From Parcubacteria group bacterium (GTDB lineage Bacteria > Patescibacteriota > Minisyncoccia > Moranbacterales > UBA2206): DNA of 64,000 bases. Location of the stretch: the NCBI GenBank assembly GCA_041659505.1, contig JBAZYF010000001.1, positions 189,274 to 253,273 on the forward strand, read 5' to 3'. Positions 1-64,000 of this stretch are shown here, in pieces (position 1 is the first letter of the stretch; each line of letters begins with the position of its first letter). The notes below the pieces were generated by a model that did not search any database, was not told where the DNA came from, and worked only from the letters and a program-made list of their open reading frames with translations. The position numbers were made by a program, and so were the translations under genes.

Positions 1-188
1 CGGTTTTTGTTTAGCATTTTTTTGTAGGGACAAATCTTGTATTTGTCCTCCCCTTGGATTTTGTTTGTCCTGAAATTTGTGTTTATCCTGATTCAAGGAC
101 AGACGCAAGGTCTGTCCCTACGATATTATGGGAAATTGAAAACGTGGATTGTTTTTGGGTTTGACTCCTCAAACCCCTACAAAATCCT

Positions 189-240
189 GCCAATCATTCA
201 ACCCAGAAAACCACAGTTTCGGACAATCAATCCGCACTCA
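189..240. repeat. conserved ~50-nt module GCCAATCATTCAAYCCAGAAAAYCAYRGTTTCGGACA, copy downstream of the ATPase1 stop
   Basis: ~85% identical to 1709-1760 and 15633-15666; partial copies abut all four LamG stop codons. Confidence 0.6.
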
Positions 241-249
241 TTGCATTGT

Positions 250-1632
250 CTATTTCAACATCCAAACCGGAACCAGCACTAAATCTTTGTGCACCATAAA
301 ATCGTTTTTGGTAACGACAACTAACTTGTTACCACTTTTTTTTGCCAACTTCGTGGCAAATTTAAATTTATTGAGCGCAATCTGCTCGCGATATTTCACT
401 TCGACGTATTGATACGTTTTCGCGTCCAAAATATTATCCGTCGCTAAAAAATCCACTTCATCTTTCCGAACCCGCCGGAAAGAAACTGCGGAATAGCTTT
501 TTTGCAAAAGTTGCAAACAATAATTCTCCACCAAAAACCCCATTTTGTAGTTCCCTTGCGCCTCATCTGACCAAGCATAGAACGCCGAAACAAAATTGGG
601 ACTACCCAGGTAGATTTTTTTACCCAAGCGCCGGGATTTTCTGGCCGATTTAGTGAAATTATAGACAAGCTGAATGAGAAAACTTTCAGCGAAATAGTTG
701 AGGTATTTTTTGACCGTTTTTTCGTCGATGCCAATTTCGCGCGCGATGTTGCCCGTCTCAATCACCGATCCGATTTCACCGGCCAAAACTTGAAACAAAA
801 ATTTAAGTTCGTCCACTTTTTCCACTCCGAAAATTCGCACAATATCATATTCAATGGTTTTTTTGTAGATCGCATCGGTGAGATATTTTTTGACCACCGC
901 TAGATTATTTTCCCCAACGATTTCCGGAAATTGACCATAGCGAAGATAGTGTTCAAATTCTTTTTCCATTTCCGCGCCGTATTTTTGGAAAAATTTTTCT
1001 TGTGTTGATGAATTTTTCAAGACGAGGCATTGCCTCGTCTCTACAGCGGATGACTGATAACCGGCAAGCAGTTCTTTTTTGACCTTTTTTAATTCCAAAT
1101 ATTCTTGAAAATCCAACACCGGCAAAGAAAATTCATAGATCCGACCCACCAGACTCTCGGTGGTCTTTTTGCGTAAAAACAAAGAGGAAGAACCACTGAT
1201 AATGAATTTTATCCGCGCGTCAGTGTCATAATAGCGTTTCAAAATATGTTGCCATTTCGGGTTATATTGAATTTCATCAAGAAAAATATACAGCGAACCA
1301 CTTTTTGGTGCGCTTTTTTCCAAGTACGCATTCAGGTAATCCGCAATAGTAATCTTTCCGGGAATAATCGCTTCGTCAAAAGTCAAAAAAAGAATCGCCT
1401 CCGGTTTCACTGTCACGAGCAGTTTTTCAATCAATTGTTTCAGGAGAATCGTTTTTCCCGTACGCCGGAGTCCGACAATGGAAATGATCTGTTTTTTGGC
1501 TAAATAGGGCAAAATTTCACCAAACAACTTCCGCTTATAGCTGATATTTTTCAACTCGGCCAAAAACTCATCCGGCGAATCCCAGTGTTTGTTCTGTCGA
1601 TAAATTTCGGCTATAATAAAGGATTTTTTCAT
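250..1632 (-). CDS. COG1373-type AAA+ ATPase (AAA_14-like N-domain + DUF4143/PD-(D/E)xK-like C-domain), ATPase1
   Basis: Walker A GLRRTGKTIL, Walker B IFLDEIQY, C-terminal D...EVK motif (VDFLATD...YVEVKY); paralogous to 14180..15478 and 21356..22642. Confidence 0.8.
   Translation of the reverse strand: MKKSFIIAEIYRQNKHWDSPDEFLAELKNISYKRKLFGEILPYLAKKQIISIVGLRRTGKTILLKQLIEKLLVTVKPEAILFLTFDEAIIPGKITIADYLNAYLEKSAPKSGSLYIFLDEIQYNPKWQHILKRYYDTDARIKFIISGSSSLFLRKKTTESLVGRIYEFSLPVLDFQEYLELKKVKKELLAGYQSSAVETRQCLVLKNSSTQEKFFQKYGAEMEKEFEHYLRYGQFPEIVGENNLAVVKKYLTDAIYKKTIEYDIVRIFGVEKVDELKFLFQVLAGEIGSVIETGNIAREIGIDEKTVKKYLNYFAESFLIQLVYNFTKSARKSRRLGKKIYLGSPNFVSAFYAWSDEAQGNYKMGFLVENYCLQLLQKSYSAVSFRRVRKDEVDFLATDNILDAKTYQYVEVKYREQIALNKFKFATKLAKKSGNKLVVVTKNDFMVHKDLVLVPVWMLK
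1019..1046. repeat. palindromic element (PE) copy inserted in frame within the ATPase1 CDS (AGACGAGGCA-t-TGCCTCGTCTCTAC)
   Basis: inverted repeat seen directly; translates as ..AVETRQCLVL.. on the minus strand without breaking the frame. Confidence 0.7.
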
Positions 1633-1708
1633 ATTTTTACATTTATAGGTATTATTATTACCAATAATGTAACATCTATTAGGATGAGTGTCAATTTAGA
1701 TGTATTTT

Positions 1709-1760
1709 GCCAATCATTCAATCCAGAAAATCATGGTTTCGGACAGCTAATCCACACTCA
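1709..1760. repeat. conserved ~50-nt module copy in the ATPase1 upstream region
   Basis: GCCAATCATTCAATCCAGAAAATCATGGTTTCGGACAGCTAATCC; matches 189-240 and 15633-15666. Confidence 0.6.
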
Positions 1761-2003
1761 ACCCTTGCGGGGCTATTGGCCGTGATTAAATCACAAAACC
1801 GTCCAAATCTTCGGGCGAAATAAGTTGAAAAAGTTTGTCCTTTATTTGCTCTTTGATAAGCCTTTTATACATAATAGGCGTAATTTAGTGATTATGATTA
1901 CTATTTTACGCCTAACTATCTAGATGTTAAGCGCTTGAGCGTTACCATTGCCCCGAAAACACCTATAAATATTGCGTTTGATTTTTATGTTTTTTATTAC
2001 CCC

Positions 2004-2032
2004 GTAGAGACGAGGCAGTGCCTCGTCTAGAC
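2004..2032. repeat. PE copy GTAGAGACGAGGCA-g-TGCCTCGTCTAGAC
   Basis: perfect 10-bp stem with conserved GTAGAGACG flank. Confidence 0.75.
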
Positions 2033-2064
2033 GCCATAGGATTGCGCCATAACGTTTTTAGTCT

Positions 2065-2090
2065 TAGACGTGGCAGTGCCACGTCTCTAC
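2065..2090. repeat. PE copy, stem variant TAGACGTGGCA-g-TGCCACGTCTCTAC
   Basis: compensatory GAGG/CCTC to GTGG/CCAC stem change relative to other copies. Confidence 0.75.
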
Positions 2091-2135
2091 AATAAAATCA
2101 TGTCAATCCTTTAATCAGAAAAATCATAGTTCAGA

Positions 2136-5100
2136 CTACTGAAAATTCAACGCACTAGAATTATTATACAATTGCTTCACTTGTTCGGCGGTGAGGGCGT
2201 AGTTGAAAATTTTGACTTCGTCGATTTGGCCGGAGAAGGGATATGACGGATTCATAGATCCTACTGATACATCACCAGCGTGAAGGTTCCAGTATTTATC
2301 TTCTGACGCCATAAATGCTCCATTTTTATATAAATAAACATCTACGCCGTCATAAACAGCAACAACATGGGTCCAAGTGTTCAAGGGTTGAGTGCCAAAA
2401 GATGTGGGATAATAATCATCACCATAGCTTATAACTCCCAGATAATCATTATCATTAATGGCAATTCCAAATATACCAGCATACCCGGTTTCCCCATACC
2501 AAGCCAATGCTTCAGTATAATTCTGGTCAGCGGTTCTATTAAACCATAATGACATAGTTCTTGGAGCAAAACCTATAGGCAAGTTACTTCCTGATGCTGT
2601 CACATAATCATCCCCCCCATCAAAATTCAAACTGGCGCCGTATTTTCCGGTTCGGCCGTTGTACCAGGGGGTGTTGGCGTTGGCGGAGCAGGTGCCGGCG
2701 GTGGTTTGGCCGGAAGCGCCAAGATTAATCGTGCCATCGTTGCCGTTGCCGGATTCGTCGTGCACTGTGCTTCCCTGACATTCATTAAACCGCCACGCCG
2801 CGACCGGTTTGCCTTGATTATATTCCCAAGCAATCTGCGCCGGTGTGCGGGCGTAGTCATAGATGCGGACTTGGTCGATTTGGCCAGGGAAATAATAAGA
2901 ACTGCCAAGAGAGTTTCCAAAACGCACCGGATAACCTCCAGTATCAAGCGTTTCCGTCGCACTGCCGGCACTTTTTCCATCAACATAGATTTTTTGCGCG
3001 TTACTCGTGCTAGTAAAAGCGACATAGTGCCATTTATTATCCAGCACATCAATGCTGGAAGTCGCACTGCCAGAAGAATCCCCATCAGCAATACAAGTGA
3101 TTGTGTTTCCGCTATACCCAGCTATGCAAGATACGCCAAGCTTACTAACAGTTCCTCCGTATGCGCCGGGCGATCCCTTAAGCCAGAAAGAATATGTTGC
3201 ACCGTTTACAAAAGCAAAATTGTTAGCAGACTCAATATAATCATCCACCCCATCAAACGCGCAAGCTGAGCCGTATTTGCCTTGGGCGGCGCAGTTCATT
3301 CCGGTGGCATTGGCCCCATAATGCGTCGTGCCGTTGTTGCCGTTTCCGCTGGTGTCATAGATCGTTTGATTGTCGCCAGCCACTTTTTCATCCATCTTCC
3401 ATTCCCCCACCGGCGTGGCGCAAGCGGTTGTGTCGCCCGGGACACAATATTTTCCGCTCGAGGCATTAGTCGGCGCGCCGGTCGTCGAGACCGATCCGCC
3501 AGCGCCCATCTGCGCCGACACTCCGGAGTTGTAGTCGGTTTTGATTTCGTCTTCGGTGAGAGCGTAGGGGTAGATTTTGAGATCGTCGAGTTCACCGTTA
3601 AAATAATAGATCGGAACAGCTTCGGAGCTATCTCTTCCAATACTCAAAGGCATCGCTGAATAACTTAGCGCTTGCCCCGGGCCATAGCCATTGGCAGTAT
3701 ATATCATTGAAGTTTCTTTTCCATCCAGATACGCTTTTGCATCTGAAGAATTTCCATTTGTCGGAGAAAATGTCACGACAAGATGGTGCCAAACGCTATC
3801 GGTCACTGAACCAGTCGGCAAGTCCCAATAGGGATAGGCTGATCCTGTCATAATTTCAAATCGCGCATGACCATCATTCATCACGAGCAGTGAATAACTT
3901 TTATTAGAGCTTGTATCCACCGGCTTGTTTACAATTATGCCCGAATCATTTGGAGCCCTTTTTAGCCAGGTAGAAATTGTCAGCGAACTTGGTCGAAGCG
4001 CTGTGCTATCTGACACGTTCACATAATCATTCCCATCAAAACTAAGCGCCTTGCCATTTTTGCCGTCATTGGTCCAAGTTGGCGAGGATGAGCCGACGCC
4101 TAGGTTTCCGGCCAAACTTGTTCCGCCAAAACCGGAATTATGCGCCAAAGAGCCGTAGCCTTCGTTGAAATCATACACAGCGACTGGGTTGTGTTCGCCA
4201 TTGTTCATGTCCTCCAAAATCTGCTGTTGCGTGCGGGCATAGTTGTAGATGCGGAAATCATCAATAGCGCCATCAAAATACCTACTTCCAAATTGCGCAC
4301 CAATTTGCATACTACTACCATCATCAACCGTCCCCGCCACCTGGCTATTTTGAAAAACTCCATCAACATAAAGACTGTTGTTAGTACCCGCATGCAGAAA
4401 TTCTATGTGATGCCAGTTTCCACCACCCACAGCCACATTGGAGACAAGATCACTTCCACCGGGTATAGCAAAAGCAATTTTATTGCCATAGCCCATGGAA
4501 GAATTTAAAACTGCATAGAAATACCAGCCTCTAGTAAATAGCACCGAATTGACTGTTGTATCTTTGCTTTTTGTCCAGAACGAAATTGAAAAATTAGGTT
4601 CCAAGGAAAATGCCGGAATATCCACAACATCATCCACCCCATTAAAGCTCAGCGCCGTGCCGTATTTCCCTGATACAAATGGCGCTGTTACATTCTCAAC
4701 ATTTCCGCCTTCCCAATCATCAATCCGTCCGCTAGTTCCGTACAGTAAAACAAAACCTGACGAACCGCTGGTCAAATTGCTGTCGACATAACTAGTTTTT
4801 TCCACGCCGTTGATATAGCCTTTGAGTGTATTCCCCACGACTGCGAACTTAAAGATATCACCATTGGCCGGCGCAGATATGACCACATTTGCAAGTGTCG
4901 AATTGGAACCGCCAAGTGAGCGACCAAGTATCATCCTCCAACTTCCATCATAAAAAACAAATGCGTAGTAAGTATTTTGAGTAGACCCATCTGATCGACT
5001 CAGGAGACTATATTCCGTGTCGGCATTAACTGTATCTAGTTTTATCTGGGAATATTGATCGGCATTTAAGCTATTAGCATTCCAAATAAAAACACTCGCG

Positions 5101-8000
5101 TCACTAGTCGCAGTCTGCCCAACCGTCGTGCTGGAAATAATCTGCGCTGCGCCGCCGTTATAGACTTCAGTCCAGTTAGAACCAAGTGTTGGTCCGGCTC
5201 GATTGAAATCATCCGTCGCAACTGACGTGTAAGAATATGTGACGTCTGAGCCTTGATAATTTCCATCGTTGCCATTTTCGCTCGAATCGCTTATGGTTGT
5301 TCCATTGTGATCATCCATTTTCCAGTGGCCGACCGGGCCGGGTGCCCACTGATAGAGACGCTCCACCTCATCGGCGGACAAGGCGCGGTTGTAGATGCGG
5401 GTTTCGTCGATCGAGCCATTAAATGGATAGGCACCATTGCTACTATGCGCTCCGATTCGAAGAGGATAATCATTGGCTCCGATTCCGCCAGCATATATCG
5501 TTGGCGTGCCAACAGGCGAGCCATTGGCATAAAATTTGATAGTAGCACCATCATATGTTAAAGCTACATTAGTCCACACTCCATCCGGAACGAGATAGCC
5601 ACTACTTAAATCACTTGAATCTGAGGCGGGCGAAGAGTTTCCTAAAAAACATCCCAGATTATTGTCTATAAGATCAAGAAAATAATTACTTTCATCATTA
5701 TTTCCATATCCTTTATTAACTATCATAGCATAACCGGGGTTATTGCCATTTCTTTTTATCCAAGCGGAAATCGTAATATTTGACGGATCCAAACTCCCAT
5801 TGGCCGGGTCGCCCGCATCTATATATTTACCATTCGTTCCAGTGAAAACTCCCCCATTACCAAATTTTCCTCCGGCGGTCGTCGCTCCTCCAGCGGATGT
5901 TCCGTTATTGTTGTTGCCACTAGCATCTTTCACTTCTCCGCTCGTGCCGTTCCAACTCGCTTCGTCCATTTTCCAATAGCCAACTAGACCATCGGTCATC
6001 CACTTGTCGGAACTGCCCCCGAAAGTAGCGCTCGCTCCGGTTTTGGCTTGACCCATACCAGCGAGCCCAGCATTGTAGTCGGCTAAAATTTGCGCTTGCG
6101 TGCGGGCGTAGGGGTAGATTTTTGGTTCGTCGATGGAACCAGTGAAATAATTGCCACCGCCACTATAACCACCAACCGTAAAATAAGTATCATTATACAG
6201 TGTAGCTGGAATTGTTCCGGTATAATTAATACTGACTTGAGTTCCGTTTTTATACAATTTTAAGCGCCCAGAATTTCCTGATTGCGTGCCATCAAAAACC
6301 ATCGTCAAATAAATCCATTGGTTGTCTTCCAAGATATTTGAATCCGACCAGCCATAGTTATTTCCATCCGAGAATAATAACACATCATCTTCCCCACCTT
6401 CACCAGCGTAAGATGTTTCTATTCCCATTCCAGTGGATGAACCAAGATATGAACCCAAAATCAGCTTAAACTCGCCGGGATTATTCGGTTTCACCCATGC
6501 AGACATCGAAACATAAGAATCTCCCGACAGCGGAGCATTCCAAGATGTAGTTACAATACTGCTTGTCCCATCAAACCCCAAACACTTCCCACTCACACAC
6601 TCGCTCTCCGGCTTCCAGGTTGCGCCGGTGATGGTGCCGTCGTTTCTGTTTGAAGTTTCGTCGTGCGCAGTTGCGCCTTGGCCTTCGTCAAATGACCAAT
6701 AGCCGACCGGAGCTGGCGATATTTCTTCGGTGCCTAGCGCGCCGACGGAGTAGGTTGACGCTTCAGTGGAAAAATTGGTGGGGAAGATTGTGTAGGTATA
6801 ATTAGACTCGTCATTGCGATTAAATCCAGTTTCTTCACTGACCCAATTGAAAGTCGATCCGTTTTGGGTTGAAGTAATTGTCGCGCCGGTGGTGGAGGGG
6901 GTGAGGACTTGCCGAATGTAAAGATTATCTATATAAACAGTTCCTGTACAAATCCACCCGTTGGCCGTTCTAACATAAGTGCCCGTATTTGTTAGATATG
7001 CGTTATATGTCGTCCAATTACCTCCACCAGCAAACTGATACCATCCGCTTGAATCCCAGTCAGAATCAATAAATTGAAAATAGCAATTTTCGCCACTAGC
7101 TGTTCTAGCATCAAATGTCGCTGAATATAGAGCACCAGTTGTTGCTGGAACATCGCTTGAATAAGCATATAAATAATCAATACCCAGAGAAATAGCATAA
7201 CTCCCAACATGCTGAGCTCCTCCGCCGACAATACCAATAGCTCCCCCAGCATCCACATACCAAGAACCATAAGTATTGGCTTCTGTCTGCTGATCGCTTG
7301 CCGCCGTATTGTTGGACGATATATCACTTCCATATGTCTCCCCACTTCCCGCCGCTTTAACGTAGCCGGTCAACTTTAATCCCGCATGATCAGCAATAAT
7401 TAATTTGCTATTCAAATTATTAGTGAGCACATTCGCTGCGGAGAAATCGACAAAAGCTGTGCCGTTGACAATCGACAGTTTCATATTAGCTTGTGTCACT
7501 GCCCCGGTCTGCGTCTGAGCAAAACCATTTTCCGCGCTGGTATTGCCATAATACTGCCAAATGGCTTGCTGGCCAGCAGGGAAAGAGTCAAAGCTGACAT
7601 AGACGGAAGTATTGGCTGTTCCGCAGCCGGAAACAATCAGATAGGGCATAATTTTGCCATCATTCTTGGTGAAACGTAAATCTCCGCAATCGGCTTGGAA
7701 TTTGGTGGTGTCCGAAGTGTCCACGGTGAGAGCCACATAGACATTTGTTTGCACACTACCACTGTTGGTCAGTTGGATCGATTTACGAAAAGCCCATTTT
7801 TCATCCCACCAAGAAGCTTCGGTTTTTCGGCCGGAGAACCAGAAGTAAATTGGTAAAATTATGATGACAAGCAGAATGGCCAGGGCGAGGGTTTTGATTT
7901 TTTTGGAACGGAAAATTCTTTTGCCAAATTTGGCAAATCTAAATAGGCCACGGAGAATGGTTAGCAGTGTGCGTTGGAATTTTTGTTTCAACTTTGGCAT
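2136..8000 (-). CDS. giant secreted/cell-surface protein LamG1: signal-anchor TM + DUF2341-like domain + six LamG (Laminin_G_3/ConA-like) domains, 1,954 aa
   Basis: N-terminal TM (LALAILLVIIILPIYFWF). ASWWDEKWAFRK...DLRF...YYGN matches DUF2341. Six repeats of the LamG C-terminal strand motif ID[ED]x[KR]I[YF]xxALxxxE[IV]. C-terminus ...AEQVKQLYNNSSALNFQ shared with three paralogs. Confidence 0.85.
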   Translation of the reverse strand: MPKLKQKFQRTLLTILRGLFRFAKFGKRIFRSKKIKTLALAILLVIIILPIYFWFSGRKTEASWWDEKWAFRKSIQLTNSGSVQTNVYVALTVDTSDTTKFQADCGDLRFTKNDGKIMPYLIVSGCGTANTSVYVSFDSFPAGQQAIWQYYGNTSAENGFAQTQTGAVTQANMKLSIVNGTAFVDFSAANVLTNNLNSKLIIADHAGLKLTGYVKAAGSGETYGSDISSNNTAASDQQTEANTYGSWYVDAGGAIGIVGGGAQHVGSYAISLGIDYLYAYSSDVPATTGALYSATFDARTASGENCYFQFIDSDWDSSGWYQFAGGGNWTTYNAYLTNTGTYVRTANGWICTGTVYIDNLYIRQVLTPSTTGATITSTQNGSTFNWVSEETGFNRNDESNYTYTIFPTNFSTEASTYSVGALGTEEISPAPVGYWSFDEGQGATAHDETSNRNDGTITGATWKPESECVSGKCLGFDGTSSIVTTSWNAPLSGDSYVSMSAWVKPNNPGEFKLILGSYLGSSTGMGIETSYAGEGGEDDVLLFSDGNNYGWSDSNILEDNQWIYLTMVFDGTQSGNSGRLKLYKNGTQVSINYTGTIPATLYNDTYFTVGGYSGGGNYFTGSIDEPKIYPYARTQAQILADYNAGLAGMGQAKTGASATFGGSSDKWMTDGLVGYWKMDEASWNGTSGEVKDASGNNNNGTSAGGATTAGGKFGNGGVFTGTNGKYIDAGDPANGSLDPSNITISAWIKRNGNNPGYAMIVNKGYGNNDESNYFLDLIDNNLGCFLGNSSPASDSSDLSSGYLVPDGVWTNVALTYDGATIKFYANGSPVGTPTIYAGGIGANDYPLRIGAHSSNGAYPFNGSIDETRIYNRALSADEVERLYQWAPGPVGHWKMDDHNGTTISDSSENGNDGNYQGSDVTYSYTSVATDDFNRAGPTLGSNWTEVYNGGAAQIISSTTVGQTATSDASVFIWNANSLNADQYSQIKLDTVNADTEYSLLSRSDGSTQNTYYAFVFYDGSWRMILGRSLGGSNSTLANVVISAPANGDIFKFAVVGNTLKGYINGVEKTSYVDSNLTSGSSGFVLLYGTSGRIDDWEGGNVENVTAPFVSGKYGTALSFNGVDDVVDIPAFSLEPNFSISFWTKSKDTTVNSVLFTRGWYFYAVLNSSMGYGNKIAFAIPGGSDLVSNVAVGGGNWHHIEFLHAGTNNSLYVDGVFQNSQVAGTVDDGSSMQIGAQFGSRYFDGAIDDFRIYNYARTQQQILEDMNNGEHNPVAVYDFNEGYGSLAHNSGFGGTSLAGNLGVGSSSPTWTNDGKNGKALSFDGNDYVNVSDSTALRPSSLTISTWLKRAPNDSGIIVNKPVDTSSNKSYSLLVMNDGHARFEIMTGSAYPYWDLPTGSVTDSVWHHLVVTFSPTNGNSSDAKAYLDGKETSMIYTANGYGPGQALSYSAMPLSIGRDSSEAVPIYYFNGELDDLKIYPYALTEDEIKTDYNSGVSAQMGAGGSVSTTGAPTNASSGKYCVPGDTTACATPVGEWKMDEKVAGDNQTIYDTSGNGNNGTTHYGANATGMNCAAQGKYGSACAFDGVDDYIESANNFAFVNGATYSFWLKGSPGAYGGTVSKLGVSCIAGYSGNTITCIADGDSSGSATSSIDVLDNKWHYVAFTSTSNAQKIYVDGKSAGSATETLDTGGYPVRFGNSLGSSYYFPGQIDQVRIYDYARTPAQIAWEYNQGKPVAAWRFNECQGSTVHDESGNGNDGTINLGASGQTTAGTCSANANTPWYNGRTGKYGASLNFDGGDDYVTASGSNLPIGFAPRTMSLWFNRTADQNYTEALAWYGETGYAGIFGIAINDNDYLGVISYGDDYYPTSFGTQPLNTWTHVVAVYDGVDVYLYKNGAFMASEDKYWNLHAGDVSVGSMNPSYPFSGQIDEVKIFNYALTAEQVKQLYNNSSALNFQ

Positions 8001-8048
8001 ATGTCTGAACCACTGATTCGCACGTGATTTTCCTGATTACACGTGATT
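7994..8048. repeat. ~55-bp direct repeat, left copy (includes the LamG1 start codon and CACGTGATT x2)
   Basis: TTGGCATATGTCTGAACCACTGATTCGCACGTGATTTTCCTGATTACACGTGATT; second copy at 8428-8483 with ~3 mismatches. Confidence 0.8.
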
Positions 8049-8057
8049 AAGAGGAAC

Positions 8058-8447
8058 TTACTTAATATATCTTCTAACTTCCAAACTTTTTGCTCCGAAA
8101 TTAATCAATAGTCCTACTTTAACTTTATAGGCTTCAATGTAATTTATCAACTGAGCAACATTTACTTCTTCCAGTTTTGTGATGGCTTTTAGTTCTACCA
8201 TGATGTCACCATCAACTAGGAAATCGACTCTTCTTTTACCAATCATCGCGGATTCGTAAAAGATATCCATTTCTTTCTCTCTTTCAAATTTCAAATCTTC
8301 TTTGCTAAATTCTATTTCCAGTGCGCGTTGGTAGATTACCTCTTGAAATCCATTGCCTAGATACTGATGAACTTTTTGCGCACAGCCGATAATCTTTCCG
8401 GTTATGTCGGATTTGTAGTATTTATTGTTGGCATATGTCTGAACCAC
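8058..8447 (-). CDS. GxxExxY family protein (PD-(D/E)xK nuclease superfamily; family known from 23S rRNA intervening sequences)
   Basis: GFQEVIY matches the GxxExxY motif; ~125 aa size; C-terminal GLLINFG. ORF begins at a GTG that lies inside the direct repeat. Confidence 0.7.
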   Translation of the reverse strand: MVQTYANNKYYKSDITGKIIGCAQKVHQYLGNGFQEVIYQRALEIEFSKEDLKFEREKEMDIFYESAMIGKRRVDFLVDGDIMVELKAITKLEEVNVAQLINYIEAYKVKVGLLINFGAKSLEVRRYIK

Positions 8448-8483
8448 ATGATTAGCACGTGATTTTCCTGATTACACGTGATT
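8428..8483. repeat. ~55-bp direct repeat, right copy
   Basis: TTGGCATATGTCTGAACCACATGATTAGCACGTGATTTTCCTGATTACACGTGATT; it supplies the first ~6 codons of the GxxExxY ORF. Confidence 0.8.
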
Positions 8484-8543
8484 TAATTTAAGATTTCCCC
8501 AATCAGTGAAATCAGCGTAATCAGTGATAATCAGTGGTTCAGA
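8484..8543. repeat. short tandem AATCAGTG repeats plus partial LamG 3'-flank module (GTGGTTCAGACTACTGG)
   Basis: AATCAGTGAAATCAGCGTAATCAGTGATAATCAGTGG; GTGGTTCAGAC is the reverse complement of TGTCTGAACCAC in the adjacent direct repeat. Confidence 0.55.
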
Positions 8544-11500
8544 CTACTGGAAATTCAACGCGCTAGAATTATTATACAGTTGCTTGACTTGTTCGGCGGT
8601 GAGGGCGTAGTTGAAAATTTTGACTTCGTCGATTTGGCCGGGGAAAAAATAGCCATTATTTGAACTACCTAAATAAAGAGGAACTGAATCGCTGGATACA
8701 ATATTGCCAGTAGCAGCGGCATGATTTCTTGCGATGCCATCAACATAAATATAGACATTCGCTCCATCATAAATTCCCGTAATAAAATGCCAACTATTGT
8801 CCCAAACAATATTTCCTGAATCACCAGAAATAACTCCTCCGCTATTCGTAGTATGGACTCCGAACTGTAAATTTCCCGCACTTCCGGTGTACAATAAGTA
8901 CCCATAGCTCAAAGGAGCATCGCTTTTCCACACTAACCCTTCCCAATTTCCTGGGCTACTACTTTTTGCCCACATTGATACTGTCATACTATTCCCTGTT
9001 ATGTTCAAACTTGAACTATTGCTCACCAATGCCCAATCATCCCCCCCATCAAAATTCAAACTGGCGGCGTATTTTCCGGTTCTTCCATTATACCACGGTG
9101 TATTAGCATTGGCACTACAGGTGCCGGTGGTGGTTTGGCCGGAGGCGCCGAGATTTAATGTGCCGGTGTTGCCATTGCCACTGTCATCATGAATCGCCGT
9201 TCCCTGACACTCATTCATCCGCCACTCGGCAATCGGCCGCCCTTGATTATATTCCCAAGCAATTTGTGCCGGCGTGCGGGCGTAGTTGTAGATGCGGACT
9301 TGGTCGATCTGGCCGCCATAAGGATGCTCCCCGATCTGGCTATTGCCGATAGCGAGACCATAGCCGGTTACTGGAGTTCCGGTGTTTGAAGATCCTGACT
9401 GGGCGCCGTTTATATATAAGGTTCCTGTACCATTGCTTAAGCGCACTCCACAAACATACTGCCAAGTATTCAAATTTAAAGTTTTATCCGAAATTACAGC
9501 GCTAGATCCGTCATCGCTAGTTAAAGCCAAATTAGCTCCGTGATTATAGCTCATGAAAACAAATCTTGAGTTGCTGACTATCCCATCAAAAACATTCTTG
9601 CCCTGTGGTTTTATCCAGGCGCAAACAGTGACGGTGTTGGTGGAAATCAGATCAGTTCCGAGAGCCGCATAATCATCCACCCCATCAAACGTGCAGGCTT
9701 TGCCGACTTTTCCCGGTTGGGTGCAATCCATCCCGGTGTTGTTGGCGCCGTCAACGGTTGTGCCGTTGTTGCCGTTGCCGGAAGTGTCGTTGAGGTTTTT
9801 AGCGTCGCCAGATACTTTTTCATCCATCAGCCATTCCCCCACCGGTGCTGAGCATGTCGAAGTGTCGCCCGGCACGCAATACTGGCGTGAGTCGGAATTG
9901 CTAGGAGCGCCAGCCGAAGTCGTCCCGGAACTCCCCACCACTGCTGAGTAGCCGGAGTTGTAGTCGGATTTGACTTCGTCTTCGGTGAGGGCATAATTAT
10001 ATAATTTGACATCATCAAAAACCCCGCCAGCGTAGGCTGGTGAATTATCGAGCGATCTTCCACCAATAATTATTTTTTGGGCTGTTAGGGATTCAATGTC
10101 TCCCGAAAGAGCAAGGCTCGCTTCCAATTTTCCATTAATAAATATTTTTTTAGTATCACTACTGTCAAAAGAAAATACAAAATGATACCATTGTCCGCTT
10201 TGCATAACTGTTGTCCCAGTAGTATCGTGATAACTACCAATCCAATCACTGAAATGAGCTTTATGATCAGGATCTACAGCAACGACCCACTCACCACCCC
10301 AATCACCGCCATTAAAATATTTTGATATTTCACATGATTCCCCTGCGGTCGGCTTGCACCAATAGGAAACGGAAAATTCCGGACGAGCGCCATATGTTCC
10401 TGCATCGACATAATCATTCGTCCCATCAAAACTAAGCGCCTTGCCGTTTTTGCCGTCATTAGTCCAAGTCGGCGCGGATGATCCGACACCTAAGTTTCCA
10501 GCTAAACTTGCACCGCCATAACCGGAATTATGTGCTACAGAGCCGTAGCCTTCGTTGAAATTGTAATTGGCGATTGGTTGACTATTGCCTCCTCCGCCTG
10601 CTGGCTCCGGCGTGCCAAGCATATCATCCAAAATCTGCTGTTGGGTGCGGGCGTAGTTATATACACGGACGTCGTCGATTAATCCTAGAAAAGGATCCTC
10701 GGAAGGACCACTCGCGATATAAAGATCATAGCTAGTATTACCCACCGCCAAATAACTGCCCCAATCATAAGTGTAGGTATTTACACCGTCTACATAATAG
10801 ACAACCTTATAGCCATCATAGGTGGCAGAAACAAAATGCCATTTTCCATCCGTCACAACAGTTGGCGCATTTTGCGCTCTGAACGTTCCGCCGGAAAGAA
10901 TATACAAATACAACCTGCCCAGAGTATCCGTTCCAAACCACCAGCCATTGTCGTTATAGAGTTGCTTTTTGGCAAATAAATTCCAACCTGCGTGAGAACT
11001 ATTAATCCACATGCCGACCGACACGGTGCCGGAACTTTGCAAGCTGGAACCATTGCCACAATTTATCCAATCATCCACCCCATCAAAATTGCAAGCTGAA
11101 CCAAACTTGCCCGGCACAGTGCAATCCATTCCAGTGGTGTTGGCGCCGTAGTGGGTGGTGCCGTTATTGCCATAAGTCGAATCATCAGCAATCGTTTTTG
11201 CGTCCCCTTGTACTTTTTCATCCATCTTAAGATGCAAGACCGGCCCGGGTGCCCATTCGTAGAGTTTTTTAATTTCAGAAGGAGAAAGCGCGCGGTTGTA
11301 GATACGGGTTTCGTCGATTTTTCCCGGAAAATAATAATTACCTCCACCAATATATTCCCCCATTCTAACATTTGGGGTGAGTAAAGATAACGTAGCCGAA
11401 GTTTGATTATTTTTTTCGCCGTTTAGGTACATAATCAGATTCTTTCCCGAAAAATCATACACTATTGAAAAATGATACCAAGTATTCTGGGTAATTGTTC

Positions 11501-13868
11501 CGGTGCTTGAAAGATATAATCCATCAGCGGGGTCTTGAAAGTTTAACTGATTTGAAGTAATATGAATTTGTTTTTGAAAATCTAAATCAATAATATGATC
11601 TTCGGAAGTATCATTAACATTTCGATAGAACCAGCCAGAAATCGAAAAACTATTGTCGAATGCTGTTGCATCATTTAAAGCACCTACATTTACATAATCA
11701 TCCCCCCCATCAAAACTCCCCCCATTGCCAAATTTTCCTCCCGCAGTCGTAACGCCTCCGGCGGATGTTCCGTTATTATTGTTGTCACTAGCGTCTTTCA
11801 CTTCCCCGCTCGTGCCGCTCCAACTCGCTTCGTCCATTTTCCAATAACCGACCAGGCCGTCGGTGAGCCATTTTGTTGATTCGGAGCCAAAGGCAGCCGA
11901 CGCGCCTTGGGGGGCGCTTTGGCTTGCCAAGCCGGCGTTATAATCCTGCAAAATCTGCGCTTGCGTGCGGGCGTAGGGGTAGATTTTTGGTTCGTCGATG
12001 GAGCCTTGAAACAATGAATCTGTATTAACTGCTCCACCACCAAACCAAGCGCCTATCCGCAATTTATCACCTGTAGGAATTGAAGCAGAACTGGAATCTG
12101 TCCCTTTACTCACACCGTCTAAATACATTTCAAAGTCGTTGCCACTCCGGGTTAAAATGATGTGATGCCATTGATTAGTGGATGGGTCAACTCCGAGAGA
12201 AAAATACAACTGGCCTATTCCGCTGGTTCCAAACCAAAACTCCATGGCCGAATCTCCGCTATTATAAAACCATTCCCAGTCCATACTACCATATTCATCC
12301 CGCTTGCTCATCAATGTTTTATATGCGGATCCCGTTGTCCATGTTTTAGAATTAAACCAAAGAGAAAGAGTAAAATCTCCTGTCATATCAAGACTGCTAT
12401 CGTTGCCCATATCCACATAATCACTCGTCCCATTAAACGAAAGACACTTCCCACTCACACAATCACTCTCCGGCTTCCACGTCGCCCCGGTGATGCTGCC
12501 GTCATTTTTGTTGGCACTTTCATCGTGCGCGACCGCGCCTTGACCTTCATCGAATGACCAATAGGCGACCGGGGCTGGCGATATTTCTTCGGTTCCCAGC
12601 GCGCCAACAGAATAGGTTGACGCTTCGGTGGAGAAATTGGTGGGGAAAATTGTGTAGGTATAGTTAGAAGTATCATTGCGATTGAAACCACTTTCCTCAC
12701 TCGTCCAATTGAATGTCGAGCCATTTTGGGTCGAAGTGATGGTGGTGCCGGTAACAGAGGGAGAAATAATCTGCCTAGCAGAGGCATCATCCACTCTAAA
12801 ACTCTTGCCGACTGGTGAGATGGGGCTCCACCAGTTTGGATCAATGCCTTGAGCTATATCTGCTTTTGTCCTGTACCCACCACAACTAGTCCAGGCTGTA
12901 TCGCCACTGTCAATAGAACATAAGTTATAATAATCAAAAGTTTGGAAAAGACAAGCACCATCTGTTTGATCAACATTGCGCAGCCAGATACTCATATAGT
13001 AAAGTGCACCGGACGTAAATATGATATCCGATGAGGCCCCTGCCGTATTGCCAGTTGCCAAAACATTCAACGAATACGCTCCTGAGCTCCCCGGCCTCGG
13101 ATCAGTCACTCGACTGAGTGTCGCGTACCAGGCATGCCAATCGGAAGGCGGATCGCCAGTTTCAAATCCGGGATTTAATACTAATTCGCTTCCCAGCGAC
13201 TCCCCTGACCCCGCCGCCTTGATATAGCCAATCAATTCTAATCCTGCATTATCGGCAATAAACAGTTTGCTATTCAAATTATTAGTGAGAACGTTGGCAG
13301 CAGAAAAATCGACAAAAGCGGTGCCGTTAACAATGGATAGTTTCATATTCGCTTGCGTCACTGCTCCCGTCTGCGTCTGAGTAAAACCATTTTCCGCACC
13401 GGGGTTGCCATAATATTCCCAAATGGCTTGCTCACCTGCCGGGAAAGTTTCAAAGCTGACATAGACCGAAGTATTGGCCGTTCCGCAACCGGAAACAATC
13501 AGATAGGGCATAACCTTGCCGTCATTCTTGGTGAAACGCAAATCTCCGCAATCGGCTTGGAATTTAGTCGTGTCGGAAGTGTCCACGGTGAGCGCGACAT
13601 AGACATTCGTTTGCACTGCTCCGCTGTTGGTCAGTTGGATTGATTTGCGAAAGGCCCATTTTTCATCCCACCAGGAAGCTTCGGTGCTTCTGCCAGAAAG
13701 CCAGAAGTAAATTGGTAAAATTATTATCACTAATAAAATGGCCAGGGCGAGGGTTTTGGCTTTTTTGGATTGAAAAATTCTTTTCAAAAATTTGGCGAAT
13801 TTAAACAGGCCACGGATGAGGTGGAGCATTAGGCGTTGGAATTTTTGTTTGAGGGTTGGCATTTTCAA
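8544..13868 (-). CDS. giant cell-surface protein LamG2: TM + DUF2341-like + six LamG domains, 1,774 aa
   Basis: same domain motif order as LamG1; N-terminus MKMPTLKQKFQR..., identical C-terminus; real start may be the second ATG (13862). Confidence 0.85.
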   Translation of the reverse strand: MKMPTLKQKFQRLMLHLIRGLFKFAKFLKRIFQSKKAKTLALAILLVIIILPIYFWLSGRSTEASWWDEKWAFRKSIQLTNSGAVQTNVYVALTVDTSDTTKFQADCGDLRFTKNDGKVMPYLIVSGCGTANTSVYVSFETFPAGEQAIWEYYGNPGAENGFTQTQTGAVTQANMKLSIVNGTAFVDFSAANVLTNNLNSKLFIADNAGLELIGYIKAAGSGESLGSELVLNPGFETGDPPSDWHAWYATLSRVTDPRPGSSGAYSLNVLATGNTAGASSDIIFTSGALYYMSIWLRNVDQTDGACLFQTFDYYNLCSIDSGDTAWTSCGGYRTKADIAQGIDPNWWSPISPVGKSFRVDDASARQIISPSVTGTTITSTQNGSTFNWTSEESGFNRNDTSNYTYTIFPTNFSTEASTYSVGALGTEEISPAPVAYWSFDEGQGAVAHDESANKNDGSITGATWKPESDCVSGKCLSFNGTSDYVDMGNDSSLDMTGDFTLSLWFNSKTWTTGSAYKTLMSKRDEYGSMDWEWFYNSGDSAMEFWFGTSGIGQLYFSLGVDPSTNQWHHIILTRSGNDFEMYLDGVSKGTDSSSASIPTGDKLRIGAWFGGGAVNTDSLFQGSIDEPKIYPYARTQAQILQDYNAGLASQSAPQGASAAFGSESTKWLTDGLVGYWKMDEASWSGTSGEVKDASDNNNNGTSAGGVTTAGGKFGNGGSFDGGDDYVNVGALNDATAFDNSFSISGWFYRNVNDTSEDHIIDLDFQKQIHITSNQLNFQDPADGLYLSSTGTITQNTWYHFSIVYDFSGKNLIMYLNGEKNNQTSATLSLLTPNVRMGEYIGGGNYYFPGKIDETRIYNRALSPSEIKKLYEWAPGPVLHLKMDEKVQGDAKTIADDSTYGNNGTTHYGANTTGMDCTVPGKFGSACNFDGVDDWINCGNGSSLQSSGTVSVGMWINSSHAGWNLFAKKQLYNDNGWWFGTDTLGRLYLYILSGGTFRAQNAPTVVTDGKWHFVSATYDGYKVVYYVDGVNTYTYDWGSYLAVGNTSYDLYIASGPSEDPFLGLIDDVRVYNYARTQQQILDDMLGTPEPAGGGGNSQPIANYNFNEGYGSVAHNSGYGGASLAGNLGVGSSAPTWTNDGKNGKALSFDGTNDYVDAGTYGARPEFSVSYWCKPTAGESCEISKYFNGGDWGGEWVVAVDPDHKAHFSDWIGSYHDTTGTTVMQSGQWYHFVFSFDSSDTKKIFINGKLEASLALSGDIESLTAQKIIIGGRSLDNSPAYAGGVFDDVKLYNYALTEDEVKSDYNSGYSAVVGSSGTTSAGAPSNSDSRQYCVPGDTSTCSAPVGEWLMDEKVSGDAKNLNDTSGNGNNGTTVDGANNTGMDCTQPGKVGKACTFDGVDDYAALGTDLISTNTVTVCAWIKPQGKNVFDGIVSNSRFVFMSYNHGANLALTSDDGSSAVISDKTLNLNTWQYVCGVRLSNGTGTLYINGAQSGSSNTGTPVTGYGLAIGNSQIGEHPYGGQIDQVRIYNYARTPAQIAWEYNQGRPIAEWRMNECQGTAIHDDSGNGNTGTLNLGASGQTTTGTCSANANTPWYNGRTGKYAASLNFDGGDDWALVSNSSSLNITGNSMTVSMWAKSSSPGNWEGLVWKSDAPLSYGYLLYTGSAGNLQFGVHTTNSGGVISGDSGNIVWDNSWHFITGIYDGANVYIYVDGIARNHAAATGNIVSSDSVPLYLGSSNNGYFFPGQIDEVKIFNYALTAEQVKQLYNNSSALNFQ

Positions 13869-13884
13869 ATTTTATTATTCCCCC

Positions 13885-13910
13885 GTAGAGACGAGGCACT
13901 GCCTCGTCTT
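13885..13910. repeat. PE copy GTAGAGACGAGGCA-c-TGCCTCGTCTTGG, ~20 nt upstream of the LamG2 ATG
   Basis: on the gene strand: ...CGTCTCTACgggggaataataaaatttgaaaATG. Confidence 0.75.
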
Positions 13911-13945
13911 GGGCATTATTTTTCACCTCGTCTTGGGTTAAATTT
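13900..13945. promoter_or_regulatory. direct-repeat array of CCTCGTCTTGG half-sites (~27-bp spacing, 3 copies including the PE arm) in the LamG2 leader
   Basis: cctcgtcttgggcattatttttcacctcgtcttgggtta; parallels the 4-copy array at 21148-21250. Confidence 0.5.
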
Positions 13946-13991
13946 TTCTGCGTTTTGCTGTTGTTGGTTTGCGCATTGACGTTGTTAGTTC

Positions 13992-14017
13992 TAGACGTGG
14001 CAATGCCACGTCTCTAC
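13992..14017. repeat. PE copy, stem variant TAGACGTGGCA-a-TGCCACGTCTCTAC
   Basis: same GTGG/CCAC variant as 2065-2090. Confidence 0.75.
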
Positions 14018-14049
14018 AATTAGAATATAACGTATTAGAATATGCATAT

Positions 14050-14078
14050 ATTATACCGTAATTTTCACTATTTTACAA
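14050..14078 (-). promoter_or_regulatory. candidate sigma70-type promoter on the minus strand: TTGTAA, 17-bp spacer, TATAAT
   Basis: minus-strand reading ttgtaaaatagtgaaaattacggTATAATat; lies between the ATPase2 stop and the PE/iteron leader of LamG2. Confidence 0.45.
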
Positions 14079-14179
14079 AACAAAAAATCCTTAAAAAACA
14101 GGTTTTCAAATAAAAATTGGGCGTGGTAATTCGGGCGGTTTGAGTTTGCTTTTTTTGCTGTTAATTGAGCGCGCTAAAA

Positions 14180-15478
14180 TTATTTTAAATCTAAAAGCCA
14201 TTTCCAAACCGGAACTATTTTGATTTTTTTGCCTTTTATCTCTCGCTTCTCTTCCTGATTCTCGGTGATAATCAGTCCATTTTTAAGCTTAAACTTTTCC
14301 ATCGCTTCCAAGAGTCCCGCCAATTCCCTTTTTTCGTTATTATTATCCAACACCTTCGTCACCTGAATCGCTTCTGTTATTTTTCGTCCTTCTCTGACGA
14401 CAAAATCACATTCATGTTTTTCAAAATGGTAATAGATTTCTTTTCCCGCTTCTAAAAGGCCCAAAAAAACTGTGTTTTCCAAAAAACGGCCAAAATTTTC
14501 ACTAAACGAAAATGAGACTGCACTGATAAAGCTATTGTCGATCGCATAGGCTTTTTTGGGATAATTTTCCTGCTTTTTAAGCGAGTATTGATAGTTAGAC
14601 AGTTCGAACAAGAGAAAAGATTTTTCAAAAAATCCGATATATTCCTTGACGGTCTTATCATTCATCTGCAAAAAATCCGCTAGTGCGTTATAGCTGTACT
14701 TTTGGCCGATGTTGGAAAAAAGGTAGAGCAAAAGATTTTCGATTTCCCGAGTTTTTTTCACTTCAAAGCGCGGAACAATATCTTGATAGAGAATGTTTTT
14801 GTAATAATTGATTAGAATTTCTTGCCTGATTTCCTTCTTCTTTTCCAGGACTATTTCCGGAAAACCGCCAACTTTCAAGTATTCTCCGAAAACTTTTTTT
14901 AATTTTCCTTCGTTTCTTATCTGCTCCACCGCGCTACGCACTTCAATTTTTCTGGCGTCCGCTATTTCCGCCAAATTAAACGGGTAGATCTTTTTGGCAA
15001 TCGATCGGCCGGAAAGTAGTGTAGCCATCTCTGCCGAAAGCAGCCGAGAATTTGATCCGGTAATAAAAAATTTTACCCCGCCTTTCTCATAGAGACTTTT
15101 GACAAAAACTTGCCAATCGGAAAAAAACTGAACTTCATCCAGAAAAACAAACACTTTGCCCTTTGGTTCGACCAGCGCCAAATATTCCTCGAAAATTTTC
15201 GCAAGATTTCCCGGATCATTCTTGAAGCGATTAAGCAAGGGCGATTCCAAATTAAGTAGCAAGATATTTTTTGGTTTGACCTTTTTTTCTTGTATCAAAA
15301 ATTCGATCAATTGCCTGGCAACGGTTGATTTCCCGCTTCTTCGGACGCCCACCAAAGCCACAATTTGCCTGATATTGAGATATTTGACAAGTTCCACGAG
15401 AATTGCCCGCGGAAAGCCAACCTCCAGCGCTGTGCCCGCCCAATGCCTATTTTGCTCAACGATAAATTTTTCAAACAT
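14180..15478 (-). CDS. COG1373-type AAA+ ATPase with DUF4143/PD-(D/E)xK-like C-domain, ATPase2
   Basis: GVRRSGKST Walker A, VFLDEVQF Walker B, C-terminal HECDFVV...EAIQVTK. Confidence 0.8.
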   Translation of the reverse strand: MFEKFIVEQNRHWAGTALEVGFPRAILVELVKYLNIRQIVALVGVRRSGKSTVARQLIEFLIQEKKVKPKNILLLNLESPLLNRFKNDPGNLAKIFEEYLALVEPKGKVFVFLDEVQFFSDWQVFVKSLYEKGGVKFFITGSNSRLLSAEMATLLSGRSIAKKIYPFNLAEIADARKIEVRSAVEQIRNEGKLKKVFGEYLKVGGFPEIVLEKKKEIRQEILINYYKNILYQDIVPRFEVKKTREIENLLLYLFSNIGQKYSYNALADFLQMNDKTVKEYIGFFEKSFLLFELSNYQYSLKKQENYPKKAYAIDNSFISAVSFSFSENFGRFLENTVFLGLLEAGKEIYYHFEKHECDFVVREGRKITEAIQVTKVLDNNNEKRELAGLLEAMEKFKLKNGLIITENQEEKREIKGKKIKIVPVWKWLLDLK

Positions 15479-15507
15479 ACGATTCTATTACGAATTAACC
15501 ACTGTTT

Positions 15508-15529
15508 ATTCGTATTGTATTACGAATAG
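15508..15529. promoter_or_regulatory. operator-like inverted repeat TATTCGTA-ttgtat-TACGAATA ~30 nt upstream of the ATPase2 start; related half-site TATTACGAAT at 15487-15496
   Basis: perfect 8-bp arms seen directly. Confidence 0.35.
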
Positions 15530-15597
15530 ATTGAGATGTCAATTTAATCTATTTTCCCCTGAATGTTGTTGTTTTGCGCGTTGCTGTTTTCAGGTCT

Positions 15598-15623
15598 AGA
15601 CGAGGCAATGCCTCGTCTCTACA
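15598..15623. repeat. PE copy TAGACGAGGCA-a-TGCCTCGTCTCTAC
   Basis: inverted repeat; preceded by the conserved block GTTGTTGTTTTGCGCGTTGCTGTTTTCAGG also seen upstream of LamG2 and LamG3. Confidence 0.75.
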
Positions 15624-15632
15624 GGAATCATG

Positions 15633-15666
15633 CCAATCATTTAATCAGAAAAATCATAGTTTCGGA
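15633..15666. repeat. LamG 3'-flank module, full copy, directly downstream of the LamG3 stop
   Basis: GCCAATCATTTAATCAGAAAAATCATAGTTTCGGACTACTGG. Confidence 0.65.
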
Positions 15667-18600
15667 CTACTGGAAGTTGAGCGCGCTAGAATTATTATAC
15701 AATTGTTTCACTTGCTCGGCGGTGAGGGCGTAGTTGAAGATTTTGACTTCGTCGATTTTTCCTCCAAACGGATAACTAGAATATGTATTATCACCCATAA
15801 AAACATCGCCTGACGAATCATCAATCCTGGTGCCGCTTCCCCTGTTAGTATATGCAGCTACTATCTCTTCTCCGTTTATAAATAAATGAACACTATTAGC
15901 GCCTATCCCGCCGGAATAGACACCACAAACATACTGCCAGCTATTAAAGACTATTAAATTATCTGGCGTTTCCCTTAAAGCAATATAGTCACTCGTCGTA
16001 TTTGCAATTGACATGCCTAAGTGATTAGTATTCCAGATATACAAATCCCACCCAAAATAAGAGAGGCCATGTTTTGCAACAATCAAGGCATCAGTTTTAG
16101 TCGGATAAATCCAGGCGCAAGCTGAAAATGTTGCCATATTATCCAATGCTACTGGCGATCCCGCATTCACATAATCCCCCACCCCATCAAAATTCAAACT
16201 GGCGCCGTATTTTCCGGTTCGTCCGTTGTACCAGGGGGTGTCGGCGTTGGCACTGCAAGTGCCGGCGGTTGTTTGACCAGAGGCGCCCAGATTGATCGTC
16301 CCGTCATTACGATTCAAACTTTCATCATGCACCGTCGCGCCTTGGCATTCATCAAAATTCCACTGCGCCACCGGTTGCCCTTGGTTATATTCCCAAGCAA
16401 TTTGCGCCGGAGTGCGGGCGTAGTTGTAGATGCGGACTTGGTCGATTTGGCCGGTCCAATAATCTGCGCTAGTCGCTGGATCTTTTCCAACCGTAAGATT
16501 ATAAACACCCGAAACGACATCTAGGGTTTGGGCGACCGGAGTGGCCGCGGATATGCCATCAACATAAATTCTAAGATAACTGCCATCAAATGTTCCAGCA
16601 ACGTAGTGCCACGAATTATCATTGTAGCCATTTTTATCGCTCACAATATATATATAGCTACTTGAATCATGTAATTGCAAAGCAAAATCACCGGGATTAT
16701 CACCATTGGCAAATAACATATATCCATTTCTGTCAGTATCCCAGTTAGCATTTCCGACTATTGCTGGCCAATTTACTGTACTAGTAGTAAATTTAACCCA
16801 AGCCGAAACTGTTCCAGTGTGGGTCAGCTGGATTGATGGATCATTTCCCAGATCCGCATAATCGTCCACCCCATCAAAGCTACACGCTGTCCCCGCTTTT
16901 CCCGGTACACTACAATCCATTCCGGTTGTATTGGCGCCGTAATGTGTTGTGCCGTTGTTGCCGTTGCCTGATGTGTCATAAATCGTTTTTGCATCGCCTT
17001 TGACTTTTTCTTCCATCTTCCATTCCCCCACCGGCGCGGCGCAAGCGGTTGTGTCGCCCGGCACGCAATATTCTCCTCCGGCGGAATTGGTCGGCGCGCC
17101 AGTCGAAGCGGCCGTGCCCGCCGAACCCCACTGCGCCGAAGCACCGGAGTTGTAATCGGTTTTAATTTCGTCTTCGGTGAGAGCGTAGGGGTAGATTTTG
17201 ACGTCGTCAAGCTGTCCACCGAAATAATTTATCGGAGGATCATATGAGTTATTTCTGCCAATATTTAAATCATCCGATGAATATTGTAATGAACCTCCTG
17301 CCCCATAACCATTTGCCGAATAAATTGTTGCGATTTCCTTACCATCAATATATGTTTTTGAATCTGAAGCATCTCCCCGCACTGGAGAAAATGTCACCAC
17401 CAGATGGTGCCAATTATTATCTGGATATGGGAGTGTGCCGCATGGCGTTTCCCAATAGGGATAACCGTTGTTTGTTTGTATTTCAAAATGCGTTCCTCCT
17501 GCATATAGACACGTAGTGGAGAAAGAATAACTCTTTCCTGAAGTAGTGCCGTAGGCCTTATTTATCATCGTTCCACCCCCCCCATTTTGTTTTATCCAAG
17601 TAGAAAGTGTAAGTGCAGCCGGACGTAGGGCTGTACTATCCGGCACGCTGACATAATCATTCACCCCATCAAAACTCAAAGCCTTGCCATTTTTGCCGTC
17701 ATTAGTCCAAGTCGGCGCGGATGAGCCGACGCCCAGATTTGCATTCGTAGAGACGCATTGCGATGCGTCTCTACAACCCAGCCCGGAATTATGCGCCACA
17801 GAGCCGTAGCCTTCGTTGAAATCATAATTTACAATTGGTTGGCCATTGCCACCTCCGCCTGCTGGCTCCGGCGTGCCAAGCATATCCTCTAAAATCTGCT
17901 GTTGGGTGCGGGCGTAGTTGTAGATTCTCACATCATCCATTTTTCCTTTGAGCGCTTCATCCCAACTTGAGGTGCCAAAAACAAAACCGGCATTATCATT
18001 AGCAATTGGCGCTTCATTGCCCGTACCGCTAACCCAGCTTCCACTTACCGGGTTTCCATTCAAAAAAGCCTTGATGGAACTGCCTTGCCCGAAAGTATAT
18101 TCGAGGGTGAGATACGACCACTCATTCAATGGCACACCAGCACTAGCTACCTGCCACGACGACCAATCAGAATTATCCACTCGACGATAATAAAGAGTCG
18201 GATAAGCTCCAATTAGCGCAAAGCCATAGTTTTCATTCAATGTGGCTCCTTTGAAAATAAGATTGCTCTCACCGGCATATGCTTCGGGATTGACCCAAAG
18301 GGAAATTGTAATCGTTTTGCCCAATTGGAAATCATAGGGGCTGTTAGTGCCGGAATCAGGAAAATTCGCTTCATCGGGAACGCTACTGTCGAAAACTAGT
18401 GCACTGCCATATTTTCCCGTTGTCCAAACCGGGTCCTCGGCTTCGGCGGAACTGGTCGTACCCAAAACTCCTTCTCCAGTCGGTTGCTCGGAATTATAGA
18501 AATTCTGACCGGTTTTTTCATCAAATTTCCAATAGGCTACCGGGCCGGGTGCCCACTGGTAGAGTTTTTTAATTTCAGCGGGCGAAAGCGCGCGGTTGTA

Positions 18601-21162
18601 GATGCGGGTTTCGTCGATTTGGCCATCAAAAAAATAAGTAGTCATTTGGCCAATTTGAGCGCCGTTTCCCGAATCAGCTCCAGTATTTATATCTGGAACA
18701 CCTGTTGAAATTCTTGTACCCTGACTCACGCCATTAACAAAAACTTCTTGCAATTTCGTATTACGTTTAAATGTGGCAACAATATGATACCAAGTATCTG
18801 CTTCCATTAACTTAACATTATCAAAATCATCACCATAAAAACCAAAGGTTAGATTATTACTATTACCTCTAATCCCTAATGAAACGCGCCTATCAGTGCC
18901 ATTTGCATCGCCTATGTCAAAAAACCATTGATATCTATCAAGAGTATCTATTTTAATCCATGATTCAATTGAAAAATCGCCCGTATCAAAAGTATTAATA
19001 TATGGTGCTTGCACATAATCATCCACCCCATCAAAACTCCCCCCATTCCCAAATTTTCCTCCGGCGGTCGTGACGCCTCCGGCGGATGTTCCGTTATTAT
19101 TGTTGCCACTGGCATCTTTCACTTCTCCGCTCGTGCCGTTCCAACTCGCTTCGTCCATTTTCCAATAGCCGACCAGGCCGTCGGTCAGCCATTTTGTTGA
19201 CTCTGAACCGAAAGCAGCCGACGCGCCTTGGGGGGCGCTTTGGCTTGCCAAGCCTGCATTATAATCCTGCAAAATCTGCGCTTGCGTGCGGGCGTAGGGG
19301 TAGATTTTAACTTCATCGATATAGCCGGGAAAAAATTCGTGGTAAGAGCCACTTGAATAATAGGCTCCGATGATGACCTGCTGATCATTGACAACATTTA
19401 TACCCCCGCCATATGATCCATTATATTGAGAATCAAACTTGCCATTAATATAAAGCTTCTGATAACCAGTCGTCGCATCGTATGTTGCAGACATATAGTA
19501 CCACTTATTAATTTCCAGTGTCCCACCGACTAAATAGTCTCCGGTTATTACTGGCTGCTCTGTTTCATCCAGAGTGGTATAATAATTGAAAGTATCCAAT
19601 CCTTTATTTACAACAGTCTTAAAATTCGCATTATCCGCTGTCAATTTGATCCAATGACTGACAGTATAGCCATTGGGTGAATCCAGTGAATTACTATCTG
19701 GAATTGTCGCATAAGCGCTGGTTCCGTTGAAATATAGACACCCTCCACTCACACACTCACTCTCCGGCTTCCACGTCGCACCGGTGATGGTGCCGTTGTT
19801 TTTGTTTGATGTTTCGTCGTGCGCCGTTGTGCCTTGGCCTTCGTCGAATGACCAATAGCCGACCGGTCCGCCGGGGCTAGTTTCCTGCTTTCCCGAAACA
19901 GTCAAAAACGCCAATGGATTATTCTGATTAGCATATTCCGTGGCGATCCATTCGGGGTTGCGGACAGTGTTGGAAATTTTAACTTCTTCAATGCTTCCTG
20001 GAAATTGACTTGTATAACCCTGCCTCGCTCCAATAACAAACCCGTTACCAATGTGCCAAGGATCATCAATATCAGTCGGTCCCGCAACAAGATTGCCATT
20101 GATATATAACTTTGCCATATTATCAACGTCTATTGTCGCACAAACATATTGCCACTGGTCAAGTATGATACTGCCATTTGCACTATTTAGAACGCCTCGA
20201 TTATTATAAATGTTTAAATAATAAACCCCACCATCATTACCCATATTAAACTCGAAATCAGCATCACCAATAAATTGAGACATCCAACTATCATCCGCTT
20301 GTGGCTTTATCCAAGCGCAACCCGTTATCGGATAATCATCCAAGTCAACAGCTGTATCCACATAATCATCCCCCCCATCAAAATCCAACCCTTTCCCCAC
20401 TTTCGCGTCAACCGAATCCCCACTCGTCATTGTGCCATTACTTGTTCCATTGTTCGCGTTAGCGGTGGAGTCCAGCATTTGCGGAGCCGTGCCCGAAGGA
20501 TCCTGGTTCATATGTTGGACCATTTTGTAGTTTCCATCCCACACATTCATTTTGTCTTGTTGGCTAGTGGCGGTAGCATTGCCATAGTAAAGATAAATTT
20601 CCGTATCTTTGGCTTGAGTGAGATTGGGTAATTTTACCCAAGCAATGAGGGCGCCAGTGCCGGAGGTGTAGGATTCGATTTCGTGCGAGAGTTTTTTTCC
20701 GGTGGAATCGGTGAATACCAAATCATCGCCGTCTGTTTGAGCACCGGTGATGAGATTGGTGTCCGTGATGGAAACTAGCACCGGAAAGTTTTGCAACTCC
20801 CCTGCCACTTGGGATTTATTGATGGTGATTTTTTTGCGAAATCCCCAAGTGTCGTTCCACCAGGAGGCTTGGGTGTTTCTTCCTGAGAAGAAAAAATAGA
20901 TGGGTAAAATTATGAGGACGAGAAGAATGGCAAGGGCTACTTGCCTGTAAGCCACCCAGTGGCGCAAGCTTGCGCCACCGGGTGGCTTCGGAGAACCGGA
21001 AGTTAAGGTCGGACCTTTTGGGTGCCTAAGGTCCGACCTTAGTTTTTTCAAAAATCTGGCAAATTTAAACAGGCCACGGAGGATGGTTAGCATTGTGCGT
21101 TGGAATTTTTGTTTTAGGGTTGGCATTTTTGAATTTTTTGTTTCCCTGTAGAGACGAGGCAC
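15667..21162 (-). CDS. giant cell-surface protein LamG3: TM + DUF2341 + six LamG domains. The ORF-caller start is a GTG inside a PE; the likely true start is the ATG at ~21126 (MPTLKQKFQR...)
   Basis: N-terminus after residue 12 matches LamG1/2. DUF2341 signature ASWWNDTWGFRKKITINKSQV...NFPVLV...YLYYGN. Six LamG motif repeats; shared C-terminus. Confidence 0.85.
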   Translation of the reverse strand: MPRLYRETKNSKMPTLKQKFQRTMLTILRGLFKFARFLKKLRSDLRHPKGPTLTSGSPKPPGGASLRHWVAYRQVALAILLVLIILPIYFFFSGRNTQASWWNDTWGFRKKITINKSQVAGELQNFPVLVSITDTNLITGAQTDGDDLVFTDSTGKKLSHEIESYTSGTGALIAWVKLPNLTQAKDTEIYLYYGNATATSQQDKMNVWDGNYKMVQHMNQDPSGTAPQMLDSTANANNGTSNGTMTSGDSVDAKVGKGLDFDGGDDYVDTAVDLDDYPITGCAWIKPQADDSWMSQFIGDADFEFNMGNDGGVYYLNIYNNRGVLNSANGSIILDQWQYVCATIDVDNMAKLYINGNLVAGPTDIDDPWHIGNGFVIGARQGYTSQFPGSIEEVKISNTVRNPEWIATEYANQNNPLAFLTVSGKQETSPGGPVGYWSFDEGQGTTAHDETSNKNNGTITGATWKPESECVSGGCLYFNGTSAYATIPDSNSLDSPNGYTVSHWIKLTADNANFKTVVNKGLDTFNYYTTLDETEQPVITGDYLVGGTLEINKWYYMSATYDATTGYQKLYINGKFDSQYNGSYGGGINVVNDQQVIIGAYYSSGSYHEFFPGYIDEVKIYPYARTQAQILQDYNAGLASQSAPQGASAAFGSESTKWLTDGLVGYWKMDEASWNGTSGEVKDASGNNNNGTSAGGVTTAGGKFGNGGSFDGVDDYVQAPYINTFDTGDFSIESWIKIDTLDRYQWFFDIGDANGTDRRVSLGIRGNSNNLTFGFYGDDFDNVKLMEADTWYHIVATFKRNTKLQEVFVNGVSQGTRISTGVPDINTGADSGNGAQIGQMTTYFFDGQIDETRIYNRALSPAEIKKLYQWAPGPVAYWKFDEKTGQNFYNSEQPTGEGVLGTTSSAEAEDPVWTTGKYGSALVFDSSVPDEANFPDSGTNSPYDFQLGKTITISLWVNPEAYAGESNLIFKGATLNENYGFALIGAYPTLYYRRVDNSDWSSWQVASAGVPLNEWSYLTLEYTFGQGSSIKAFLNGNPVSGSWVSGTGNEAPIANDNAGFVFGTSSWDEALKGKMDDVRIYNYARTQQQILEDMLGTPEPAGGGGNGQPIVNYDFNEGYGSVAHNSGLGCRDASQCVSTNANLGVGSSAPTWTNDGKNGKALSFDGVNDYVSVPDSTALRPAALTLSTWIKQNGGGGTMINKAYGTTSGKSYSFSTTCLYAGGTHFEIQTNNGYPYWETPCGTLPYPDNNWHHLVVTFSPVRGDASDSKTYIDGKEIATIYSANGYGAGGSLQYSSDDLNIGRNNSYDPPINYFGGQLDDVKIYPYALTEDEIKTDYNSGASAQWGSAGTAASTGAPTNSAGGEYCVPGDTTACAAPVGEWKMEEKVKGDAKTIYDTSGNGNNGTTHYGANTTGMDCSVPGKAGTACSFDGVDDYADLGNDPSIQLTHTGTVSAWVKFTTSTVNWPAIVGNANWDTDRNGYMLFANGDNPGDFALQLHDSSSYIYIVSDKNGYNDNSWHYVAGTFDGSYLRIYVDGISAATPVAQTLDVVSGVYNLTVGKDPATSADYWTGQIDQVRIYNYARTPAQIAWEYNQGQPVAQWNFDECQGATVHDESLNRNDGTINLGASGQTTAGTCSANADTPWYNGRTGKYGASLNFDGVGDYVNAGSPVALDNMATFSACAWIYPTKTDALIVAKHGLSYFGWDLYIWNTNHLGMSIANTTSDYIALRETPDNLIVFNSWQYVCGVYSGGIGANSVHLFINGEEIVAAYTNRGSGTRIDDSSGDVFMGDNTYSSYPFGGKIDEVKIFNYALTAEQVKQLYNNSSALNFQ
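17747..17774. repeat. PE copy inserted in frame inside the LamG3 CDS (GTAGAGACGCAT-tgcg-ATGCGTCTCTAC)
   Basis: encodes CRDASQCVST. Paralogs LamG1/LamG2 have ..SLAGNLGVGSS.. here with no palindrome; flanking DNA aligns on both sides. Confidence 0.8.
20951..21040. repeat. two further palindromes inserted in frame in the LamG3 N-terminal region: 36-bp palindrome centred on AAGCTT, and a paired AAGGTCGGACCTT/AAGGTCCGACCTT
   Basis: adds ~35 aa (LRSDLRHPKGPTLTSGSPKPPGGASLRHWVAYRQV) absent from LamG1/2/4 between the basic leader and the TM helix. Confidence 0.7.
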
Positions 21163-21172
21163 TGCCTCGTCT
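21148..21172. repeat. PE copy GTAGAGACGAGGCA-c-TGCCTCGTCTTAGG, ~20 nt upstream of the LamG3 ATG
   Basis: gene strand: ...CGTCTCTACagggaaacaaaaaattcaaaaATG. Confidence 0.75.
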
Positions 21173-21250
21173 TAGGTTAATATTTTCACCTCGTCTTGGA
21201 CATTATTTTTCATCTCGTCTTGGGTTAATATTTTCACCTCATCTTGATGT
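21173..21250. promoter_or_regulatory. iteron-like array, ~4 copies of TTAATATTTTCACCTCGTCTTGG (~27-bp period)
   Basis: ttaatattttcacctcgtcttggaca / ttatttttcatctcgtcttgggttaa / tattttcacctcatcttgatg seen directly. Confidence 0.55.
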
Positions 21251-21310
21251 TAATTTTTCTGCGTTTTGTTGTTGTTATTATTGGTTTGTACGTCGACGTG
21301 GTTCTTTTCC

Positions 21311-21336
21311 TAGACGCCCCAACGGGGCGTCTCTAC
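21311..21336. repeat. PE copy, stem variant TAGACGCCCC-aa-CGGGGCGTCTCTAC
   Basis: different inner stem (GCCCC/GGGGC) with the same outer TAGACG/CGTCTCTAC. Confidence 0.75.
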
Positions 21337-21355
21337 AGAATCCGAATAATCGGGC

Positions 21356-22642
21356 TCAGACGGTTTCCAAAATCCACCGCCAGGCCGGAATAATTCGAAT
21401 TTTTTTGCCCTTGATTTTGATTTCCTCTTCCTGATCCATCGTGATGATTGTTCCGGTTTTCAATTTGAATTTCTCCAGCGCTTCAAGAAGACCATCAATT
21501 TCTCGTTGGTGATTCTTTTCATTTAGATTATAACACACTTGGTAGGCTTTTTTTATCTTCAAGCCGTCTTTCACCACAAAATCACATTCATGCTTTTCGC
21601 TGTAATAGAAAATTTCTTGTCCGCTTCGCAGGAGTTCCAAAAAAACCAGGTTTTCCAAATAGCATCCGCTATTTTCTGAAAAAGCAAAACCGATCTTGCC
21701 GACCAGTCCGCTATCAACGCAATAGATCTTGCGCCGGTTGGCATTTTGCTTGTGCAGGGAATAATCAAACTTTTTCAAGTCATAAAACAAATGGGCCTCT
21801 TTCAAAAGTTCCACATATTCTTTGGCGGTATGCTCATGGATATGAAGCATCTTAGCCAAACTGTTGTAGCTAAAAAGGCGAGCGGTGTTGCTGATTAAAA
21901 AATAGGCGGCTTGCTTGAGATTGTATGAATCCCTGATTTCATTATTATCAATGACGTCTTTTAGGATTATCGTTTGATAGTAGGCCTCGAGGACTGCGGC
22001 ATCACCTGTCATGACCGCTACCGGAAAACCTCCTTGACGCAAATATTGCTCAAACAAATTAGCCAGCTTATTTTTGAATGCGAAGTTTTTGGCATAGGAG
22101 GAAAAGAATTCTTGTTTTTTCGCCGTCAAAAATTCCTTGTAGGAAAAAGGAAAGACTGTTTGGGCAAAGTAACGTCCGGACAGGCGCGAAATATATTTTC
22201 CGGCAAGCAAATTCGCGTTAGAACCGGTAATGAAAATTTTTTGGAAAACCCGCGCGTCATATTTCGCCTTAACCCATTTTTCCCAAAACTGGATATTTTG
22301 CACTTCGTCCAGAAACAGATACTTGATTTTTTTGCCGGTTAGCGTTTCAGCTATTTCGATTATTTCGTCTAATTTTTCCGCTTTTTTATAGAAAGATAAA
22401 AAGACCGGGTTATCAAAATTAACCAGCAGGATTTCTTCGGGATGAGTTTTGCACTTAGCCACCAGCTCACTGATCAATAAATTAAAAATTACCGACTTCC
22501 CACTTCTTCTCACACCGGCAATCACTTCAATAAAATCGCTCTTCAGTCTGACTTTTTCCGTGGCCGCTCGAAAAACATAGCCCGCTTCCGCTTGTGTTCG
22601 CCAATGGCTGTTTTGCTCTAAAATTATATTTTTTAAGTCCAT
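21356..22642 (-). CDS. COG1373-type AAA+ ATPase with DUF4143-like C-domain, ATPase3
   Basis: GVRRSGKSV Walker A, LFLDEVQN Walker B, C-terminal HECDFVV. Confidence 0.8.
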   Translation of the reverse strand: MDLKNIILEQNSHWRTQAEAGYVFRAATEKVRLKSDFIEVIAGVRRSGKSVIFNLLISELVAKCKTHPEEILLVNFDNPVFLSFYKKAEKLDEIIEIAETLTGKKIKYLFLDEVQNIQFWEKWVKAKYDARVFQKIFITGSNANLLAGKYISRLSGRYFAQTVFPFSYKEFLTAKKQEFFSSYAKNFAFKNKLANLFEQYLRQGGFPVAVMTGDAAVLEAYYQTIILKDVIDNNEIRDSYNLKQAAYFLISNTARLFSYNSLAKMLHIHEHTAKEYVELLKEAHLFYDLKKFDYSLHKQNANRRKIYCVDSGLVGKIGFAFSENSGCYLENLVFLELLRSGQEIFYYSEKHECDFVVKDGLKIKKAYQVCYNLNEKNHQREIDGLLEALEKFKLKTGTIITMDQEEEIKIKGKKIRIIPAWRWILETV

Positions 22643-22702
22643 AATATATTATGTAATTTATTATATAATTGCATTATATACTATGCAATTTATAATGTCA
22701 AC

Positions 22703-22728
22703 CGCGTCCGAAAAATCATTGTTTCAGA
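22703..22728. repeat. partial LamG 3'-flank module downstream of the LamG4 stop
   Basis: CGAAAAATCATTGTTTCAGACTACTGG. Confidence 0.55.
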
Positions 22729-25700
22729 CTACTGGAAATTGAGCGCGCTGGAATTATTATACAATTGCTTCACTTGTTCGGCGGTGAGGGCGTAGTTGAA
22801 AATTTTGATGTCGTCGATTTGGCCGTTCATTGCATTACCAAATTTTAAATGATCAGGAGAATTTCCGACAGAAGAAGGCCCCATGTCTAATTCACTTGTT
22901 AGTGCCTTATCGACACCGTCAATGTAAACATGATTTATAGTTGGACTGCCAGCTTTCCATGTCCAAGTAAAATGAACCCATTTCTCCTTTTCCCATGTAT
23001 AATCCGTAACCCAGTAATAAGAGGCAACCGCACTGCTTGTTTGTCGAACTGCAACATACGGATGGTTTCCCGTAAAGGATGTGATTATATAACTAGGATT
23101 TGTCTCCCACTTTTCCAGGGGCGTTATTGCTAATGTTGCTCCCGAGCTCAAAAAATACCAAAAAGAAATCGTCAATGAGGTTGCTCCATCTAATAACGAA
23201 ACATCGCCAATATCTGCATAATCATCCCCCCCATCAAAATTCAAACTTGCGGCGTATTTTCCGGTTCTTCCATTATACCATGGCGTGTTGGCGTTGGCAC
23301 TGCAGGTGCCGGTCGTTGTTTGACCGGAGGCGCCAAGGTTGATTGTGCCGTTGTTGCCGTTGCCGGAATTATCGTGCACGGTTCCACCTTGGCATTCGTC
23401 AAATTTCCATTCGGCAATCGGTTTGCCTTGATTATATTCCCAAGCGATTTGCGCCGGTGTGCGGGCGTAGTTGTAGATGCGGACTTGGTCAATAGAACCG
23501 TTTAAAAATGAACCAGAATTAGTGTTGTGGCCAATTTGTATGGGTAAATTGTTTAGCGATGCATTGCAACCACCGGCTCCATCTCCTTTATCTAATAATC
23601 CGTTCAAATAAAATTTCGTACTACTCGGAGTCTCCACTATCGAAAAATGTGTCCACTGATTATTAGGAATTGTATTATTTCCCAAAACCCAGCCGGTGAC
23701 ATCGGAATAAAATATCAAGCGACCGTCATCATGATTCGTCGCCAGATACCATCGTTGGCCACTGCCTGATTGTTGATTGATAAAATAGTTATTTTGTGAC
23801 CTTATTGCCGCTTTAATCCAACCGCTGACTGTAAAACTAGAACTGCCTATGCTGAAATTTCCTGTGTCTGTAGCATCATCCACCCCATCAAACGAACAAG
23901 CGCTACCGACTTTTCCTGGGACGGTGCAATCCATTCCGGTGTTGTTGGCGCCGTCGTTGGTGGTGCCGTTGTTTCCGTTGCCGGAGGTGTCATAGATCGT
24001 TTGGGCATCGCCCGCCACTTTTTTATCCATCAGCCATTCCCCCACCGGTGCCGCACAAGGCTCAGTCGAACCCGGCACGCAATAGACGCCAGAAGTTGAA
24101 TTGGTCGGTGAGCCAGTCGTTGCAACTGTCCCCGCCGAACCCCACTGCGCCGAAGCACCGGAGTTGTAGTCAGTTTTAATTTCGTCTTCGGTGAGAGCGT
24201 AGGGGTAGATTTTGACGTCGTCGAAAAGCGCGTTAGTATAATATGAATTTGCATTACTATTGGCTATGCGCAAGCTTCTTCCAGCATTATTCACACTCAC
24301 TGTCCCAATGCTAGTCGTTTTTTTGTTTTTCCCATCTACATATAGTTTCAGATTTGTGCCTTCCCGTAAGCCAACCACATGATACCAATTATTTAGAGAA
24401 TGAGTGTCTGGATCGACAACTGTATAGCTTGTTGATCCACTTTCAATTGCGAAAAAAAATTTATCAGTCTCCCCGTCTGAACAAAGATTTATTACCCATT
24501 CATTATTTCCCGGTGAAGATCCGGTATCCCATTTATTAACTCCCCAAACATTATTCCAATTAGAACAAGCTGATTTTTTATTAACCCAAAAAGAGACCGA
24601 AAAATCATTGGCGCCAAAATCTAAAAGAGCATTGTCCGGCACTTCCGCATAATCATCATCCCCATCAAACTCCACGGCTTTGCCATTTTTTCCATTTTTC
24701 TCCCACATTAAAGCTACGCTATTATTAGCGCCGCCTCCAGCGATTAGGTTGGCATTTAATACTGCTCCGCCATAACCAAAATTATGCGCCACTGAGCCGT
24801 AGCCTTCGTTGAAATTGTAATGGGCGATTGGCTGACCATTGCCTCCTCCGCCTGCTGGCTCCGGCGTGCCAAGCATATCCTCCAAAATCTGCTGTTGCGT
24901 GCGAGCGTAGTTGTAGATGCGGACGTCATCGATTTGGCCACCGCAATAACCACCCCAATCATCCCGTCCAATTCTTAATTCTTGGCCACTATCGGAAACA
25001 TATGCACCGACACCATTTTGTTGGGATTGATAACCAGTCACTTTTGTGCCATCAAGATAAATCGATACACCCGAAACATCATCTCCTCCTAAAAAAGACA
25101 CCGCCACAAAATGAGATTTTCCATCTCCAGGAATTACCGAGTTAGTTACGATCCTTAAATCCGTATCACGGTTAATCCCGAATTGAATACGGCCTGCTTC
25201 ATCTGCTGTAAGGTACCACGAAACATTATTCGAAGCTCCTTTGGTTAAAAAAGGAACGTAATCGGTGCTATTCTTTACCCAGGCACTAGCGGAAAAAGTT
25301 TTTTGTGACAAATCAATCATCGCCACTGGGTTGGGAACAGAAACATAATCATCCACCCCATCAAAGTTACAGGATGAGCCAAACTTCCCCGGCGTGGTGC
25401 AATCCATTCCGGTGGTGTTAGCGCCGTAGTGGGTGGTGCCGTTGTTGCCATAGGTGGAATCATCGGCGAGGGTTTTTGCGTCGCCTTGAACTTTTTCATC
25501 CATCTTGAGGTGCAAGACCGGACCGGGTGCCCACTCGTAGAGTTTTTTAATTTCATCAGGCGAAAGCGCGCGGTTGTAGATGCGGGTTTCGTCGATTTGG
25601 CCATTGAAATCATATGGCGCATTATCACTTATTCCACCTATTTGAAATCGTGAGTCGCCCTCCCAATTCAGCGCTCCAACACTATTACTATTATCATACT

Positions 25701-27990
25701 GCCCATTAATATAAAGTTTCTGACTAGTAGAATCTGACACTAAAACTACATGGGTCCATTTTCCTACAATGTTACCCGATGTAATTGAATTCAGATTATG
25801 ATTTGAACCATCATAAATATTTGATACTACTACTCCGGACGATGTAATACCTACCCACGCATCTGATGAAGCCACATTCACTGCTCTATTATTAGAAACG
25901 CCGCTGGGTGCTACGGACGGCTTTATCCAGGTAGATATTGTTATATTAGGGAAAAGCGCCGGGCTCATTGGATTTTTTATTACATAATCATCCACCCCAT
26001 CAAAACTCCCCCCATTCCCAAACTTTCCCCCGGCGGTTGTGGCGCCTCCGGCAGATGTTCCGTTATTATTGTTACCGCTAGCATCAATCACTTCCCCACT
26101 CGTGCCGTTCCAAAGACTCTCGTCCATTTTCCAATAACCGACCAGGCCGTCGGTGAGCCATTTGCTTGACTCTGAACCGAAAGCAGCCGACGCGCCTTGG
26201 GGGGCGCTTTGGCTTGCCAAGCCTGCATTATAATCCTGCAAAATCTGCGCTTGCGTGCGGGCGTAGGGGTAGATTTTTGGTTCGTCAATGGAGCCGGAAA
26301 AGAAATCATAATATCCGCCCTGATCATCCGCGCCGACAACAACCTTATTAGAATTAGAAATAATGGCACCACTAGGATTTCCGGTATTAACATCCTGTTT
26401 TCCATTAATATACATCTTGCACATTGATCCATCGTAAGTCGCCATTATATGATACCAAGTATTTACCGATAATGCAGTAGCGGAAGTTATATAAACTGTC
26501 CAGCCACCCTCTGATGTTTTTAAAAGAAATAAAACATTTCCATCGGAATTTATGTCTATTTTATATTCTTGCTCTTTGCCAGCAATTACATAAATATTTC
26601 CTAGCGAAGGAGTTGCATTTATTTTTACCCAAGCTCCAATAGTAAGGGTAGAAAGTCCACTTAAGCCAGTTGCATTACCCATATCCACATAATCACTCGT
26701 CCCATCAAATCCCAAACACTTCCCACTCACACACTCACTCTCCGGCTTCCACGTTGCACCGGTGATGGTGCCGTCGTTACTGCTTGAACTTTCATCGTGG
26801 GCAGTCGTTCCTTGGCCTTCGTCGAATGACCAATAGCCAACCGGTCCGCCGGGACTTTGTTCCACTTTTCCACTGACCGACAAAAACGCCGAAGGGTTGT
26901 TTTGATTGGCATATTCGGTGGCGATCCATTCGGGGGTGCGGACGGAATTGGAAATTTTTACTTCTTCAATATTTCCTGGAAATTGACTTGTATAACCCTG
27001 CCTCGCTCCAATAACAAACCCGTTGCCAGCGTGCCAAGGATCATCAATATCAGTCGGCCCCGCAACAAGACCGCCATTGATATATAACTTTGCCATATTA
27101 TCAACGTCTATTGTCGCACAAACATATTGCCACTGATCAAGTATGATGCTGCCAAATGCACTATTTAGACCGCCTCGATTATTATAAATGCTTAAATAAT
27201 AAGCCCCACTATCATTACCCATATTAAACTCGAAATCAGCATCACCAATAAATTGAGACATCCAATTATCATCCGTTTGTGGCTTTATCCAGGCACAACC
27301 CGTAATCGGATAATCATCCAAGTCAACAGTCGTATCAACATAATCATCCGTCCCATCAAAATCCAACCCCTTCCCCACTTTCGCGTCAACCAAATCCCCA
27401 CTCGTCATTGTTCCGCCCGAAGTTCCATTATTAGCATTGCTCGTCGAATCAGTCATCTGCGGAGCAGTGCCCGAAGGATCCTGATTCATATGTTGCACCA
27501 TCTTGAAATTTCCATCCCACACATTTGTTTTGTCTTGCTGGCTCGTCGCCGTAGCATTGCCGTAATAAAGATAAATTTCCGTGTCTTTGGCTTTGGTTAA
27601 ATTTGGCAATTTTACCCAAGCAACCAGAGCGCCCGTGCCGGAAGTATAAGATTCAATTTCGTGCGACAGTTTTTTGCCGGTGGAATCCGTGAACACCAAA
27701 TCATCGCCGTCGGTTTGTGCGCCGGTGATGAGGTTGGTGTCGGTGATGGAAACGAGGACAGGAAAGTTTTGCAGTTCGCCCGCCACCTGAGATTTGTTGA
27801 TGGTGATTTTTTTTCTGTAGCCCCAGGTGTCGTTCCACCAGGAGGCTTCGGTGTTTCGGCCGGAGAAGAAAAAATAGATGGGTAAAATTATGAGGACAAT
27901 TAAAACAAGCGACAACAAAGCACGCTTTTTGCGAGGAGAGAAAAGACGGCGGGTGTAATTTTTAATTTTGAATTTTGAATTTTGAAACAA
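22729..27990 (-). CDS. giant cell-surface protein LamG4: TM + DUF2341 + six LamG domains; 5' end atypical (TTG start inside a repeat, conserved MPTLKQKF leader missing)
   Basis: DUF2341 block nearly identical to LamG3. Shared C-terminus. No in-frame ATG before the TM helix; the N-terminus is encoded by the AATTTTGAA repeats. Confidence 0.75.
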   Translation of the reverse strand: MFQNSKFKIKNYTRRLFSPRKKRALLSLVLIVLIILPIYFFFSGRNTEASWWNDTWGYRKKITINKSQVAGELQNFPVLVSITDTNLITGAQTDGDDLVFTDSTGKKLSHEIESYTSGTGALVAWVKLPNLTKAKDTEIYLYYGNATATSQQDKTNVWDGNFKMVQHMNQDPSGTAPQMTDSTSNANNGTSGGTMTSGDLVDAKVGKGLDFDGTDDYVDTTVDLDDYPITGCAWIKPQTDDNWMSQFIGDADFEFNMGNDSGAYYLSIYNNRGGLNSAFGSIILDQWQYVCATIDVDNMAKLYINGGLVAGPTDIDDPWHAGNGFVIGARQGYTSQFPGNIEEVKISNSVRTPEWIATEYANQNNPSAFLSVSGKVEQSPGGPVGYWSFDEGQGTTAHDESSSSNDGTITGATWKPESECVSGKCLGFDGTSDYVDMGNATGLSGLSTLTIGAWVKINATPSLGNIYVIAGKEQEYKIDINSDGNVLFLLKTSEGGWTVYITSATALSVNTWYHIMATYDGSMCKMYINGKQDVNTGNPSGAIISNSNKVVVGADDQGGYYDFFSGSIDEPKIYPYARTQAQILQDYNAGLASQSAPQGASAAFGSESSKWLTDGLVGYWKMDESLWNGTSGEVIDASGNNNNGTSAGGATTAGGKFGNGGSFDGVDDYVIKNPMSPALFPNITISTWIKPSVAPSGVSNNRAVNVASSDAWVGITSSGVVVSNIYDGSNHNLNSITSGNIVGKWTHVVLVSDSTSQKLYINGQYDNSNSVGALNWEGDSRFQIGGISDNAPYDFNGQIDETRIYNRALSPDEIKKLYEWAPGPVLHLKMDEKVQGDAKTLADDSTYGNNGTTHYGANTTGMDCTTPGKFGSSCNFDGVDDYVSVPNPVAMIDLSQKTFSASAWVKNSTDYVPFLTKGASNNVSWYLTADEAGRIQFGINRDTDLRIVTNSVIPGDGKSHFVAVSFLGGDDVSGVSIYLDGTKVTGYQSQQNGVGAYVSDSGQELRIGRDDWGGYCGGQIDDVRIYNYARTQQQILEDMLGTPEPAGGGGNGQPIAHYNFNEGYGSVAHNFGYGGAVLNANLIAGGGANNSVALMWEKNGKNGKAVEFDGDDDYAEVPDNALLDFGANDFSVSFWVNKKSACSNWNNVWGVNKWDTGSSPGNNEWVINLCSDGETDKFFFAIESGSTSYTVVDPDTHSLNNWYHVVGLREGTNLKLYVDGKNKKTTSIGTVSVNNAGRSLRIANSNANSYYTNALFDDVKIYPYALTEDEIKTDYNSGASAQWGSAGTVATTGSPTNSTSGVYCVPGSTEPCAAPVGEWLMDKKVAGDAQTIYDTSGNGNNGTTNDGANNTGMDCTVPGKVGSACSFDGVDDATDTGNFSIGSSSFTVSGWIKAAIRSQNNYFINQQSGSGQRWYLATNHDDGRLIFYSDVTGWVLGNNTIPNNQWTHFSIVETPSSTKFYLNGLLDKGDGAGGCNASLNNLPIQIGHNTNSGSFLNGSIDQVRIYNYARTPAQIAWEYNQGKPIAEWKFDECQGGTVHDNSGNGNNGTINLGASGQTTTGTCSANANTPWYNGRTGKYAASLNFDGGDDYADIGDVSLLDGATSLTISFWYFLSSGATLAITPLEKWETNPSYIITSFTGNHPYVAVRQTSSAVASYYWVTDYTWEKEKWVHFTWTWKAGSPTINHVYIDGVDKALTSELDMGPSSVGNSPDHLKFGNAMNGQIDDIKIFNYALTAEQVKQLYNNSSALNFQ

Positions 27991-27994
27991 GTCT

Positions 27995-28339
27995 TTAATC
28001 TTTTAATTTTGAAACAATTTTACCGAATATCAAGGTTAGCTCTTGGCATTCTTTCCAAACATTTTTGAGTTCTTCTTTTTTACTTGGTTCGCATTCTGCT
28101 AGCATGCGCAACCAGTGTTTTGTTTCTTGCGTTTCTTTTTTGGAGATAAAAATTTTATTTCTAAAATCTTTTTTCGAACTAGCCGCGTTGGCTTCCATAT
28201 AGTTAGCACCAATACTAGTTGCGGAACGAACTATTTGATTGATAATTGGCTTATTAATGGAATCTTGTTTTATATTTTTGCATAACTTGATGACTTCTAG
28301 GCCAAATTTTGCCGTACGCTCTTCTAAATCATATACCAT
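27995..28339 (-). CDS. four-helix-bundle protein of the 23S rRNA intervening-sequence protein family (Avd-like)
   Basis: RSATSIGANYMEA...SKKDFRNKIFISKKETQETKHWLRML matches the conserved core of this family (PF05635/TIGR02436); 114 aa. Confidence 0.75.
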   Translation of the reverse strand: MVYDLEERTAKFGLEVIKLCKNIKQDSINKPIINQIVRSATSIGANYMEANAASSKKDFRNKIFISKKETQETKHWLRMLAECEPSKKEELKNVWKECQELTLIFGKIVSKLKD

Positions 28340-28515
28340 AAATTTAAATCTTAATTTTGAATTTTTAAGCTCGAATTTTGAAATAATTTTTTAATTTTCA
28401 AATGTTTCAAAATTAATTCATTCGAGTTTGTTTCAAAATTAAGAATTCGAAATTCAAAATTAACTTAGTTTATTCGAGTTTGTTTCAAAATTCAAAATTC
28501 GAAATTCAAAATTAA
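28340..28515. repeat. AT-rich array of AATTTTGAA / TTCAAAATT repeats including a ~48-bp tandem duplication (28411-28455 / 28459-28510)
   Basis: seen directly; similar repeats at 27961-28020 flank the other side of the Avd-like gene. Confidence 0.7.
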
Positions 28516-31500
28516 CTACTTCTCCTCCACAATCCACCAGTTGACTTTCACGCTGCCGATGATCGGGTCGGAACATTTGATTTTGAATCCGGTGTACTCG
28601 CCGGTGACAACGTCGGTTTGTTTTTCCACCCAGACGCGTCCGCCGGCGTCGCCTTCGGGGGTGATAAAAATCTTGGTCGTCGCGCTAACGGCGGTCGTAT
28701 CAATCTTTACGGTCTTGCCATCTGACGCGGATATGATTTCCTCCTCGGTGACCGGCACATCGCAAATTCCGTTTTTCATAATCTTTCCGGCTTCACAAAT
28801 CACCACATCACCTAAGGTTTTCTTGGCCGCATCCACGATTTTCACGCTGAACGCTCCCGCCACGACGCTTTCCGCTTCCAGTTGGCCATTGAGAAGGATC
28901 GAATTGGCCGTGATACTGCCAGCCGTAATTTTTCCGTTCACAAAACTTAGATTAATTTCCCCTGTTTCCTTGTTAATATCCAGCGCATCGGCAAAATCCA
29001 TTACGCCTTGCGCTTGCACTTTCAGATCATCCATCTGCGTCTGGAGAGCCAGAAGGTCGCCAGATTGTTGGCTCAACTGCGCCTGCAAGTCTGCGATTTG
29101 CTGCGTCTGAGTTTCCAGATTCTGTGTGTCGGCAGTGATGCTGGAAAGTGTCTCCCCGATCAGTTGTAGTTTATTATCCACACTCAAAGATTGATCAGCC
29201 AGTTGACCGGTCAATTGGGCGACGATCTGGTTTTGATTTTGGGTGATGCTGGCAATCTGGGTTTCTTGCTGTTTAACTTGGCTGGAAAGGGCAATTGGAT
29301 TATTTATTCCACCGATCTGACCGAGCAGATATTTGGTCACTTCATTGATGGAAGAAACGGAAGCCGACAGATCGCGCTCTCCATTGGAAGCTAAAATGAA
29401 ATCGCTCAGCTTGGAGTGATCAAGCTGATTGGTCGAATCATTTTCGTCATACTCCCCATCCGGCAAACGTTGCATCGACAGCACTGCTTCGTAAGCCTGG
29501 TCGAGCGTTTTTGGATAAGCGGTGCGGTCAGTGATGGTGAGGGCGGACAGATTGGCGGTGGTATAGATGTCACCGACGACATAGAGCTTGGAAGTTGGAT
29601 CAGTTGTGCCGATGCCGACGTTGCCGGTTACTGTATCAATCCGCATTTTCTCTACTGAAGAAATATCATTAATAGTGACCAAACCTGCTTTCAAACTCAT
29701 TATATAGTCAGACGTATTGCTAAAAGTCAATGAGCCAACATCTTCGGCGCCGGGATATCCAAAATAGATTCCGGAACTGTAATATTGCTGAGAAGTCAGC
29801 ATCAACTCAGCATATCCATTGTAATTTGCAACTTGTACCTTTGCCATTGGATTCGTCGTCCCAATTCCCACATTTCCACTTGCATTAACATTAAAGCGTG
29901 AGCCGTTGATTTGGATGTCATCGTTGATGATTACTTCGCCCAAGTTGGCTGCAGACAGCGTCAGGTCAAGATTTTGCCAAGACGAATCAGTGGCGATATT
30001 GCCCGGGCCTTGGAACAGCAGATTGCCAGTATCTTCATTGGTGAGTAATAGATCATTGGCAAAGGAAACGTTGCCAGCCGAAGCAAACGACACGGGATTG
30101 GAGAAGGTTGTTTGTGCGCCACTGACCGTCATCACGTCTGTGCCGGCATAATCCAGTGTGAGTAGATTGCCCAGGCCATCACTGCGAATATATAGTCCGC
30201 CGGCGGATGCGGTGGTGGCGGAGTTATAGAAAGAACTGAGATAGCTATCGACTGATCCGGCTAGTTGCAGTTTGTAGCTTGGCGCGGTGGTGCCGATGCC
30301 GACGTTGCCAGCTATTAATGTTCCTATCGAATTCCCCTGAGTTCCATTTCCAATTGCCAGTACACCGCTAGATAATCGAGAAAGTCCAATATCTAATGTT
30401 CCCGCGTAACCGCCTTGCGACCAAGCAATTGAACTTGTGCTTGAAAGCTGTATTCCATTAGAATCAAGGTTCGCAGCAGAACCGCCATTTACGCTAGCGG
30501 CGTATAAATTTCCACTGGCGTTAAAATAGGTAACGACAGATCCGGTATTATTTTTAATCTCCAATAAATTCGTACTGCTCTGTCCAATCCCGGCTTGTAC
30601 GATAAAAGTAGTAGCACCGGTTTGATTCTCAATTCTAGAATTACCATTCACATCCAAAGCATACCCCGGATTCGTCGTTCCAATCCCCACATTCCCACTT
30701 CCCGTAATCAAAGCGAAATTATTATCCGCGCCTGACGCACTGAAATATCCGCCAATCGCAGTCGATGTTCCGCCGGTGTCGCCGGTGACGTTGGAATAGA
30801 TGCCGTAGGAATTAATTGTTCCGCCGGTGGCTCCGGTTCTGGAAAGGGCTTGATAGAGTCCGTAAGTTGTGTCGACTCCGGTGGTGACAATGCCGGTGTT
30901 ACTCAATGTTTGATAGATGCCATAGTTTGTTCCCGGGGCGGTGGTGCCGATGTTTAGGTTGTTTTGCAAAGTGTCATCGACAACCACAAATCCGTCGTTG
31001 GCGGCTGAGAGCGTCAAGTTGAGATTTTGCCAGCTGGATTCCGTGACAACATAACCCGGACCTTTGAAGCGGATATTGCCGGCGGTTGCATTGGTAAGAA
31101 GTAAGTCATTTGATAGCGACACATTGCCGGCCGAAGCAAACGAGACGGGATTGGAGAAAGTTGTTTGTGCGCCAGTGACCGTCATCACGTCCGATCCGGC
31201 ATAGTTTAAAGTCAAAAGACTGCCGAGGCCATCGCCACGGACATAGAGACCACCAGCCGAGTTTCCGGTGTTGGAATTGTAGAGATAACTCAAGTAGTTG
31301 TCGGTTGAACCGGTGACGTGAAGTTTGTAGGTTGGTGCGGTAGTGCCGATTCCGATGTTGCCGGAAGCATCAATGCGCATTCTTTCTGATCCGGATGTGT
31401 CTAAATTAATAAATCCATCATTGTGCGTAGTGTTATCTCCAGAACTTATGAACCACGAATAAGCACCATTAGGTGTCTGACCCCCAGAGCCGATACCACC

Positions 31501-34500
31501 TAACGCAGGATCAGAAATATAAAAGCCAGTATTGTCAATGGAATAAGTTGAACCAAGTCTAATGCTTGTTGCGAGTATTGAACCATTCACATCTAGCTTC
31601 GCTCCCGGATCCGTCGTCCCGATGCCGACGTTGCCATTTGCCAAAATTCTCATTCTTTCAAGATATTGCGTCACGAATGACATTACCCCTACAGATGTTA
31701 TGTTCAGCGAGTCATCTATGCCACTATTATTTTGATAAAGTATACTGCCCCGAGTTGGAGAAGTTGGCGAGCCGAAATATGAACCTGATACATATCCACC
31801 ATCACCAGCAATAAATTGCATCAGGGCTGAATTTGGATTATTTATTACGAATTGATACCCTGGCGCAGTCGTCCCAATTCCCACATTGCCATTTCCCGTA
31901 ATCAAGGCGAAATTGTTGTCGGCGCCTGACGCGCTGAAGTATCCACCGATCGCTGTCGATGTTCCGCCGGTGTCGCCGGTCACATTGGAATAGACACCGT
32001 AGGAATTGATTGTTCCACCAGTCGCTCCGGTTCTGGACAGGGCTTGATAGAGGCCATAAGTCGTGTCAACTCCGGTGGTCACAATGCCGGTGTTGTTCAA
32101 TGTTTGATAGATGCCATAGTTCGTGCCCGGGGCGGTAGAGCCGATGTTCAAATTGTTTTGCAATGTGTCGGCCACCACCACAAAGCCGTCATTGGCGGCG
32201 GACAATGTTAGGTCAAGATTTTGCCAGCCGGATTCGGTGACCACATAGCCAGCGCCTTGGAAGCGGATATTTCCGGCGGTCGAGTTGGTCAAAACCAAAT
32301 CATTCGAGAAAGCCACATTGCCGGCTGAAGCAAACGACACAGGATTGGAGAAAGTGGTTTGCGCGCCACTCACCGTCATCACGTCCGTGCCGGCATAGTT
32401 CAAAGTCAAAAGATTTCCCAGGCCATCGCCACGGACATAAAGGCCCCCAGCGGAATTTCCGGTGTTGGAATTATATAGATATGATAGATAGTTATCAGTT
32501 GAACCGGTGACGTGGAGTTTGTAGCCGGGAGCGGTGGTGCCGATGCCGACGTTGCCAGCTGCATTGATTAACATTGAATAATTACTACTATCACCATTTG
32601 TTGCAAAAGCAACATTGCCTCCTACGCCAGAATAAAGCTCGATTGAATTGTCTATGGCGTGGTCAAAGATAAGCCCCCCATCGCTTACTGAATTGTTAAA
32701 TAATCCCGCTGCCCCACCTGCCATAAATAAGTTTCCGCTTCTAATATAACCATTAGTATAAACTCCCACGTCGCTATCTGATGCTGTTACAATATCTAAT
32801 TTTCGTGTTGGATTCGTCGTTCCGATGCCGACGTTGCCGGAAGAGTTTATAACCATCTGAAGGGAAGCCATGTTAGTAGTTGAAAAGCCTAAAGAATTTC
32901 CACTTGTTAGAATAGGGCTATTGCCTCCGAGCATTGTTCCCCATGTTAAACTACCATATCCATTGATACCAAAAGCATTGCCAGCTGATACATTTCCACT
33001 GGCCGATATATTTCCGGTTACACTTAATTTTTCAGTCGGATTCGTTGTCCCAATTCCCACATTTCCATTTCCTGTAATCAAAGCGAAATTATTGTCGGCT
33101 CCTGATGCGCTGAAGTATCCGCCAATCGCGGTGGAGGTTCCGGTGCCGGCGTTGTCGGCGGTAACATTAGAATAAATTCCATAAGAATTGATCGTTCCGC
33201 CGGTGGCTCCGGTGCGAGACAGGGCTTGATAGAGTCCGTAAGTTGTGTCAACTCCGGTGGTTACAATTCCAGTGTTGTTCAGAGTTTGATAGATGCCATA
33301 ATTTGTTCCCGGTGCGGTGGAGCCGATGTTGAGGTTGTTTTGCAATGTGTCGGAAACGATGACGTAGCCATTGTTGGCGGCGCTAAGGTTGAGATTGAGA
33401 TCTTCCCAGCCGGATTCGGTGGCGATATAGCCCTGACTGCTAAAGCGGATATTGCCCGCCATTGGATTGGCCATCACCAAATCATTGGCCAGCGTCACAT
33501 TGCCAGCCGAAGCAAACGACACGGGATTAGAGAAAGTCGTTTGCGCTCCGCTGACTGTGAACACGTCTGTGCCGGCATAATTCAAAGTGAACAGATTGCC
33601 CAAGCCATCGCCACGAACATAGAGGCCACCAGCGGAGTTTCCGGTGTTGGAATTGTAGAGATAACTCAAATAGTTGTCGGTTGAGCCGGTGACGTGGAGT
33701 TTGTAACCGGGTGCGGTGGTGCCGATGCCAATGTTGCCAGCATTGCTAACGAAGAGTCCATTTCCTGTTCCTCCATAAATATAAGCATTGCCTCCCGCGG
33801 CAGTTTCTCCCTGCAATCCAATTCCATTAGTTGCTTTAAGATATCCCTGAACTCCTCCGCTTTGTTTGAAAACAAGCACGTTAGGATCCGTTCCTTTGCC
33901 ATCAAAACTCCCAGTGCCATATACATCCAATTTGTACCCCGGATTCGTCGTCCCGATGCCGACGTTACCACCAAGTCCTAAAACTGTGGCCGAATTAGCA
34001 TATCGCCCAAATATTTCCAGCGCATTTGATGTTATTGAAAAAGGATGAGTGGCATCGTAATTCACCGCAAACGTTGCATAATAACCTGCGCTAGAAGAAC
34101 TAACTACTCCCATAGCTGGATTAGCTACTCCGCCTATTTCGAGTTGTCTGGTCGGATTCGTCGTCCCGATGCCAACGTTGCCGGTGGAAGATATGAACAT
34201 TCTATCACTTCCGGCGGTCATAAAACTTATGAATTGCGATCCACTATCACTTCCCTGGATACCAGTTCCAGTTGCTCCAAAATACAAATAGTTGCTATAG
34301 CCGAGGAATAAATTTGACCTTATACGAGATTGTCCATCCACATCCAATATATACTGCGGACTTGTCATTCCAATTCCCACATTCGTCCCATCGTTATATA
34401 GATTGCTCGTCGCGGTCCAGGTTCCGGCGTTGCTGTAGAGTGTTTGGCCGGTGATGCCGGTCGGCAGTGAACCTCCGCCAGTGAGATTGATGCCGTTCCA

Positions 34501-37500
34501 GAGCAAATTGCCCCCGACGTTATAGAGCCGGTCGGTGGTTGGAGTTGGCGCCGTCGTCTGCGCCAAGTGCAGTCGGCCATTGACATCTAAAATTTCCACC
34601 GGAGCGGTGGTGCCGATGCCGATGTTTCCGGAAGAATTAATAACTAAATCTGAAGTAGGAGTTTGCCCAGAAGCATTTACATTTGTTAATCGACCAAATG
34701 ATAAAATACCTGCAGATACATTATTCATTAATACGCGACCCATTATTCCTCTTGTAATGAATGTATCCCCATTCGCACCCTGCTCACCATTGAAAACTAA
34801 ATACGGATAGCCACTGCTATAAGTAGAGCCAATAGCACTTCCATATCCTGCTGCATTAGGATGTCCAAATTCCAATCCATTTCCCGTGCCCCGCGCAGAA
34901 ATTAATGTGATAGATTGGGAGTTCCCTCCAATATCCAATCTTACTCCCGGACTCGTCGTGCCAATTCCAACATTTCCCGCCGCAGTGACTACAAAAGCGT
35001 TTGCGCCAGAGTTATTCACTTGCAAAAGTTGTGACGGCGCGGTTGTCCCGATGCCGACGAAACCGTTGGCGTCGATAATCATTGCGGTGGTGCCGGAACC
35101 CATTGTGACTTTGGAGTTGGCGGCGCTGAGGCGCAATAGTTCTTGACTATTGCCCAGGCCATTAGCACCGATGAACACAAAATCTCCGCCGGTGATGTTG
35201 GAGAAAACGGTCGAGTTGGCGCCGAGCGCTCCGACAGTCGGCGTGCCAACAATGAGGCCACTGACCGCCGTGTTGGCAGTGACCGGCGTCGCGCGGTGGG
35301 TAATGATCGAATCATTGGAATCACCCAGGGTAAAATATTGATCATCTTTCATCGAGAACGCTCCGGTCACCGTGAGGCCGGCAAAACTTGGTGAGCTGGT
35401 CGTCAAAAGATGCTGATTGAGATTCGCGTCTCCCGTGAGGTTTAGGGTGTAAGTGCTAAGTCCCAGTGTTCCGCTTCCACTGGAAATCGTGTTGCCATTC
35501 ACTTTCACCGCCGTCACCTCGCCCAAGGCATTGACTTGGAATTGAGAAGTGGCGCCGACGGAAAGCAGAGCCAATGGATTCGTCGTTCCGATTCCCACAT
35601 TCCCGCCATTAGCAATCCACATCCGATCTGCATTGGCGGTTCTGAAATATAGACTGCTACCAGCGCCGGTTCCGCTCCAATTAATACTCTCCGTGCCATT
35701 AGAATTAACGATGTCTAGGTTTGATGAACGCATGTATAGTCCTGCACCAGATGCAAAGACTCGCAAATTTCCTACTATATCCAAAGCCACTCCCGGAGCA
35801 GTCGTCCCAATTCCCACATTCCCCGCCGAAGTCACATTCAAACCGTTTGTTCCGCCGGCGATGAGGGAAAGGATGTCTGCATCAGCTGTTCCAACTCCGG
35901 TATTTTGATCAGCAAAGAAAGTAAAACCAGGGATTGTTCCCGAAGGAGTTGCGTGTAGGATCGCTGCACCATTGGTAACATTAGAATGGATAAAGCTGGA
36001 ACTTATGCTCCACGCGCCACCTCCATTTAAATTTATCATCAAACTATCATCTGCATCTTCATAAATCCCACTATCCCCGTCGCCAAAAGCCAAGCCAGTC
36101 GCCAAACTGCCGACTCCGCCGTTGAGGTGGAGGATGGCTAGCGGATTGGTGGTGCCGATGCCGACTTGGCCCGCCGAAGTAACAACGAAGGAGGCCGTTG
36201 CCGAACTATTAACTTGAAAAAGTTGCACTGGCGAGACAGTACCAATTCCCACATTGCCACCATTAAAATAACTATTTCCCGAACCGGTCACAGCAAGAAG
36301 GCCTCCCATTGATAAATTTCCAGCAGTATCCATTACGATAAGAGGAGCTGAGCCAGTGGCGGTGGTTGGGTTTCCGGTAGCACTGTATTTCGGATTCCAT
36401 CCTCCCGCCAAGAGCGGAGGTGTAGCGCCAGTCGTGTTGGAATACCATATATTAGTAGAATTATCCGGTCCGATACCATCAATACTCATGTCACCGGCAT
36501 AACTGCCAATATACCAGGTATTGTCCCCGCTTGACCACCAGATATACCAGGTGACCCCGAATTGGTAATAATTTTTCCCATTATGTTGCCCCATATATAC
36601 ATATGTCCCATTGGGGCTACCCATTGTGCCTCCGCCATTACCGCTCACCACTATTGGGACAACAACAGTTTGTCCAATTGTTGCCGACTGAGAGACTAAA
36701 GCTCCCATGGAAGACACTGTAAATTGATTGTCTGCTACTGCCAGTAACTGCGTTGGATTCGTCGTCCCAATCCCGACATTCGTACCATCGTCATACAGCA
36801 CCCCTGTCGAAAGATTATTGGCTCCTGTCCAGCGGGCGACATAGTTTTGGGTACCGGTGCCCAGGGCGAATGTTCCAGTGGCATCGGGCAATGTATAGGT
36901 CTGCACGGCGGTAAGATTAGCAATCGTCAATTGTCCTCGGCCATCGGCGTCATAGAAATAGAGTTGGGTGCCGGCGGTGCCGGTTGCAGTGAAGGCGTCG
37001 CCGGAAGTGACGTTGCCAATGCCGGTGATGTCACCGATTCCGCCTGTTCCTGCCGCAGACCAACTCATGGCACCGTCTATGGCCGAAGTGAGAACATAAC
37101 CTGATCCGCCGGGATAGCTACCAGGCAGAGTATAGGTGATGTCCGCTGTTTGATCGGCGCCTTGAAGAATTGTGTAGTATTGAGGAGTTGATCCACCTTC
37201 CAAGATTCCCATTGTTCCGGCGATGGAGAGTTTTTGGAGAGGGTTCGTGGTGCCGATGCCTAAATTACCATCTGTAGTAAGTCTCATTTTCTCCAAAGTT
37301 GTGCCTCCCACGGCAAAATATAAATTTTCACCGGCATTTGAAGCAATTTGGCCAGAATTATTGCCGATAACAAGACCATTCAAGTAAATCGCATCTCCCC
37401 CGATGTTTCCATTTACATGTAATTTATAGAGGGGATTCGTCGTTCCGATGCCAACGTTGCCGGAAGAATTGATTCGCATCGCCTCTGCTCCGACCGTAGA

Positions 37501-40500
37501 AAATCCTAATGCATTGTTAGAGCCAGTAAGAAACAAGCCTGTTGATTGTCCATTGGAAAAAGTATAGCTTGGCGATGCAGGGCCACCATTAGCATTCATA
37601 ATGTAGGAATTTACCGTAAGATTTGAATTTATAAAAGTAGCGCCACCTACATGCAATTTATACGTTGGATCAGTCGTCCCAATACCAATGTTGCCATTGC
37701 TTAAAATAACCATGCTTCTTGTCGGGATATAATCAACACCACTGGTTAGACCAGAGTTGTTCCAAAATTCAGTTCCTCCATTTTGATTAAAGTTAATTCC
37801 AGATGCCGCTGAATAATTTGGTGTAAAGTTTAGATTTGAATGATAGTAGGCATTGTTTCCAATAAAACTTCCAACGCTATCATACACAGAGCCAATCCAT
37901 AATTGCTGCAATGAGTTTGTGTTCCAAAGACGCAGTTGTTTGTAGTCCGTGTTTTGGAGGTCTAATCTTGTTGCTGGACTCGTCGTCCCAATTCCCACAT
38001 TCGTCCCATTGTCATACAGCACCCCAGTGGAAAGATTATTCGCTCCTGTCCAGCGGGCGACATAATTTTGCGTGCCGGTGCCGAGGGCCACTGTGCCGTC
38101 GGCGTTTGGCAAGGTGTAGGTTCTGGCTTGAGTAAGATCAGCAATTGTCAGTTGACCTCTACCATCGGCGTCGTAGAAATAGAGTTGGGTGCCAGCTGTG
38201 CCGGAAGCGGTGAAGGCGTCGCCTCCTGTTACATTGCCAATGGCGGTGATATCGCCTGCTCCGCTGATGCCGTTTACGGTTTTCCATTCCAAAACGCCAC
38301 TTCCATTGGAAACCAAAACTTGATCAGGATCACCGTCATTGACCGGAAAAGTGTAGATCGTATTTTGCGTCATTGAGGCGCTGGGTTGCAAGGTCAAAGT
38401 ATAGTCCGTCGCACCGACTTCGCTGTAGAGCGCGAGGCTTCCTGTGATTCCAGCGTTGCCGATTTGCATGCGCGCTGTGCTCGTGTCGATGCCAAAAATT
38501 GAATTAGCCAAAGTTGTTCCGCCGATAGCAAAGTCGCTGGCGGTGTCCGTGAGATAGGAAAGGCTCGGCGTACCAACCACGCGCGTCCAATCGCTTGATC
38601 CGGCAGTGGCTTCCGCCCAGCGCGGATTGACGCCGACACCTCTGGTTTGGAGATAATAACCGTCTGTTCCGGCGGGCAAATTGACCCAGCTCGTTCCGTT
38701 GTAATAAAGCACATCGCCTTGCGCGGGAGTGCTTGGCGCGACGAGATAGCTATTAGTATCAAAGCCCATCACTCCGCCACTGGTCATGCTCAAAAGATAG
38801 GTGGCAATGGGTTCGTCGGAAGGCAGATAGAAATGGGCGGAAGAAGTCATCGCACTGTTGGGGGAAAGGGTGGCGGAATAATCCAAGGCGCCTTGTTCGC
38901 TATAGAAACTTAAAGCTCCACTGGTGCCAGCCATTCCCAATGTCGGCGTGTGGGTAATTGACCAAGTGCCGGCGGTGAGCATCGGCATACCGCTGGAAGA
39001 TGCCGTGTCGATGCCAGTGCCTCCGCGCGATGTGGCCAGTTGCGGTTCAGCGGTGAGGGCGTTGGCTCCGCTCCAATAAGCAACCGATCCGGCAGTGCCT
39101 GATCCGGAAATAGCTCCCGCCGCGCCCCAAGTAGTAATGCAGCTGGTGCCATTGCCGAGGCACAGTCCCGCAAATTCGCCATAACCGGCGGTCACGACTT
39201 TGTCATAAGTAGAAATTCCACCAGTGATGCGTAAATTTCCGACTGTGCCGGCATCGGAAAAAGAAGCCAAAAGATTGGTACCATCGGTCAATTCAAGATT
39301 ACCGGAAGTACCGTTATAGCTGGTCGAAAAATTACCATCTGCGCCATAACGCAAAGCTGTGTTGTCCGCGAGCGTCCAAACTCCGCTGATGTTTTCGCTG
39401 TCTGCATCGAAGATATAGGCTTCGATTTTGTTTTCCAAATTCGCTTCCGTCGCTACGCCCGTGCCTCCAGTTGCGACGCCAAGAGTGGCATTGATTGACC
39501 AAGTTCCACTAGAAAGCGTCGGCACGCCGGTCGCACTGCCGGTGTTGAGGCCCGTTCCGCCATTGCCCGCACCCAAAAGTCCCGTCACATCCGTGGCCAG
39601 ATCAATCGCATTTCTGGTGAGCACTTGATTACCATCAAGGGTGATGTAGTCCAGTGTTCCCGCGAGTGTAAGCGCGGTGTGGATGTCGGTGGTGTAGGCC
39701 ACTGTTCCGCCTTCGTTTTTGAACACGATGTCACGATCAGCGGTCGGATTGGTGATGATGAAGCGCGTTTCAAAATTATCATCCGCTCCCGAACCTTCAA
39801 AGGTGATTGTTTGCGTATCGGAGTAGTTGGCATCGGCCAGGTTGAAATAGAAAGCGGAAGAATTGACCGCGCTTCCGCCAATCATTAGGCTGTCTGCGGT
39901 ATCGGTAAGAAAAGTAAAGGCGCCTCCGTCTGACCATTTCGACCCCCCACTTCCTCCATCATTCACAATCCAAGTAAACCCACCACCAGAATTATAGCTC
40001 AAAACATAACCGGCTGTTGGGCCGTTGGTGGCGCTCAAATCCGCTTCGGCAATCGTGCTGTCGCTGATTTCTGAGGAACCGATGGCATCTGATTGAATCG
40101 TGGCGACACCTAAGTTACTGATGAGCATATCTCCGCTCATAGAACGGAAAGTTGGCACACCAGTCGCTCCGGCAATGAGCAGTTGGGCGTCGGTGCCGGC
40201 CGTCGTCATTCCGACTGCACTGGCTCCCAGACCATAAAGGACACCGTTCGTGGTGAGCGTGGAGCGACCGGTTCCGCCATCAGCCACGGAAATGTCGGTG
40301 CCACCGGCGCGGTAGATGTAGCTCGAACCGATGGTTACGGCGGTTGGGATGTCAGTGGCAATCGAAGGCACGCCCGATCCGTTAGTCACGAGTAGTCCAT
40401 TATTGCCGGAAGTCACGCCAGAAAGGGCGTTAGTGCCAGACCAATAGGCCAGTTGATTAGCCACGCCGGTGCCCAGAGCGACTGAGCCTGTGGCATTGGG

Positions 40501-43500
40501 GAAAGTGTAAGTTTGATTGGCGCTGAGATCTGCCACGTCTAATGTTCCATAAAAAGTATCACCGGTGGATTCCATAATTTGCAGTTCACTGCCGGCATTA
40601 GCGAGCACAATGTCAAAGGCGCCGGCTTGCGTCCAATTGGAAGTCAAACTGCCTAAAGCCAAGGTGAGTGTCGCACCTTCGCTGCCGCCGTTGGCGCCGG
40701 TGATTCCATTGCCGTTAGTGAGCGTTGCCACGTAGTTGCCGGTGGTATCGGTGGTCAGTGCGACAGAATTAGATTGAATTGTGGCGGTGCCAGTGTCAGT
40801 CAGATTTATGTCTCCACTAACTGATTGGAAAGTCGGTGTTCCGGTTGCTCCGGCAATGAGGATTTGTCCGCTCGTACCGGCGCTGGTCATTCCCACGGCA
40901 CTCGAACCGAGGCCATAAATAACGCCGTTATTGGTGAGAGTCGAGCGACCGGTTCCGCCGTTACTCACCGGTAGTGTGCCTGTGACATCAGTTGTGAGAT
41001 CAATCGCTCCGCGCGTAAGCACTTGATTACTGTCCAGCGTGAGATAGTCCAGTGTTCCGGCCAGGGTGACGGAATTGTGGAGATCAGTTGTGAGAGCGAT
41101 GGTGCCGGAGGCGTTGGGGAAATTAATCGCTCGATCAGCGGTTGGATCAAGCACACCGACGGTTGTTTCATAAGCGTCCGGAGTGGCTCCTTCGAAAGTG
41201 AACGTAGAAGCGCTAATATCAAAGAAAAATCCAGTATCTGCCGTGCTTCCGCCGATAAGCAGGTTATTTGTCGTCGCAGTAAGATAGGTAAAACCACTGC
41301 CGGAATCAGTCCATTTCGACCCCCCACTTCCTCCATCATTCACAATCCAAGTAAACCCACCACCAGAATTATAGCTCAAAACATAACCGGCTGTTGGGCC
41401 GTTGGTGGCGCTCAAATCCGCTTCGGCAATCGTGCTGTCGCTGATTTCTGAGGAACCGATGGCATCTGATTGAATCGTGGCGACACCTAAGTTACTGATG
41501 AGCATATCTCCGCTCATAGAACGGAAAGTTGGCACACCAGTCGCTCCGGCAATGAGCAGTTGGGCGTCGGTGCCGGCCGTCGTCATTCCGACTGCACTGG
41601 CTCCCAGACCATAAAGGACACCGTTCGTGGTGAGCGTGGAGCGACCGGTTCCGCCATCAGCCACGGAAATGTCGGTGCCACCGGCGCGGTAGATGTAGCT
41701 CGAACCGATGGTTACGGCGGTTGGGATGTCAGTGGCAATCGAAGGCACGCCCGATCCGTTAGTCACGAGTAGTCCATTATTGCCGGAAGTCACGCCAGAA
41801 AGGGCGTTAGTGCCAGACCAATAGGCCAGTTGATTAGCCACGCCGGTGCCCAGAGCGACTGAGCCTGTGGCATTGGGGAAAGTGTAAGTTTGATTGGCGC
41901 TGAGATCTGCCACGTCTAATGTTCCATAAAAAGTATCACCGGTGGATTCCATAATTTGCAGTTCACTGCCGGCATTAGCGAGCACAATGTCAAAGGCGCC
42001 GGCTTGCGTCCAATTGGAAGTCAAACTGCCTAAAGCCAAGGTGAGTGTCGCACCTTCGCTGCCGCCGTTGGCGCCGGTGATTCCATTGCCGTTAGTGAGC
42101 GTTGCCACGTAGTTGCCGGTGGTATCGGTGGTCAGTGCGACAGAATTAGATTGAATTGTGGCGGTGCCAGTGTCAGTCAGATTTATGTCTCCACTAACTG
42201 ATTGGAAAGTCGGTGTTCCGGTTGCTCCGGCAATGAGGATTTGTCCGCTCGTACCGGCGCTGGTCATTCCCACGGCACTCGAACCGAGGCCATAAATAAC
42301 GCCGTTATTGGTGAGAGTCGAGCGACCGGTTCCGCCGTTACTCACCGGTAGTGTGCCTGTGACATCAGTTGTGAGATCAATCGCTCCGCGCGTAAGCACT
42401 TGATTACTGTCCAGCGTGAGATAGTCCAGTGTTCCGGCCAGGGTGACGGAATTGTGGAGATCAGTTGTGAGAGCGATGGTGCCGGAGGCGTTGGGGAAAG
42501 TGTAAGTTTGATTGGCGCTCAAGTCGCCCACGTCCACTGTGCCATAATAGGTGTTGCCAGATGATTCCATAATTTGCAATTCACTGCCCGCGTTGCCCAA
42601 GATTATATCAAAAGCACCCGACTGATTCCAATTAGCGGTGAGATTACTCAAAGCCAAAGTTAAGGTTGCGCCTTCACTGCCAGCGGAACCGCCGGTCAGG
42701 CCATTACCACTGGCGACTGTGGCCACATAGTTTCCAGTTGTCTGCGTCGTGAGTGCGATGCGATCCGCTCCGACTGAGGCCACACCCGCCGCGCTGATCG
42801 TCACATCCCCACTCATCGTCACAAAAGTCGGCACACCAGTCGCGTTAGCCACTAAAAATTGCGTTTCTGTTCCAGCCGTCGTCGCTTGAAGCGCGCCTGT
42901 TCCATTGCCATAGAGCACGCCGTTGGTTGCATAAGTTCCCGCTCCGGTGCCTCCGCGCGTCACACTCAAATACTGTTCCGCCGCCAGAGAACTGGCTCCC
43001 GTCCAATAGGTCGCGTAGCCATTGGTGCCAGTGCCAGTCACTCCGCCCACGCCGGAAACCGAACTCCAAGAGAGCGCACCGTTGCCGTCCGTGATTAAAA
43101 CTTGCTGATTGATTCCGTCATCGGCCGGCATAGTCAGTGTCACATCTTGCGTCATCGCCGGATTTGGCGCAATAGCCAGCGTGTGATCAGTCGCGCCTTG
43201 CTCACTATATATAGTGAGCGATCCGCTTGTGGCATCTGCTCCTAATTGAATTGTCGCATCCAGATCCAGTGTTGTTCCGGTCAAGTTCAGATTGCCCGAA
43301 TTGGCGGTGATCCAAGCGATAGAACTATTGGAATCATCCCAGAACATTAGACGGTCGGCGTTGGGGTCGGTGAGATTCGCTCCAGTTCCTCCGCGCGACA
43401 TTGCGAGTTGATTTTCATAAGCCAGTGTGTTGTCATCAAGCCAATAAGCGGCCGAATTGGCAAAACCGGTGCCATCAAGCGCGCCCACACCGGAAACTGA

Positions 43501-46500
43501 ACTCCAAGTCAGGGCGCCGGCACCATTCGTAATCAGCACTTGACTAGCATCACCATCATTAGCTGGAAGGGTGAAGGTAACGTTTTGCGTCATTGCTCCG
43601 TTTGGTTGTAATTTGACAGAATAATCTGTTGTTCCTTGTTCACTATATAGGGTAAGGTCACCACTCGTACCATTGGAACCAAGCGTGACAGAAGAAGCCA
43701 GGTCAAACACTGTGCCGGTGATGTTAAGGTTAGCAGCGCCGGAAAGCCAAGCGATAGAACTATTGGAATCATCCCAGAACATTAGACGGTCGGCGTTGGG
43801 GTCGGTGAGCGAGGCTCCCGTTCCACCGTCAGCCAGTGACACATCCGTTCCGCCAGCGCGATAGATATAGCCCGAACCGATCGTGACGGCGGTGGGCAAA
43901 TCCGTACTAATTGAAGGCGCGCCACCGGCACCAGTGACCAAAATTCCGTCGTTCGCGGTGGCAATGCTCGAGAGCGTGTTCGCCGAAGTTGTATAAAGAA
44001 TAGTGTTTACTCCGCCAAAAGTTCCCACACCAGTGCCTCCGCGCACCACACTCACATATTGTTCCGCCAAAAGCGTGTTAGCATCTGACCAATAAGCCGG
44101 ATAACCGGCAGTTCCGATGCCTAATGCAACAGTTCCGGAAACATTAGGAAAGGTGTATGTCTGATCAGCGCTCAAATTTGCTACATCAAAAATTCCGTAA
44201 TATAGCCCGCCGATTGATTCCATAATTTTCAATTCAGACGAGGCATTGGCTAAAACTAAATCATAGGCGCCACCTTGGCTCCAATCAGCCGTTAGATTGC
44301 TCAGCGCCAACGTCAGAGTTGCCCCCTCACTCCCGCCATTAGCACCAGCTATTCCATTGCCATTGCTCAAGGAAAGGACATAATTGCCTGTCGTGTCACT
44401 GCCCAGCGCCACAGCGTCCGGTTGGATTGTCGCCACACCCAAATCTGTCAGATTAATGTCCCCGCTCACCGAACGGAAAACTGGTGTGCCGGTTGCTCCA
44501 GCGATAATAAGCTGTCCACTGGTTCCCGCTGTGCTCGCACTGATTCCACTGGTGCCATTGCCATAGAGTACGCCATTGGTAGCAAAAGTGATCTGTCCTG
44601 TTCCGCCGTTGCCCACTGGCAGTGTGCCGGTCACGTCGGTGGCAAGATCAATGGCACTTCTAGTAATGACTTGATTGCCATCAATTGTGAGATAGTCTAA
44701 TGTTCCGCCCAAGGTCGCAGAGTTGTGTAAATCAGAGGTAAGGGCAACTGTGCCGGAAGCGTTGGGGAAATTAATCGCTCGATCAGCCGTTGGATCAAGC
44801 ACACCTAGCGTTGTTTCATAAGCATCCGGAGTGGCTCCTTCCAAAGTTAAGGTAGAGGCGCTGATATCAAAGAAGAATCCTGTATCCGTTGCGCTTCCGC
44901 CGATAACCAGGTCATTTGTCGTTGTGGTGAGATAGGTAAACGTTCCCGTGTCTGTCCATTTGGAAGAACCCGAGCCACCCGTTTCTGGCGACCAATGCAT
45001 CTGACCGCCGACATATTTCAAAATCAAGCCTTCTCCGGCGGCATTGTCAAAATTAATGTCCCCTTCGGCGATACTGCTGTCGATAATTTCCGCGCTACCC
45101 ACCGCACTATTAGCAATTGTCGCCGTTCCATTGGCGATAATGGTTACATCTCCGCCTAGCGTCACAAAAGCTGGAATACTGCTGGCATTAGCAATGAGGA
45201 TTTGTCCCGATGATCCGGCCGCGGTGATTTGCATTGCTCCGACTCCATTGCCATAAACAATTCCATTGGGCGTGAAAGTAGTCGCGCCGGTTCCGCCGTT
45301 GGCCACTGGGAGCGTACCAGTCACATGGCTAGCCAGATCAATTTGAGCAAAGGTAATCGCTTGACCGATGATTGACGCATAGGTTTGGCCGGCGAGCGTG
45401 ACTGGGGCGTGGATGTCGCTAGTCAAAGCTAGTGTGCCAGAGGTATCGGGGAAAGTATAGGTGCGGTTAGCACTCAAGTCGCCCACATCTACTGTGCCAT
45501 AGAACGCTCCGCCATTGGATTCCATGATTTGCAATTCACTGCCGGCATTAGCGAGTACGATGTCAAATGCGCCGGTTTGGTTCCAATTGGAGGTTAAATT
45601 ACCTAGCGCCAACGTCAGAGTTGCCCCCTCACTCCCGCCATTAGCACCAGCTATTCCATTGCCATTGCTCAAGGAAAGGACATAATTGCCTGTCGTGTCA
45701 CTGCCCAGCGCCACAGCGTCCGGTTGGATTGTCGCCACACCCAAATCTGTCAGATTAATGTCCCCGCTCACCGAACGGAAAACTGGTGTGCCGGTTGCTC
45801 CAGCGATAATAAGCTGTCCACTGGTTCCCGCTGTGCTCGCACTGATTCCACTGGTGCCATTGCCATAGAGTACGCCATTGGTAGCAAAAGTGATCTGTCC
45901 TGTTCCGCCGTTGCCCACTGGCAGTGTGCCGGTCACGTCGGTGGCAAGATCAATGGCACTTCTAGTAATGACTTGATTGCCATCAATTGTGAGATAGTCT
46001 AATGTTCCGCCCAAGGTCGCAGAGTTGTGTAAATCAGAGGTAAGGGCAACTGTGCCGGAAGCGTTGGGGAAATTAATCGCTCGATCAGCCGTTGGATCAA
46101 GCACACCTAGCGTTGTTTCATAAGCATCCGGAGTGGCTCCTTCCAAAGTTAAGGTAGAGGCGCTGATATCAAAGAAGAATCCTGTATCCGTTGCGCTTCC
46201 GCCGATAACCAGGTCATTTGTCGTTGTGGTGAGATAGGTAAACGTTCCCGTGTCTGTCCATTTGGAAGAACCCGAGCCACCCGTTTCTGGCGACCAATGC
46301 ATCTGACCGCCGACATATTTCAAAATCAAGCCTTCTCCGGCGGCATTGTCAAAATTAATGTCCCCTTCGGCGATACTGCTGTCGATAATTTCCGCGCTAC
46401 CCACCGCACTATTAGCAATTGTCGCCGTTCCATTGGCGATAATGGTTACATCTCCGCCTAGCGTCACAAAAGCTGGAATACTGCTGGCATTAGCAATGAG

Positions 46501-49500
46501 GATTTGTCCCGATGATCCGGCCGCGGTGATTTGCATTGCTCCGACTCCATTGCCATAAACAATTCCATTGGGCGTGAAAGTAGTCGCGCCGGTTCCGCCG
46601 TTGGCCACTGGGAGCGTACCAGTCACATGGCTAGCCAGATCAATTTGAGCAAAGGTAATCGCTTGACCGATGATTGACGCATAGGTTTGGCCGGCGAGCG
46701 TGACTGGGGCGTGGATGTCGCTAGTCAAAGCTAGTGTGCCAGAGGTATCGGGGAAAGTATAGGTGCGGTTAGCACTCAAGTCGCCCACATCTACTGTGCC
46801 ATAGAACGCTCCGCCATTGGATTCCATGATTTGCAATTCACTGCCGGCATTAGCGAGTACGATGTCAAATGCGCCGGTTTGGTTCCAATTGGAAGTCAGG
46901 CTATCCAGCGCAAACGACGCCGTCCAACCTTCTCCGGCCACGCCGGAAATGGCAATTCCATTGCCACTTGTTGCACCGAGCAGATAATTTCCCACCGTGT
47001 CAGTTCCTAGTGCGACTGAATTGGGCTGAATCGTTGACGCGCCCGAAGCCGCAATAAAAACATCGCCGGTCATTGGCACAAATACTGGCACCCCGCTGGA
47101 ATTGGCCACGACAAACTGCGCTTCCGTTCCTGCTGCTGTAATGTTAATTCCACTCGTGCCATTACCGTAGAGAATGCCGTTGGTGGCAAAAGTCGCTCTG
47201 CCTGTTCCACCGTTGCTGATTGGCAACGTACCCGTCACATCAGTTGTCAAATCAATCTGCCCGCGCACTATGTCTTGCCCGGCAAGCGTGATGTAGTCAT
47301 AAAGACCGCTCACACTCAAATTCGTCTGAGTAATAATTGTTTGCCCGGTGCCATTGCCAATCACCAATTGATCATTGTCCACGTCCCATTCAATCCGGCC
47401 TTCAGCGGTTGGTGTCGGCGTGGCTGATTGAACCAGTGTAAGATTTGATCCGGAAATCGTTCCGCCGGAAATCGTCAGCGCATCAGAAACATAGGCATCC
47501 GTAACAGGAGTCGCATTCCAGATACCGGCCGTCACTGTTCCCAGCGAACTGATAGTTGATGTATTGCGCCATTGTAAAGCAGATCCGGTATTGCTCAAAA
47601 ATTGACCCGCTGATCCAACAGCCATTCTTTGCCATTTGATGATTCCCCCGCCTTGATTAGTTCCCACAATCATATCGCCCTCCAAAGGCGAAGCAGCCAC
47701 GACATCCGGATGAGAAAGCGAAAGTAAATTATGCGCTCCGACAAAGGGGGAATTTTGCCAGCCAGGCGCTCCGCCCAAAACACCAAAAATTTGTCCGTTC
47801 GATCCAATCGGCAAACGTGTCAGCGCTCCGCCGGAAGAATAATATAGCAGATCGCCTGGAACATAACTAGACAGTCCTGTTCCGCCATTGCCAGTTGGCA
47901 ATGTGCCCGTCACATCCGTGCCTAAATCAATCGCGTTTAGTGTAAGCACTTGATTGGCATCGATTGAGAGATAATCCAAAGAACCAGCCAACGTGACTGC
48001 GCTGTGACCAAGTGCCGACAAATTACCCCATGCCGGTGTACCATCGGCAGAAATTGATAATACTTGGCCGATTGTTCCCGCGGATATCTTAGAGAAAGTT
48101 GAGCCGGAAGAATAATACAGCATATCGCCGGAAGTAAAAGCAGAAAGTCCCGTGCCTCCACTGGCAATTGGCAAAATGCCTTGCGTTTCGCTTGCCAGAT
48201 CAACTTTTCCGACCGTGAATTTTTGGCCAGAAAGCGTGAGAAACTTGGAGCCGGAAATGGTAAATTTCAAACGTTTGTCGTTGCCCAAAAGTAGCTGATT
48301 ACTCCCCGTTCCGGTTGGCAAATTGGAAATGGCAATTTTGCCTTGCGCGTCCAGAGCAACAATGTCCCCGGCCGAGACGCCAACTTTTTTGCCATTGAGG
48401 AGCAGTGAATTTCCGGCATTGAGCGCATAAAGCGGAGTGGCCAGTCTTTTTCTCGGTGCCATCTCGCTATCCTCTCCCACGCGGATGCCCAAAAAGAACT
48501 GACCAGCTTGGATGGTTGTGAAAATTGGCAAGTCAGTGACTTGTCCCAGGTTAACGCGGAAAATACCATCCTTAACCGTGACAGTTTGCGTTTCTTCCCA
48601 AACGCGATTGGCGCTGTCTGTGTCGGAAGGATAAGCGTCAATTTGGGTGCGATCTGTGTCATAGATGGCAAAACGCACAGCATAGCTTCCGTCCTCTACT
48701 TGCCCGTTGGCGCCGGAAAGCGCTCCGGTCAATTGAATAATTCTCGGTTTTGTGACAATGGTTGTCGCGTCACTCGCATTTTGCGTCGTCGTATTGTCCG
48801 ACGCAACAATCGCTTCCGCCAAAACCATTTCTTGTCCTCCTTCGCTAAAGCTACGGCGTGACGAGCCCGAATTGGATTTGGCAATAGTTTTTTCATCTCC
48901 CATCGGCGCATACGCCAAATCTTGTCCCCCTGCCAAATTTCCTTCGCTACGCTGAAGCTCTTTGACACGCCGTAGTTCATCAACGGAGGAGGTTAGCGAA
49001 AGCGAGGCCAACTGATATTTTTCCGGCAAAGCGTAGGCCACTGTCGCGAAAAGCAAAATAATTCCAACCACCAAAGCCGGATATTTAGCATTGACAAGAA
49101 TTAAATTTTTCTTGGCTCGGAGTGCCAGAGAATTTTCTTGCCTTTTTTCTTTCGAAGCCAATTCAAAATTATGCGCGGATTTTTCTTTTTTGACAGAAAG
49201 ATTTTTTTTGCCTTTGAAAAAAATTGAAATTATTTTTTCTGATGATTTTAGTAATTTTAGATTCGCAAAAATTTGGCGGATAATTTTTAGCAAAAACCAA
49301 GCCAGAAAAATACCGGAAATCAGAACCGCAAATGAGACTGCAAGTTGTTCAATCAGCACCAAATCTAGTTTTTCGCCGGAAAAAATCGCACCGGCAAAAA
49401 TGGCTTGTTTGCGGGAATTTTTACCCGTGCAGACGAGGCAGTGCCTCGTCTCTGCCGCTTTTTTGCCACCACAAATAGCCCTTTCCCAAACTTGGGTTAA

Positions 49501-49575
49501 GAGATTTTTCATCGATTCTCTCGATGTGGAAATAAACAAAATCAGACTGTGGACTAAGCGTCTATGGACTCGCAT
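28516..49575 (-). CDS. giant repetitive cell-surface protein (7,019 aa): N-terminal TM helices, long arrays of GTLPxxNGGTG-containing repeats, C-terminal arrays of N[VI]GIGTTxP..KL.V repeats, coiled-coil tail
   Basis: single uninterrupted ORF. Two hydrophobic helices near the N-terminus. Internal tandem and dispersed repeats. True start uncertain (a PE lies in the first 50 codons). Confidence 0.8.
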   Translation of the reverse strand: MRVHRRLVHSLILFISTSRESMKNLLTQVWERAICGGKKAAETRHCLVCTGKNSRKQAIFAGAIFSGEKLDLVLIEQLAVSFAVLISGIFLAWFLLKIIRQIFANLKLLKSSEKIISIFFKGKKNLSVKKEKSAHNFELASKEKRQENSLALRAKKNLILVNAKYPALVVGIILLFATVAYALPEKYQLASLSLTSSVDELRRVKELQRSEGNLAGGQDLAYAPMGDEKTIAKSNSGSSRRSFSEGGQEMVLAEAIVASDNTTTQNASDATTIVTKPRIIQLTGALSGANGQVEDGSYAVRFAIYDTDRTQIDAYPSDTDSANRVWEETQTVTVKDGIFRVNLGQVTDLPIFTTIQAGQFFLGIRVGEDSEMAPRKRLATPLYALNAGNSLLLNGKKVGVSAGDIVALDAQGKIAISNLPTGTGSNQLLLGNDKRLKFTISGSKFLTLSGQKFTVGKVDLASETQGILPIASGGTGLSAFTSGDMLYYSSGSTFSKISAGTIGQVLSISADGTPAWGNLSALGHSAVTLAGSLDYLSIDANQVLTLNAIDLGTDVTGTLPTGNGGTGLSSYVPGDLLYYSSGGALTRLPIGSNGQIFGVLGGAPGWQNSPFVGAHNLLSLSHPDVVAASPLEGDMIVGTNQGGGIIKWQRMAVGSAGQFLSNTGSALQWRNTSTISSLGTVTAGIWNATPVTDAYVSDALTISGGTISGSNLTLVQSATPTPTAEGRIEWDVDNDQLVIGNGTGQTIITQTNLSVSGLYDYITLAGQDIVRGQIDLTTDVTGTLPISNGGTGRATFATNGILYGNGTSGINITAAGTEAQFVVANSSGVPVFVPMTGDVFIAASGASTIQPNSVALGTDTVGNYLLGATSGNGIAISGVAGEGWTASFALDSLTSNWNQTGAFDIVLANAGSELQIMESNGGAFYGTVDVGDLSANRTYTFPDTSGTLALTSDIHAPVTLAGQTYASIIGQAITFAQIDLASHVTGTLPVANGGTGATTFTPNGIVYGNGVGAMQITAAGSSGQILIANASSIPAFVTLGGDVTIIANGTATIANSAVGSAEIIDSSIAEGDINFDNAAGEGLILKYVGGQMHWSPETGGSGSSKWTDTGTFTYLTTTTNDLVIGGSATDTGFFFDISASTLTLEGATPDAYETTLGVLDPTADRAINFPNASGTVALTSDLHNSATLGGTLDYLTIDGNQVITRSAIDLATDVTGTLPVGNGGTGQITFATNGVLYGNGTSGISASTAGTSGQLIIAGATGTPVFRSVSGDINLTDLGVATIQPDAVALGSDTTGNYVLSLSNGNGIAGANGGSEGATLTLALGNLTSNWNQTGAFDIVLANAGSELQIMESNGGAFYGTVDVGDLSANRTYTFPDTSGTLALTSDIHAPVTLAGQTYASIIGQAITFAQIDLASHVTGTLPVANGGTGATTFTPNGIVYGNGVGAMQITAAGSSGQILIANASSIPAFVTLGGDVTIIANGTATIANSAVGSAEIIDSSIAEGDINFDNAAGEGLILKYVGGQMHWSPETGGSGSSKWTDTGTFTYLTTTTNDLVIGGSATDTGFFFDISASTLTLEGATPDAYETTLGVLDPTADRAINFPNASGTVALTSDLHNSATLGGTLDYLTIDGNQVITRSAIDLATDVTGTLPVGNGGTGQITFATNGVLYGNGTSGISASTAGTSGQLIIAGATGTPVFRSVSGDINLTDLGVATIQPDAVALGSDTTGNYVLSLSNGNGIAGANGGSEGATLTLALSNLTADWSQGGAYDLVLANASSELKIMESIGGLYYGIFDVANLSADQTYTFPNVSGTVALGIGTAGYPAYWSDANTLLAEQYVSVVRGGTGVGTFGGVNTILYTTSANTLSSIATANDGILVTGAGGAPSISTDLPTAVTIGSGYIYRAGGTDVSLADGGTGASLTDPNADRLMFWDDSNSSIAWLSGAANLNITGTVFDLASSVTLGSNGTSGDLTLYSEQGTTDYSVKLQPNGAMTQNVTFTLPANDGDASQVLITNGAGALTWSSVSGVGALDGTGFANSAAYWLDDNTLAYENQLAMSRGGTGANLTDPNADRLMFWDDSNSSIAWITANSGNLNLTGTTLDLDATIQLGADATSGSLTIYSEQGATDHTLAIAPNPAMTQDVTLTMPADDGINQQVLITDGNGALSWSSVSGVGGVTGTGTNGYATYWTGASSLAAEQYLSVTRGGTGAGTYATNGVLYGNGTGALQATTAGTETQFLVANATGVPTFVTMSGDVTISAAGVASVGADRIALTTQTTGNYVATVASGNGLTGGSAGSEGATLTLALSNLTANWNQSGAFDIILGNAGSELQIMESSGNTYYGTVDVGDLSANQTYTFPNASGTIALTTDLHNSVTLAGTLDYLTLDSNQVLTRGAIDLTTDVTGTLPVSNGGTGRSTLTNNGVIYGLGSSAVGMTSAGTSGQILIAGATGTPTFQSVSGDINLTDTGTATIQSNSVALTTDTTGNYVATLTNGNGITGANGGSEGATLTLALGSLTSNWTQAGAFDIVLANAGSELQIMESTGDTFYGTLDVADLSANQTYTFPNATGSVALGTGVANQLAYWSGTNALSGVTSGNNGLLVTNGSGVPSIATDIPTAVTIGSSYIYRAGGTDISVADGGTGRSTLTTNGVLYGLGASAVGMTTAGTDAQLLIAGATGVPTFRSMSGDMLISNLGVATIQSDAIGSSEISDSTIAEADLSATNGPTAGYVLSYNSGGGFTWIVNDGGSGGSKWTDSGSGFTYLTATTNNLLIGGSTADTGFFFDISASTFTFEGATPDAYETTVGVLDPTADRAINFPNASGTIALTTDLHNSVTLAGTLDYLTLDSNQVLTRGAIDLTTDVTGTLPVSNGGTGRSTLTNNGVIYGLGSSAVGMTSAGTSGQILIAGATGTPTFQSVSGDINLTDTGTATIQSNSVALTTDTTGNYVATLTNGNGITGANGGSEGATLTLALGSLTSNWTQAGAFDIVLANAGSELQIMESTGDTFYGTLDVADLSANQTYTFPNATGSVALGTGVANQLAYWSGTNALSGVTSGNNGLLVTNGSGVPSIATDIPTAVTIGSSYIYRAGGTDISVADGGTGRSTLTTNGVLYGLGASAVGMTTAGTDAQLLIAGATGVPTFRSMSGDMLISNLGVATIQSDAIGSSEISDSTIAEADLSATNGPTAGYVLSYNSGGGFTWIVNDGGSGGSKWSDGGAFTFLTDTADSLMIGGSAVNSSAFYFNLADANYSDTQTITFEGSGADDNFETRFIITNPTADRDIVFKNEGGTVAYTTDIHTALTLAGTLDYITLDGNQVLTRNAIDLATDVTGLLGAGNGGTGLNTGSATGVPTLSSGTWSINATLGVATGGTGVATEANLENKIEAYIFDADSENISGVWTLADNTALRYGADGNFSTSYNGTSGNLELTDGTNLLASFSDAGTVGNLRITGGISTYDKVVTAGYGEFAGLCLGNGTSCITTWGAAGAISGSGTAGSVAYWSGANALTAEPQLATSRGGTGIDTASSSGMPMLTAGTWSITHTPTLGMAGTSGALSFYSEQGALDYSATLSPNSAMTSSAHFYLPSDEPIATYLLSMTSGGVMGFDTNSYLVAPSTPAQGDVLYYNGTSWVNLPAGTDGYYLQTRGVGVNPRWAEATAGSSDWTRVVGTPSLSYLTDTASDFAIGGTTLANSIFGIDTSTARMQIGNAGITGSLALYSEVGATDYTLTLQPSASMTQNTIYTFPVNDGDPDQVLVSNGSGVLEWKTVNGISGAGDITAIGNVTGGDAFTASGTAGTQLYFYDADGRGQLTIADLTQARTYTLPNADGTVALGTGTQNYVARWTGANNLSTGVLYDNGTNVGIGTTSPATRLDLQNTDYKQLRLWNTNSLQQLWIGSVYDSVGSFIGNNAYYHSNLNFTPNYSAASGINFNQNGGTEFWNNSGLTSGVDYIPTRSMVILSNGNIGIGTTDPTYKLHVGGATFINSNLTVNSYIMNANGGPASPSYTFSNGQSTGLFLTGSNNALGFSTVGAEAMRINSSGNVGIGTTNPLYKLHVNGNIGGDAIYLNGLVIGNNSGQIASNAGENLYFAVGGTTLEKMRLTTDGNLGIGTTNPLQKLSIAGTMGILEGGSTPQYYTILQGADQTADITYTLPGSYPGGSGYVLTSAIDGAMSWSAAGTGGIGDITGIGNVTSGDAFTATGTAGTQLYFYDADGRGQLTIANLTAVQTYTLPDATGTFALGTGTQNYVARWTGANNLSTGVLYDDGTNVGIGTTNPTQLLAVADNQFTVSSMGALVSQSATIGQTVVVPIVVSGNGGGTMGSPNGTYVYMGQHNGKNYYQFGVTWYIWWSSGDNTWYIGSYAGDMSIDGIGPDNSTNIWYSNTTGATPPLLAGGWNPKYSATGNPTTATGSAPLIVMDTAGNLSMGGLLAVTGSGNSYFNGGNVGIGTVSPVQLFQVNSSATASFVVTSAGQVGIGTTNPLAILHLNGGVGSLATGLAFGDGDSGIYEDADDSLMINLNGGGAWSISSSFIHSNVTNGAAILHATPSGTIPGFTFFADQNTGVGTADADILSLIAGGTNGLNVTSAGNVGIGTTAPGVALDIVGNLRVFASGAGLYMRSSNLDIVNSNGTESINWSGTGAGSSLYFRTANADRMWIANGGNVGIGTTNPLALLSVGATSQFQVNALGEVTAVKVNGNTISSGSGTLGLSTYTLNLTGDANLNQHLLTTSSPSFAGLTVTGAFSMKDDQYFTLGDSNDSIITHRATPVTANTAVSGLIVGTPTVGALGANSTVFSNITGGDFVFIGANGLGNSQELLRLSAANSKVTMGSGTTAMIIDANGFVGIGTTAPSQLLQVNNSGANAFVVTAAGNVGIGTTSPGVRLDIGGNSQSITLISARGTGNGLEFGHPNAAGYGSAIGSTYSSGYPYLVFNGEQGANGDTFITRGIMGRVLMNNVSAGILSFGRLTNVNASGQTPTSDLVINSSGNIGIGTTAPVEILDVNGRLHLAQTTAPTPTTDRLYNVGGNLLWNGINLTGGGSLPTGITGQTLYSNAGTWTATSNLYNDGTNVGIGMTSPQYILDVDGQSRIRSNLFLGYSNYLYFGATGTGIQGSDSGSQFISFMTAGSDRMFISSTGNVGIGTTNPTRQLEIGGVANPAMGVVSSSSAGYYATFAVNYDATHPFSITSNALEIFGRYANSATVLGLGGNVGIGTTNPGYKLDVYGTGSFDGKGTDPNVLVFKQSGGVQGYLKATNGIGLQGETAAGGNAYIYGGTGNGLFVSNAGNIGIGTTAPGYKLHVTGSTDNYLSYLYNSNTGNSAGGLYVRGDGLGNLFTLNYAGTDVFTVSGAQTTFSNPVSFASAGNVTLANDLVMANPMAGNIRFSSQGYIATESGWEDLNLNLSAANNGYVIVSDTLQNNLNIGSTAPGTNYGIYQTLNNTGIVTTGVDTTYGLYQALSRTGATGGTINSYGIYSNVTADNAGTGTSTAIGGYFSASGADNNFALITGNGNVGIGTTNPTEKLSVTGNISASGNVSAGNAFGINGYGSLTWGTMLGGNSPILTSGNSLGFSTTNMASLQMVINSSGNVGIGTTNPTRKLDIVTASDSDVGVYTNGYIRSGNLFMAGGAAGLFNNSVSDGGLIFDHAIDNSIELYSGVGGNVAFATNGDSSNYSMLINAAGNVGIGTTAPGYKLHVTGSTDNYLSYLYNSNTGNSAGGLYVRGDGLGNLLTLNYAGTDVMTVSGAQTTFSNPVSFASAGNVAFSNDLVLTNSTAGNIRFQGAGYVVTESGWQNLDLTLSAANDGFVVVADTLQNNLNIGSTAPGTNYGIYQTLNNTGIVTTGVDTTYGLYQALSRTGATGGTINSYGVYSNVTGDTGGTSTAIGGYFSASGADNNFALITGNGNVGIGTTAPGYQFVINNPNSALMQFIAGDGGYVSGSYFGSPTSPTRGSILYQNNSGIDDSLNITSVGVMSFVTQYLERMRILANGNVGIGTTDPGAKLDVNGSILATSIRLGSTYSIDNTGFYISDPALGGIGSGGQTPNGAYSWFISSGDNTTHNDGFINLDTSGSERMRIDASGNIGIGTTAPTYKLHVTGSTDNYLSYLYNSNTGNSAGGLYVRGDGLGSLLTLNYAGSDVMTVTGAQTTFSNPVSFASAGNVSLSNDLLLTNATAGNIRFKGPGYVVTESSWQNLNLTLSAANDGFVVVDDTLQNNLNIGTTAPGTNYGIYQTLSNTGIVTTGVDTTYGLYQALSRTGATGGTINSYGIYSNVTGDTGGTSTAIGGYFSASGADNNFALITGSGNVGIGTTNPGYALDVNGNSRIENQTGATTFIVQAGIGQSSTNLLEIKNNTGSVVTYFNASGNLYAASVNGGSAANLDSNGIQLSSTSSIAWSQGGYAGTLDIGLSRLSSGVLAIGNGTQGNSIGTLIAGNVGIGTTAPSYKLQLAGSVDSYLSSFYNSATTASAGGLYIRSDGLGNLLTLDYAGTDVMTVSGAQTTFSNPVSFASAGNVSFANDLLLTNEDTGNLLFQGPGNIATDSSWQNLDLTLSAANLGEVIINDDIQINGSRFNVNASGNVGIGTTNPMAKVQVANYNGYAELMLTSQQYYSSGIYFGYPGAEDVGSLTFSNTSDYIMSLKAGLVTINDISSVEKMRIDTVTGNVGIGTTDPTSKLYVVGDIYTTANLSALTITDRTAYPKTLDQAYEAVLSMQRLPDGEYDENDSTNQLDHSKLSDFILASNGERDLSASVSSINEVTKYLLGQIGGINNPIALSSQVKQQETQIASITQNQNQIVAQLTGQLADQSLSVDNKLQLIGETLSSITADTQNLETQTQQIADLQAQLSQQSGDLLALQTQMDDLKVQAQGVMDFADALDINKETGEINLSFVNGKITAGSITANSILLNGQLEAESVVAGAFSVKIVDAAKKTLGDVVICEAGKIMKNGICDVPVTEEEIISASDGKTVKIDTTAVSATTKIFITPEGDAGGRVWVEKQTDVVTGEYTGFKIKCSDPIIGSVKVNWWIVEEK
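30670..33470. repeat. three diverged ~1.2-kb repeats inside the giant CDS (~300-aa units beginning N[IV]GIGTT[AN]PGYKLHVTGSTDNYLSYLYNSNTGNSAGGLYVRGDGLG...)
   Basis: protein repeats visible three times; DNA blocks at ~30670, ~31868 and ~33040 are ~85-90% identical. Confidence 0.7.
39933..42505. repeat. near-identical tandem duplication inside the giant CDS, period 1,377 bp (~1.9 copies)
   Basis: identical spurious ORFs at 40183..40395 and 41560..41772; identity starts at CATTTCGACCCCCCACTTCC (39933 / 41310) and is lost near 41127 / 42504. Confidence 0.85.
44299..46890. repeat. near-identical tandem duplication inside the giant CDS, period 1,302 bp (2 copies)
   Basis: identical spurious ORF pairs 44384/45686, 44422/45724, 45044/46346; 434-aa identical protein blocks. 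Confidence 0.85.
49427..49455. repeat. PE copy inside the annotated N-terminus of the giant ORF (GTGCAGACGAGGCA-g-TGCCTCGTCTCTGC)
   Basis: translates as AAETRHCLVCT in frame. Confidence 0.7.
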
Positions 49576-49714
49576 TTTTTGTTTTATTTTCCCATGAATT
49601 TACTTCTGAATTATACCATAAAAAAAAAGATTGCAATAGGGCAAAATGGCAAAGTTATCCACAGGTGGAAATTGAGAAAAAATTGGTTGAATTTTTGATA
49701 TATTTATCGCATCC

Positions 49715-49742
49715 GTAGAGACGAGGCACTGCCTCGGCTTGG
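49715..49742. repeat. PE copy, degenerate right arm (GTAGAGACGAGGCA-c-TGCCTCGGCTTGG)
   Basis: seen directly. Confidence 0.65.
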
Positions 49743-49781
49743 TCACATTTCCAATCTATTTTTTGCAAAAATACCTAGCCT

Positions 49782-49829
49782 GTAGAGACGCCTGCCTGTC
49801 CGGTAGGCAGGCAATTCAATGCGTCTAGC
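49782..49829. repeat. long PE variant GTAGAGACG-[GCCTGCCT-gtccggt-AGGCAGGC]-caattcaatg-CGTCTAGC
   Basis: conserved outer arms with a different 8-bp inner hairpin. Confidence 0.6.
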
Positions 49830-49862
49830 GGTTTTAATAATCGGGTAAATTTTACACAAAAA

Positions 49863-49887
49863 AAGACGTGGCAGTGCCACGTCTCTA
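49863..49887. repeat. PE copy AGACGTGGCA-g-TGCCACGTCTCTAC
   Basis: GTGG/CCAC stem variant. Confidence 0.75.
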
Positions 49888-49912
49888 CAAGTAAATTTAT
49901 TTTCGCAAATTT

Positions 49913-50992
49913 TTACCGATTCCCCTCAATCTTCCAAGAATGCACTTCCTTCAAGATCGAATCGACGTCGGAAACCCATTTTTGCACCGCCTTTGGATCA
50001 TCCAAGTCCGGTCGATAACCGCATTTCCAGGGACTAACCATCTTTTGCGCGGTGGTCATTTTTTCATTATAAATCAAATCCTTGATCCGTTTGGCCGTCC
50101 GTTCAAAACCTTCTTGCGGAGTCGCAAAACAAGAATGCCCGGCTGAGCCCATTTTGTCTGTCTTTAAGCGAAAACCGACGTAGTTATAGCAATCCTTGCC
50201 ATTGTTCACCGGGACATGATCACCCCAAGAACTTTCCTTTCTGGCAATCGCGATAAACATCGCCGCCACCAACGGATCTTCTTTGGCAATGAAAGGCGCC
50301 ATTTGCTTGATCGGATGATTGCCGACCAACTCACGAATTTTGGTTTCAAATTCTTTTTGTTTGGCCAATTTTGCATCTTCGACCTGTTTTTTGGCCAGAT
50401 CTGCCTGTTTCTTTTTGTCTGCCTCCGCCTCGGCCTTGGCCGCATTTTCGCCCAAAACCCTGGATTCTTCTTGTTTTTGACTCAACTGCACGATTGCCTC
50501 TTTGACCTGAGCCTCTTCCACGTCGGCGTGCGCGCCCGGCCCCAAATAACGATAAATCATCGTCATCAAAAACATCCCAAAAATGAGCGAACCGACCAGC
50601 GACAAATTCCAAGCCCGCATCACACTCACACCATTTGTATAACCAGCAAATGCATCTTTGAGATAAGTCGTGAAACTGGCATAACGCTCGCTCAACTCGG
50701 AATAAATCTTCGCTTCCGGTTTTGTCTGATAGCTATAGCGGACAGTTTTTTCCCGCCGTGAAACAACCGAATCTAATCGGTCAGTCGCAAAATTAATTTT
50801 CCCGCCACGCTTTATCCGCAAAAGTTCATTTTGGGTGAGGTAGAGCTTAGAATCGCGCGTCGTGAAATCGCGCACTTGTCCATATTTTTTAGAAAACAAG
50901 ACGGAAGAATTTTTATACTTCAAGACAAATTTCGCCAAAGCATAATCCGGCGCGAGCGGTTTCTTTTGATTTTTGATTATCCCATCTAACAT
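49913..50992 (-). CDS. membrane-anchored protein with coiled-coil and C-terminal GH73 (glucosaminidase)-like peptidoglycan hydrolase domain
   Basis: TM helix MRAWNLSLVGSLIFGMFLMTMIY; K/A/E-rich coiled coil; FIAIARKESSWGDHVPVNNGKDCYNYVGFR resembles the A..ESgwG...NN.FG core of mannosyl-glycoprotein endo-beta-N-acetylglucosaminidase domains. Confidence 0.5.
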   Translation of the reverse strand: MLDGIIKNQKKPLAPDYALAKFVLKYKNSSVLFSKKYGQVRDFTTRDSKLYLTQNELLRIKRGGKINFATDRLDSVVSRREKTVRYSYQTKPEAKIYSELSERYASFTTYLKDAFAGYTNGVSVMRAWNLSLVGSLIFGMFLMTMIYRYLGPGAHADVEEAQVKEAIVQLSQKQEESRVLGENAAKAEAEADKKKQADLAKKQVEDAKLAKQKEFETKIRELVGNHPIKQMAPFIAKEDPLVAAMFIAIARKESSWGDHVPVNNGKDCYNYVGFRLKTDKMGSAGHSCFATPQEGFERTAKRIKDLIYNEKMTTAQKMVSPWKCGYRPDLDDPKAVQKWVSDVDSILKEVHSWKIEGNR

Positions 50993-51039
50993 GTTTTGAT
51001 TATAGCATAGTTTTTATTTTTCGTCTTTTTATAAATCCC

Positions 51040-51240
51040 CTTCGCCCTCCGGGAGAAGGCCTGCCCGAATTGCAACTCGTTGCAGGCGGGTGGCCGAAGG
51101 CCGGATGAGGGAAAGGGTGTTGCGTAAAACAAAAACTGAATTGGTTTAGATTATTCCTAATTTATTGCCCTTGCCCTCACCTGTCATGATTGCATGACAT
51201 CCTCTCCCGAGGGGAGAAGAGGCTTTTTATTTTTTTTCAA
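51040..51240. other. structured intergenic region: GC-rich nested inverted repeats, and a plus-strand terminator-like hairpin + T-run (CCTCTCCCgaGGGGAGAAGAGGcttttt) overlapping the lgt 3' end
   Basis: GCCTGCCCGAATTGCAACTCGTTGCAGGCGGG and CCGAAGGCCGG pairings seen directly. Confidence 0.35.
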
Positions 51241-52107
51241 AAAAAGTAAAATCAATCCACCAAAAAACATTGCGAGAGAAAATATTTGTCCCAATGTGAA
51301 ATTGCCAAAAATAAATCCGATTTGCGGATCCGGTTCGCGAAAAAATTCACCCGCGAAACGCGCGCCGGCATAACCGATGAGATAGAGCGCTAAAAATTTT
51401 CCTGAGAAACTTTTATAATTGCGCCAAAACCAAAAAAATATAAATAGTAAAAATCCCTCCAAAAAGGCTTCATAGAGCTGTGATGGATAGCGTAAAACAC
51501 CGGTTGGATCGGCCGGAAAATACATCCCAAAGCGTGAAACCGTCACTCGTCCATAAAGTTCGCCGTTCAAAAAATTGCCGATCCGGCCGAAAAAATAGCC
51601 GGCAGGAATGACGGGAATAATAAAATCCGCGAGCGCCCAAAAATTAATTTTGTATTTTTTAATAAAAATCCAAGCGGCGATTAGAACGCCAAGAAGTCCT
51701 CCGTGATAACTCATACCATAAATGCCAATCAGTTTTCCCGTGTCCAAATCAAACGGAGAAATGATTGCCAAAGGATGCGCAGAATAAAATGGGAAATTAT
51801 AGAAAAAAACATAGCCCAAGCGTCCACCGATGATGACACCAAAAAAACAAAATAGTAAAAAATCTAAAAGCACTTCTTGCTTTTTTTGTAATTTATTTTT
51901 TGCACTGATATTTCTTCCCTCCTCGAGTTTAGAAAAAATTTTTTTATCCTCAAAAAGCTGCAATCTTTTTTTCAAAAGCAGCCAAACAACCAAAAGCGCC
52001 ACCGCATACATCAGAGCATACCAGCCGACAGAAAAAAATCCGAAATGCATTATTTCGGGATTGATTTTTTCAGGAATGTGCTGATAGAAGTCTAAGAAAT
52101 TATTCAT
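51184..52107 (-). CDS. lgt: prolipoprotein diacylglyceryl transferase
   Basis: Lgt signature GRIGNFLNGELYG, polytopic membrane protein, conserved YHGG. Confidence 0.9.
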   Translation of the reverse strand: MNNFLDFYQHIPEKINPEIMHFGFFSVGWYALMYAVALLVVWLLLKKRLQLFEDKKIFSKLEEGRNISAKNKLQKKQEVLLDFLLFCFFGVIIGGRLGYVFFYNFPFYSAHPLAIISPFDLDTGKLIGIYGMSYHGGLLGVLIAAWIFIKKYKINFWALADFIIPVIPAGYFFGRIGNFLNGELYGRVTVSRFGMYFPADPTGVLRYPSQLYEAFLEGFLLFIFFWFWRNYKSFSGKFLALYLIGYAGARFAGEFFREPDPQIGFIFGNFTLGQIFSLAMFFGGLILLFLKKNKKPLLPSGEDVMQS

Positions 52108-52235
52108 TCAAAAGCACCTAATTTCTAATTACAAATTTCCAATGTCAAACCAAGTCTAAAATCCAAAGTTCAAAAAATACTTTTTGTCATTTTGATTTGG
52201 AAATTGATTTGATATTTGGCATTGGAAATTTGGAA

Positions 52236-52535
52236 TTATTGTTTCCCCTTCTTCATCTCCGCCTCCGCTTTTTTCTCTTCTTTTTTCTCCAGGCGTGCCA
52301 GATAAAAACTGGCGACTACCACGATCAAAGTAATCACTACCGCATAGGCCAGTTTAGCTCTGAGGCTGTTTTGATCCTGTGGGAAAAAATAGTCGATAAA
52401 GGCTTTAATGGCGTCATTCCAGGCCAGACCAGCTACGAGTCCAAGCGCCGCAACGATATATTTCACCGTCCGGTTGCGCACCTCGCTTTTCACTTTCGCC
52501 AGCTCCCCGATCAATTTTTCTTCAATTTTTTTCAT
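52236..52535 (-). CDS. small membrane protein, unknown function
   Basis: one or two TM helices, K/E-rich C-terminal tail. Confidence 0.5.
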   Translation of the reverse strand: MKKIEEKLIGELAKVKSEVRNRTVKYIVAALGLVAGLAWNDAIKAFIDYFFPQDQNSLRAKLAYAVVITLIVVVASFYLARLEKKEEKKAEAEMKKGKQ

Positions 52536-52543
52536 ATTGTTTT

Positions 52544-53293
52544 TTATTTTTTACCAATTAATTCTTCCACCGCCAAGCTAGCTACCAATGCGAATGCATG
52601 GTGCCGGCCAAAACGTGACAGAGTAATTTTTTCTGCTTTTTCATCGTGTTCTATTTCTACAATTTGTCCGATTTCTATCTTCTCAATTTTCCCGATTTTC
52701 CAATCTTTTTTACTCTCGCTTGTTTCGCCGAAATAGCTGACTGGAGCATGCGATTTTTTTGCCAGCTCCTTAACCCGCAGATTATCATGATTCAAAATCA
52801 CCGCACCGCTTTTTTTCGTTTTTTCGGCCAGGATAATATACTCCGCGACAAGATCATTCATCGTAGGAAAAGATTCTAAATATCTTTGCGTGATATCCGT
52901 CACGACAGAAATTTCCGGTTCGATGATTGAAAGCAGATAGCGCATATCACCGGGACAAGAAACACCCAACTCCAAAACCAGATATTCGGGAAAGTTTTTT
53001 TGCCAGATTGCCCGAAAAGCAGCACTGATCACTGGCCGCCATTCTTGAAAAGAATTATATCCACTGGATAGGCCTAGAATGGCCAAGGGAAGCCCGATGT
53101 CTGTGTTAAAATTACGTGGATTTGCCCTAACTTTTCTTCCTTTTTTCTCCAAAATCTTTTTGATTTCATCCCGCACAAAAGTCTTATTCACACTCCCCGC
53201 CACCGCAATAATTTTCGGACGATGAATCGCCAAAACTAATTTAGCGATTAGCTTGAGATAAAATTTTAGGATGGGTTTGAAAATTGTTTTCAT
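52544..53293 (-). CDS. short Mur-ligase-family protein (MurF-like central domain only, degenerate P-loop)
   Basis: KIIAVAGSVNKT replaces the canonical GTNGKTTT; NFNTDIGLPLAILGL resembles the MurF N.NN.IGvPLTLL motif; only 249 aa. Confidence 0.5.
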   Translation of the reverse strand: MKTIFKPILKFYLKLIAKLVLAIHRPKIIAVAGSVNKTFVRDEIKKILEKKGRKVRANPRNFNTDIGLPLAILGLSSGYNSFQEWRPVISAAFRAIWQKNFPEYLVLELGVSCPGDMRYLLSIIEPEISVVTDITQRYLESFPTMNDLVAEYIILAEKTKKSGAVILNHDNLRVKELAKKSHAPVSYFGETSESKKDWKIGKIEKIEIGQIVEIEHDEKAEKITLSRFGRHHAFALVASLAVEELIGKK

Positions 53294-53379
53294 ATCTCTT
53301 GTGTCATTCCCGCCCCCGTTTTCACGAGGATAAACTCCGTCGGGAATCTAGGTTCCGCTAATTATAAGTTTTAATTTTT

Positions 53380-53518
53380 GTCATCCTGAGCGGAGTTCGT
53401 ACTCGAACGTAGTCGAAGGATCTGCTCACCAATACCGCAAGTTTTACAAATATAAATTAAGCTCTGGATAACGCAAAGCAGATTCTTCGACTCCGCTCCG
53501 CTTCGCTCAGAATGACAA
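53380..53518. repeat. ~140-bp imperfect long inverted repeat (GTCATCCTGAGCG...GTCGAAGGATCTGC / GCAGATTCTTCGAC...CGCTCAGAATGAC)
   Basis: arms 53380-53425 and 53478-53518; the spurious ORF 53371..53589 translates it as ..HCHSERSGAESK../..SSTNSAQDDKN. Confidence 0.6.
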
Positions 53519-53524
53519 TGCTTT

Positions 53525-54712
53525 TTATTTGCCAAACAATTTTTCCATCCGATCAAACGCCCGATTAATATCTTGCGCACTCCGCCCAAAACTCATCCGC
53601 ACATGATTTTTTCCGCTCGGTCCAAAGGCCACACCAGGCACAACCGCCACTTGCGCTTTTTCTAACAGTCCCAGTGCGAAACGCCACGACAAACTATCCG
53701 GACAATCCTTGATCTCGCCAAAATCAAAATCAGTTTTCAAAATGCGGGGAAAAACATAATAGGCACTGGTGGGTTTTACGTAGCTAAAAATATGACTCAA
53801 TTTGTCCAATCGGCGACAAATCAGATCGCGCCTTTTTTCATATTCCCGATTAAAAAATTCGACGTCACGATCCCCCATTTCAAGCGCTCCCATTGCCGCG
53901 TATTGCGAAATGACCGGGGCGCAAGTGACCAACGAATCATGAACTTTCAATATTTCTTTGGCAATACTTTCGTCGGTGTGGAGGTACGCCACACGCCAAC
54001 CGGTCATCGCAAAAGATTTGGAAAAACTGAACAGCCGAATCACTCTTTTGCGCAATTCCGGCAATTCCGCCAGACTAAAAATTTTCTCATTGGAATCGAA
54101 AATAAAATCCTTATATACTTCATCGGAAATGAGATAGAGGTTATGTTTTTCGGCGAGCCGTGCCAGTCCCAAGAGTTGTTCTTTGGAATAGATCGTCCCG
54201 GTCGGGTTGTTTGGATTGCAATAGAAAATTGCTTTGGTTTTTGGCGTGATCGCCGCTTCATATTTTTCTAAGTTAAACGCCCAACCATTTCCTTCATCAA
54301 GTGAAACAAATACCGGTTGGCATCCAGCGAGCAAGATCACTTCGCGGTACGAAGTATAGGTCGGCTCAGGAATAATGATTTCATCACCAGGATTCGTAAT
54401 GGCAAATAATGTTGCTGTAATGCCTTCAATCGAGCCAGCCGTCACAATAATTTCTTTTTCAAAATCATAAAACATCCCCGCCTCCGCCAGTTTCACTTCA
54501 ATTAGCTCGCGCAGTTCAGAAAGTCCCGGAGAAAGCGAATATTTCGCCACCACACCATTTTTGAGGGCCAGTTCCACGCGCCGTTTAATGCACTCTGGCG
54601 TATCAAAACTCGGCACGCCTTGCGCCAAGGAAATGACATCCGGAAACTTAGAAGCCCGTAGTTCCATCTGCTTAATCACAGACAGTCGTAAATTTTTTGT
54701 GCGTTCAAACAT
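53525..54712 (-). CDS. pyridoxal-phosphate-dependent aminotransferase, class I/II
   Basis: NPNNPTGT motif and the SFSKSFAMTGWRVAY PLP-lysine region. Confidence 0.85.
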   Translation of the reverse strand: MFERTKNLRLSVIKQMELRASKFPDVISLAQGVPSFDTPECIKRRVELALKNGVVAKYSLSPGLSELRELIEVKLAEAGMFYDFEKEIIVTAGSIEGITATLFAITNPGDEIIIPEPTYTSYREVILLAGCQPVFVSLDEGNGWAFNLEKYEAAITPKTKAIFYCNPNNPTGTIYSKEQLLGLARLAEKHNLYLISDEVYKDFIFDSNEKIFSLAELPELRKRVIRLFSFSKSFAMTGWRVAYLHTDESIAKEILKVHDSLVTCAPVISQYAAMGALEMGDRDVEFFNREYEKRRDLICRRLDKLSHIFSYVKPTSAYYVFPRILKTDFDFGEIKDCPDSLSWRFALGLLEKAQVAVVPGVAFGPSGKNHVRMSFGRSAQDINRAFDRMEKLFGK

Positions 54713-54714
54713 AA

Positions 54715-55191
54715 CTAAAAACTATTTAAGCCAGTAATAACAGTTGATTCATTATTCCTTTGATTATCCAGCGCTTCTTTAATTCCTGCAAACAAAGACT
54801 CAGGGAGATTATCATAATCAAACCACTCCCATTTTTCACATCTCAGCGGCTCATTCACCATTGCCTCACCTCCGATATGCTTCCCTTCTAATATTATCGT
54901 TATGTGATGTAACCGATATGGCTCAAGTCGATCCTCTCTCGCCACTAGAACTTTTTTTGACACCTCGATTTCAATCCCACATCCCAGCTCTTCATCTATC
55001 TCTCTGTCGGCAGCGTCAAGCAACTTTTCGTTTTGCTTAAGATGCCCGCCAGGAAAACCCCACTGGCCATAACCAACTTTTGATAACCTTTTTCCAAGAA
55101 GCACTCTTCCTGCGCTATCAAACACAGCCACATCAACACCTATCATAATTCCCTGACCTTCTTTCATGCTTATCCTTACTTCCTGCTCCAT
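54715..55191 (-). CDS. NUDIX hydrolase
   Basis: Nudix box GFPGGHLKQNEKLLDAADREIDEELG. Confidence 0.85.
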   Translation of the reverse strand: MEQEVRISMKEGQGIMIGVDVAVFDSAGRVLLGKRLSKVGYGQWGFPGGHLKQNEKLLDAADREIDEELGCGIEIEVSKKVLVAREDRLEPYRLHHITIILEGKHIGGEAMVNEPLRCEKWEWFDYDNLPESLFAGIKEALDNQRNNESTVITGLNSF

Positions 55192-55371
55192 ATTGATCTA
55201 GTTTTAATTTTTAATCTTATTCCAACTTTTTCCCCAATTTCAACTTCACCGAATTCGCAAAATTTAGCATAGCGGAATCAAGCGCATATTTAGGTTTAAA
55301 TTTGTTTTTTTGCATAAAAAATTTGCTTCATCCTTTCGTAATTATATGCAAAGATAAAGCAAAAAGCAAGG

Positions 55372-56442
55372 TTATTTTTTCAATAGCGCGCCCGAAATCA
55401 ACTCATCCAAAAATACTGGAAAACCCATTCCAGCCTGACGCGCTGCCTCTGGAGCAAGACTGGTCGGAGTCATGCCAGGCACAGTGTTGATGTCGATAAA
55501 ATAGGCTTCGCTATTTTTTTCATCATACATAAAATCCACCCGCGCGAGATCCGCGCAACCGATTGCTTGAAAAGTTTTGATGGCATAAGCTTCCAATTTT
55601 TTCTGAAACTCTACTGGAATCTCTGCCGGACAAATGTGCCGACTTCCTCCGGTTTCATATTTGGCTTTGTAATCATAGAACTCGGAAATGAGTGGAATGA
55701 TTTCTGTGATTGCCAACACTTTCGGATCAGCATTTCCCATCACCGTCACTGTCAGCTCGCGCCCTTTGATATATTGTTCCAAGAGCACTTCCGATCCATA
55801 GCGAAAGGCATCCGCAATTCCTTTCTCCAATTCCGTTTCAGTTTTCGCAATAGAAATTCCGACCGATGATCCCAGTTCTGCCGGTTTAATCACAACAGGC
55901 AAATCGATCTTTTCTAAAATATTTTCTAGCGTATAATTTTCTTTTTTCAAGACCAGATCTTTCGCAACACTGACACCAAAATTTTTAGCAATTACTTTTG
56001 CTTTTGGTTTATTCATCCCTAGCGCATGCGCCAAAACTCCGGAAAAAACATACGGAACACCCAGCATATCCAGCATCCCCTGCAAACGTCCGTCTTCGCC
56101 AAACGGCCCGTGGATAAGCGGGAATACTCGATCAATTTTTTCACCAGAAAGATCACCTTCGGTAAAATTCAAAAGACTACGCTCTCCCCTTTGAAGAGTC
56201 ACCAAGCTCTGAGATTTCTCGAGACTGATCGCACCTTCCTTACCAAGTTTATCAGAATTATTTTTCAGATACTGCGCGCCTTTTTCTCCGATCAACCAAT
56301 TTCCGCCTTTTGTAATTGCAATTGGAATGATGCGATATTTTTCCTGATTAAGGTTTTTCATTACCGCCTGCGCCGAAGAAAGGGACACTTCATGCTCGCC
56401 AGACTGACCACCAAAAATCACCGCGATGTTTATTTTTTTCAT
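55372..56442 (-). CDS. ddl: D-alanine--D-alanine ligase (start placed at internal ATG, MKKINIAVIFGG; the ORF-caller's start at 56577 is probably too long)
   Basis: N-terminal IAVIFGGQSGEHEVSLSS, ATP-grasp core; FPLIHGPFGEDGRLQGMLDMLGVPYV is a typical Ddl segment. Confidence 0.85.
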   Translation of the reverse strand: MKKINIAVIFGGQSGEHEVSLSSAQAVMKNLNQEKYRIIPIAITKGGNWLIGEKGAQYLKNNSDKLGKEGAISLEKSQSLVTLQRGERSLLNFTEGDLSGEKIDRVFPLIHGPFGEDGRLQGMLDMLGVPYVFSGVLAHALGMNKPKAKVIAKNFGVSVAKDLVLKKENYTLENILEKIDLPVVIKPAELGSSVGISIAKTETELEKGIADAFRYGSEVLLEQYIKGRELTVTVMGNADPKVLAITEIIPLISEFYDYKAKYETGGSRHICPAEIPVEFQKKLEAYAIKTFQAIGCADLARVDFMYDEKNSEAYFIDINTVPGMTPTSLAPEAARQAGMGFPVFLDELISGALLKK

Positions 56443-56455
56443 AAGTTTTAACAGA

Positions 56456-56845
56456 TTATCTTTTCTTCTTAATTTCCCGCAAAACCTTTCTCGCCACTTC
56501 AAGATACTTGGGAAATTTGGCATAAAGATCATTGGCCATTTTTTCCGAATACGTATGCACCGACAAATTGCGATCATCCGTCATAGAAAGACAGGTTTCA
56601 ATTTCTTCTTCACTCAGTTCCAAAATATTTCGTACTTCGCGGAAACAAGCCTTGGGCGATGCGCATTCGATACTTTCGAGTTCTTTCAAATAAATTTTCA
56701 CCACTTTCCAAAAAAGCTCAAAAGAAAATTCATAGCGTTGAATTGTAGCGTCACGATTAAGGTCATTAAAAGGTGCGTCCAGCGCCTTTTTCCAAGCAGT
56801 TAGCGCTTGTTCTAATTGCCCAATTTTTTCGCCTAAATAAGCCAT
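56456..56845 (-). CDS. HEPN-domain nucleotidyltransferase substrate-binding protein (HI0074 family), putative toxin
   Basis: DATIQRYEFSFELFWKVVKIYL and the RNLSVHTYSE R-x4-HxY HEPN motif. Confidence 0.8.
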   Translation of the reverse strand: MAYLGEKIGQLEQALTAWKKALDAPFNDLNRDATIQRYEFSFELFWKVVKIYLKELESIECASPKACFREVRNILELSEEEIETCLSMTDDRNLSVHTYSEKMANDLYAKFPKYLEVARKVLREIKKKR

Positions 56846-57117
56846 ATTTTTTTCTCATTTAATAATTTAGCTTGAAAATTTTCATCTGCTTTTTTGAGAT
56901 AGACCAAATCAACTTTATAGGGTAAATGTGATTCCTCCAAATCTTCCTTCGCCAGGGCAATTGCTTTTTCATCGAAAATATCGCCTGAAATGGCCACATC
57001 AACATCGGAAAACATGCCCTCACCCAGACTGGAACCAAACACAAAAAACTTGGCCTCACCGCCCAGCCTCTTTCTCAAAATAGCGCTGATCTGTTTTTGA
57101 TATTTTTCCTCTAACAT
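56833..57117 (-). CDS. minimal nucleotidyltransferase (MNT, HI0073-like), putative antitoxin; start placed at internal ATG
   Basis: FVFGSSLGEGMFSDVDVAI (GS...D.D motif); overlaps the HEPN gene by 13 bp. Confidence 0.75.
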   Translation of the reverse strand: MLEEKYQKQISAILRKRLGGEAKFFVFGSSLGEGMFSDVDVAISGDIFDEKAIALAKEDLEESHLPYKVDLVYLKKADENFQAKLLNEKKIWLI

Positions 57118-57224
57118 AGTCTTGCTTTGATTATAGCAAATAATAGGCAAAAATCAACTAAAATCCACCCCCTGCCTAGAGGGTGGATTTATCTTTCGTT
57201 ATGCCGTAAATTTCAAAAAATTTA

Positions 57225-58046
57225 CTAGTTATTTGACGCTTCCGCACTATCTTTGGCAAAAGCCTTTCGCAGTTCAATCCTGGCTTGCTCCATCGTTGTT
57301 TTGAAATTAGAAAGAGCACTTTCCACAACACCTTTTCTGGTTGCAATCAGCGCTGCCACTTGCGTGTTGACTTTGGCGACACTCTGCTTGTCTGTCTGCG
57401 TTTTTGTGCGATTAGCTTGCATACTTTTTTTGAAATTTGCCATCACTGTTTTCGCGTCAACTCCCGCCACGCAATCAGCTTTGGCTTTCTCCAAAAGCGC
57501 CTTGCGCGAATCTGCCGTCACGCTCAATAATTGATCTACCTGGCCATTTCTAGTGGCAATTGCCGCCTGTACACCCTCTTGAAATTTACTAATCGCTCCG
57601 TCCAAAATTCCCCGCCGTGTTTCGATTGCCGCGCGAACCTTGGTTTCAAAATCGGCTACCGCTTTTTTCTGCGCGTCAGTCATTGCTTTCGCTTCCAATG
57701 CCTTAAATTGGCCGTCGCGGTTAGCATCCCAAGCCTCTCGGTTAGTGTTTAATTTAGCTTCGATTTCCGCTTTTTTGGCTGTCCAATTCGTCAATCTTTC
57801 TTGACTCCTGGTCTGAAGCTTATTTTCTTCACCTGCCATTTTCTGAGCGAACGCATCGGCCCGCTCTGCAATTTTTTCACAGATATTGTCATTTACCGCC
57901 GCTTTTTTGTCGGCTATTTTTTGCTGGACATCCGATCTCCCGCTCCCCCCATTTGTAGCGTCACTGACAGCCCAAGCATTGGCGGAAAAAAGCAAACCGG
58001 CAACAACCGCTAACGATAGGGTTTGTTTATAAATTAGTTTGATCAT
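57225..58046 (-). CDS. secreted alpha-helical/coiled-coil protein, unknown function
   Basis: signal peptide MIKLIYKQTLSLAVVAGLLFSANAWA; repetitive A/K/E-rich helices. Confidence 0.6.
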   Translation of the reverse strand: MIKLIYKQTLSLAVVAGLLFSANAWAVSDATNGGSGRSDVQQKIADKKAAVNDNICEKIAERADAFAQKMAGEENKLQTRSQERLTNWTAKKAEIEAKLNTNREAWDANRDGQFKALEAKAMTDAQKKAVADFETKVRAAIETRRGILDGAISKFQEGVQAAIATRNGQVDQLLSVTADSRKALLEKAKADCVAGVDAKTVMANFKKSMQANRTKTQTDKQSVAKVNTQVAALIATRKGVVESALSNFKTTMEQARIELRKAFAKDSAEASNN

Positions 58047-58356
58047 AAGTATTGCTTAAATTATTAGACTCCGCGCTATCATCAGTTAGTGCTTTGACAT
58101 CAGCCTCATCGCTGGTTGCCTGGAGTTTCTCATTGTCCGCTCCGCTGATTATCGCATCAACAGTGTTGTCCACTTCGCCAGTCGGCGCAGGTGTTTTGAT
58201 TTCCGCCGTATCCATTGTCTTTTTTACTGCCGGATTTTCCGCCGGCTTTTCCGCTTGCTTTTGCATCGGTGGGTTAGTCGTCACGTCCTTAGCACCGCAT
58301 CCCGCGAGCAAAAAAACGCTCGCGCCGAGGGCTAGTGTGATAATGTTTTTTTTCAT
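58027..58356 (-). CDS. small lipoprotein
   Basis: signal peptide + lipobox LLAGC; low-complexity mature part. Confidence 0.6.
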   Translation of the reverse strand: MKKNIITLALGASVFLLAGCGAKDVTTNPPMQKQAEKPAENPAVKKTMDTAEIKTPAPTGEVDNTVDAIISGADNEKLQATSDEADVKALTDDSAESNNLSNTYDQTNL

Positions 58357-58442
58357 AGAATTGTTTTGTGTTTAGTTGATTACTTAAAACCTCCTTATTC
58401 AAAGAGCATCGACCAAACGCACTTTGTTATTTTTTTTCAAAA

Positions 58443-59087
58443 TTATTCAATACAACAATCGATCGCTTTTCTAACTAACTCGCCCAACTTTCCCATGAAA
58501 CCACTTCGCTCAGTAACGCTTGCGGTTTTTGCCGAACCTGCGACTGACGAATTATTTATTTGAGCCTGCGGAATTTCTGCTGATTTGTTTTTCTTGTCGT
58601 CATGTCTGTTCAGTGCCTCATCATCAATTTTTTTGATATCCCCGGTGTTGATTACTTTCATGTTAATCCCCCAAAACAACGAGTATAAATCATAGGCTTT
58701 TTGAAAAAGATCTTGCGCTTTTTCTTTTCTACCCATCCCCTGTTGCTTCGTCCCCACTTCCATTAGCCTCATTGAAGCCGCCAGCAAGTGTTTTGAAATG
58801 CACCATTCTTCGCCTTGTGGATCTTTGACAATTTCTCGCAAAAGTTCTCCACGCATTTTCCGCGCCTCTTGCAACAAATCAAAATATTCCGGTTTTTGCA
58901 ATTTCGCTCCCGTAAAAAAGAAATGCTCTTCAATACTCACCAAGTTCATGATAGCAATCGACAAATCCTGATCGGATGAGAGATCCATCTTATCCTGCTT
59001 TTTCATCTGATCGATCTTTTCCACGAACTCATTAAGACTGCGGATTTTGTTTTCTTCCATAATTCTACGAATTACAAATCTGTACAA
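58443..59087 (-). CDS. hypothetical cytoplasmic protein
   Basis: long ORF, no recognisable motif. Confidence 0.45.
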   Translation of the reverse strand: MYRFVIRRIMEENKIRSLNEFVEKIDQMKKQDKMDLSSDQDLSIAIMNLVSIEEHFFFTGAKLQKPEYFDLLQEARKMRGELLREIVKDPQGEEWCISKHLLAASMRLMEVGTKQQGMGRKEKAQDLFQKAYDLYSLFWGINMKVINTGDIKKIDDEALNRHDDKKNKSAEIPQAQINNSSVAGSAKTASVTERSGFMGKLGELVRKAIDCCIE

Positions 59088-59277
59088 ATTTACAAATATA
59101 CAAATTGCAATATTATATTGCTAATTATAAAGGCTTGCTATTTTTCGTTCAAGAAAATTCTTGACGTTCGACTTTTTTAGCATCCAAAATTTTAGTAGAC
59201 CGGCAGAACACCAACCAAAATGCGGAAACCGCGCTATAAAGAATTTACTTGGACGGAAAATAGCAAACTACACTTTC

Positions 59278-59796
59278 TTAGCTTCGAGTTAAAAAATAAA
59301 ATGCAATACTCAAAAGCAAAAGAAATCCTACCGGAACAGCCACTTTTTGAAAAGGAAAATAGACTTTATTATTATTATTTTTCTTTAATTTAAAATGCCA
59401 CATTCCGCCGAAATAAAAAACTACACTCCCGAAAATTATGCCCAAAAGCAGTTTGTCCACGCCCCAAAATGTGTGATAGGCCTGCCCCATCAGTCCCACA
59501 AAATAGAGCGGGATGATAGTGAGGAGATAATAACCGGCGTAGACTGTGAGAGCTTCTCCCCGGAAATTAATTTTTTTCTTTTTCAACCATTCCAATGTCC
59601 AAGCCGAAAGCCCGACCAAGAGCGCTCCAATCCAAAGTCCCGTCACTGTGTCGTCAATGCCGAGATAATGCGAAAGCTCCAGTCCCGCACCCACCGCCAC
59701 CACACAAACCGGACAAAATGCTTGCACAGAAAATGTTGGCATCAGCATTAATCCAACCAGTAAAAATATTTTTTTAAGTCCTGCACTACTGCGCAT
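59278..59796 (-). CDS. polytopic membrane protein with an N-terminal CPVC motif
   Basis: 4-5 predicted TM helices; CxxC (AFCPVCVV) at the start of TM1. Confidence 0.55.
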   Translation of the reverse strand: MRSSAGLKKIFLLVGLMLMPTFSVQAFCPVCVVAVGAGLELSHYLGIDDTVTGLWIGALLVGLSAWTLEWLKKKKINFRGEALTVYAGYYLLTIIPLYFVGLMGQAYHTFWGVDKLLLGIIFGSVVFYFGGMWHFKLKKNNNNKVYFPFQKVAVPVGFLLLLSIAFYFLTRS

Positions 59797-60151
59797 TAAT
59801 TTTATCTTTGAAAAAATTGATTATTTCATCCTGTCCAAGATAGCACTTTTCCGCCGTCCAAAGAAATGGAACTGCTCCGATAGAATCTTTGGCCACTTGG
59901 CACTCCTGTTGTTTTTGAATCATCAGATTAGCGCTCGCCTTATCGCCCCCCACTTCGTGCTGCGAAAAACTGACCTTATCTTTGACATTATTATCCGCGA
60001 TATATTTTTCTACCACGATGCAATGCGGACACTGCGTGCTGTAAAACAAAATAATCGCCGAATTGTCCGTCACCGTCGCTGGCGGATTGCCGCAACCGGA
60101 AAAAATTAACAACACAAAAAACAAAAAAACACCCAAAGTAATTTTTCGCAT
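59786..60151 (-). CDS. thioredoxin-fold lipoprotein (CPHC active-site motif); start placed at internal ATG MRKITLG
   Basis: lipobox IFSGC; FYSTQCPHC thioredoxin/glutaredoxin-like CxxC; overlaps the upstream membrane-protein gene by ~11 bp. Confidence 0.6.
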   Translation of the reverse strand: MRKITLGVFLFFVLLIFSGCGNPPATVTDNSAIILFYSTQCPHCIVVEKYIADNNVKDKVSFSQHEVGGDKASANLMIQKQQECQVAKDSIGAVPFLWTAEKCYLGQDEIINFFKDKINAQ

Positions 60152-60338
60152 AAAAACAAAATTAGTCCGAATTAATAATACAAACTCCAAAATTTACTCC
60201 AGTTTACCAGCCTACAACAAATCATAAATAAGTTAACCAACGAACTCGTCCGCTGTAGCCTTAGCGAAGGCGGATTAAATCCTGACGTTCTAAATTATAC
60301 CAGTCACCAGCTTATCCTGCAACCCGATAAGAATACAC

Positions 60339-60386
60339 GTGGGATTTACGGGCTTGCCAAAAGCAAGTCCGTAAATCCCACTGCAA
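60339..60386. other. long perfect hairpin (12-bp stem TGGGATTTACGG / CCGTAAATCCCA with inner stem CTTGC/GCAAG)
   Basis: seen directly in a 255-bp ORF-free interval; function unknown. Confidence 0.4.
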
Positions 60387-60392
60387 ACAAAA

Positions 60393-60428
60393 AAACAGCC
60401 CCGATTGCTCGGGACTGATTTTTTTTCA
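60393..60428 (-). terminator. bidirectional intrinsic terminator (A-run, hairpin CAGCCCCGattgctCGGGACTG, T-run) right after the RRM gene stop
   Basis: minus-strand reading: CAGTCCCGagcaatCGGGGCTG followed by TTTTTTTG. Confidence 0.6.
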
Positions 60429-60444
60429 GCGTTTCAAAGAAATA

Positions 60445-60768
60445 CTAGTATCTCCTTGATCCACCAAAACCACCATCGCCGCCGCCTGGTTTTCGGAAAC
60501 CACCAGTTCTTGGTCTTTCCTCCATTGGGCGAGCTTCATTAACAGTCAAAGTTCTTCCTTCGAACTCTTTTCCGTCAAACATTTCGATAGCTTTTGTAGC
60601 TTCTTCGTCAGAAGCCATTTCCACAAAACCGAAACCCTTTGAACGACCAGACATCTTATCAGTGATGATAATAGCTGTCGCAACGGCTCCTGCTTGAGAG
60701 AAATAATCTTTCAAGCCGTCTTGTGTTGTACTGTAGGAGAGTCCTCCCACGTATAGTTTTTGTGCCAT
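60445..60768 (-). CDS. RNA-binding protein with an RRM domain and glycine-rich tail
   Basis: RNP-2 LYVGGL, RNP-1 KGFGFVEM, C-terminal GGGDGGFGG. Confidence 0.85.
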   Translation of the reverse strand: MAQKLYVGGLSYSTTQDGLKDYFSQAGAVATAIIITDKMSGRSKGFGFVEMASDEEATKAIEMFDGKEFEGRTLTVNEARPMEERPRTGGFRKPGGGDGGFGGSRRY

Positions 60769-61186
60769 GTGTTTGCCTTATACTTAAATTACATTGCAAG
60801 CCGACCTTCTCTTTTAGCTTACTTCTCTGAAACTGACGTTTCAAGATCTTTGTCCTTAGATTCACATATAAGGCAAAACCTACTGAGAAAACTTACAATA
60901 GGTCTATTATACACCTAAACACGAAAAAAATCAAGTGGTAGGAGTCAAAATGGCTCATTATCGACTTTTTGTTCTAATGGCGGGGAAACAAGCGTTTAAT
61001 CTACTATCTGTTGATGTAGACAAAAATTTGCGTTTTTCTTTTCACCGCCGCAGCGCTTGTCACCGGCAGTTATCTTTTCTCTAAGATTGAGGTTTAGAAA
61101 ATTTTGCAAATTAAATAAGGCAATCGGAAATTTAATTTCCGATTGCCTTGCGACTTGTTTTTTGTATAAACGCTCCTCTCTTATAA

Positions 61187-61552
61187 TTAGCTGGAGGAAT
61201 TTTTCTTTTTCCAGTAATAACAATCTCCCGGAGATGCTCTGTATATTTTTTTACAATGCACCCCACACTTACATTCTTTGTGAGGTTCATCATTTTCTGA
61301 TATTCCAAAATAGCATCCAAATTTTTCAGCGCCTGTGTCTTTCATTTTGTTTTCCGCTTTTGATTCATTTTTCCACACATCAATCGCATTCAAGGTCATT
61401 GATATTTTTCTTTCCGCAGATGCCCTGAAATCTTCCCAGAAAGTTTCTTTGCTAGTTTGGCCTTCTTTGTATGCTTCCAATAATACGCAAAGGGAGTCCC
61501 TTACCTCTGTTGAAATTCCTTCAATCAGTCGATCTATTTTTGTTTTCATCAT
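61187..61552 (-). CDS. hypothetical small protein with Cys-rich C-terminus
   Basis: ORF only; CKCGVHCKK...GDCYYW. Confidence 0.35.
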   Translation of the reverse strand: MMKTKIDRLIEGISTEVRDSLCVLLEAYKEGQTSKETFWEDFRASAERKISMTLNAIDVWKNESKAENKMKDTGAEKFGCYFGISENDEPHKECKCGVHCKKIYRASPGDCYYWKKKNSSS

Positions 61553-61576
61553 AAACCTCCTATTTCGTAAACGTTT

Positions 61577-62341
61577 CTACAACCTGTCCCACATAAAATC
61601 CAGGTACATCTTAATCGCTTGAGCGATAGACGCATCTTCGATGACAGTCGCGGTTTTGCGGTCGTAGGAAATAAGCGCTGTGACTGCTCCGGAAATGACC
61701 ACGTCGGCAGAAATTTTTATTTCCGGCAAAAGAAATTTAGTGTGCGCGATGCCCTTGGCCACGTGAGCAAATTTGTGATTAAGTGGCGTGTCTTCCAAGA
61801 TCATGCGATAGAAAATTTTTCGCTCTTTAATCTCTTGGAAATAGGCCAGCTCGTCTCTTTCCGAGACAACTTTGGTCGCCGTTTCGTAGGATCCGCAATT
61901 GATGACAGAATGATGCTTGAGAATGTATTGCTCAAAAACCTGCTCAATTCCTTCCCTCCCTTCGAAGAATTTGATTTGCGGTTTATTTTCTTGACTGATA
62001 TCAATCATTTTGAGCATTGGCAAAATGGTATTTTGTAAAAGTTGCATTTCCAATTTTGTTTCTGCTTGCCTCTCGATAACCAACTTTTCCAGGTTTTGCG
62101 GATCTTCCGCCACAAACAATTTCTTTTTTCCTTTGCGACTTTCCGCCACGAGTCCCTTAAGCTTCAACTTATCCAGCGCCGCATAGATGCTCACGCGGTT
62201 CACTCCTGATGCCCGCGAAATATCCTGCACAGTCGATGCACCGTTTTCCAAAAGAGCCAGGTAAGCAGCCACTTCTTTCTCGGTCAGTTTTAATTGTAAA
62301 AGAGCCACTTCTAACTTTTGCGGCGTTTGTTTCTTTCTCAT
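61577..62341 (-). CDS. TrmB-family HTH transcriptional regulator
   Basis: N-terminal wHTH LTEKEVAAYLALLENGASTVQDISRASGVNRVSIYAALDKLKLKGLV typical of TrmB. Confidence 0.75.
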   Translation of the reverse strand: MRKKQTPQKLEVALLQLKLTEKEVAAYLALLENGASTVQDISRASGVNRVSIYAALDKLKLKGLVAESRKGKKKLFVAEDPQNLEKLVIERQAETKLEMQLLQNTILPMLKMIDISQENKPQIKFFEGREGIEQVFEQYILKHHSVINCGSYETATKVVSERDELAYFQEIKERKIFYRMILEDTPLNHKFAHVAKGIAHTKFLLPEIKISADVVISGAVTALISYDRKTATVIEDASIAQAIKMYLDFMWDRL

Positions 62342-62467
62342 GGCATTAGTAAGTTAAGATACACCAGATTGGAACGATCACCAAGGCGATGTATACAAAT
62401 TATATTAATTAAATTCACAATTGGCGATATTTTGGCTTGTTTGTTGGTTATTTTGATTTTAATAATG

Positions 62468-62488
62468 TTGTAAATGGGTTGTTTACAA
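62468..62488. promoter_or_regulatory. perfect palindrome TTGTAAA-N7-TTTACAA in the divergent intergenic region between the TrmB-like gene and the plus-strand gene; related GT[AT]TACAAATTA half-sites at 62389-62401 and 62481-62493
   Basis: seen directly. Confidence 0.4.
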
Positions 62489-62627
62489 ATTAGCATGAAG
62501 TCACATTAAAAACAAGTCTAATGTTAAAAAGTCTCAAATAGAATTGTACACAGAAGAGTAATGGAAAAAGCCTAATAAAAACTGTCATAAAATAGACACA
62601 ACCCTTCTTTACTGGTAAACTATATTT

Positions 62628-63230
62628 ATGGAAACATTCTTATCAACAATTACTTCTGGCTATCCAATACCAACTTGGATCGTAAAAGTAGCTCTAATTA
62701 TTTGGGCTGTTTATATTTTTGTTGGAATAGTACTTCGTATTTATAAATTTATTGAAAAAACAAACAGCTCTATTTGTTTATTTAATGAAGTTAAAAAAGA
62801 ACTGAAATCATTAGGTGACAAGCATTCCAAGCTACTGGAAAAATTCAACACGCTTATCGCTGCGCTAGCTGAAAAAAACTCGCTCGATAATCCAGATTTA
62901 TTTTCCACAAATAGCCCACTGAATCTCACTCAAAAAGGAATTGACTTTATTGAAAATGTTGGATGGAAGGCATCGCTTGAAAATGAAGTCAATAAGAAGA
63001 TACTGTTCGATTCATTGGATAAATTCAAATTGAAAACAAAATATGACGTTGAAAAATATTCAATCGTCTTACTTACAGAGCTAGCGGGAATGAGAAGTGA
63101 AAATCCCTACACTCCCGTAAAAAGATACCTTTATGAAAATGCCAAGCAGGATGATTTCAAAGTATTAACCGCTTGTGCCATATATCTCAGGGATAAATAC
63201 TTAGAAAGCCATCCAGAAATAAAAGACTAA
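62628..63230 (+). CDS. hypothetical membrane-anchored protein (only credible plus-strand gene in the window)
   Basis: N-terminal TM helix VKVALIIWAVYIFVGIVL; no recognisable motif. Confidence 0.5.
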   Translation: METFLSTITSGYPIPTWIVKVALIIWAVYIFVGIVLRIYKFIEKTNSSICLFNEVKKELKSLGDKHSKLLEKFNTLIAALAEKNSLDNPDLFSTNSPLNLTQKGIDFIENVGWKASLENEVNKKILFDSLDKFKLKTKYDVEKYSIVLLTELAGMRSENPYTPVKRYLYENAKQDDFKVLTACAIYLRDKYLESHPEIKD

Positions 63231-63268
63231 ATAGCCAGAACGTGGCTATTTTTTCTTGCTACCAAAAT

Positions 63269-63952
63269 TTACTGACAAGCGTATTGACAAGCATCGATCC
63301 AACTTGCAAGTTCGCTTTTTGTTTGAACATATCCCAAGATATTAACGCTCGCGCCTTTGTGAATTCCGAGGTGTAGGTGTTTTCTCTCGCCGTCCGTTTC
63401 CGTGCTATAGGCAGCGCCGAGTTGACCAAGTGTGTCGCCGGCTTTCAGATCAGCCCCGATAGCGCTTGTGATACTGGAAAGTTTCAAGTGGCCGTAAACA
63501 ACCGTAACTGGTTGGTTGTTGAGCATGCACGATTCCACAGCCACTCCGCCATAACCGCTGGCAGATTTTTTCAAGATTAATTTTCCGTCACAAATTGCCT
63601 GCACAGGAACGGTTGCGTTCAGTTCTTCGGGAAAGATTTCGAAATCCGTGCCAGTGTGATAGCCAGAAAAACGTTCCGGCTGAACTGGAGACGTTGCTGG
63701 CGTGATGTAGATGCCGAAATATTTTTTGGTCACGCGCTCATTGGCGCGATCTAGTGGAGCCTGAAAACCACCAACGACTTGCACTGGTGAGCTGGTCGCC
63801 GGATCGGAAACTGTAGAATTATTTTGTATCGGCAAAGGCTGAGTTTGATTATTTTTAGTCACAGAGGCAGGCGCAACTATTTTTTCCACCCGCCAAAAAA
63901 TCAACCCCACTAAAACAAAAACTAAAATCAGAAGAATAAAATATTTTTTCAT
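63269..63952 (-). CDS. M23 family (LytM-like) metallopeptidase, secreted/anchored
   Basis: signal anchor; YHTGTDFE (HxGxD) and HLHLGIHK zinc-binding motifs. Confidence 0.85.
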   Translation of the reverse strand: MKKYFILLILVFVLVGLIFWRVEKIVAPASVTKNNQTQPLPIQNNSTVSDPATSSPVQVVGGFQAPLDRANERVTKKYFGIYITPATSPVQPERFSGYHTGTDFEIFPEELNATVPVQAICDGKLILKKSASGYGGVAVESCMLNNQPVTVVYGHLKLSSITSAIGADLKAGDTLGQLGAAYSTETDGERKHLHLGIHKGASVNILGYVQTKSELASWIDACQYACQ

Positions 63953-64000
63953 ATTCTTATATTATTAAAATAGCTCTCTTTTGCGAATTTTTTTCTCCAA

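What the first reader, a model, noticed from the sequence alone, without database searches (positions are those of the whole stretch)
28516..49575. 7,019-aa repetitive surface protein with two near-identical internal tandem duplications (1,377-bp and 1,302-bp periods)
A single 21-kb ORF carries two regions (39933-42505 and 44299-46890) where ~1.3-1.4-kb units repeat with essentially 100% nucleotide identity; the ORF track's duplicated spurious ORFs show the same thing. Such perfect long repeats inside a gene indicate very recent duplication or active homogenisation. They are natural sites for copy-number (length) variation of the fibre. They are also classic short-read assembly collapse or expansion points, so the true copy number may differ.
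Basis: seen in the sequence. Interest (0 to 1): 0.6.

Follow-up and report, generated by a model that had tools for sequence, protein, structure and literature searches.

The report
Giant tail-fibre-like protein with exact repeats
A 7,019-residue membrane-anchored surface fibre of an uncultured Parcubacteria/Moranbacteria-type bacterium, built from phage-tail-fibre-like modules, carries two real, perfectly identical 1.2-1.3 kb internal repeats that break independent short-read assemblies, so its true length is uncertain.

Summary
ORF 28516-49575 (minus strand, 7,019 aa) contains two exact direct repeats: 39934-41122 = 41311-42499 (1,189 nt, offset 1,377) and 44303-45591 = 45605-46893 (1,289 nt, offset 1,302). 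Identity falls abruptly to about 35-65% outside them. They are the only exact repeats longer than 1 kb in the window.

Two independent assemblies of the same organism end exactly k or k-1 bases inside a repeat boundary. The boundaries are therefore real branch points in read data, and two copies is a lower bound.

The exact tracts are shorter than their periods. The 13-nt piece between the 1,289-nt copies is an old, mostly synonymously diverged relic. This argues for homogenisation (gene conversion) of pre-existing modules, not a simple new tandem duplication.

The protein has two N-terminal hydrophobic segments. About 3,200 aa of "GGTG" modules follow, shared with phage tail fibres. Then come about 3,000 aa of "GNVGIGTT" fibre repeats that match PHROG tail-fibre families and Bdellovibrio MAT fibre Bd2133. 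It ends in a coiled coil and a tailspike-like beta-sandwich tip, with no S74 chaperone domain.

The context is chromosomal, next to four LamG giant proteins. This is a new member of a known kind and is moderately interesting.

The parts
28516..49575 (-). Giant ORF, 7,019 aa. An alternative start is M22 at 49512. An extended -10-like TGGTATAAT lies about 40 nt upstream of M1.
   Evidence: N-terminal residues 1-200 are conserved in ortholog L006.
49264..49371 (-). Hydrophobic segment 1 (aa 69-104, possibly a hairpin).
   Evidence: Kyte-Doolittle scan.
49018..49107 (-). Hydrophobic segment 2 (aa 157-186), a signal-anchor-like segment ending in AYA|LP. It is preceded by a loop with net charge +12.
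48232..48831 (-). Conserved membrane-proximal domain (aa ~249-448). This is the part shared at 44-51% identity with relatives from Moraniibacteriota, Patescibacteria and a Bdellovibrionales-labelled MAG.
38776..48285 (-). N-terminal fibre half (aa ~431-3600). It holds about 14 modules of 190-240 aa, each carrying an LPxxNGGTG motif. Two module types alternate, giving 434- and 459-aa super-units.
   Evidence: Homologues.
45605..46893 (-). Exact repeat B, gene-proximal copy (aa 895-1324).
   Evidence: Logan unitig L001 ends at 46864, 30 nt inside.
45592..45604 (-). 13-nt junction J_M between the B copies. It is a relic of an older diverged module (it encodes G-N-L-T, against D-S-L-T and S-N-L-T at the outer junctions).
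44303..45591 (-). Exact repeat B, gene-distal copy (aa 1329-1758).
41311..42499 (-). Exact repeat A, gene-proximal copy (aa 2359-2755).
41123..41310 (-). 188-nt non-duplicated spacer S between the A copies (aa 2756-2817, tail of a type-2 module).
39934..41122 (-). Exact repeat A, gene-distal copy (aa 2818-3214).
   Evidence: ENA megahit contig k141_801829 ends at 40074, 141 nt inside.
29476..38538 (-). C-terminal fibre half (aa ~3680-6700) with 15 GNVGIGTT motifs. It is beta-helix or tail-fibre-like.
   Evidence: PHROG tail fiber families phrog_9942 (1.9e-61) and phrog_18345 (5.1e-52). phmmer hit to Bdellovibrio Bd2133, PDB 8OND (2.8e-4).
30661..33741 (-). Older three-copy repeat (period 1,182-1,194 nt, 81-86% nt identity). 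Differences are mostly at codon position 3.
28876..29538 (-). 'TITDRTAYPK...' element plus a long coiled coil (aa 6680-6900). It stands where most relatives carry an S74 chaperone domain followed by the same coiled coil.
28519..28818 (-). C-terminal beta-sandwich tip (aa ~6920-7019).
   Evidence: AF2 pLDDT ~90. Weak Pfam K1-lyase_C hit (5.8e-4, below cut-off). Best Foldseek PDB matches are phage tailspike C-terminal regions 7W1C/7W1D and 7EEA (E 0.08-0.2).

Best explanation
The gene encodes a very long cell-anchored fibre, a presumed adhesin, of an uncultured Parcubacteria/Moraniibacteriota-type (CPR) bacterium.

Predicted layout (inferred):
- The short basic N-terminus and two hydrophobic segments hold the protein in the membrane.
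- A conserved membrane-proximal domain follows.
- About 6,400 residues of phage-tail-fibre-like modules, probably trimeric, form the shaft.
- A coiled coil and a small tailspike-like beta-sandwich form the distal tip, with no S74 chaperone domain.

The two exact repeats are real features of the read data (shown). They most likely arose by recent non-reciprocal copying (gene conversion) between neighbouring super-units that already existed in the module array. It was not a simple new tandem duplication.

Each repeat forms a loop in a de Bruijn graph. The assembled two copies are therefore the minimal solution. The real gene may be longer by multiples of 434 or 459 aa, or may vary in the population. 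Every such variant stays in frame.
For: Repeats:
- The ENA megahit k141 contig is 100% identical to the window and ends 141 nt inside repeat A.
- The Logan k31 unitig is 100% identical and ends 30 nt inside repeat B.
- The ortholog contig L006 (83% aa identity) also stops inside the region corresponding to repeat B. Its identity to the window is continuous across the 5' boundary, so the proximal copy carries the ancestral sequence there.

Conversion rather than duplication:
- The exact runs are shorter than the periods.
- The 13-nt junction matches neither outer junction, nor a hybrid of them, and differs mostly at synonymous sites.
- The spacer S is only about 45% identical at protein level to the segment after copy 2.
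- Background module identity is 57-73%.

Protein identity:
- PHROG tail fiber hits and a hit to the MAT fibre Bd2133 (PMC10769870).
- The 434-aa super-unit has 5,072 representative homologues, many 1,000-5,800 aa long with several matched stretches. Some are phage-type proteins with Mtd_N at their N-terminus.
- Homologues of the C-terminus are annotated 'tail fiber domain-containing protein' in Moranbacteria.
- Hydrophobic segments occur only in aa 69-186.

Chromosomal context:
- Lgt, Ddl and a Mur ligase lie upstream, and four LamG_3/DUF2341 giant proteins lie downstream. No phage structural genes were found.
- The source is an NCBI MAG labelled 'Parcubacteria group bacterium', on a 656-kb contig.
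Against: - No read data were available. Bubble collapse in an assembler could make copies that are 97-99% identical look 100% identical, and the copy number is unverified.
- Gene conversion between units that were only about 60-70% identical would be inefficient. The model therefore needs the two units to have been kept similar earlier.
- For repeat B the tract length (1,289) is suspiciously close to the period (1,302). A duplication-type event would predict this; a random conversion tract would not.
- Older repeats in the same gene show no sign of ongoing conversion.
- Trimeric state, surface exposure and adhesin function are inferred from homology only.
- The AF2 monomer model of the super-unit is of low confidence (pLDDT 60).
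- The membrane topology is ambiguous, because the N-terminal 77 aa are also basic.
Confidence: 0.55

Rival explanations
1. Assembly-level effect. The repeats exist, but their perfect identity, their number, or both are products of the assembler: loop traversal done once, or bulge/bubble collapse. The real gene would then have more than two copies of one or both units, slightly different copies, or a copy number that varies in the population.
For: Both repeats are simple loops (a-X-b-X-c) that two other assemblies could not cross. Contigs of all relatives break in the same part of the gene. Repeat-driven fragmentation of giant genes is documented (bioRxiv 10.1101/2023.11.21.568195).
Against: The junction sequences (13-nt J_M, 188-nt S) are present in the contig and link the end of X to the start of X, so at least two copies exist in at least part of the population. 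The breaks at exactly k or k-1 bases show that the identity boundaries are real. This rival changes the count, not the nature of the feature.
Confidence: 0.25
2. Two very recent simple tandem duplications, by unequal crossover or replication slippage, each of one super-unit.
For: The periods equal one super-unit (434 and 459 aa). For repeat B the module pattern headA+tailX / headX+tailX / headX+tailC is exactly what duplication of [tailX-T2-headX] would give. The exact run of B is 99% of the period. Older repeats in the gene look like duplications followed by clock-like divergence.
Against: A tandem duplication or unequal crossover gives an exact run at least as long as the period. The observed runs fall short by 13 nt and 188 nt. 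The intervening pieces carry 5-7 differences in 13 nt, or about 55% protein divergence, while 2 x 1.2-1.3 kb carry none. J_M is not a hybrid of the outer junctions.
Confidence: 0.12
3. The ORF is a phage or prophage tail-fibre gene, or the fibre of a phage-tail-like particle, and not a cellular surface protein.
For: Both halves have their only annotated relatives among phage tail fibres. The tip resembles tailspike C-termini.
Against: No capsid, portal, terminase, sheath, tube or baseplate genes occur in 64 kb, and the flanking genes are housekeeping genes. Phage fibres do not normally carry an N-terminal membrane anchor. At 7,019 aa the protein far exceeds known phage fibres. The closest named relatives are chromosomal proteins of Moranbacteria MAGs.
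Confidence: 0.05

Closest known systems
Bdellovibrio bacteriovorus MAT (mosaic adhesive trimer) fibres, e.g. Bd2133 (PDB 8OND); non-S74 subgroup (PMC10769870)
   Same: Both are cellular, surface-displayed fibres built from phage-tail-fibre-like repeats. They share the G-N-x-G-x-G-T-x-x-P-x-x-x-L-h-V motif (phmmer E 2.8e-4). Both have a conserved domain just after the export signal. Both end in a beta-sandwich tip in place of the S74 chaperone.
   Different: MATs are about 1,000 aa with a cleaved signal peptide. This protein is 7,019 aa with two hydrophobic segments and a long basic cytoplasmic loop. It has an additional 3,200-aa 'GGTG' module region that gave no match to any solved structure in a sequence search of the PDB. 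Its tip is preceded by a long coiled coil. Homology of the N-terminal domains was not tested. The host is a CPR bacterium, not a predator with a known lifestyle.
Phage tail fibres and tailspikes (PHROG 9942 and 18345; Mtd_N-headed fibres; K1 lyase and Pam1 tailspike C-termini)
   Same: The shaft modules are shared in both halves. There is a weak fold and HMM similarity of the tip to tailspike C-terminal domains.
   Different: There is no virion-attachment N-terminus (no Mtd_N) and no S74 domain. The protein has a membrane anchor, is about ten times longer, and sits in a chromosomal, non-phage context.
'Tail fiber domain-containing proteins' of Moranbacteria/Moraniibacteriota MAGs (P0014, P0019, P0020)
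   Same: They share the coiled coil and the C-terminal beta domain (35-40% identity over about 75% of the last 340 aa) and the GNVGIGTT repeats.
   Different: Those proteins are 400-560 aa (several are partial) and carry PF13884 Peptidase_S74 with SDxRxK. This protein has a 'TITDRTAYPK' element there instead, shared only with P0010 and P0015.
Repeat-rich giant adhesin genes of bacteria (e.g. Dockerin-type giant proteins of Omnitrophota, bioRxiv 10.1101/2023.11.21.568195)
   Same: These are giant, membrane-anchored, repetitive, presumed attachment proteins whose repeats fragment short-read assemblies.
   Different: The domain content is unrelated, and the Omnitrophota proteins are much larger (>30,000 aa).

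Membership tests
MAT-type / phage-tail-fibre-like trimeric fibre | Shaft repeats homologous to tail-fibre or beta-helix fibre repeats | tested here: met
   PHROG tail fiber families at 1.9e-61 and 5.1e-52. Bd2133 8OND at 2.8e-4. Homologues of the N-half super-unit include Mtd_N-headed proteins.
MAT-type / phage-tail-fibre-like trimeric fibre | Export signal followed by a conserved N-terminal domain | tested here: inconclusive
   Two hydrophobic segments, the second ending in AYA|LP (hydropathy only). A domain at aa 249-448 is conserved in relatives. Homology to the MAT N-terminal domain was not tested, because no MAT N-terminal sequence was at hand.
MAT-type / phage-tail-fibre-like trimeric fibre | Trimeric assembly | not testable with these tools
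   Only monomer AF2 was available. The super-unit model has pLDDT 60.
MAT-type / phage-tail-fibre-like trimeric fibre | Independent C-terminal tip domain (S74 or alternative) | tested here: met
   The last ~100 aa fold as a beta-sandwich with pLDDT ~90, with weak tailspike-C-terminus similarity.
Peptidase_S74 (intramolecular chaperone) tail-fibre proteins | PF13884 domain with an SDxxxK catalytic motif near the C-terminus | tested here: not met
   No Pfam hit even at E<=10 for the last 460 aa. The alignment shows 'TITDRTAYPK' instead of SDxRxK, while relatives carry PF13884.
Simple tandem duplication / unequal crossover product | Exact identity run at least one full period long, with the junction a hybrid of the outer flanks | tested here: not met
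   1,189 < 1,377 and 1,289 < 1,302. J_M matches neither outer junction nor a hybrid of them.
Diversity-generating retroelement target (Mtd-like) | Nearby reverse transcriptase, a TR/VR pair with A-specific mismatches, and a C-type-lectin VR | tested here: not met
   No RT or CLec domain was found in any Pfam-scanned ORF of the window. The repeats are exact, not A-mutated.
Prophage / phage-tail-like particle locus | Neighbouring capsid, tail, baseplate or sheath genes | tested here: not met
   The neighbours are Lgt, Mur ligase, Ddl, an aminotransferase, NUDIX, LamG proteins and AAA_14 ATPases.

The most novel reading that the evidence does not exclude
This protein could be the host-attachment organelle of an episymbiotic CPR bacterium. 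It would be a membrane-anchored fibre several hundred nanometres long, domesticated from phage tail fibres. Its internal 434- and 459-aa cassettes would be kept identical by concerted evolution and would expand or contract in frame. That would give population-level variation in fibre length (reach), while the small C-terminal tip sets specificity.
Probability: 0.25. Interest if true: 0.6.

Novelty: new member of a known kind. Interest (0 to 1): 0.4.

Why it matters
CPR/Patescibacteria are thought to live attached to other cells, yet their attachment machinery is largely unknown. A 21-kb gene, about 3% of a 656-kb contig, encodes a tail-fibre-derived and presumably surface fibre next to four LamG giant proteins. 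That makes it a concrete candidate for the attachment machinery. It also extends the 'cellular tail-fibre adhesin' idea, known from Bdellovibrio MAT proteins, to a much larger scale and to another lifestyle.

There is also a practical point. The two exact repeats are proven assembly breakpoints. The annotated length should be treated as a minimum, and relatives in databases are almost all truncated.

Tried and rejected
- Pfam and NCBIfam scans of both halves of the protein gave no family. Pfam on the 434-aa super-unit at E<=10 also gave nothing.
- A PDB sequence search of aa 1-2000 gave no hit.
- tblastn of the super-unit against 50,697 phage genomes gave only three weak partial hits. Cultured phages therefore do not carry close relatives.
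- BLASTP self-comparison failed because of HSP containment culling. It was replaced by masked chunk searches.
- The genome contigs and metagenome-contig scans with the N-terminal 450 aa returned only 3 loci each. All were truncated soon after the match, so copy number could not be compared between relatives.
- The word-index search with the N-terminal 879 aa gave 9 mostly partial proteins and did not return the protein itself.
- AF2 of the super-unit with a 26-row alignment was of low confidence. Its BFVD matches have low TM-scores and serve only as weak support.
- The whole-protein MAFFT alignment A2 was too gappy to use.
- The idea that the C-terminal 'TDRT' element is a degenerate S74 domain was dropped. 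Homologue P0015 carries both that element and a separate S74-like segment.
- A DGR origin, suggested by Mtd_N in homologues, was rejected because there is no RT and the repeats are exact.
- tRNA and Rfam scans of the window found nothing.
Full report
**Observation**

The window has one open reading frame from 28516 to 49575 on the minus strand, 7,019 codons long. An ungapped comparison at fixed offsets shows two perfect direct repeats:
- Pair A: 39934-41122 equals 41311-42499 (1,189 nt, offset 1,377).
- Pair B: 44303-45591 equals 45605-46893 (1,289 nt, offset 1,302).

In the protein these are aa 2818-3214 = 2359-2755 and aa 1329-1758 = 895-1324. Both offsets are multiples of three.

Outside the tracts identity falls within a few bases to about 35-65%. 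BLAST over the wider homologous regions gives 98% over 1,259 nt and 90.5% over 1,756 nt. The rest of the window contains many diverged paralogous stretches, among them four LamG genes at 70-92% identity. It contains no other exact repeat longer than 1 kb. The strand, and the fact that the exact tracts are shorter than the periods, were not noted.

**Are the repeats real or an assembly product?**

The source is an NCBI MAG labelled 'Parcubacteria group bacterium' (locus tags WC848_*), on a contig of 656,349 nt. Two other assemblies of the same organism were recovered.
- A Logan unitig from SRR6484325 is 100% identical to window 46864-51118. It stops 30 nt, which is k-1 for k=31, inside the proximal copy of repeat B.
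- An ENA megahit contig (ERZ27247358, k141_801829, 53,822 nt) is 100% identical to the window over the 20,345 nt retrieved. From its length and the 3,852-aa partial product, it ends at window position 40074. That is exactly 141 nt (k) inside the distal copy of repeat A.

The boundaries of identity are therefore branch points in independent de Bruijn graphs. Each repeat forms a loop, a-X-b-X-c. The linking pieces b (13 nt and 188 nt) must exist in reads, so at least two copies exist. Any higher number would collapse to the same two-copy path.

Contigs of all relatives also end shortly after the repetitive part begins. The 83%-identical orthologue L006 ends at the position equivalent to aa 977, inside the repeat-B region. 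Fragmentation of giant repetitive genes of this kind is documented (10.1101/2023.11.21.568195). The length of 7,019 aa is thus a minimum. Adding units keeps the frame.

**How did the exact tracts arise?**

A tandem duplication, or an unequal crossover between sister copies, must produce an exact run at least one period long. The observed runs fall short by 188 nt (A) and 13 nt (B).

In repeat B the module pattern is headA+tailX, T2, headX+tailX, T2, headX+tailC. This looks like a duplication of [tailX-T2-headX]. However, the 13 nt between the copies (coding strand A GGT AAT TTA ACC) differ at 5-7 positions from both outer junctions. Three positions match neither outer junction, and most differences are synonymous. 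The two 1,289-nt copies, in contrast, have no difference at all. The 13 nt are therefore a relic of an older, diverged middle module.

In repeat A the 62-aa spacer is a type-2 module tail. It is only about 45% identical to the homologous segment after the second copy. The sequence before the first copy is a different module type.

The simplest single-event reading is non-reciprocal copying (gene conversion) between neighbouring super-units that already existed, with tracts ending where homology ends. The window-orthologue identity stays at about 85% across the 5' boundary of the proximal B copy. That copy therefore retains the ancestral sequence there, and the distal copy is the likely recipient.

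Several points weigh against this reading:
- Background identity between modules is only 57-73%, which is poor substrate for RecA.
- The near-equality of tract and period in B is a coincidence under a conversion model.
- Older repeats (30661-33741, 83.5% identity) show evenly spaced differences, 88 of 117 at third codon positions. This is ordinary divergence under purifying selection with no sign of continuing conversion.

I therefore rank conversion first, but not by a wide margin over more complex duplication scenarios. Bubble collapse by the assembler could also hide a few real differences between the copies.

**What the protein is**

Its composition is G 14%, T 12%, S 10%, A 10% and N 8%, with almost no Cys. 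Only two hydrophobic segments exist, at aa 69-104 and 157-186. They are separated by a loop of net charge +12, and the second ends in AYA|LP. The N-terminal 200 residues are conserved in the orthologue, so they are coding.

Residues ~249-448 are the part conserved at 44-51% identity in relatives from Moraniibacteriota, Patescibacteria and a Bdellovibrionales-labelled MAG.

Residues ~431-3600 consist of about 14 modules of 190-240 aa, each with an LPxxNGGTG motif. Two types alternate. They match no Pfam, NCBIfam or PDB entry. The 434-aa super-unit nevertheless has 5,072 cluster representatives at E<=1e-3 and 142 at E<=1e-30. Many of these are 1,000-5,800 aa long with several matched stretches. 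Named hits are Patescibacteria, Moranbacteria and Saccharimonadales proteins. Others of 400-720 aa begin with the Mtd_N domain typical of phage tail fibres.

Residues ~3680-6700 carry 15 GNVGIGTT motifs. They match PHROG tail-fibre families 9942 and 18345. Through the motif, they also match the beta-helix region of the Bdellovibrio fibre Bd2133 (8OND, E 2.8e-4). Bd2133 belongs to the trimeric 'mosaic adhesive trimer' family described in PMC10769870.

The last 340 aa have homologues that are mostly 'tail fiber domain-containing proteins' of Moranbacteria. In those, a Peptidase_S74 chaperone domain precedes the same coiled coil and C-terminal domain. This protein and two relatives have a 'TITDRTAYPK...' element instead and lack SDxRxK. 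AF2 predicts long helices followed by a confident beta-sandwich (last ~100 aa, pLDDT ~90). The best, but weak, structural and HMM matches of that sandwich are C-terminal regions of phage tailspikes: K1 lyase 7W1C/D, Pam1 7EEA and Pfam K1-lyase_C.

**Context**

All genes run on the minus strand. Upstream lie D-Ala-D-Ala ligase, NUDIX, an aminotransferase, a Mur ligase fragment, Lgt and a 359-aa membrane protein without family. Downstream lie a 23S-rRNA-IVP protein and four paralogous LamG_3/DUF2341 proteins of 1,750-1,950 aa. These are interleaved with AAA_14/DUF4143 ATPases and one PD-(D/E)XK protein. No phage structural gene, reverse transcriptase, tRNA or Rfam element was found. This is a chromosomal surface-protein island, not a prophage.

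**Mechanism proposed**

Shown:
- repeat structure and boundaries;
- assembly breakpoints;
- module homologies;
- position of the hydrophobic segments;
- fold of the tip.

Inferred:
- N-in anchoring, with the shaft outside the cell;
- trimeric fibre;
- adhesin role in attachment to a host or partner cell;
- conversion origin of the exact tracts;
- possible in-frame length variation.

**Comparison and novelty**

In architecture the protein works like a very long non-S74 MAT fibre: anchor, conserved proximal domain, tail-fibre shaft, independent tip. Membership of that family is supported only for the shaft motif and the tip logic. The N-terminal domain homology and trimerisation were not tested. 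It is not an S74 tail-fibre protein, because that feature was tested and not met.

Thousands of module homologues exist, and long repetitive adhesins with exact repeats are common. I therefore rate it a new member of a known kind. What is notable is its size relative to a genome of roughly 0.66 Mb or more, its CPR host, and the clean demonstration of repeat-bounded assembly breaks.

Interest is 0.4.

Noticed in passing
window 250-27990 (minus strand): There are four paralogous giant LamG_3/DUF2341 proteins (1,753-1,954 aa, 6-7 Laminin_G_3 domains each). Three are each followed by an AAA_14+DUF4143 ATPase gene and one by a PD-(D/E)XK (PDDEXK_3) gene, forming a ~7-kb repeated cassette. The paralogues are mosaics of 70-92% identical stretches. 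Together with the fibre gene they make a ~48-kb one-strand surface-protein island.
   Followed up: partly
window 28413-28517 (just downstream of the stop codon of the giant gene): Two tandem copies of an AT-rich 52-nt unit (92% identical) containing TTCGAA palindromes, with an overlapping 7-nt TTCAAAA micro-repeat. The function is unknown; it could be a terminator or the regulatory region of the next gene.
   Followed up: no
window 49913-50992 (minus strand): A 359-aa ORF lies directly upstream of the fibre gene. It has one hydrophobic segment and a charged, probably helical, region, and no Pfam family. It is annotated hypothetical (MFA5961228). It could be a partner of the fibre.
   Followed up: partly
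aa ~4290-4440 of the giant protein (about window 36250-36710, minus strand): A Trp/Tyr-rich, apparently globular insertion (…GTYVYMGQHNGKNYYQFGVTWYIWWSSGDNTWYIGSYAGD…) interrupts the GNVGIGTT fibre repeats. It may be a lateral binding domain.
   Followed up: no
aa 30-50 of the giant protein (window ~49426-49488, minus strand): A Cys-containing motif, ICGGKKAAETRHCLVC, sits in the basic N-terminal cytoplasmic part and is conserved in orthologue L006. It is possibly a small metal-binding knuckle. These are almost the only cysteines in the protein.
   Followed up: no
L004 (CAYWVL010000016.1): One of the three genome hits to the conserved N-terminal domain (44% identity) is a MAG labelled 'uncultured Bdellovibrionales bacterium'. 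It is worth checking whether this domain is the same as the conserved N-terminal domain of the Bdellovibrio MAT fibres.
   Followed up: no
window 52544-53293 and 56456-57150: A 249-aa ORF contains only the Mur ligase middle domain and may be a truncated or split gene. A nucleotidyltransferase / substrate-binding pair (an HEPN/MNT-like toxin-antitoxin arrangement) lies upstream of Ddl.
   Followed up: no
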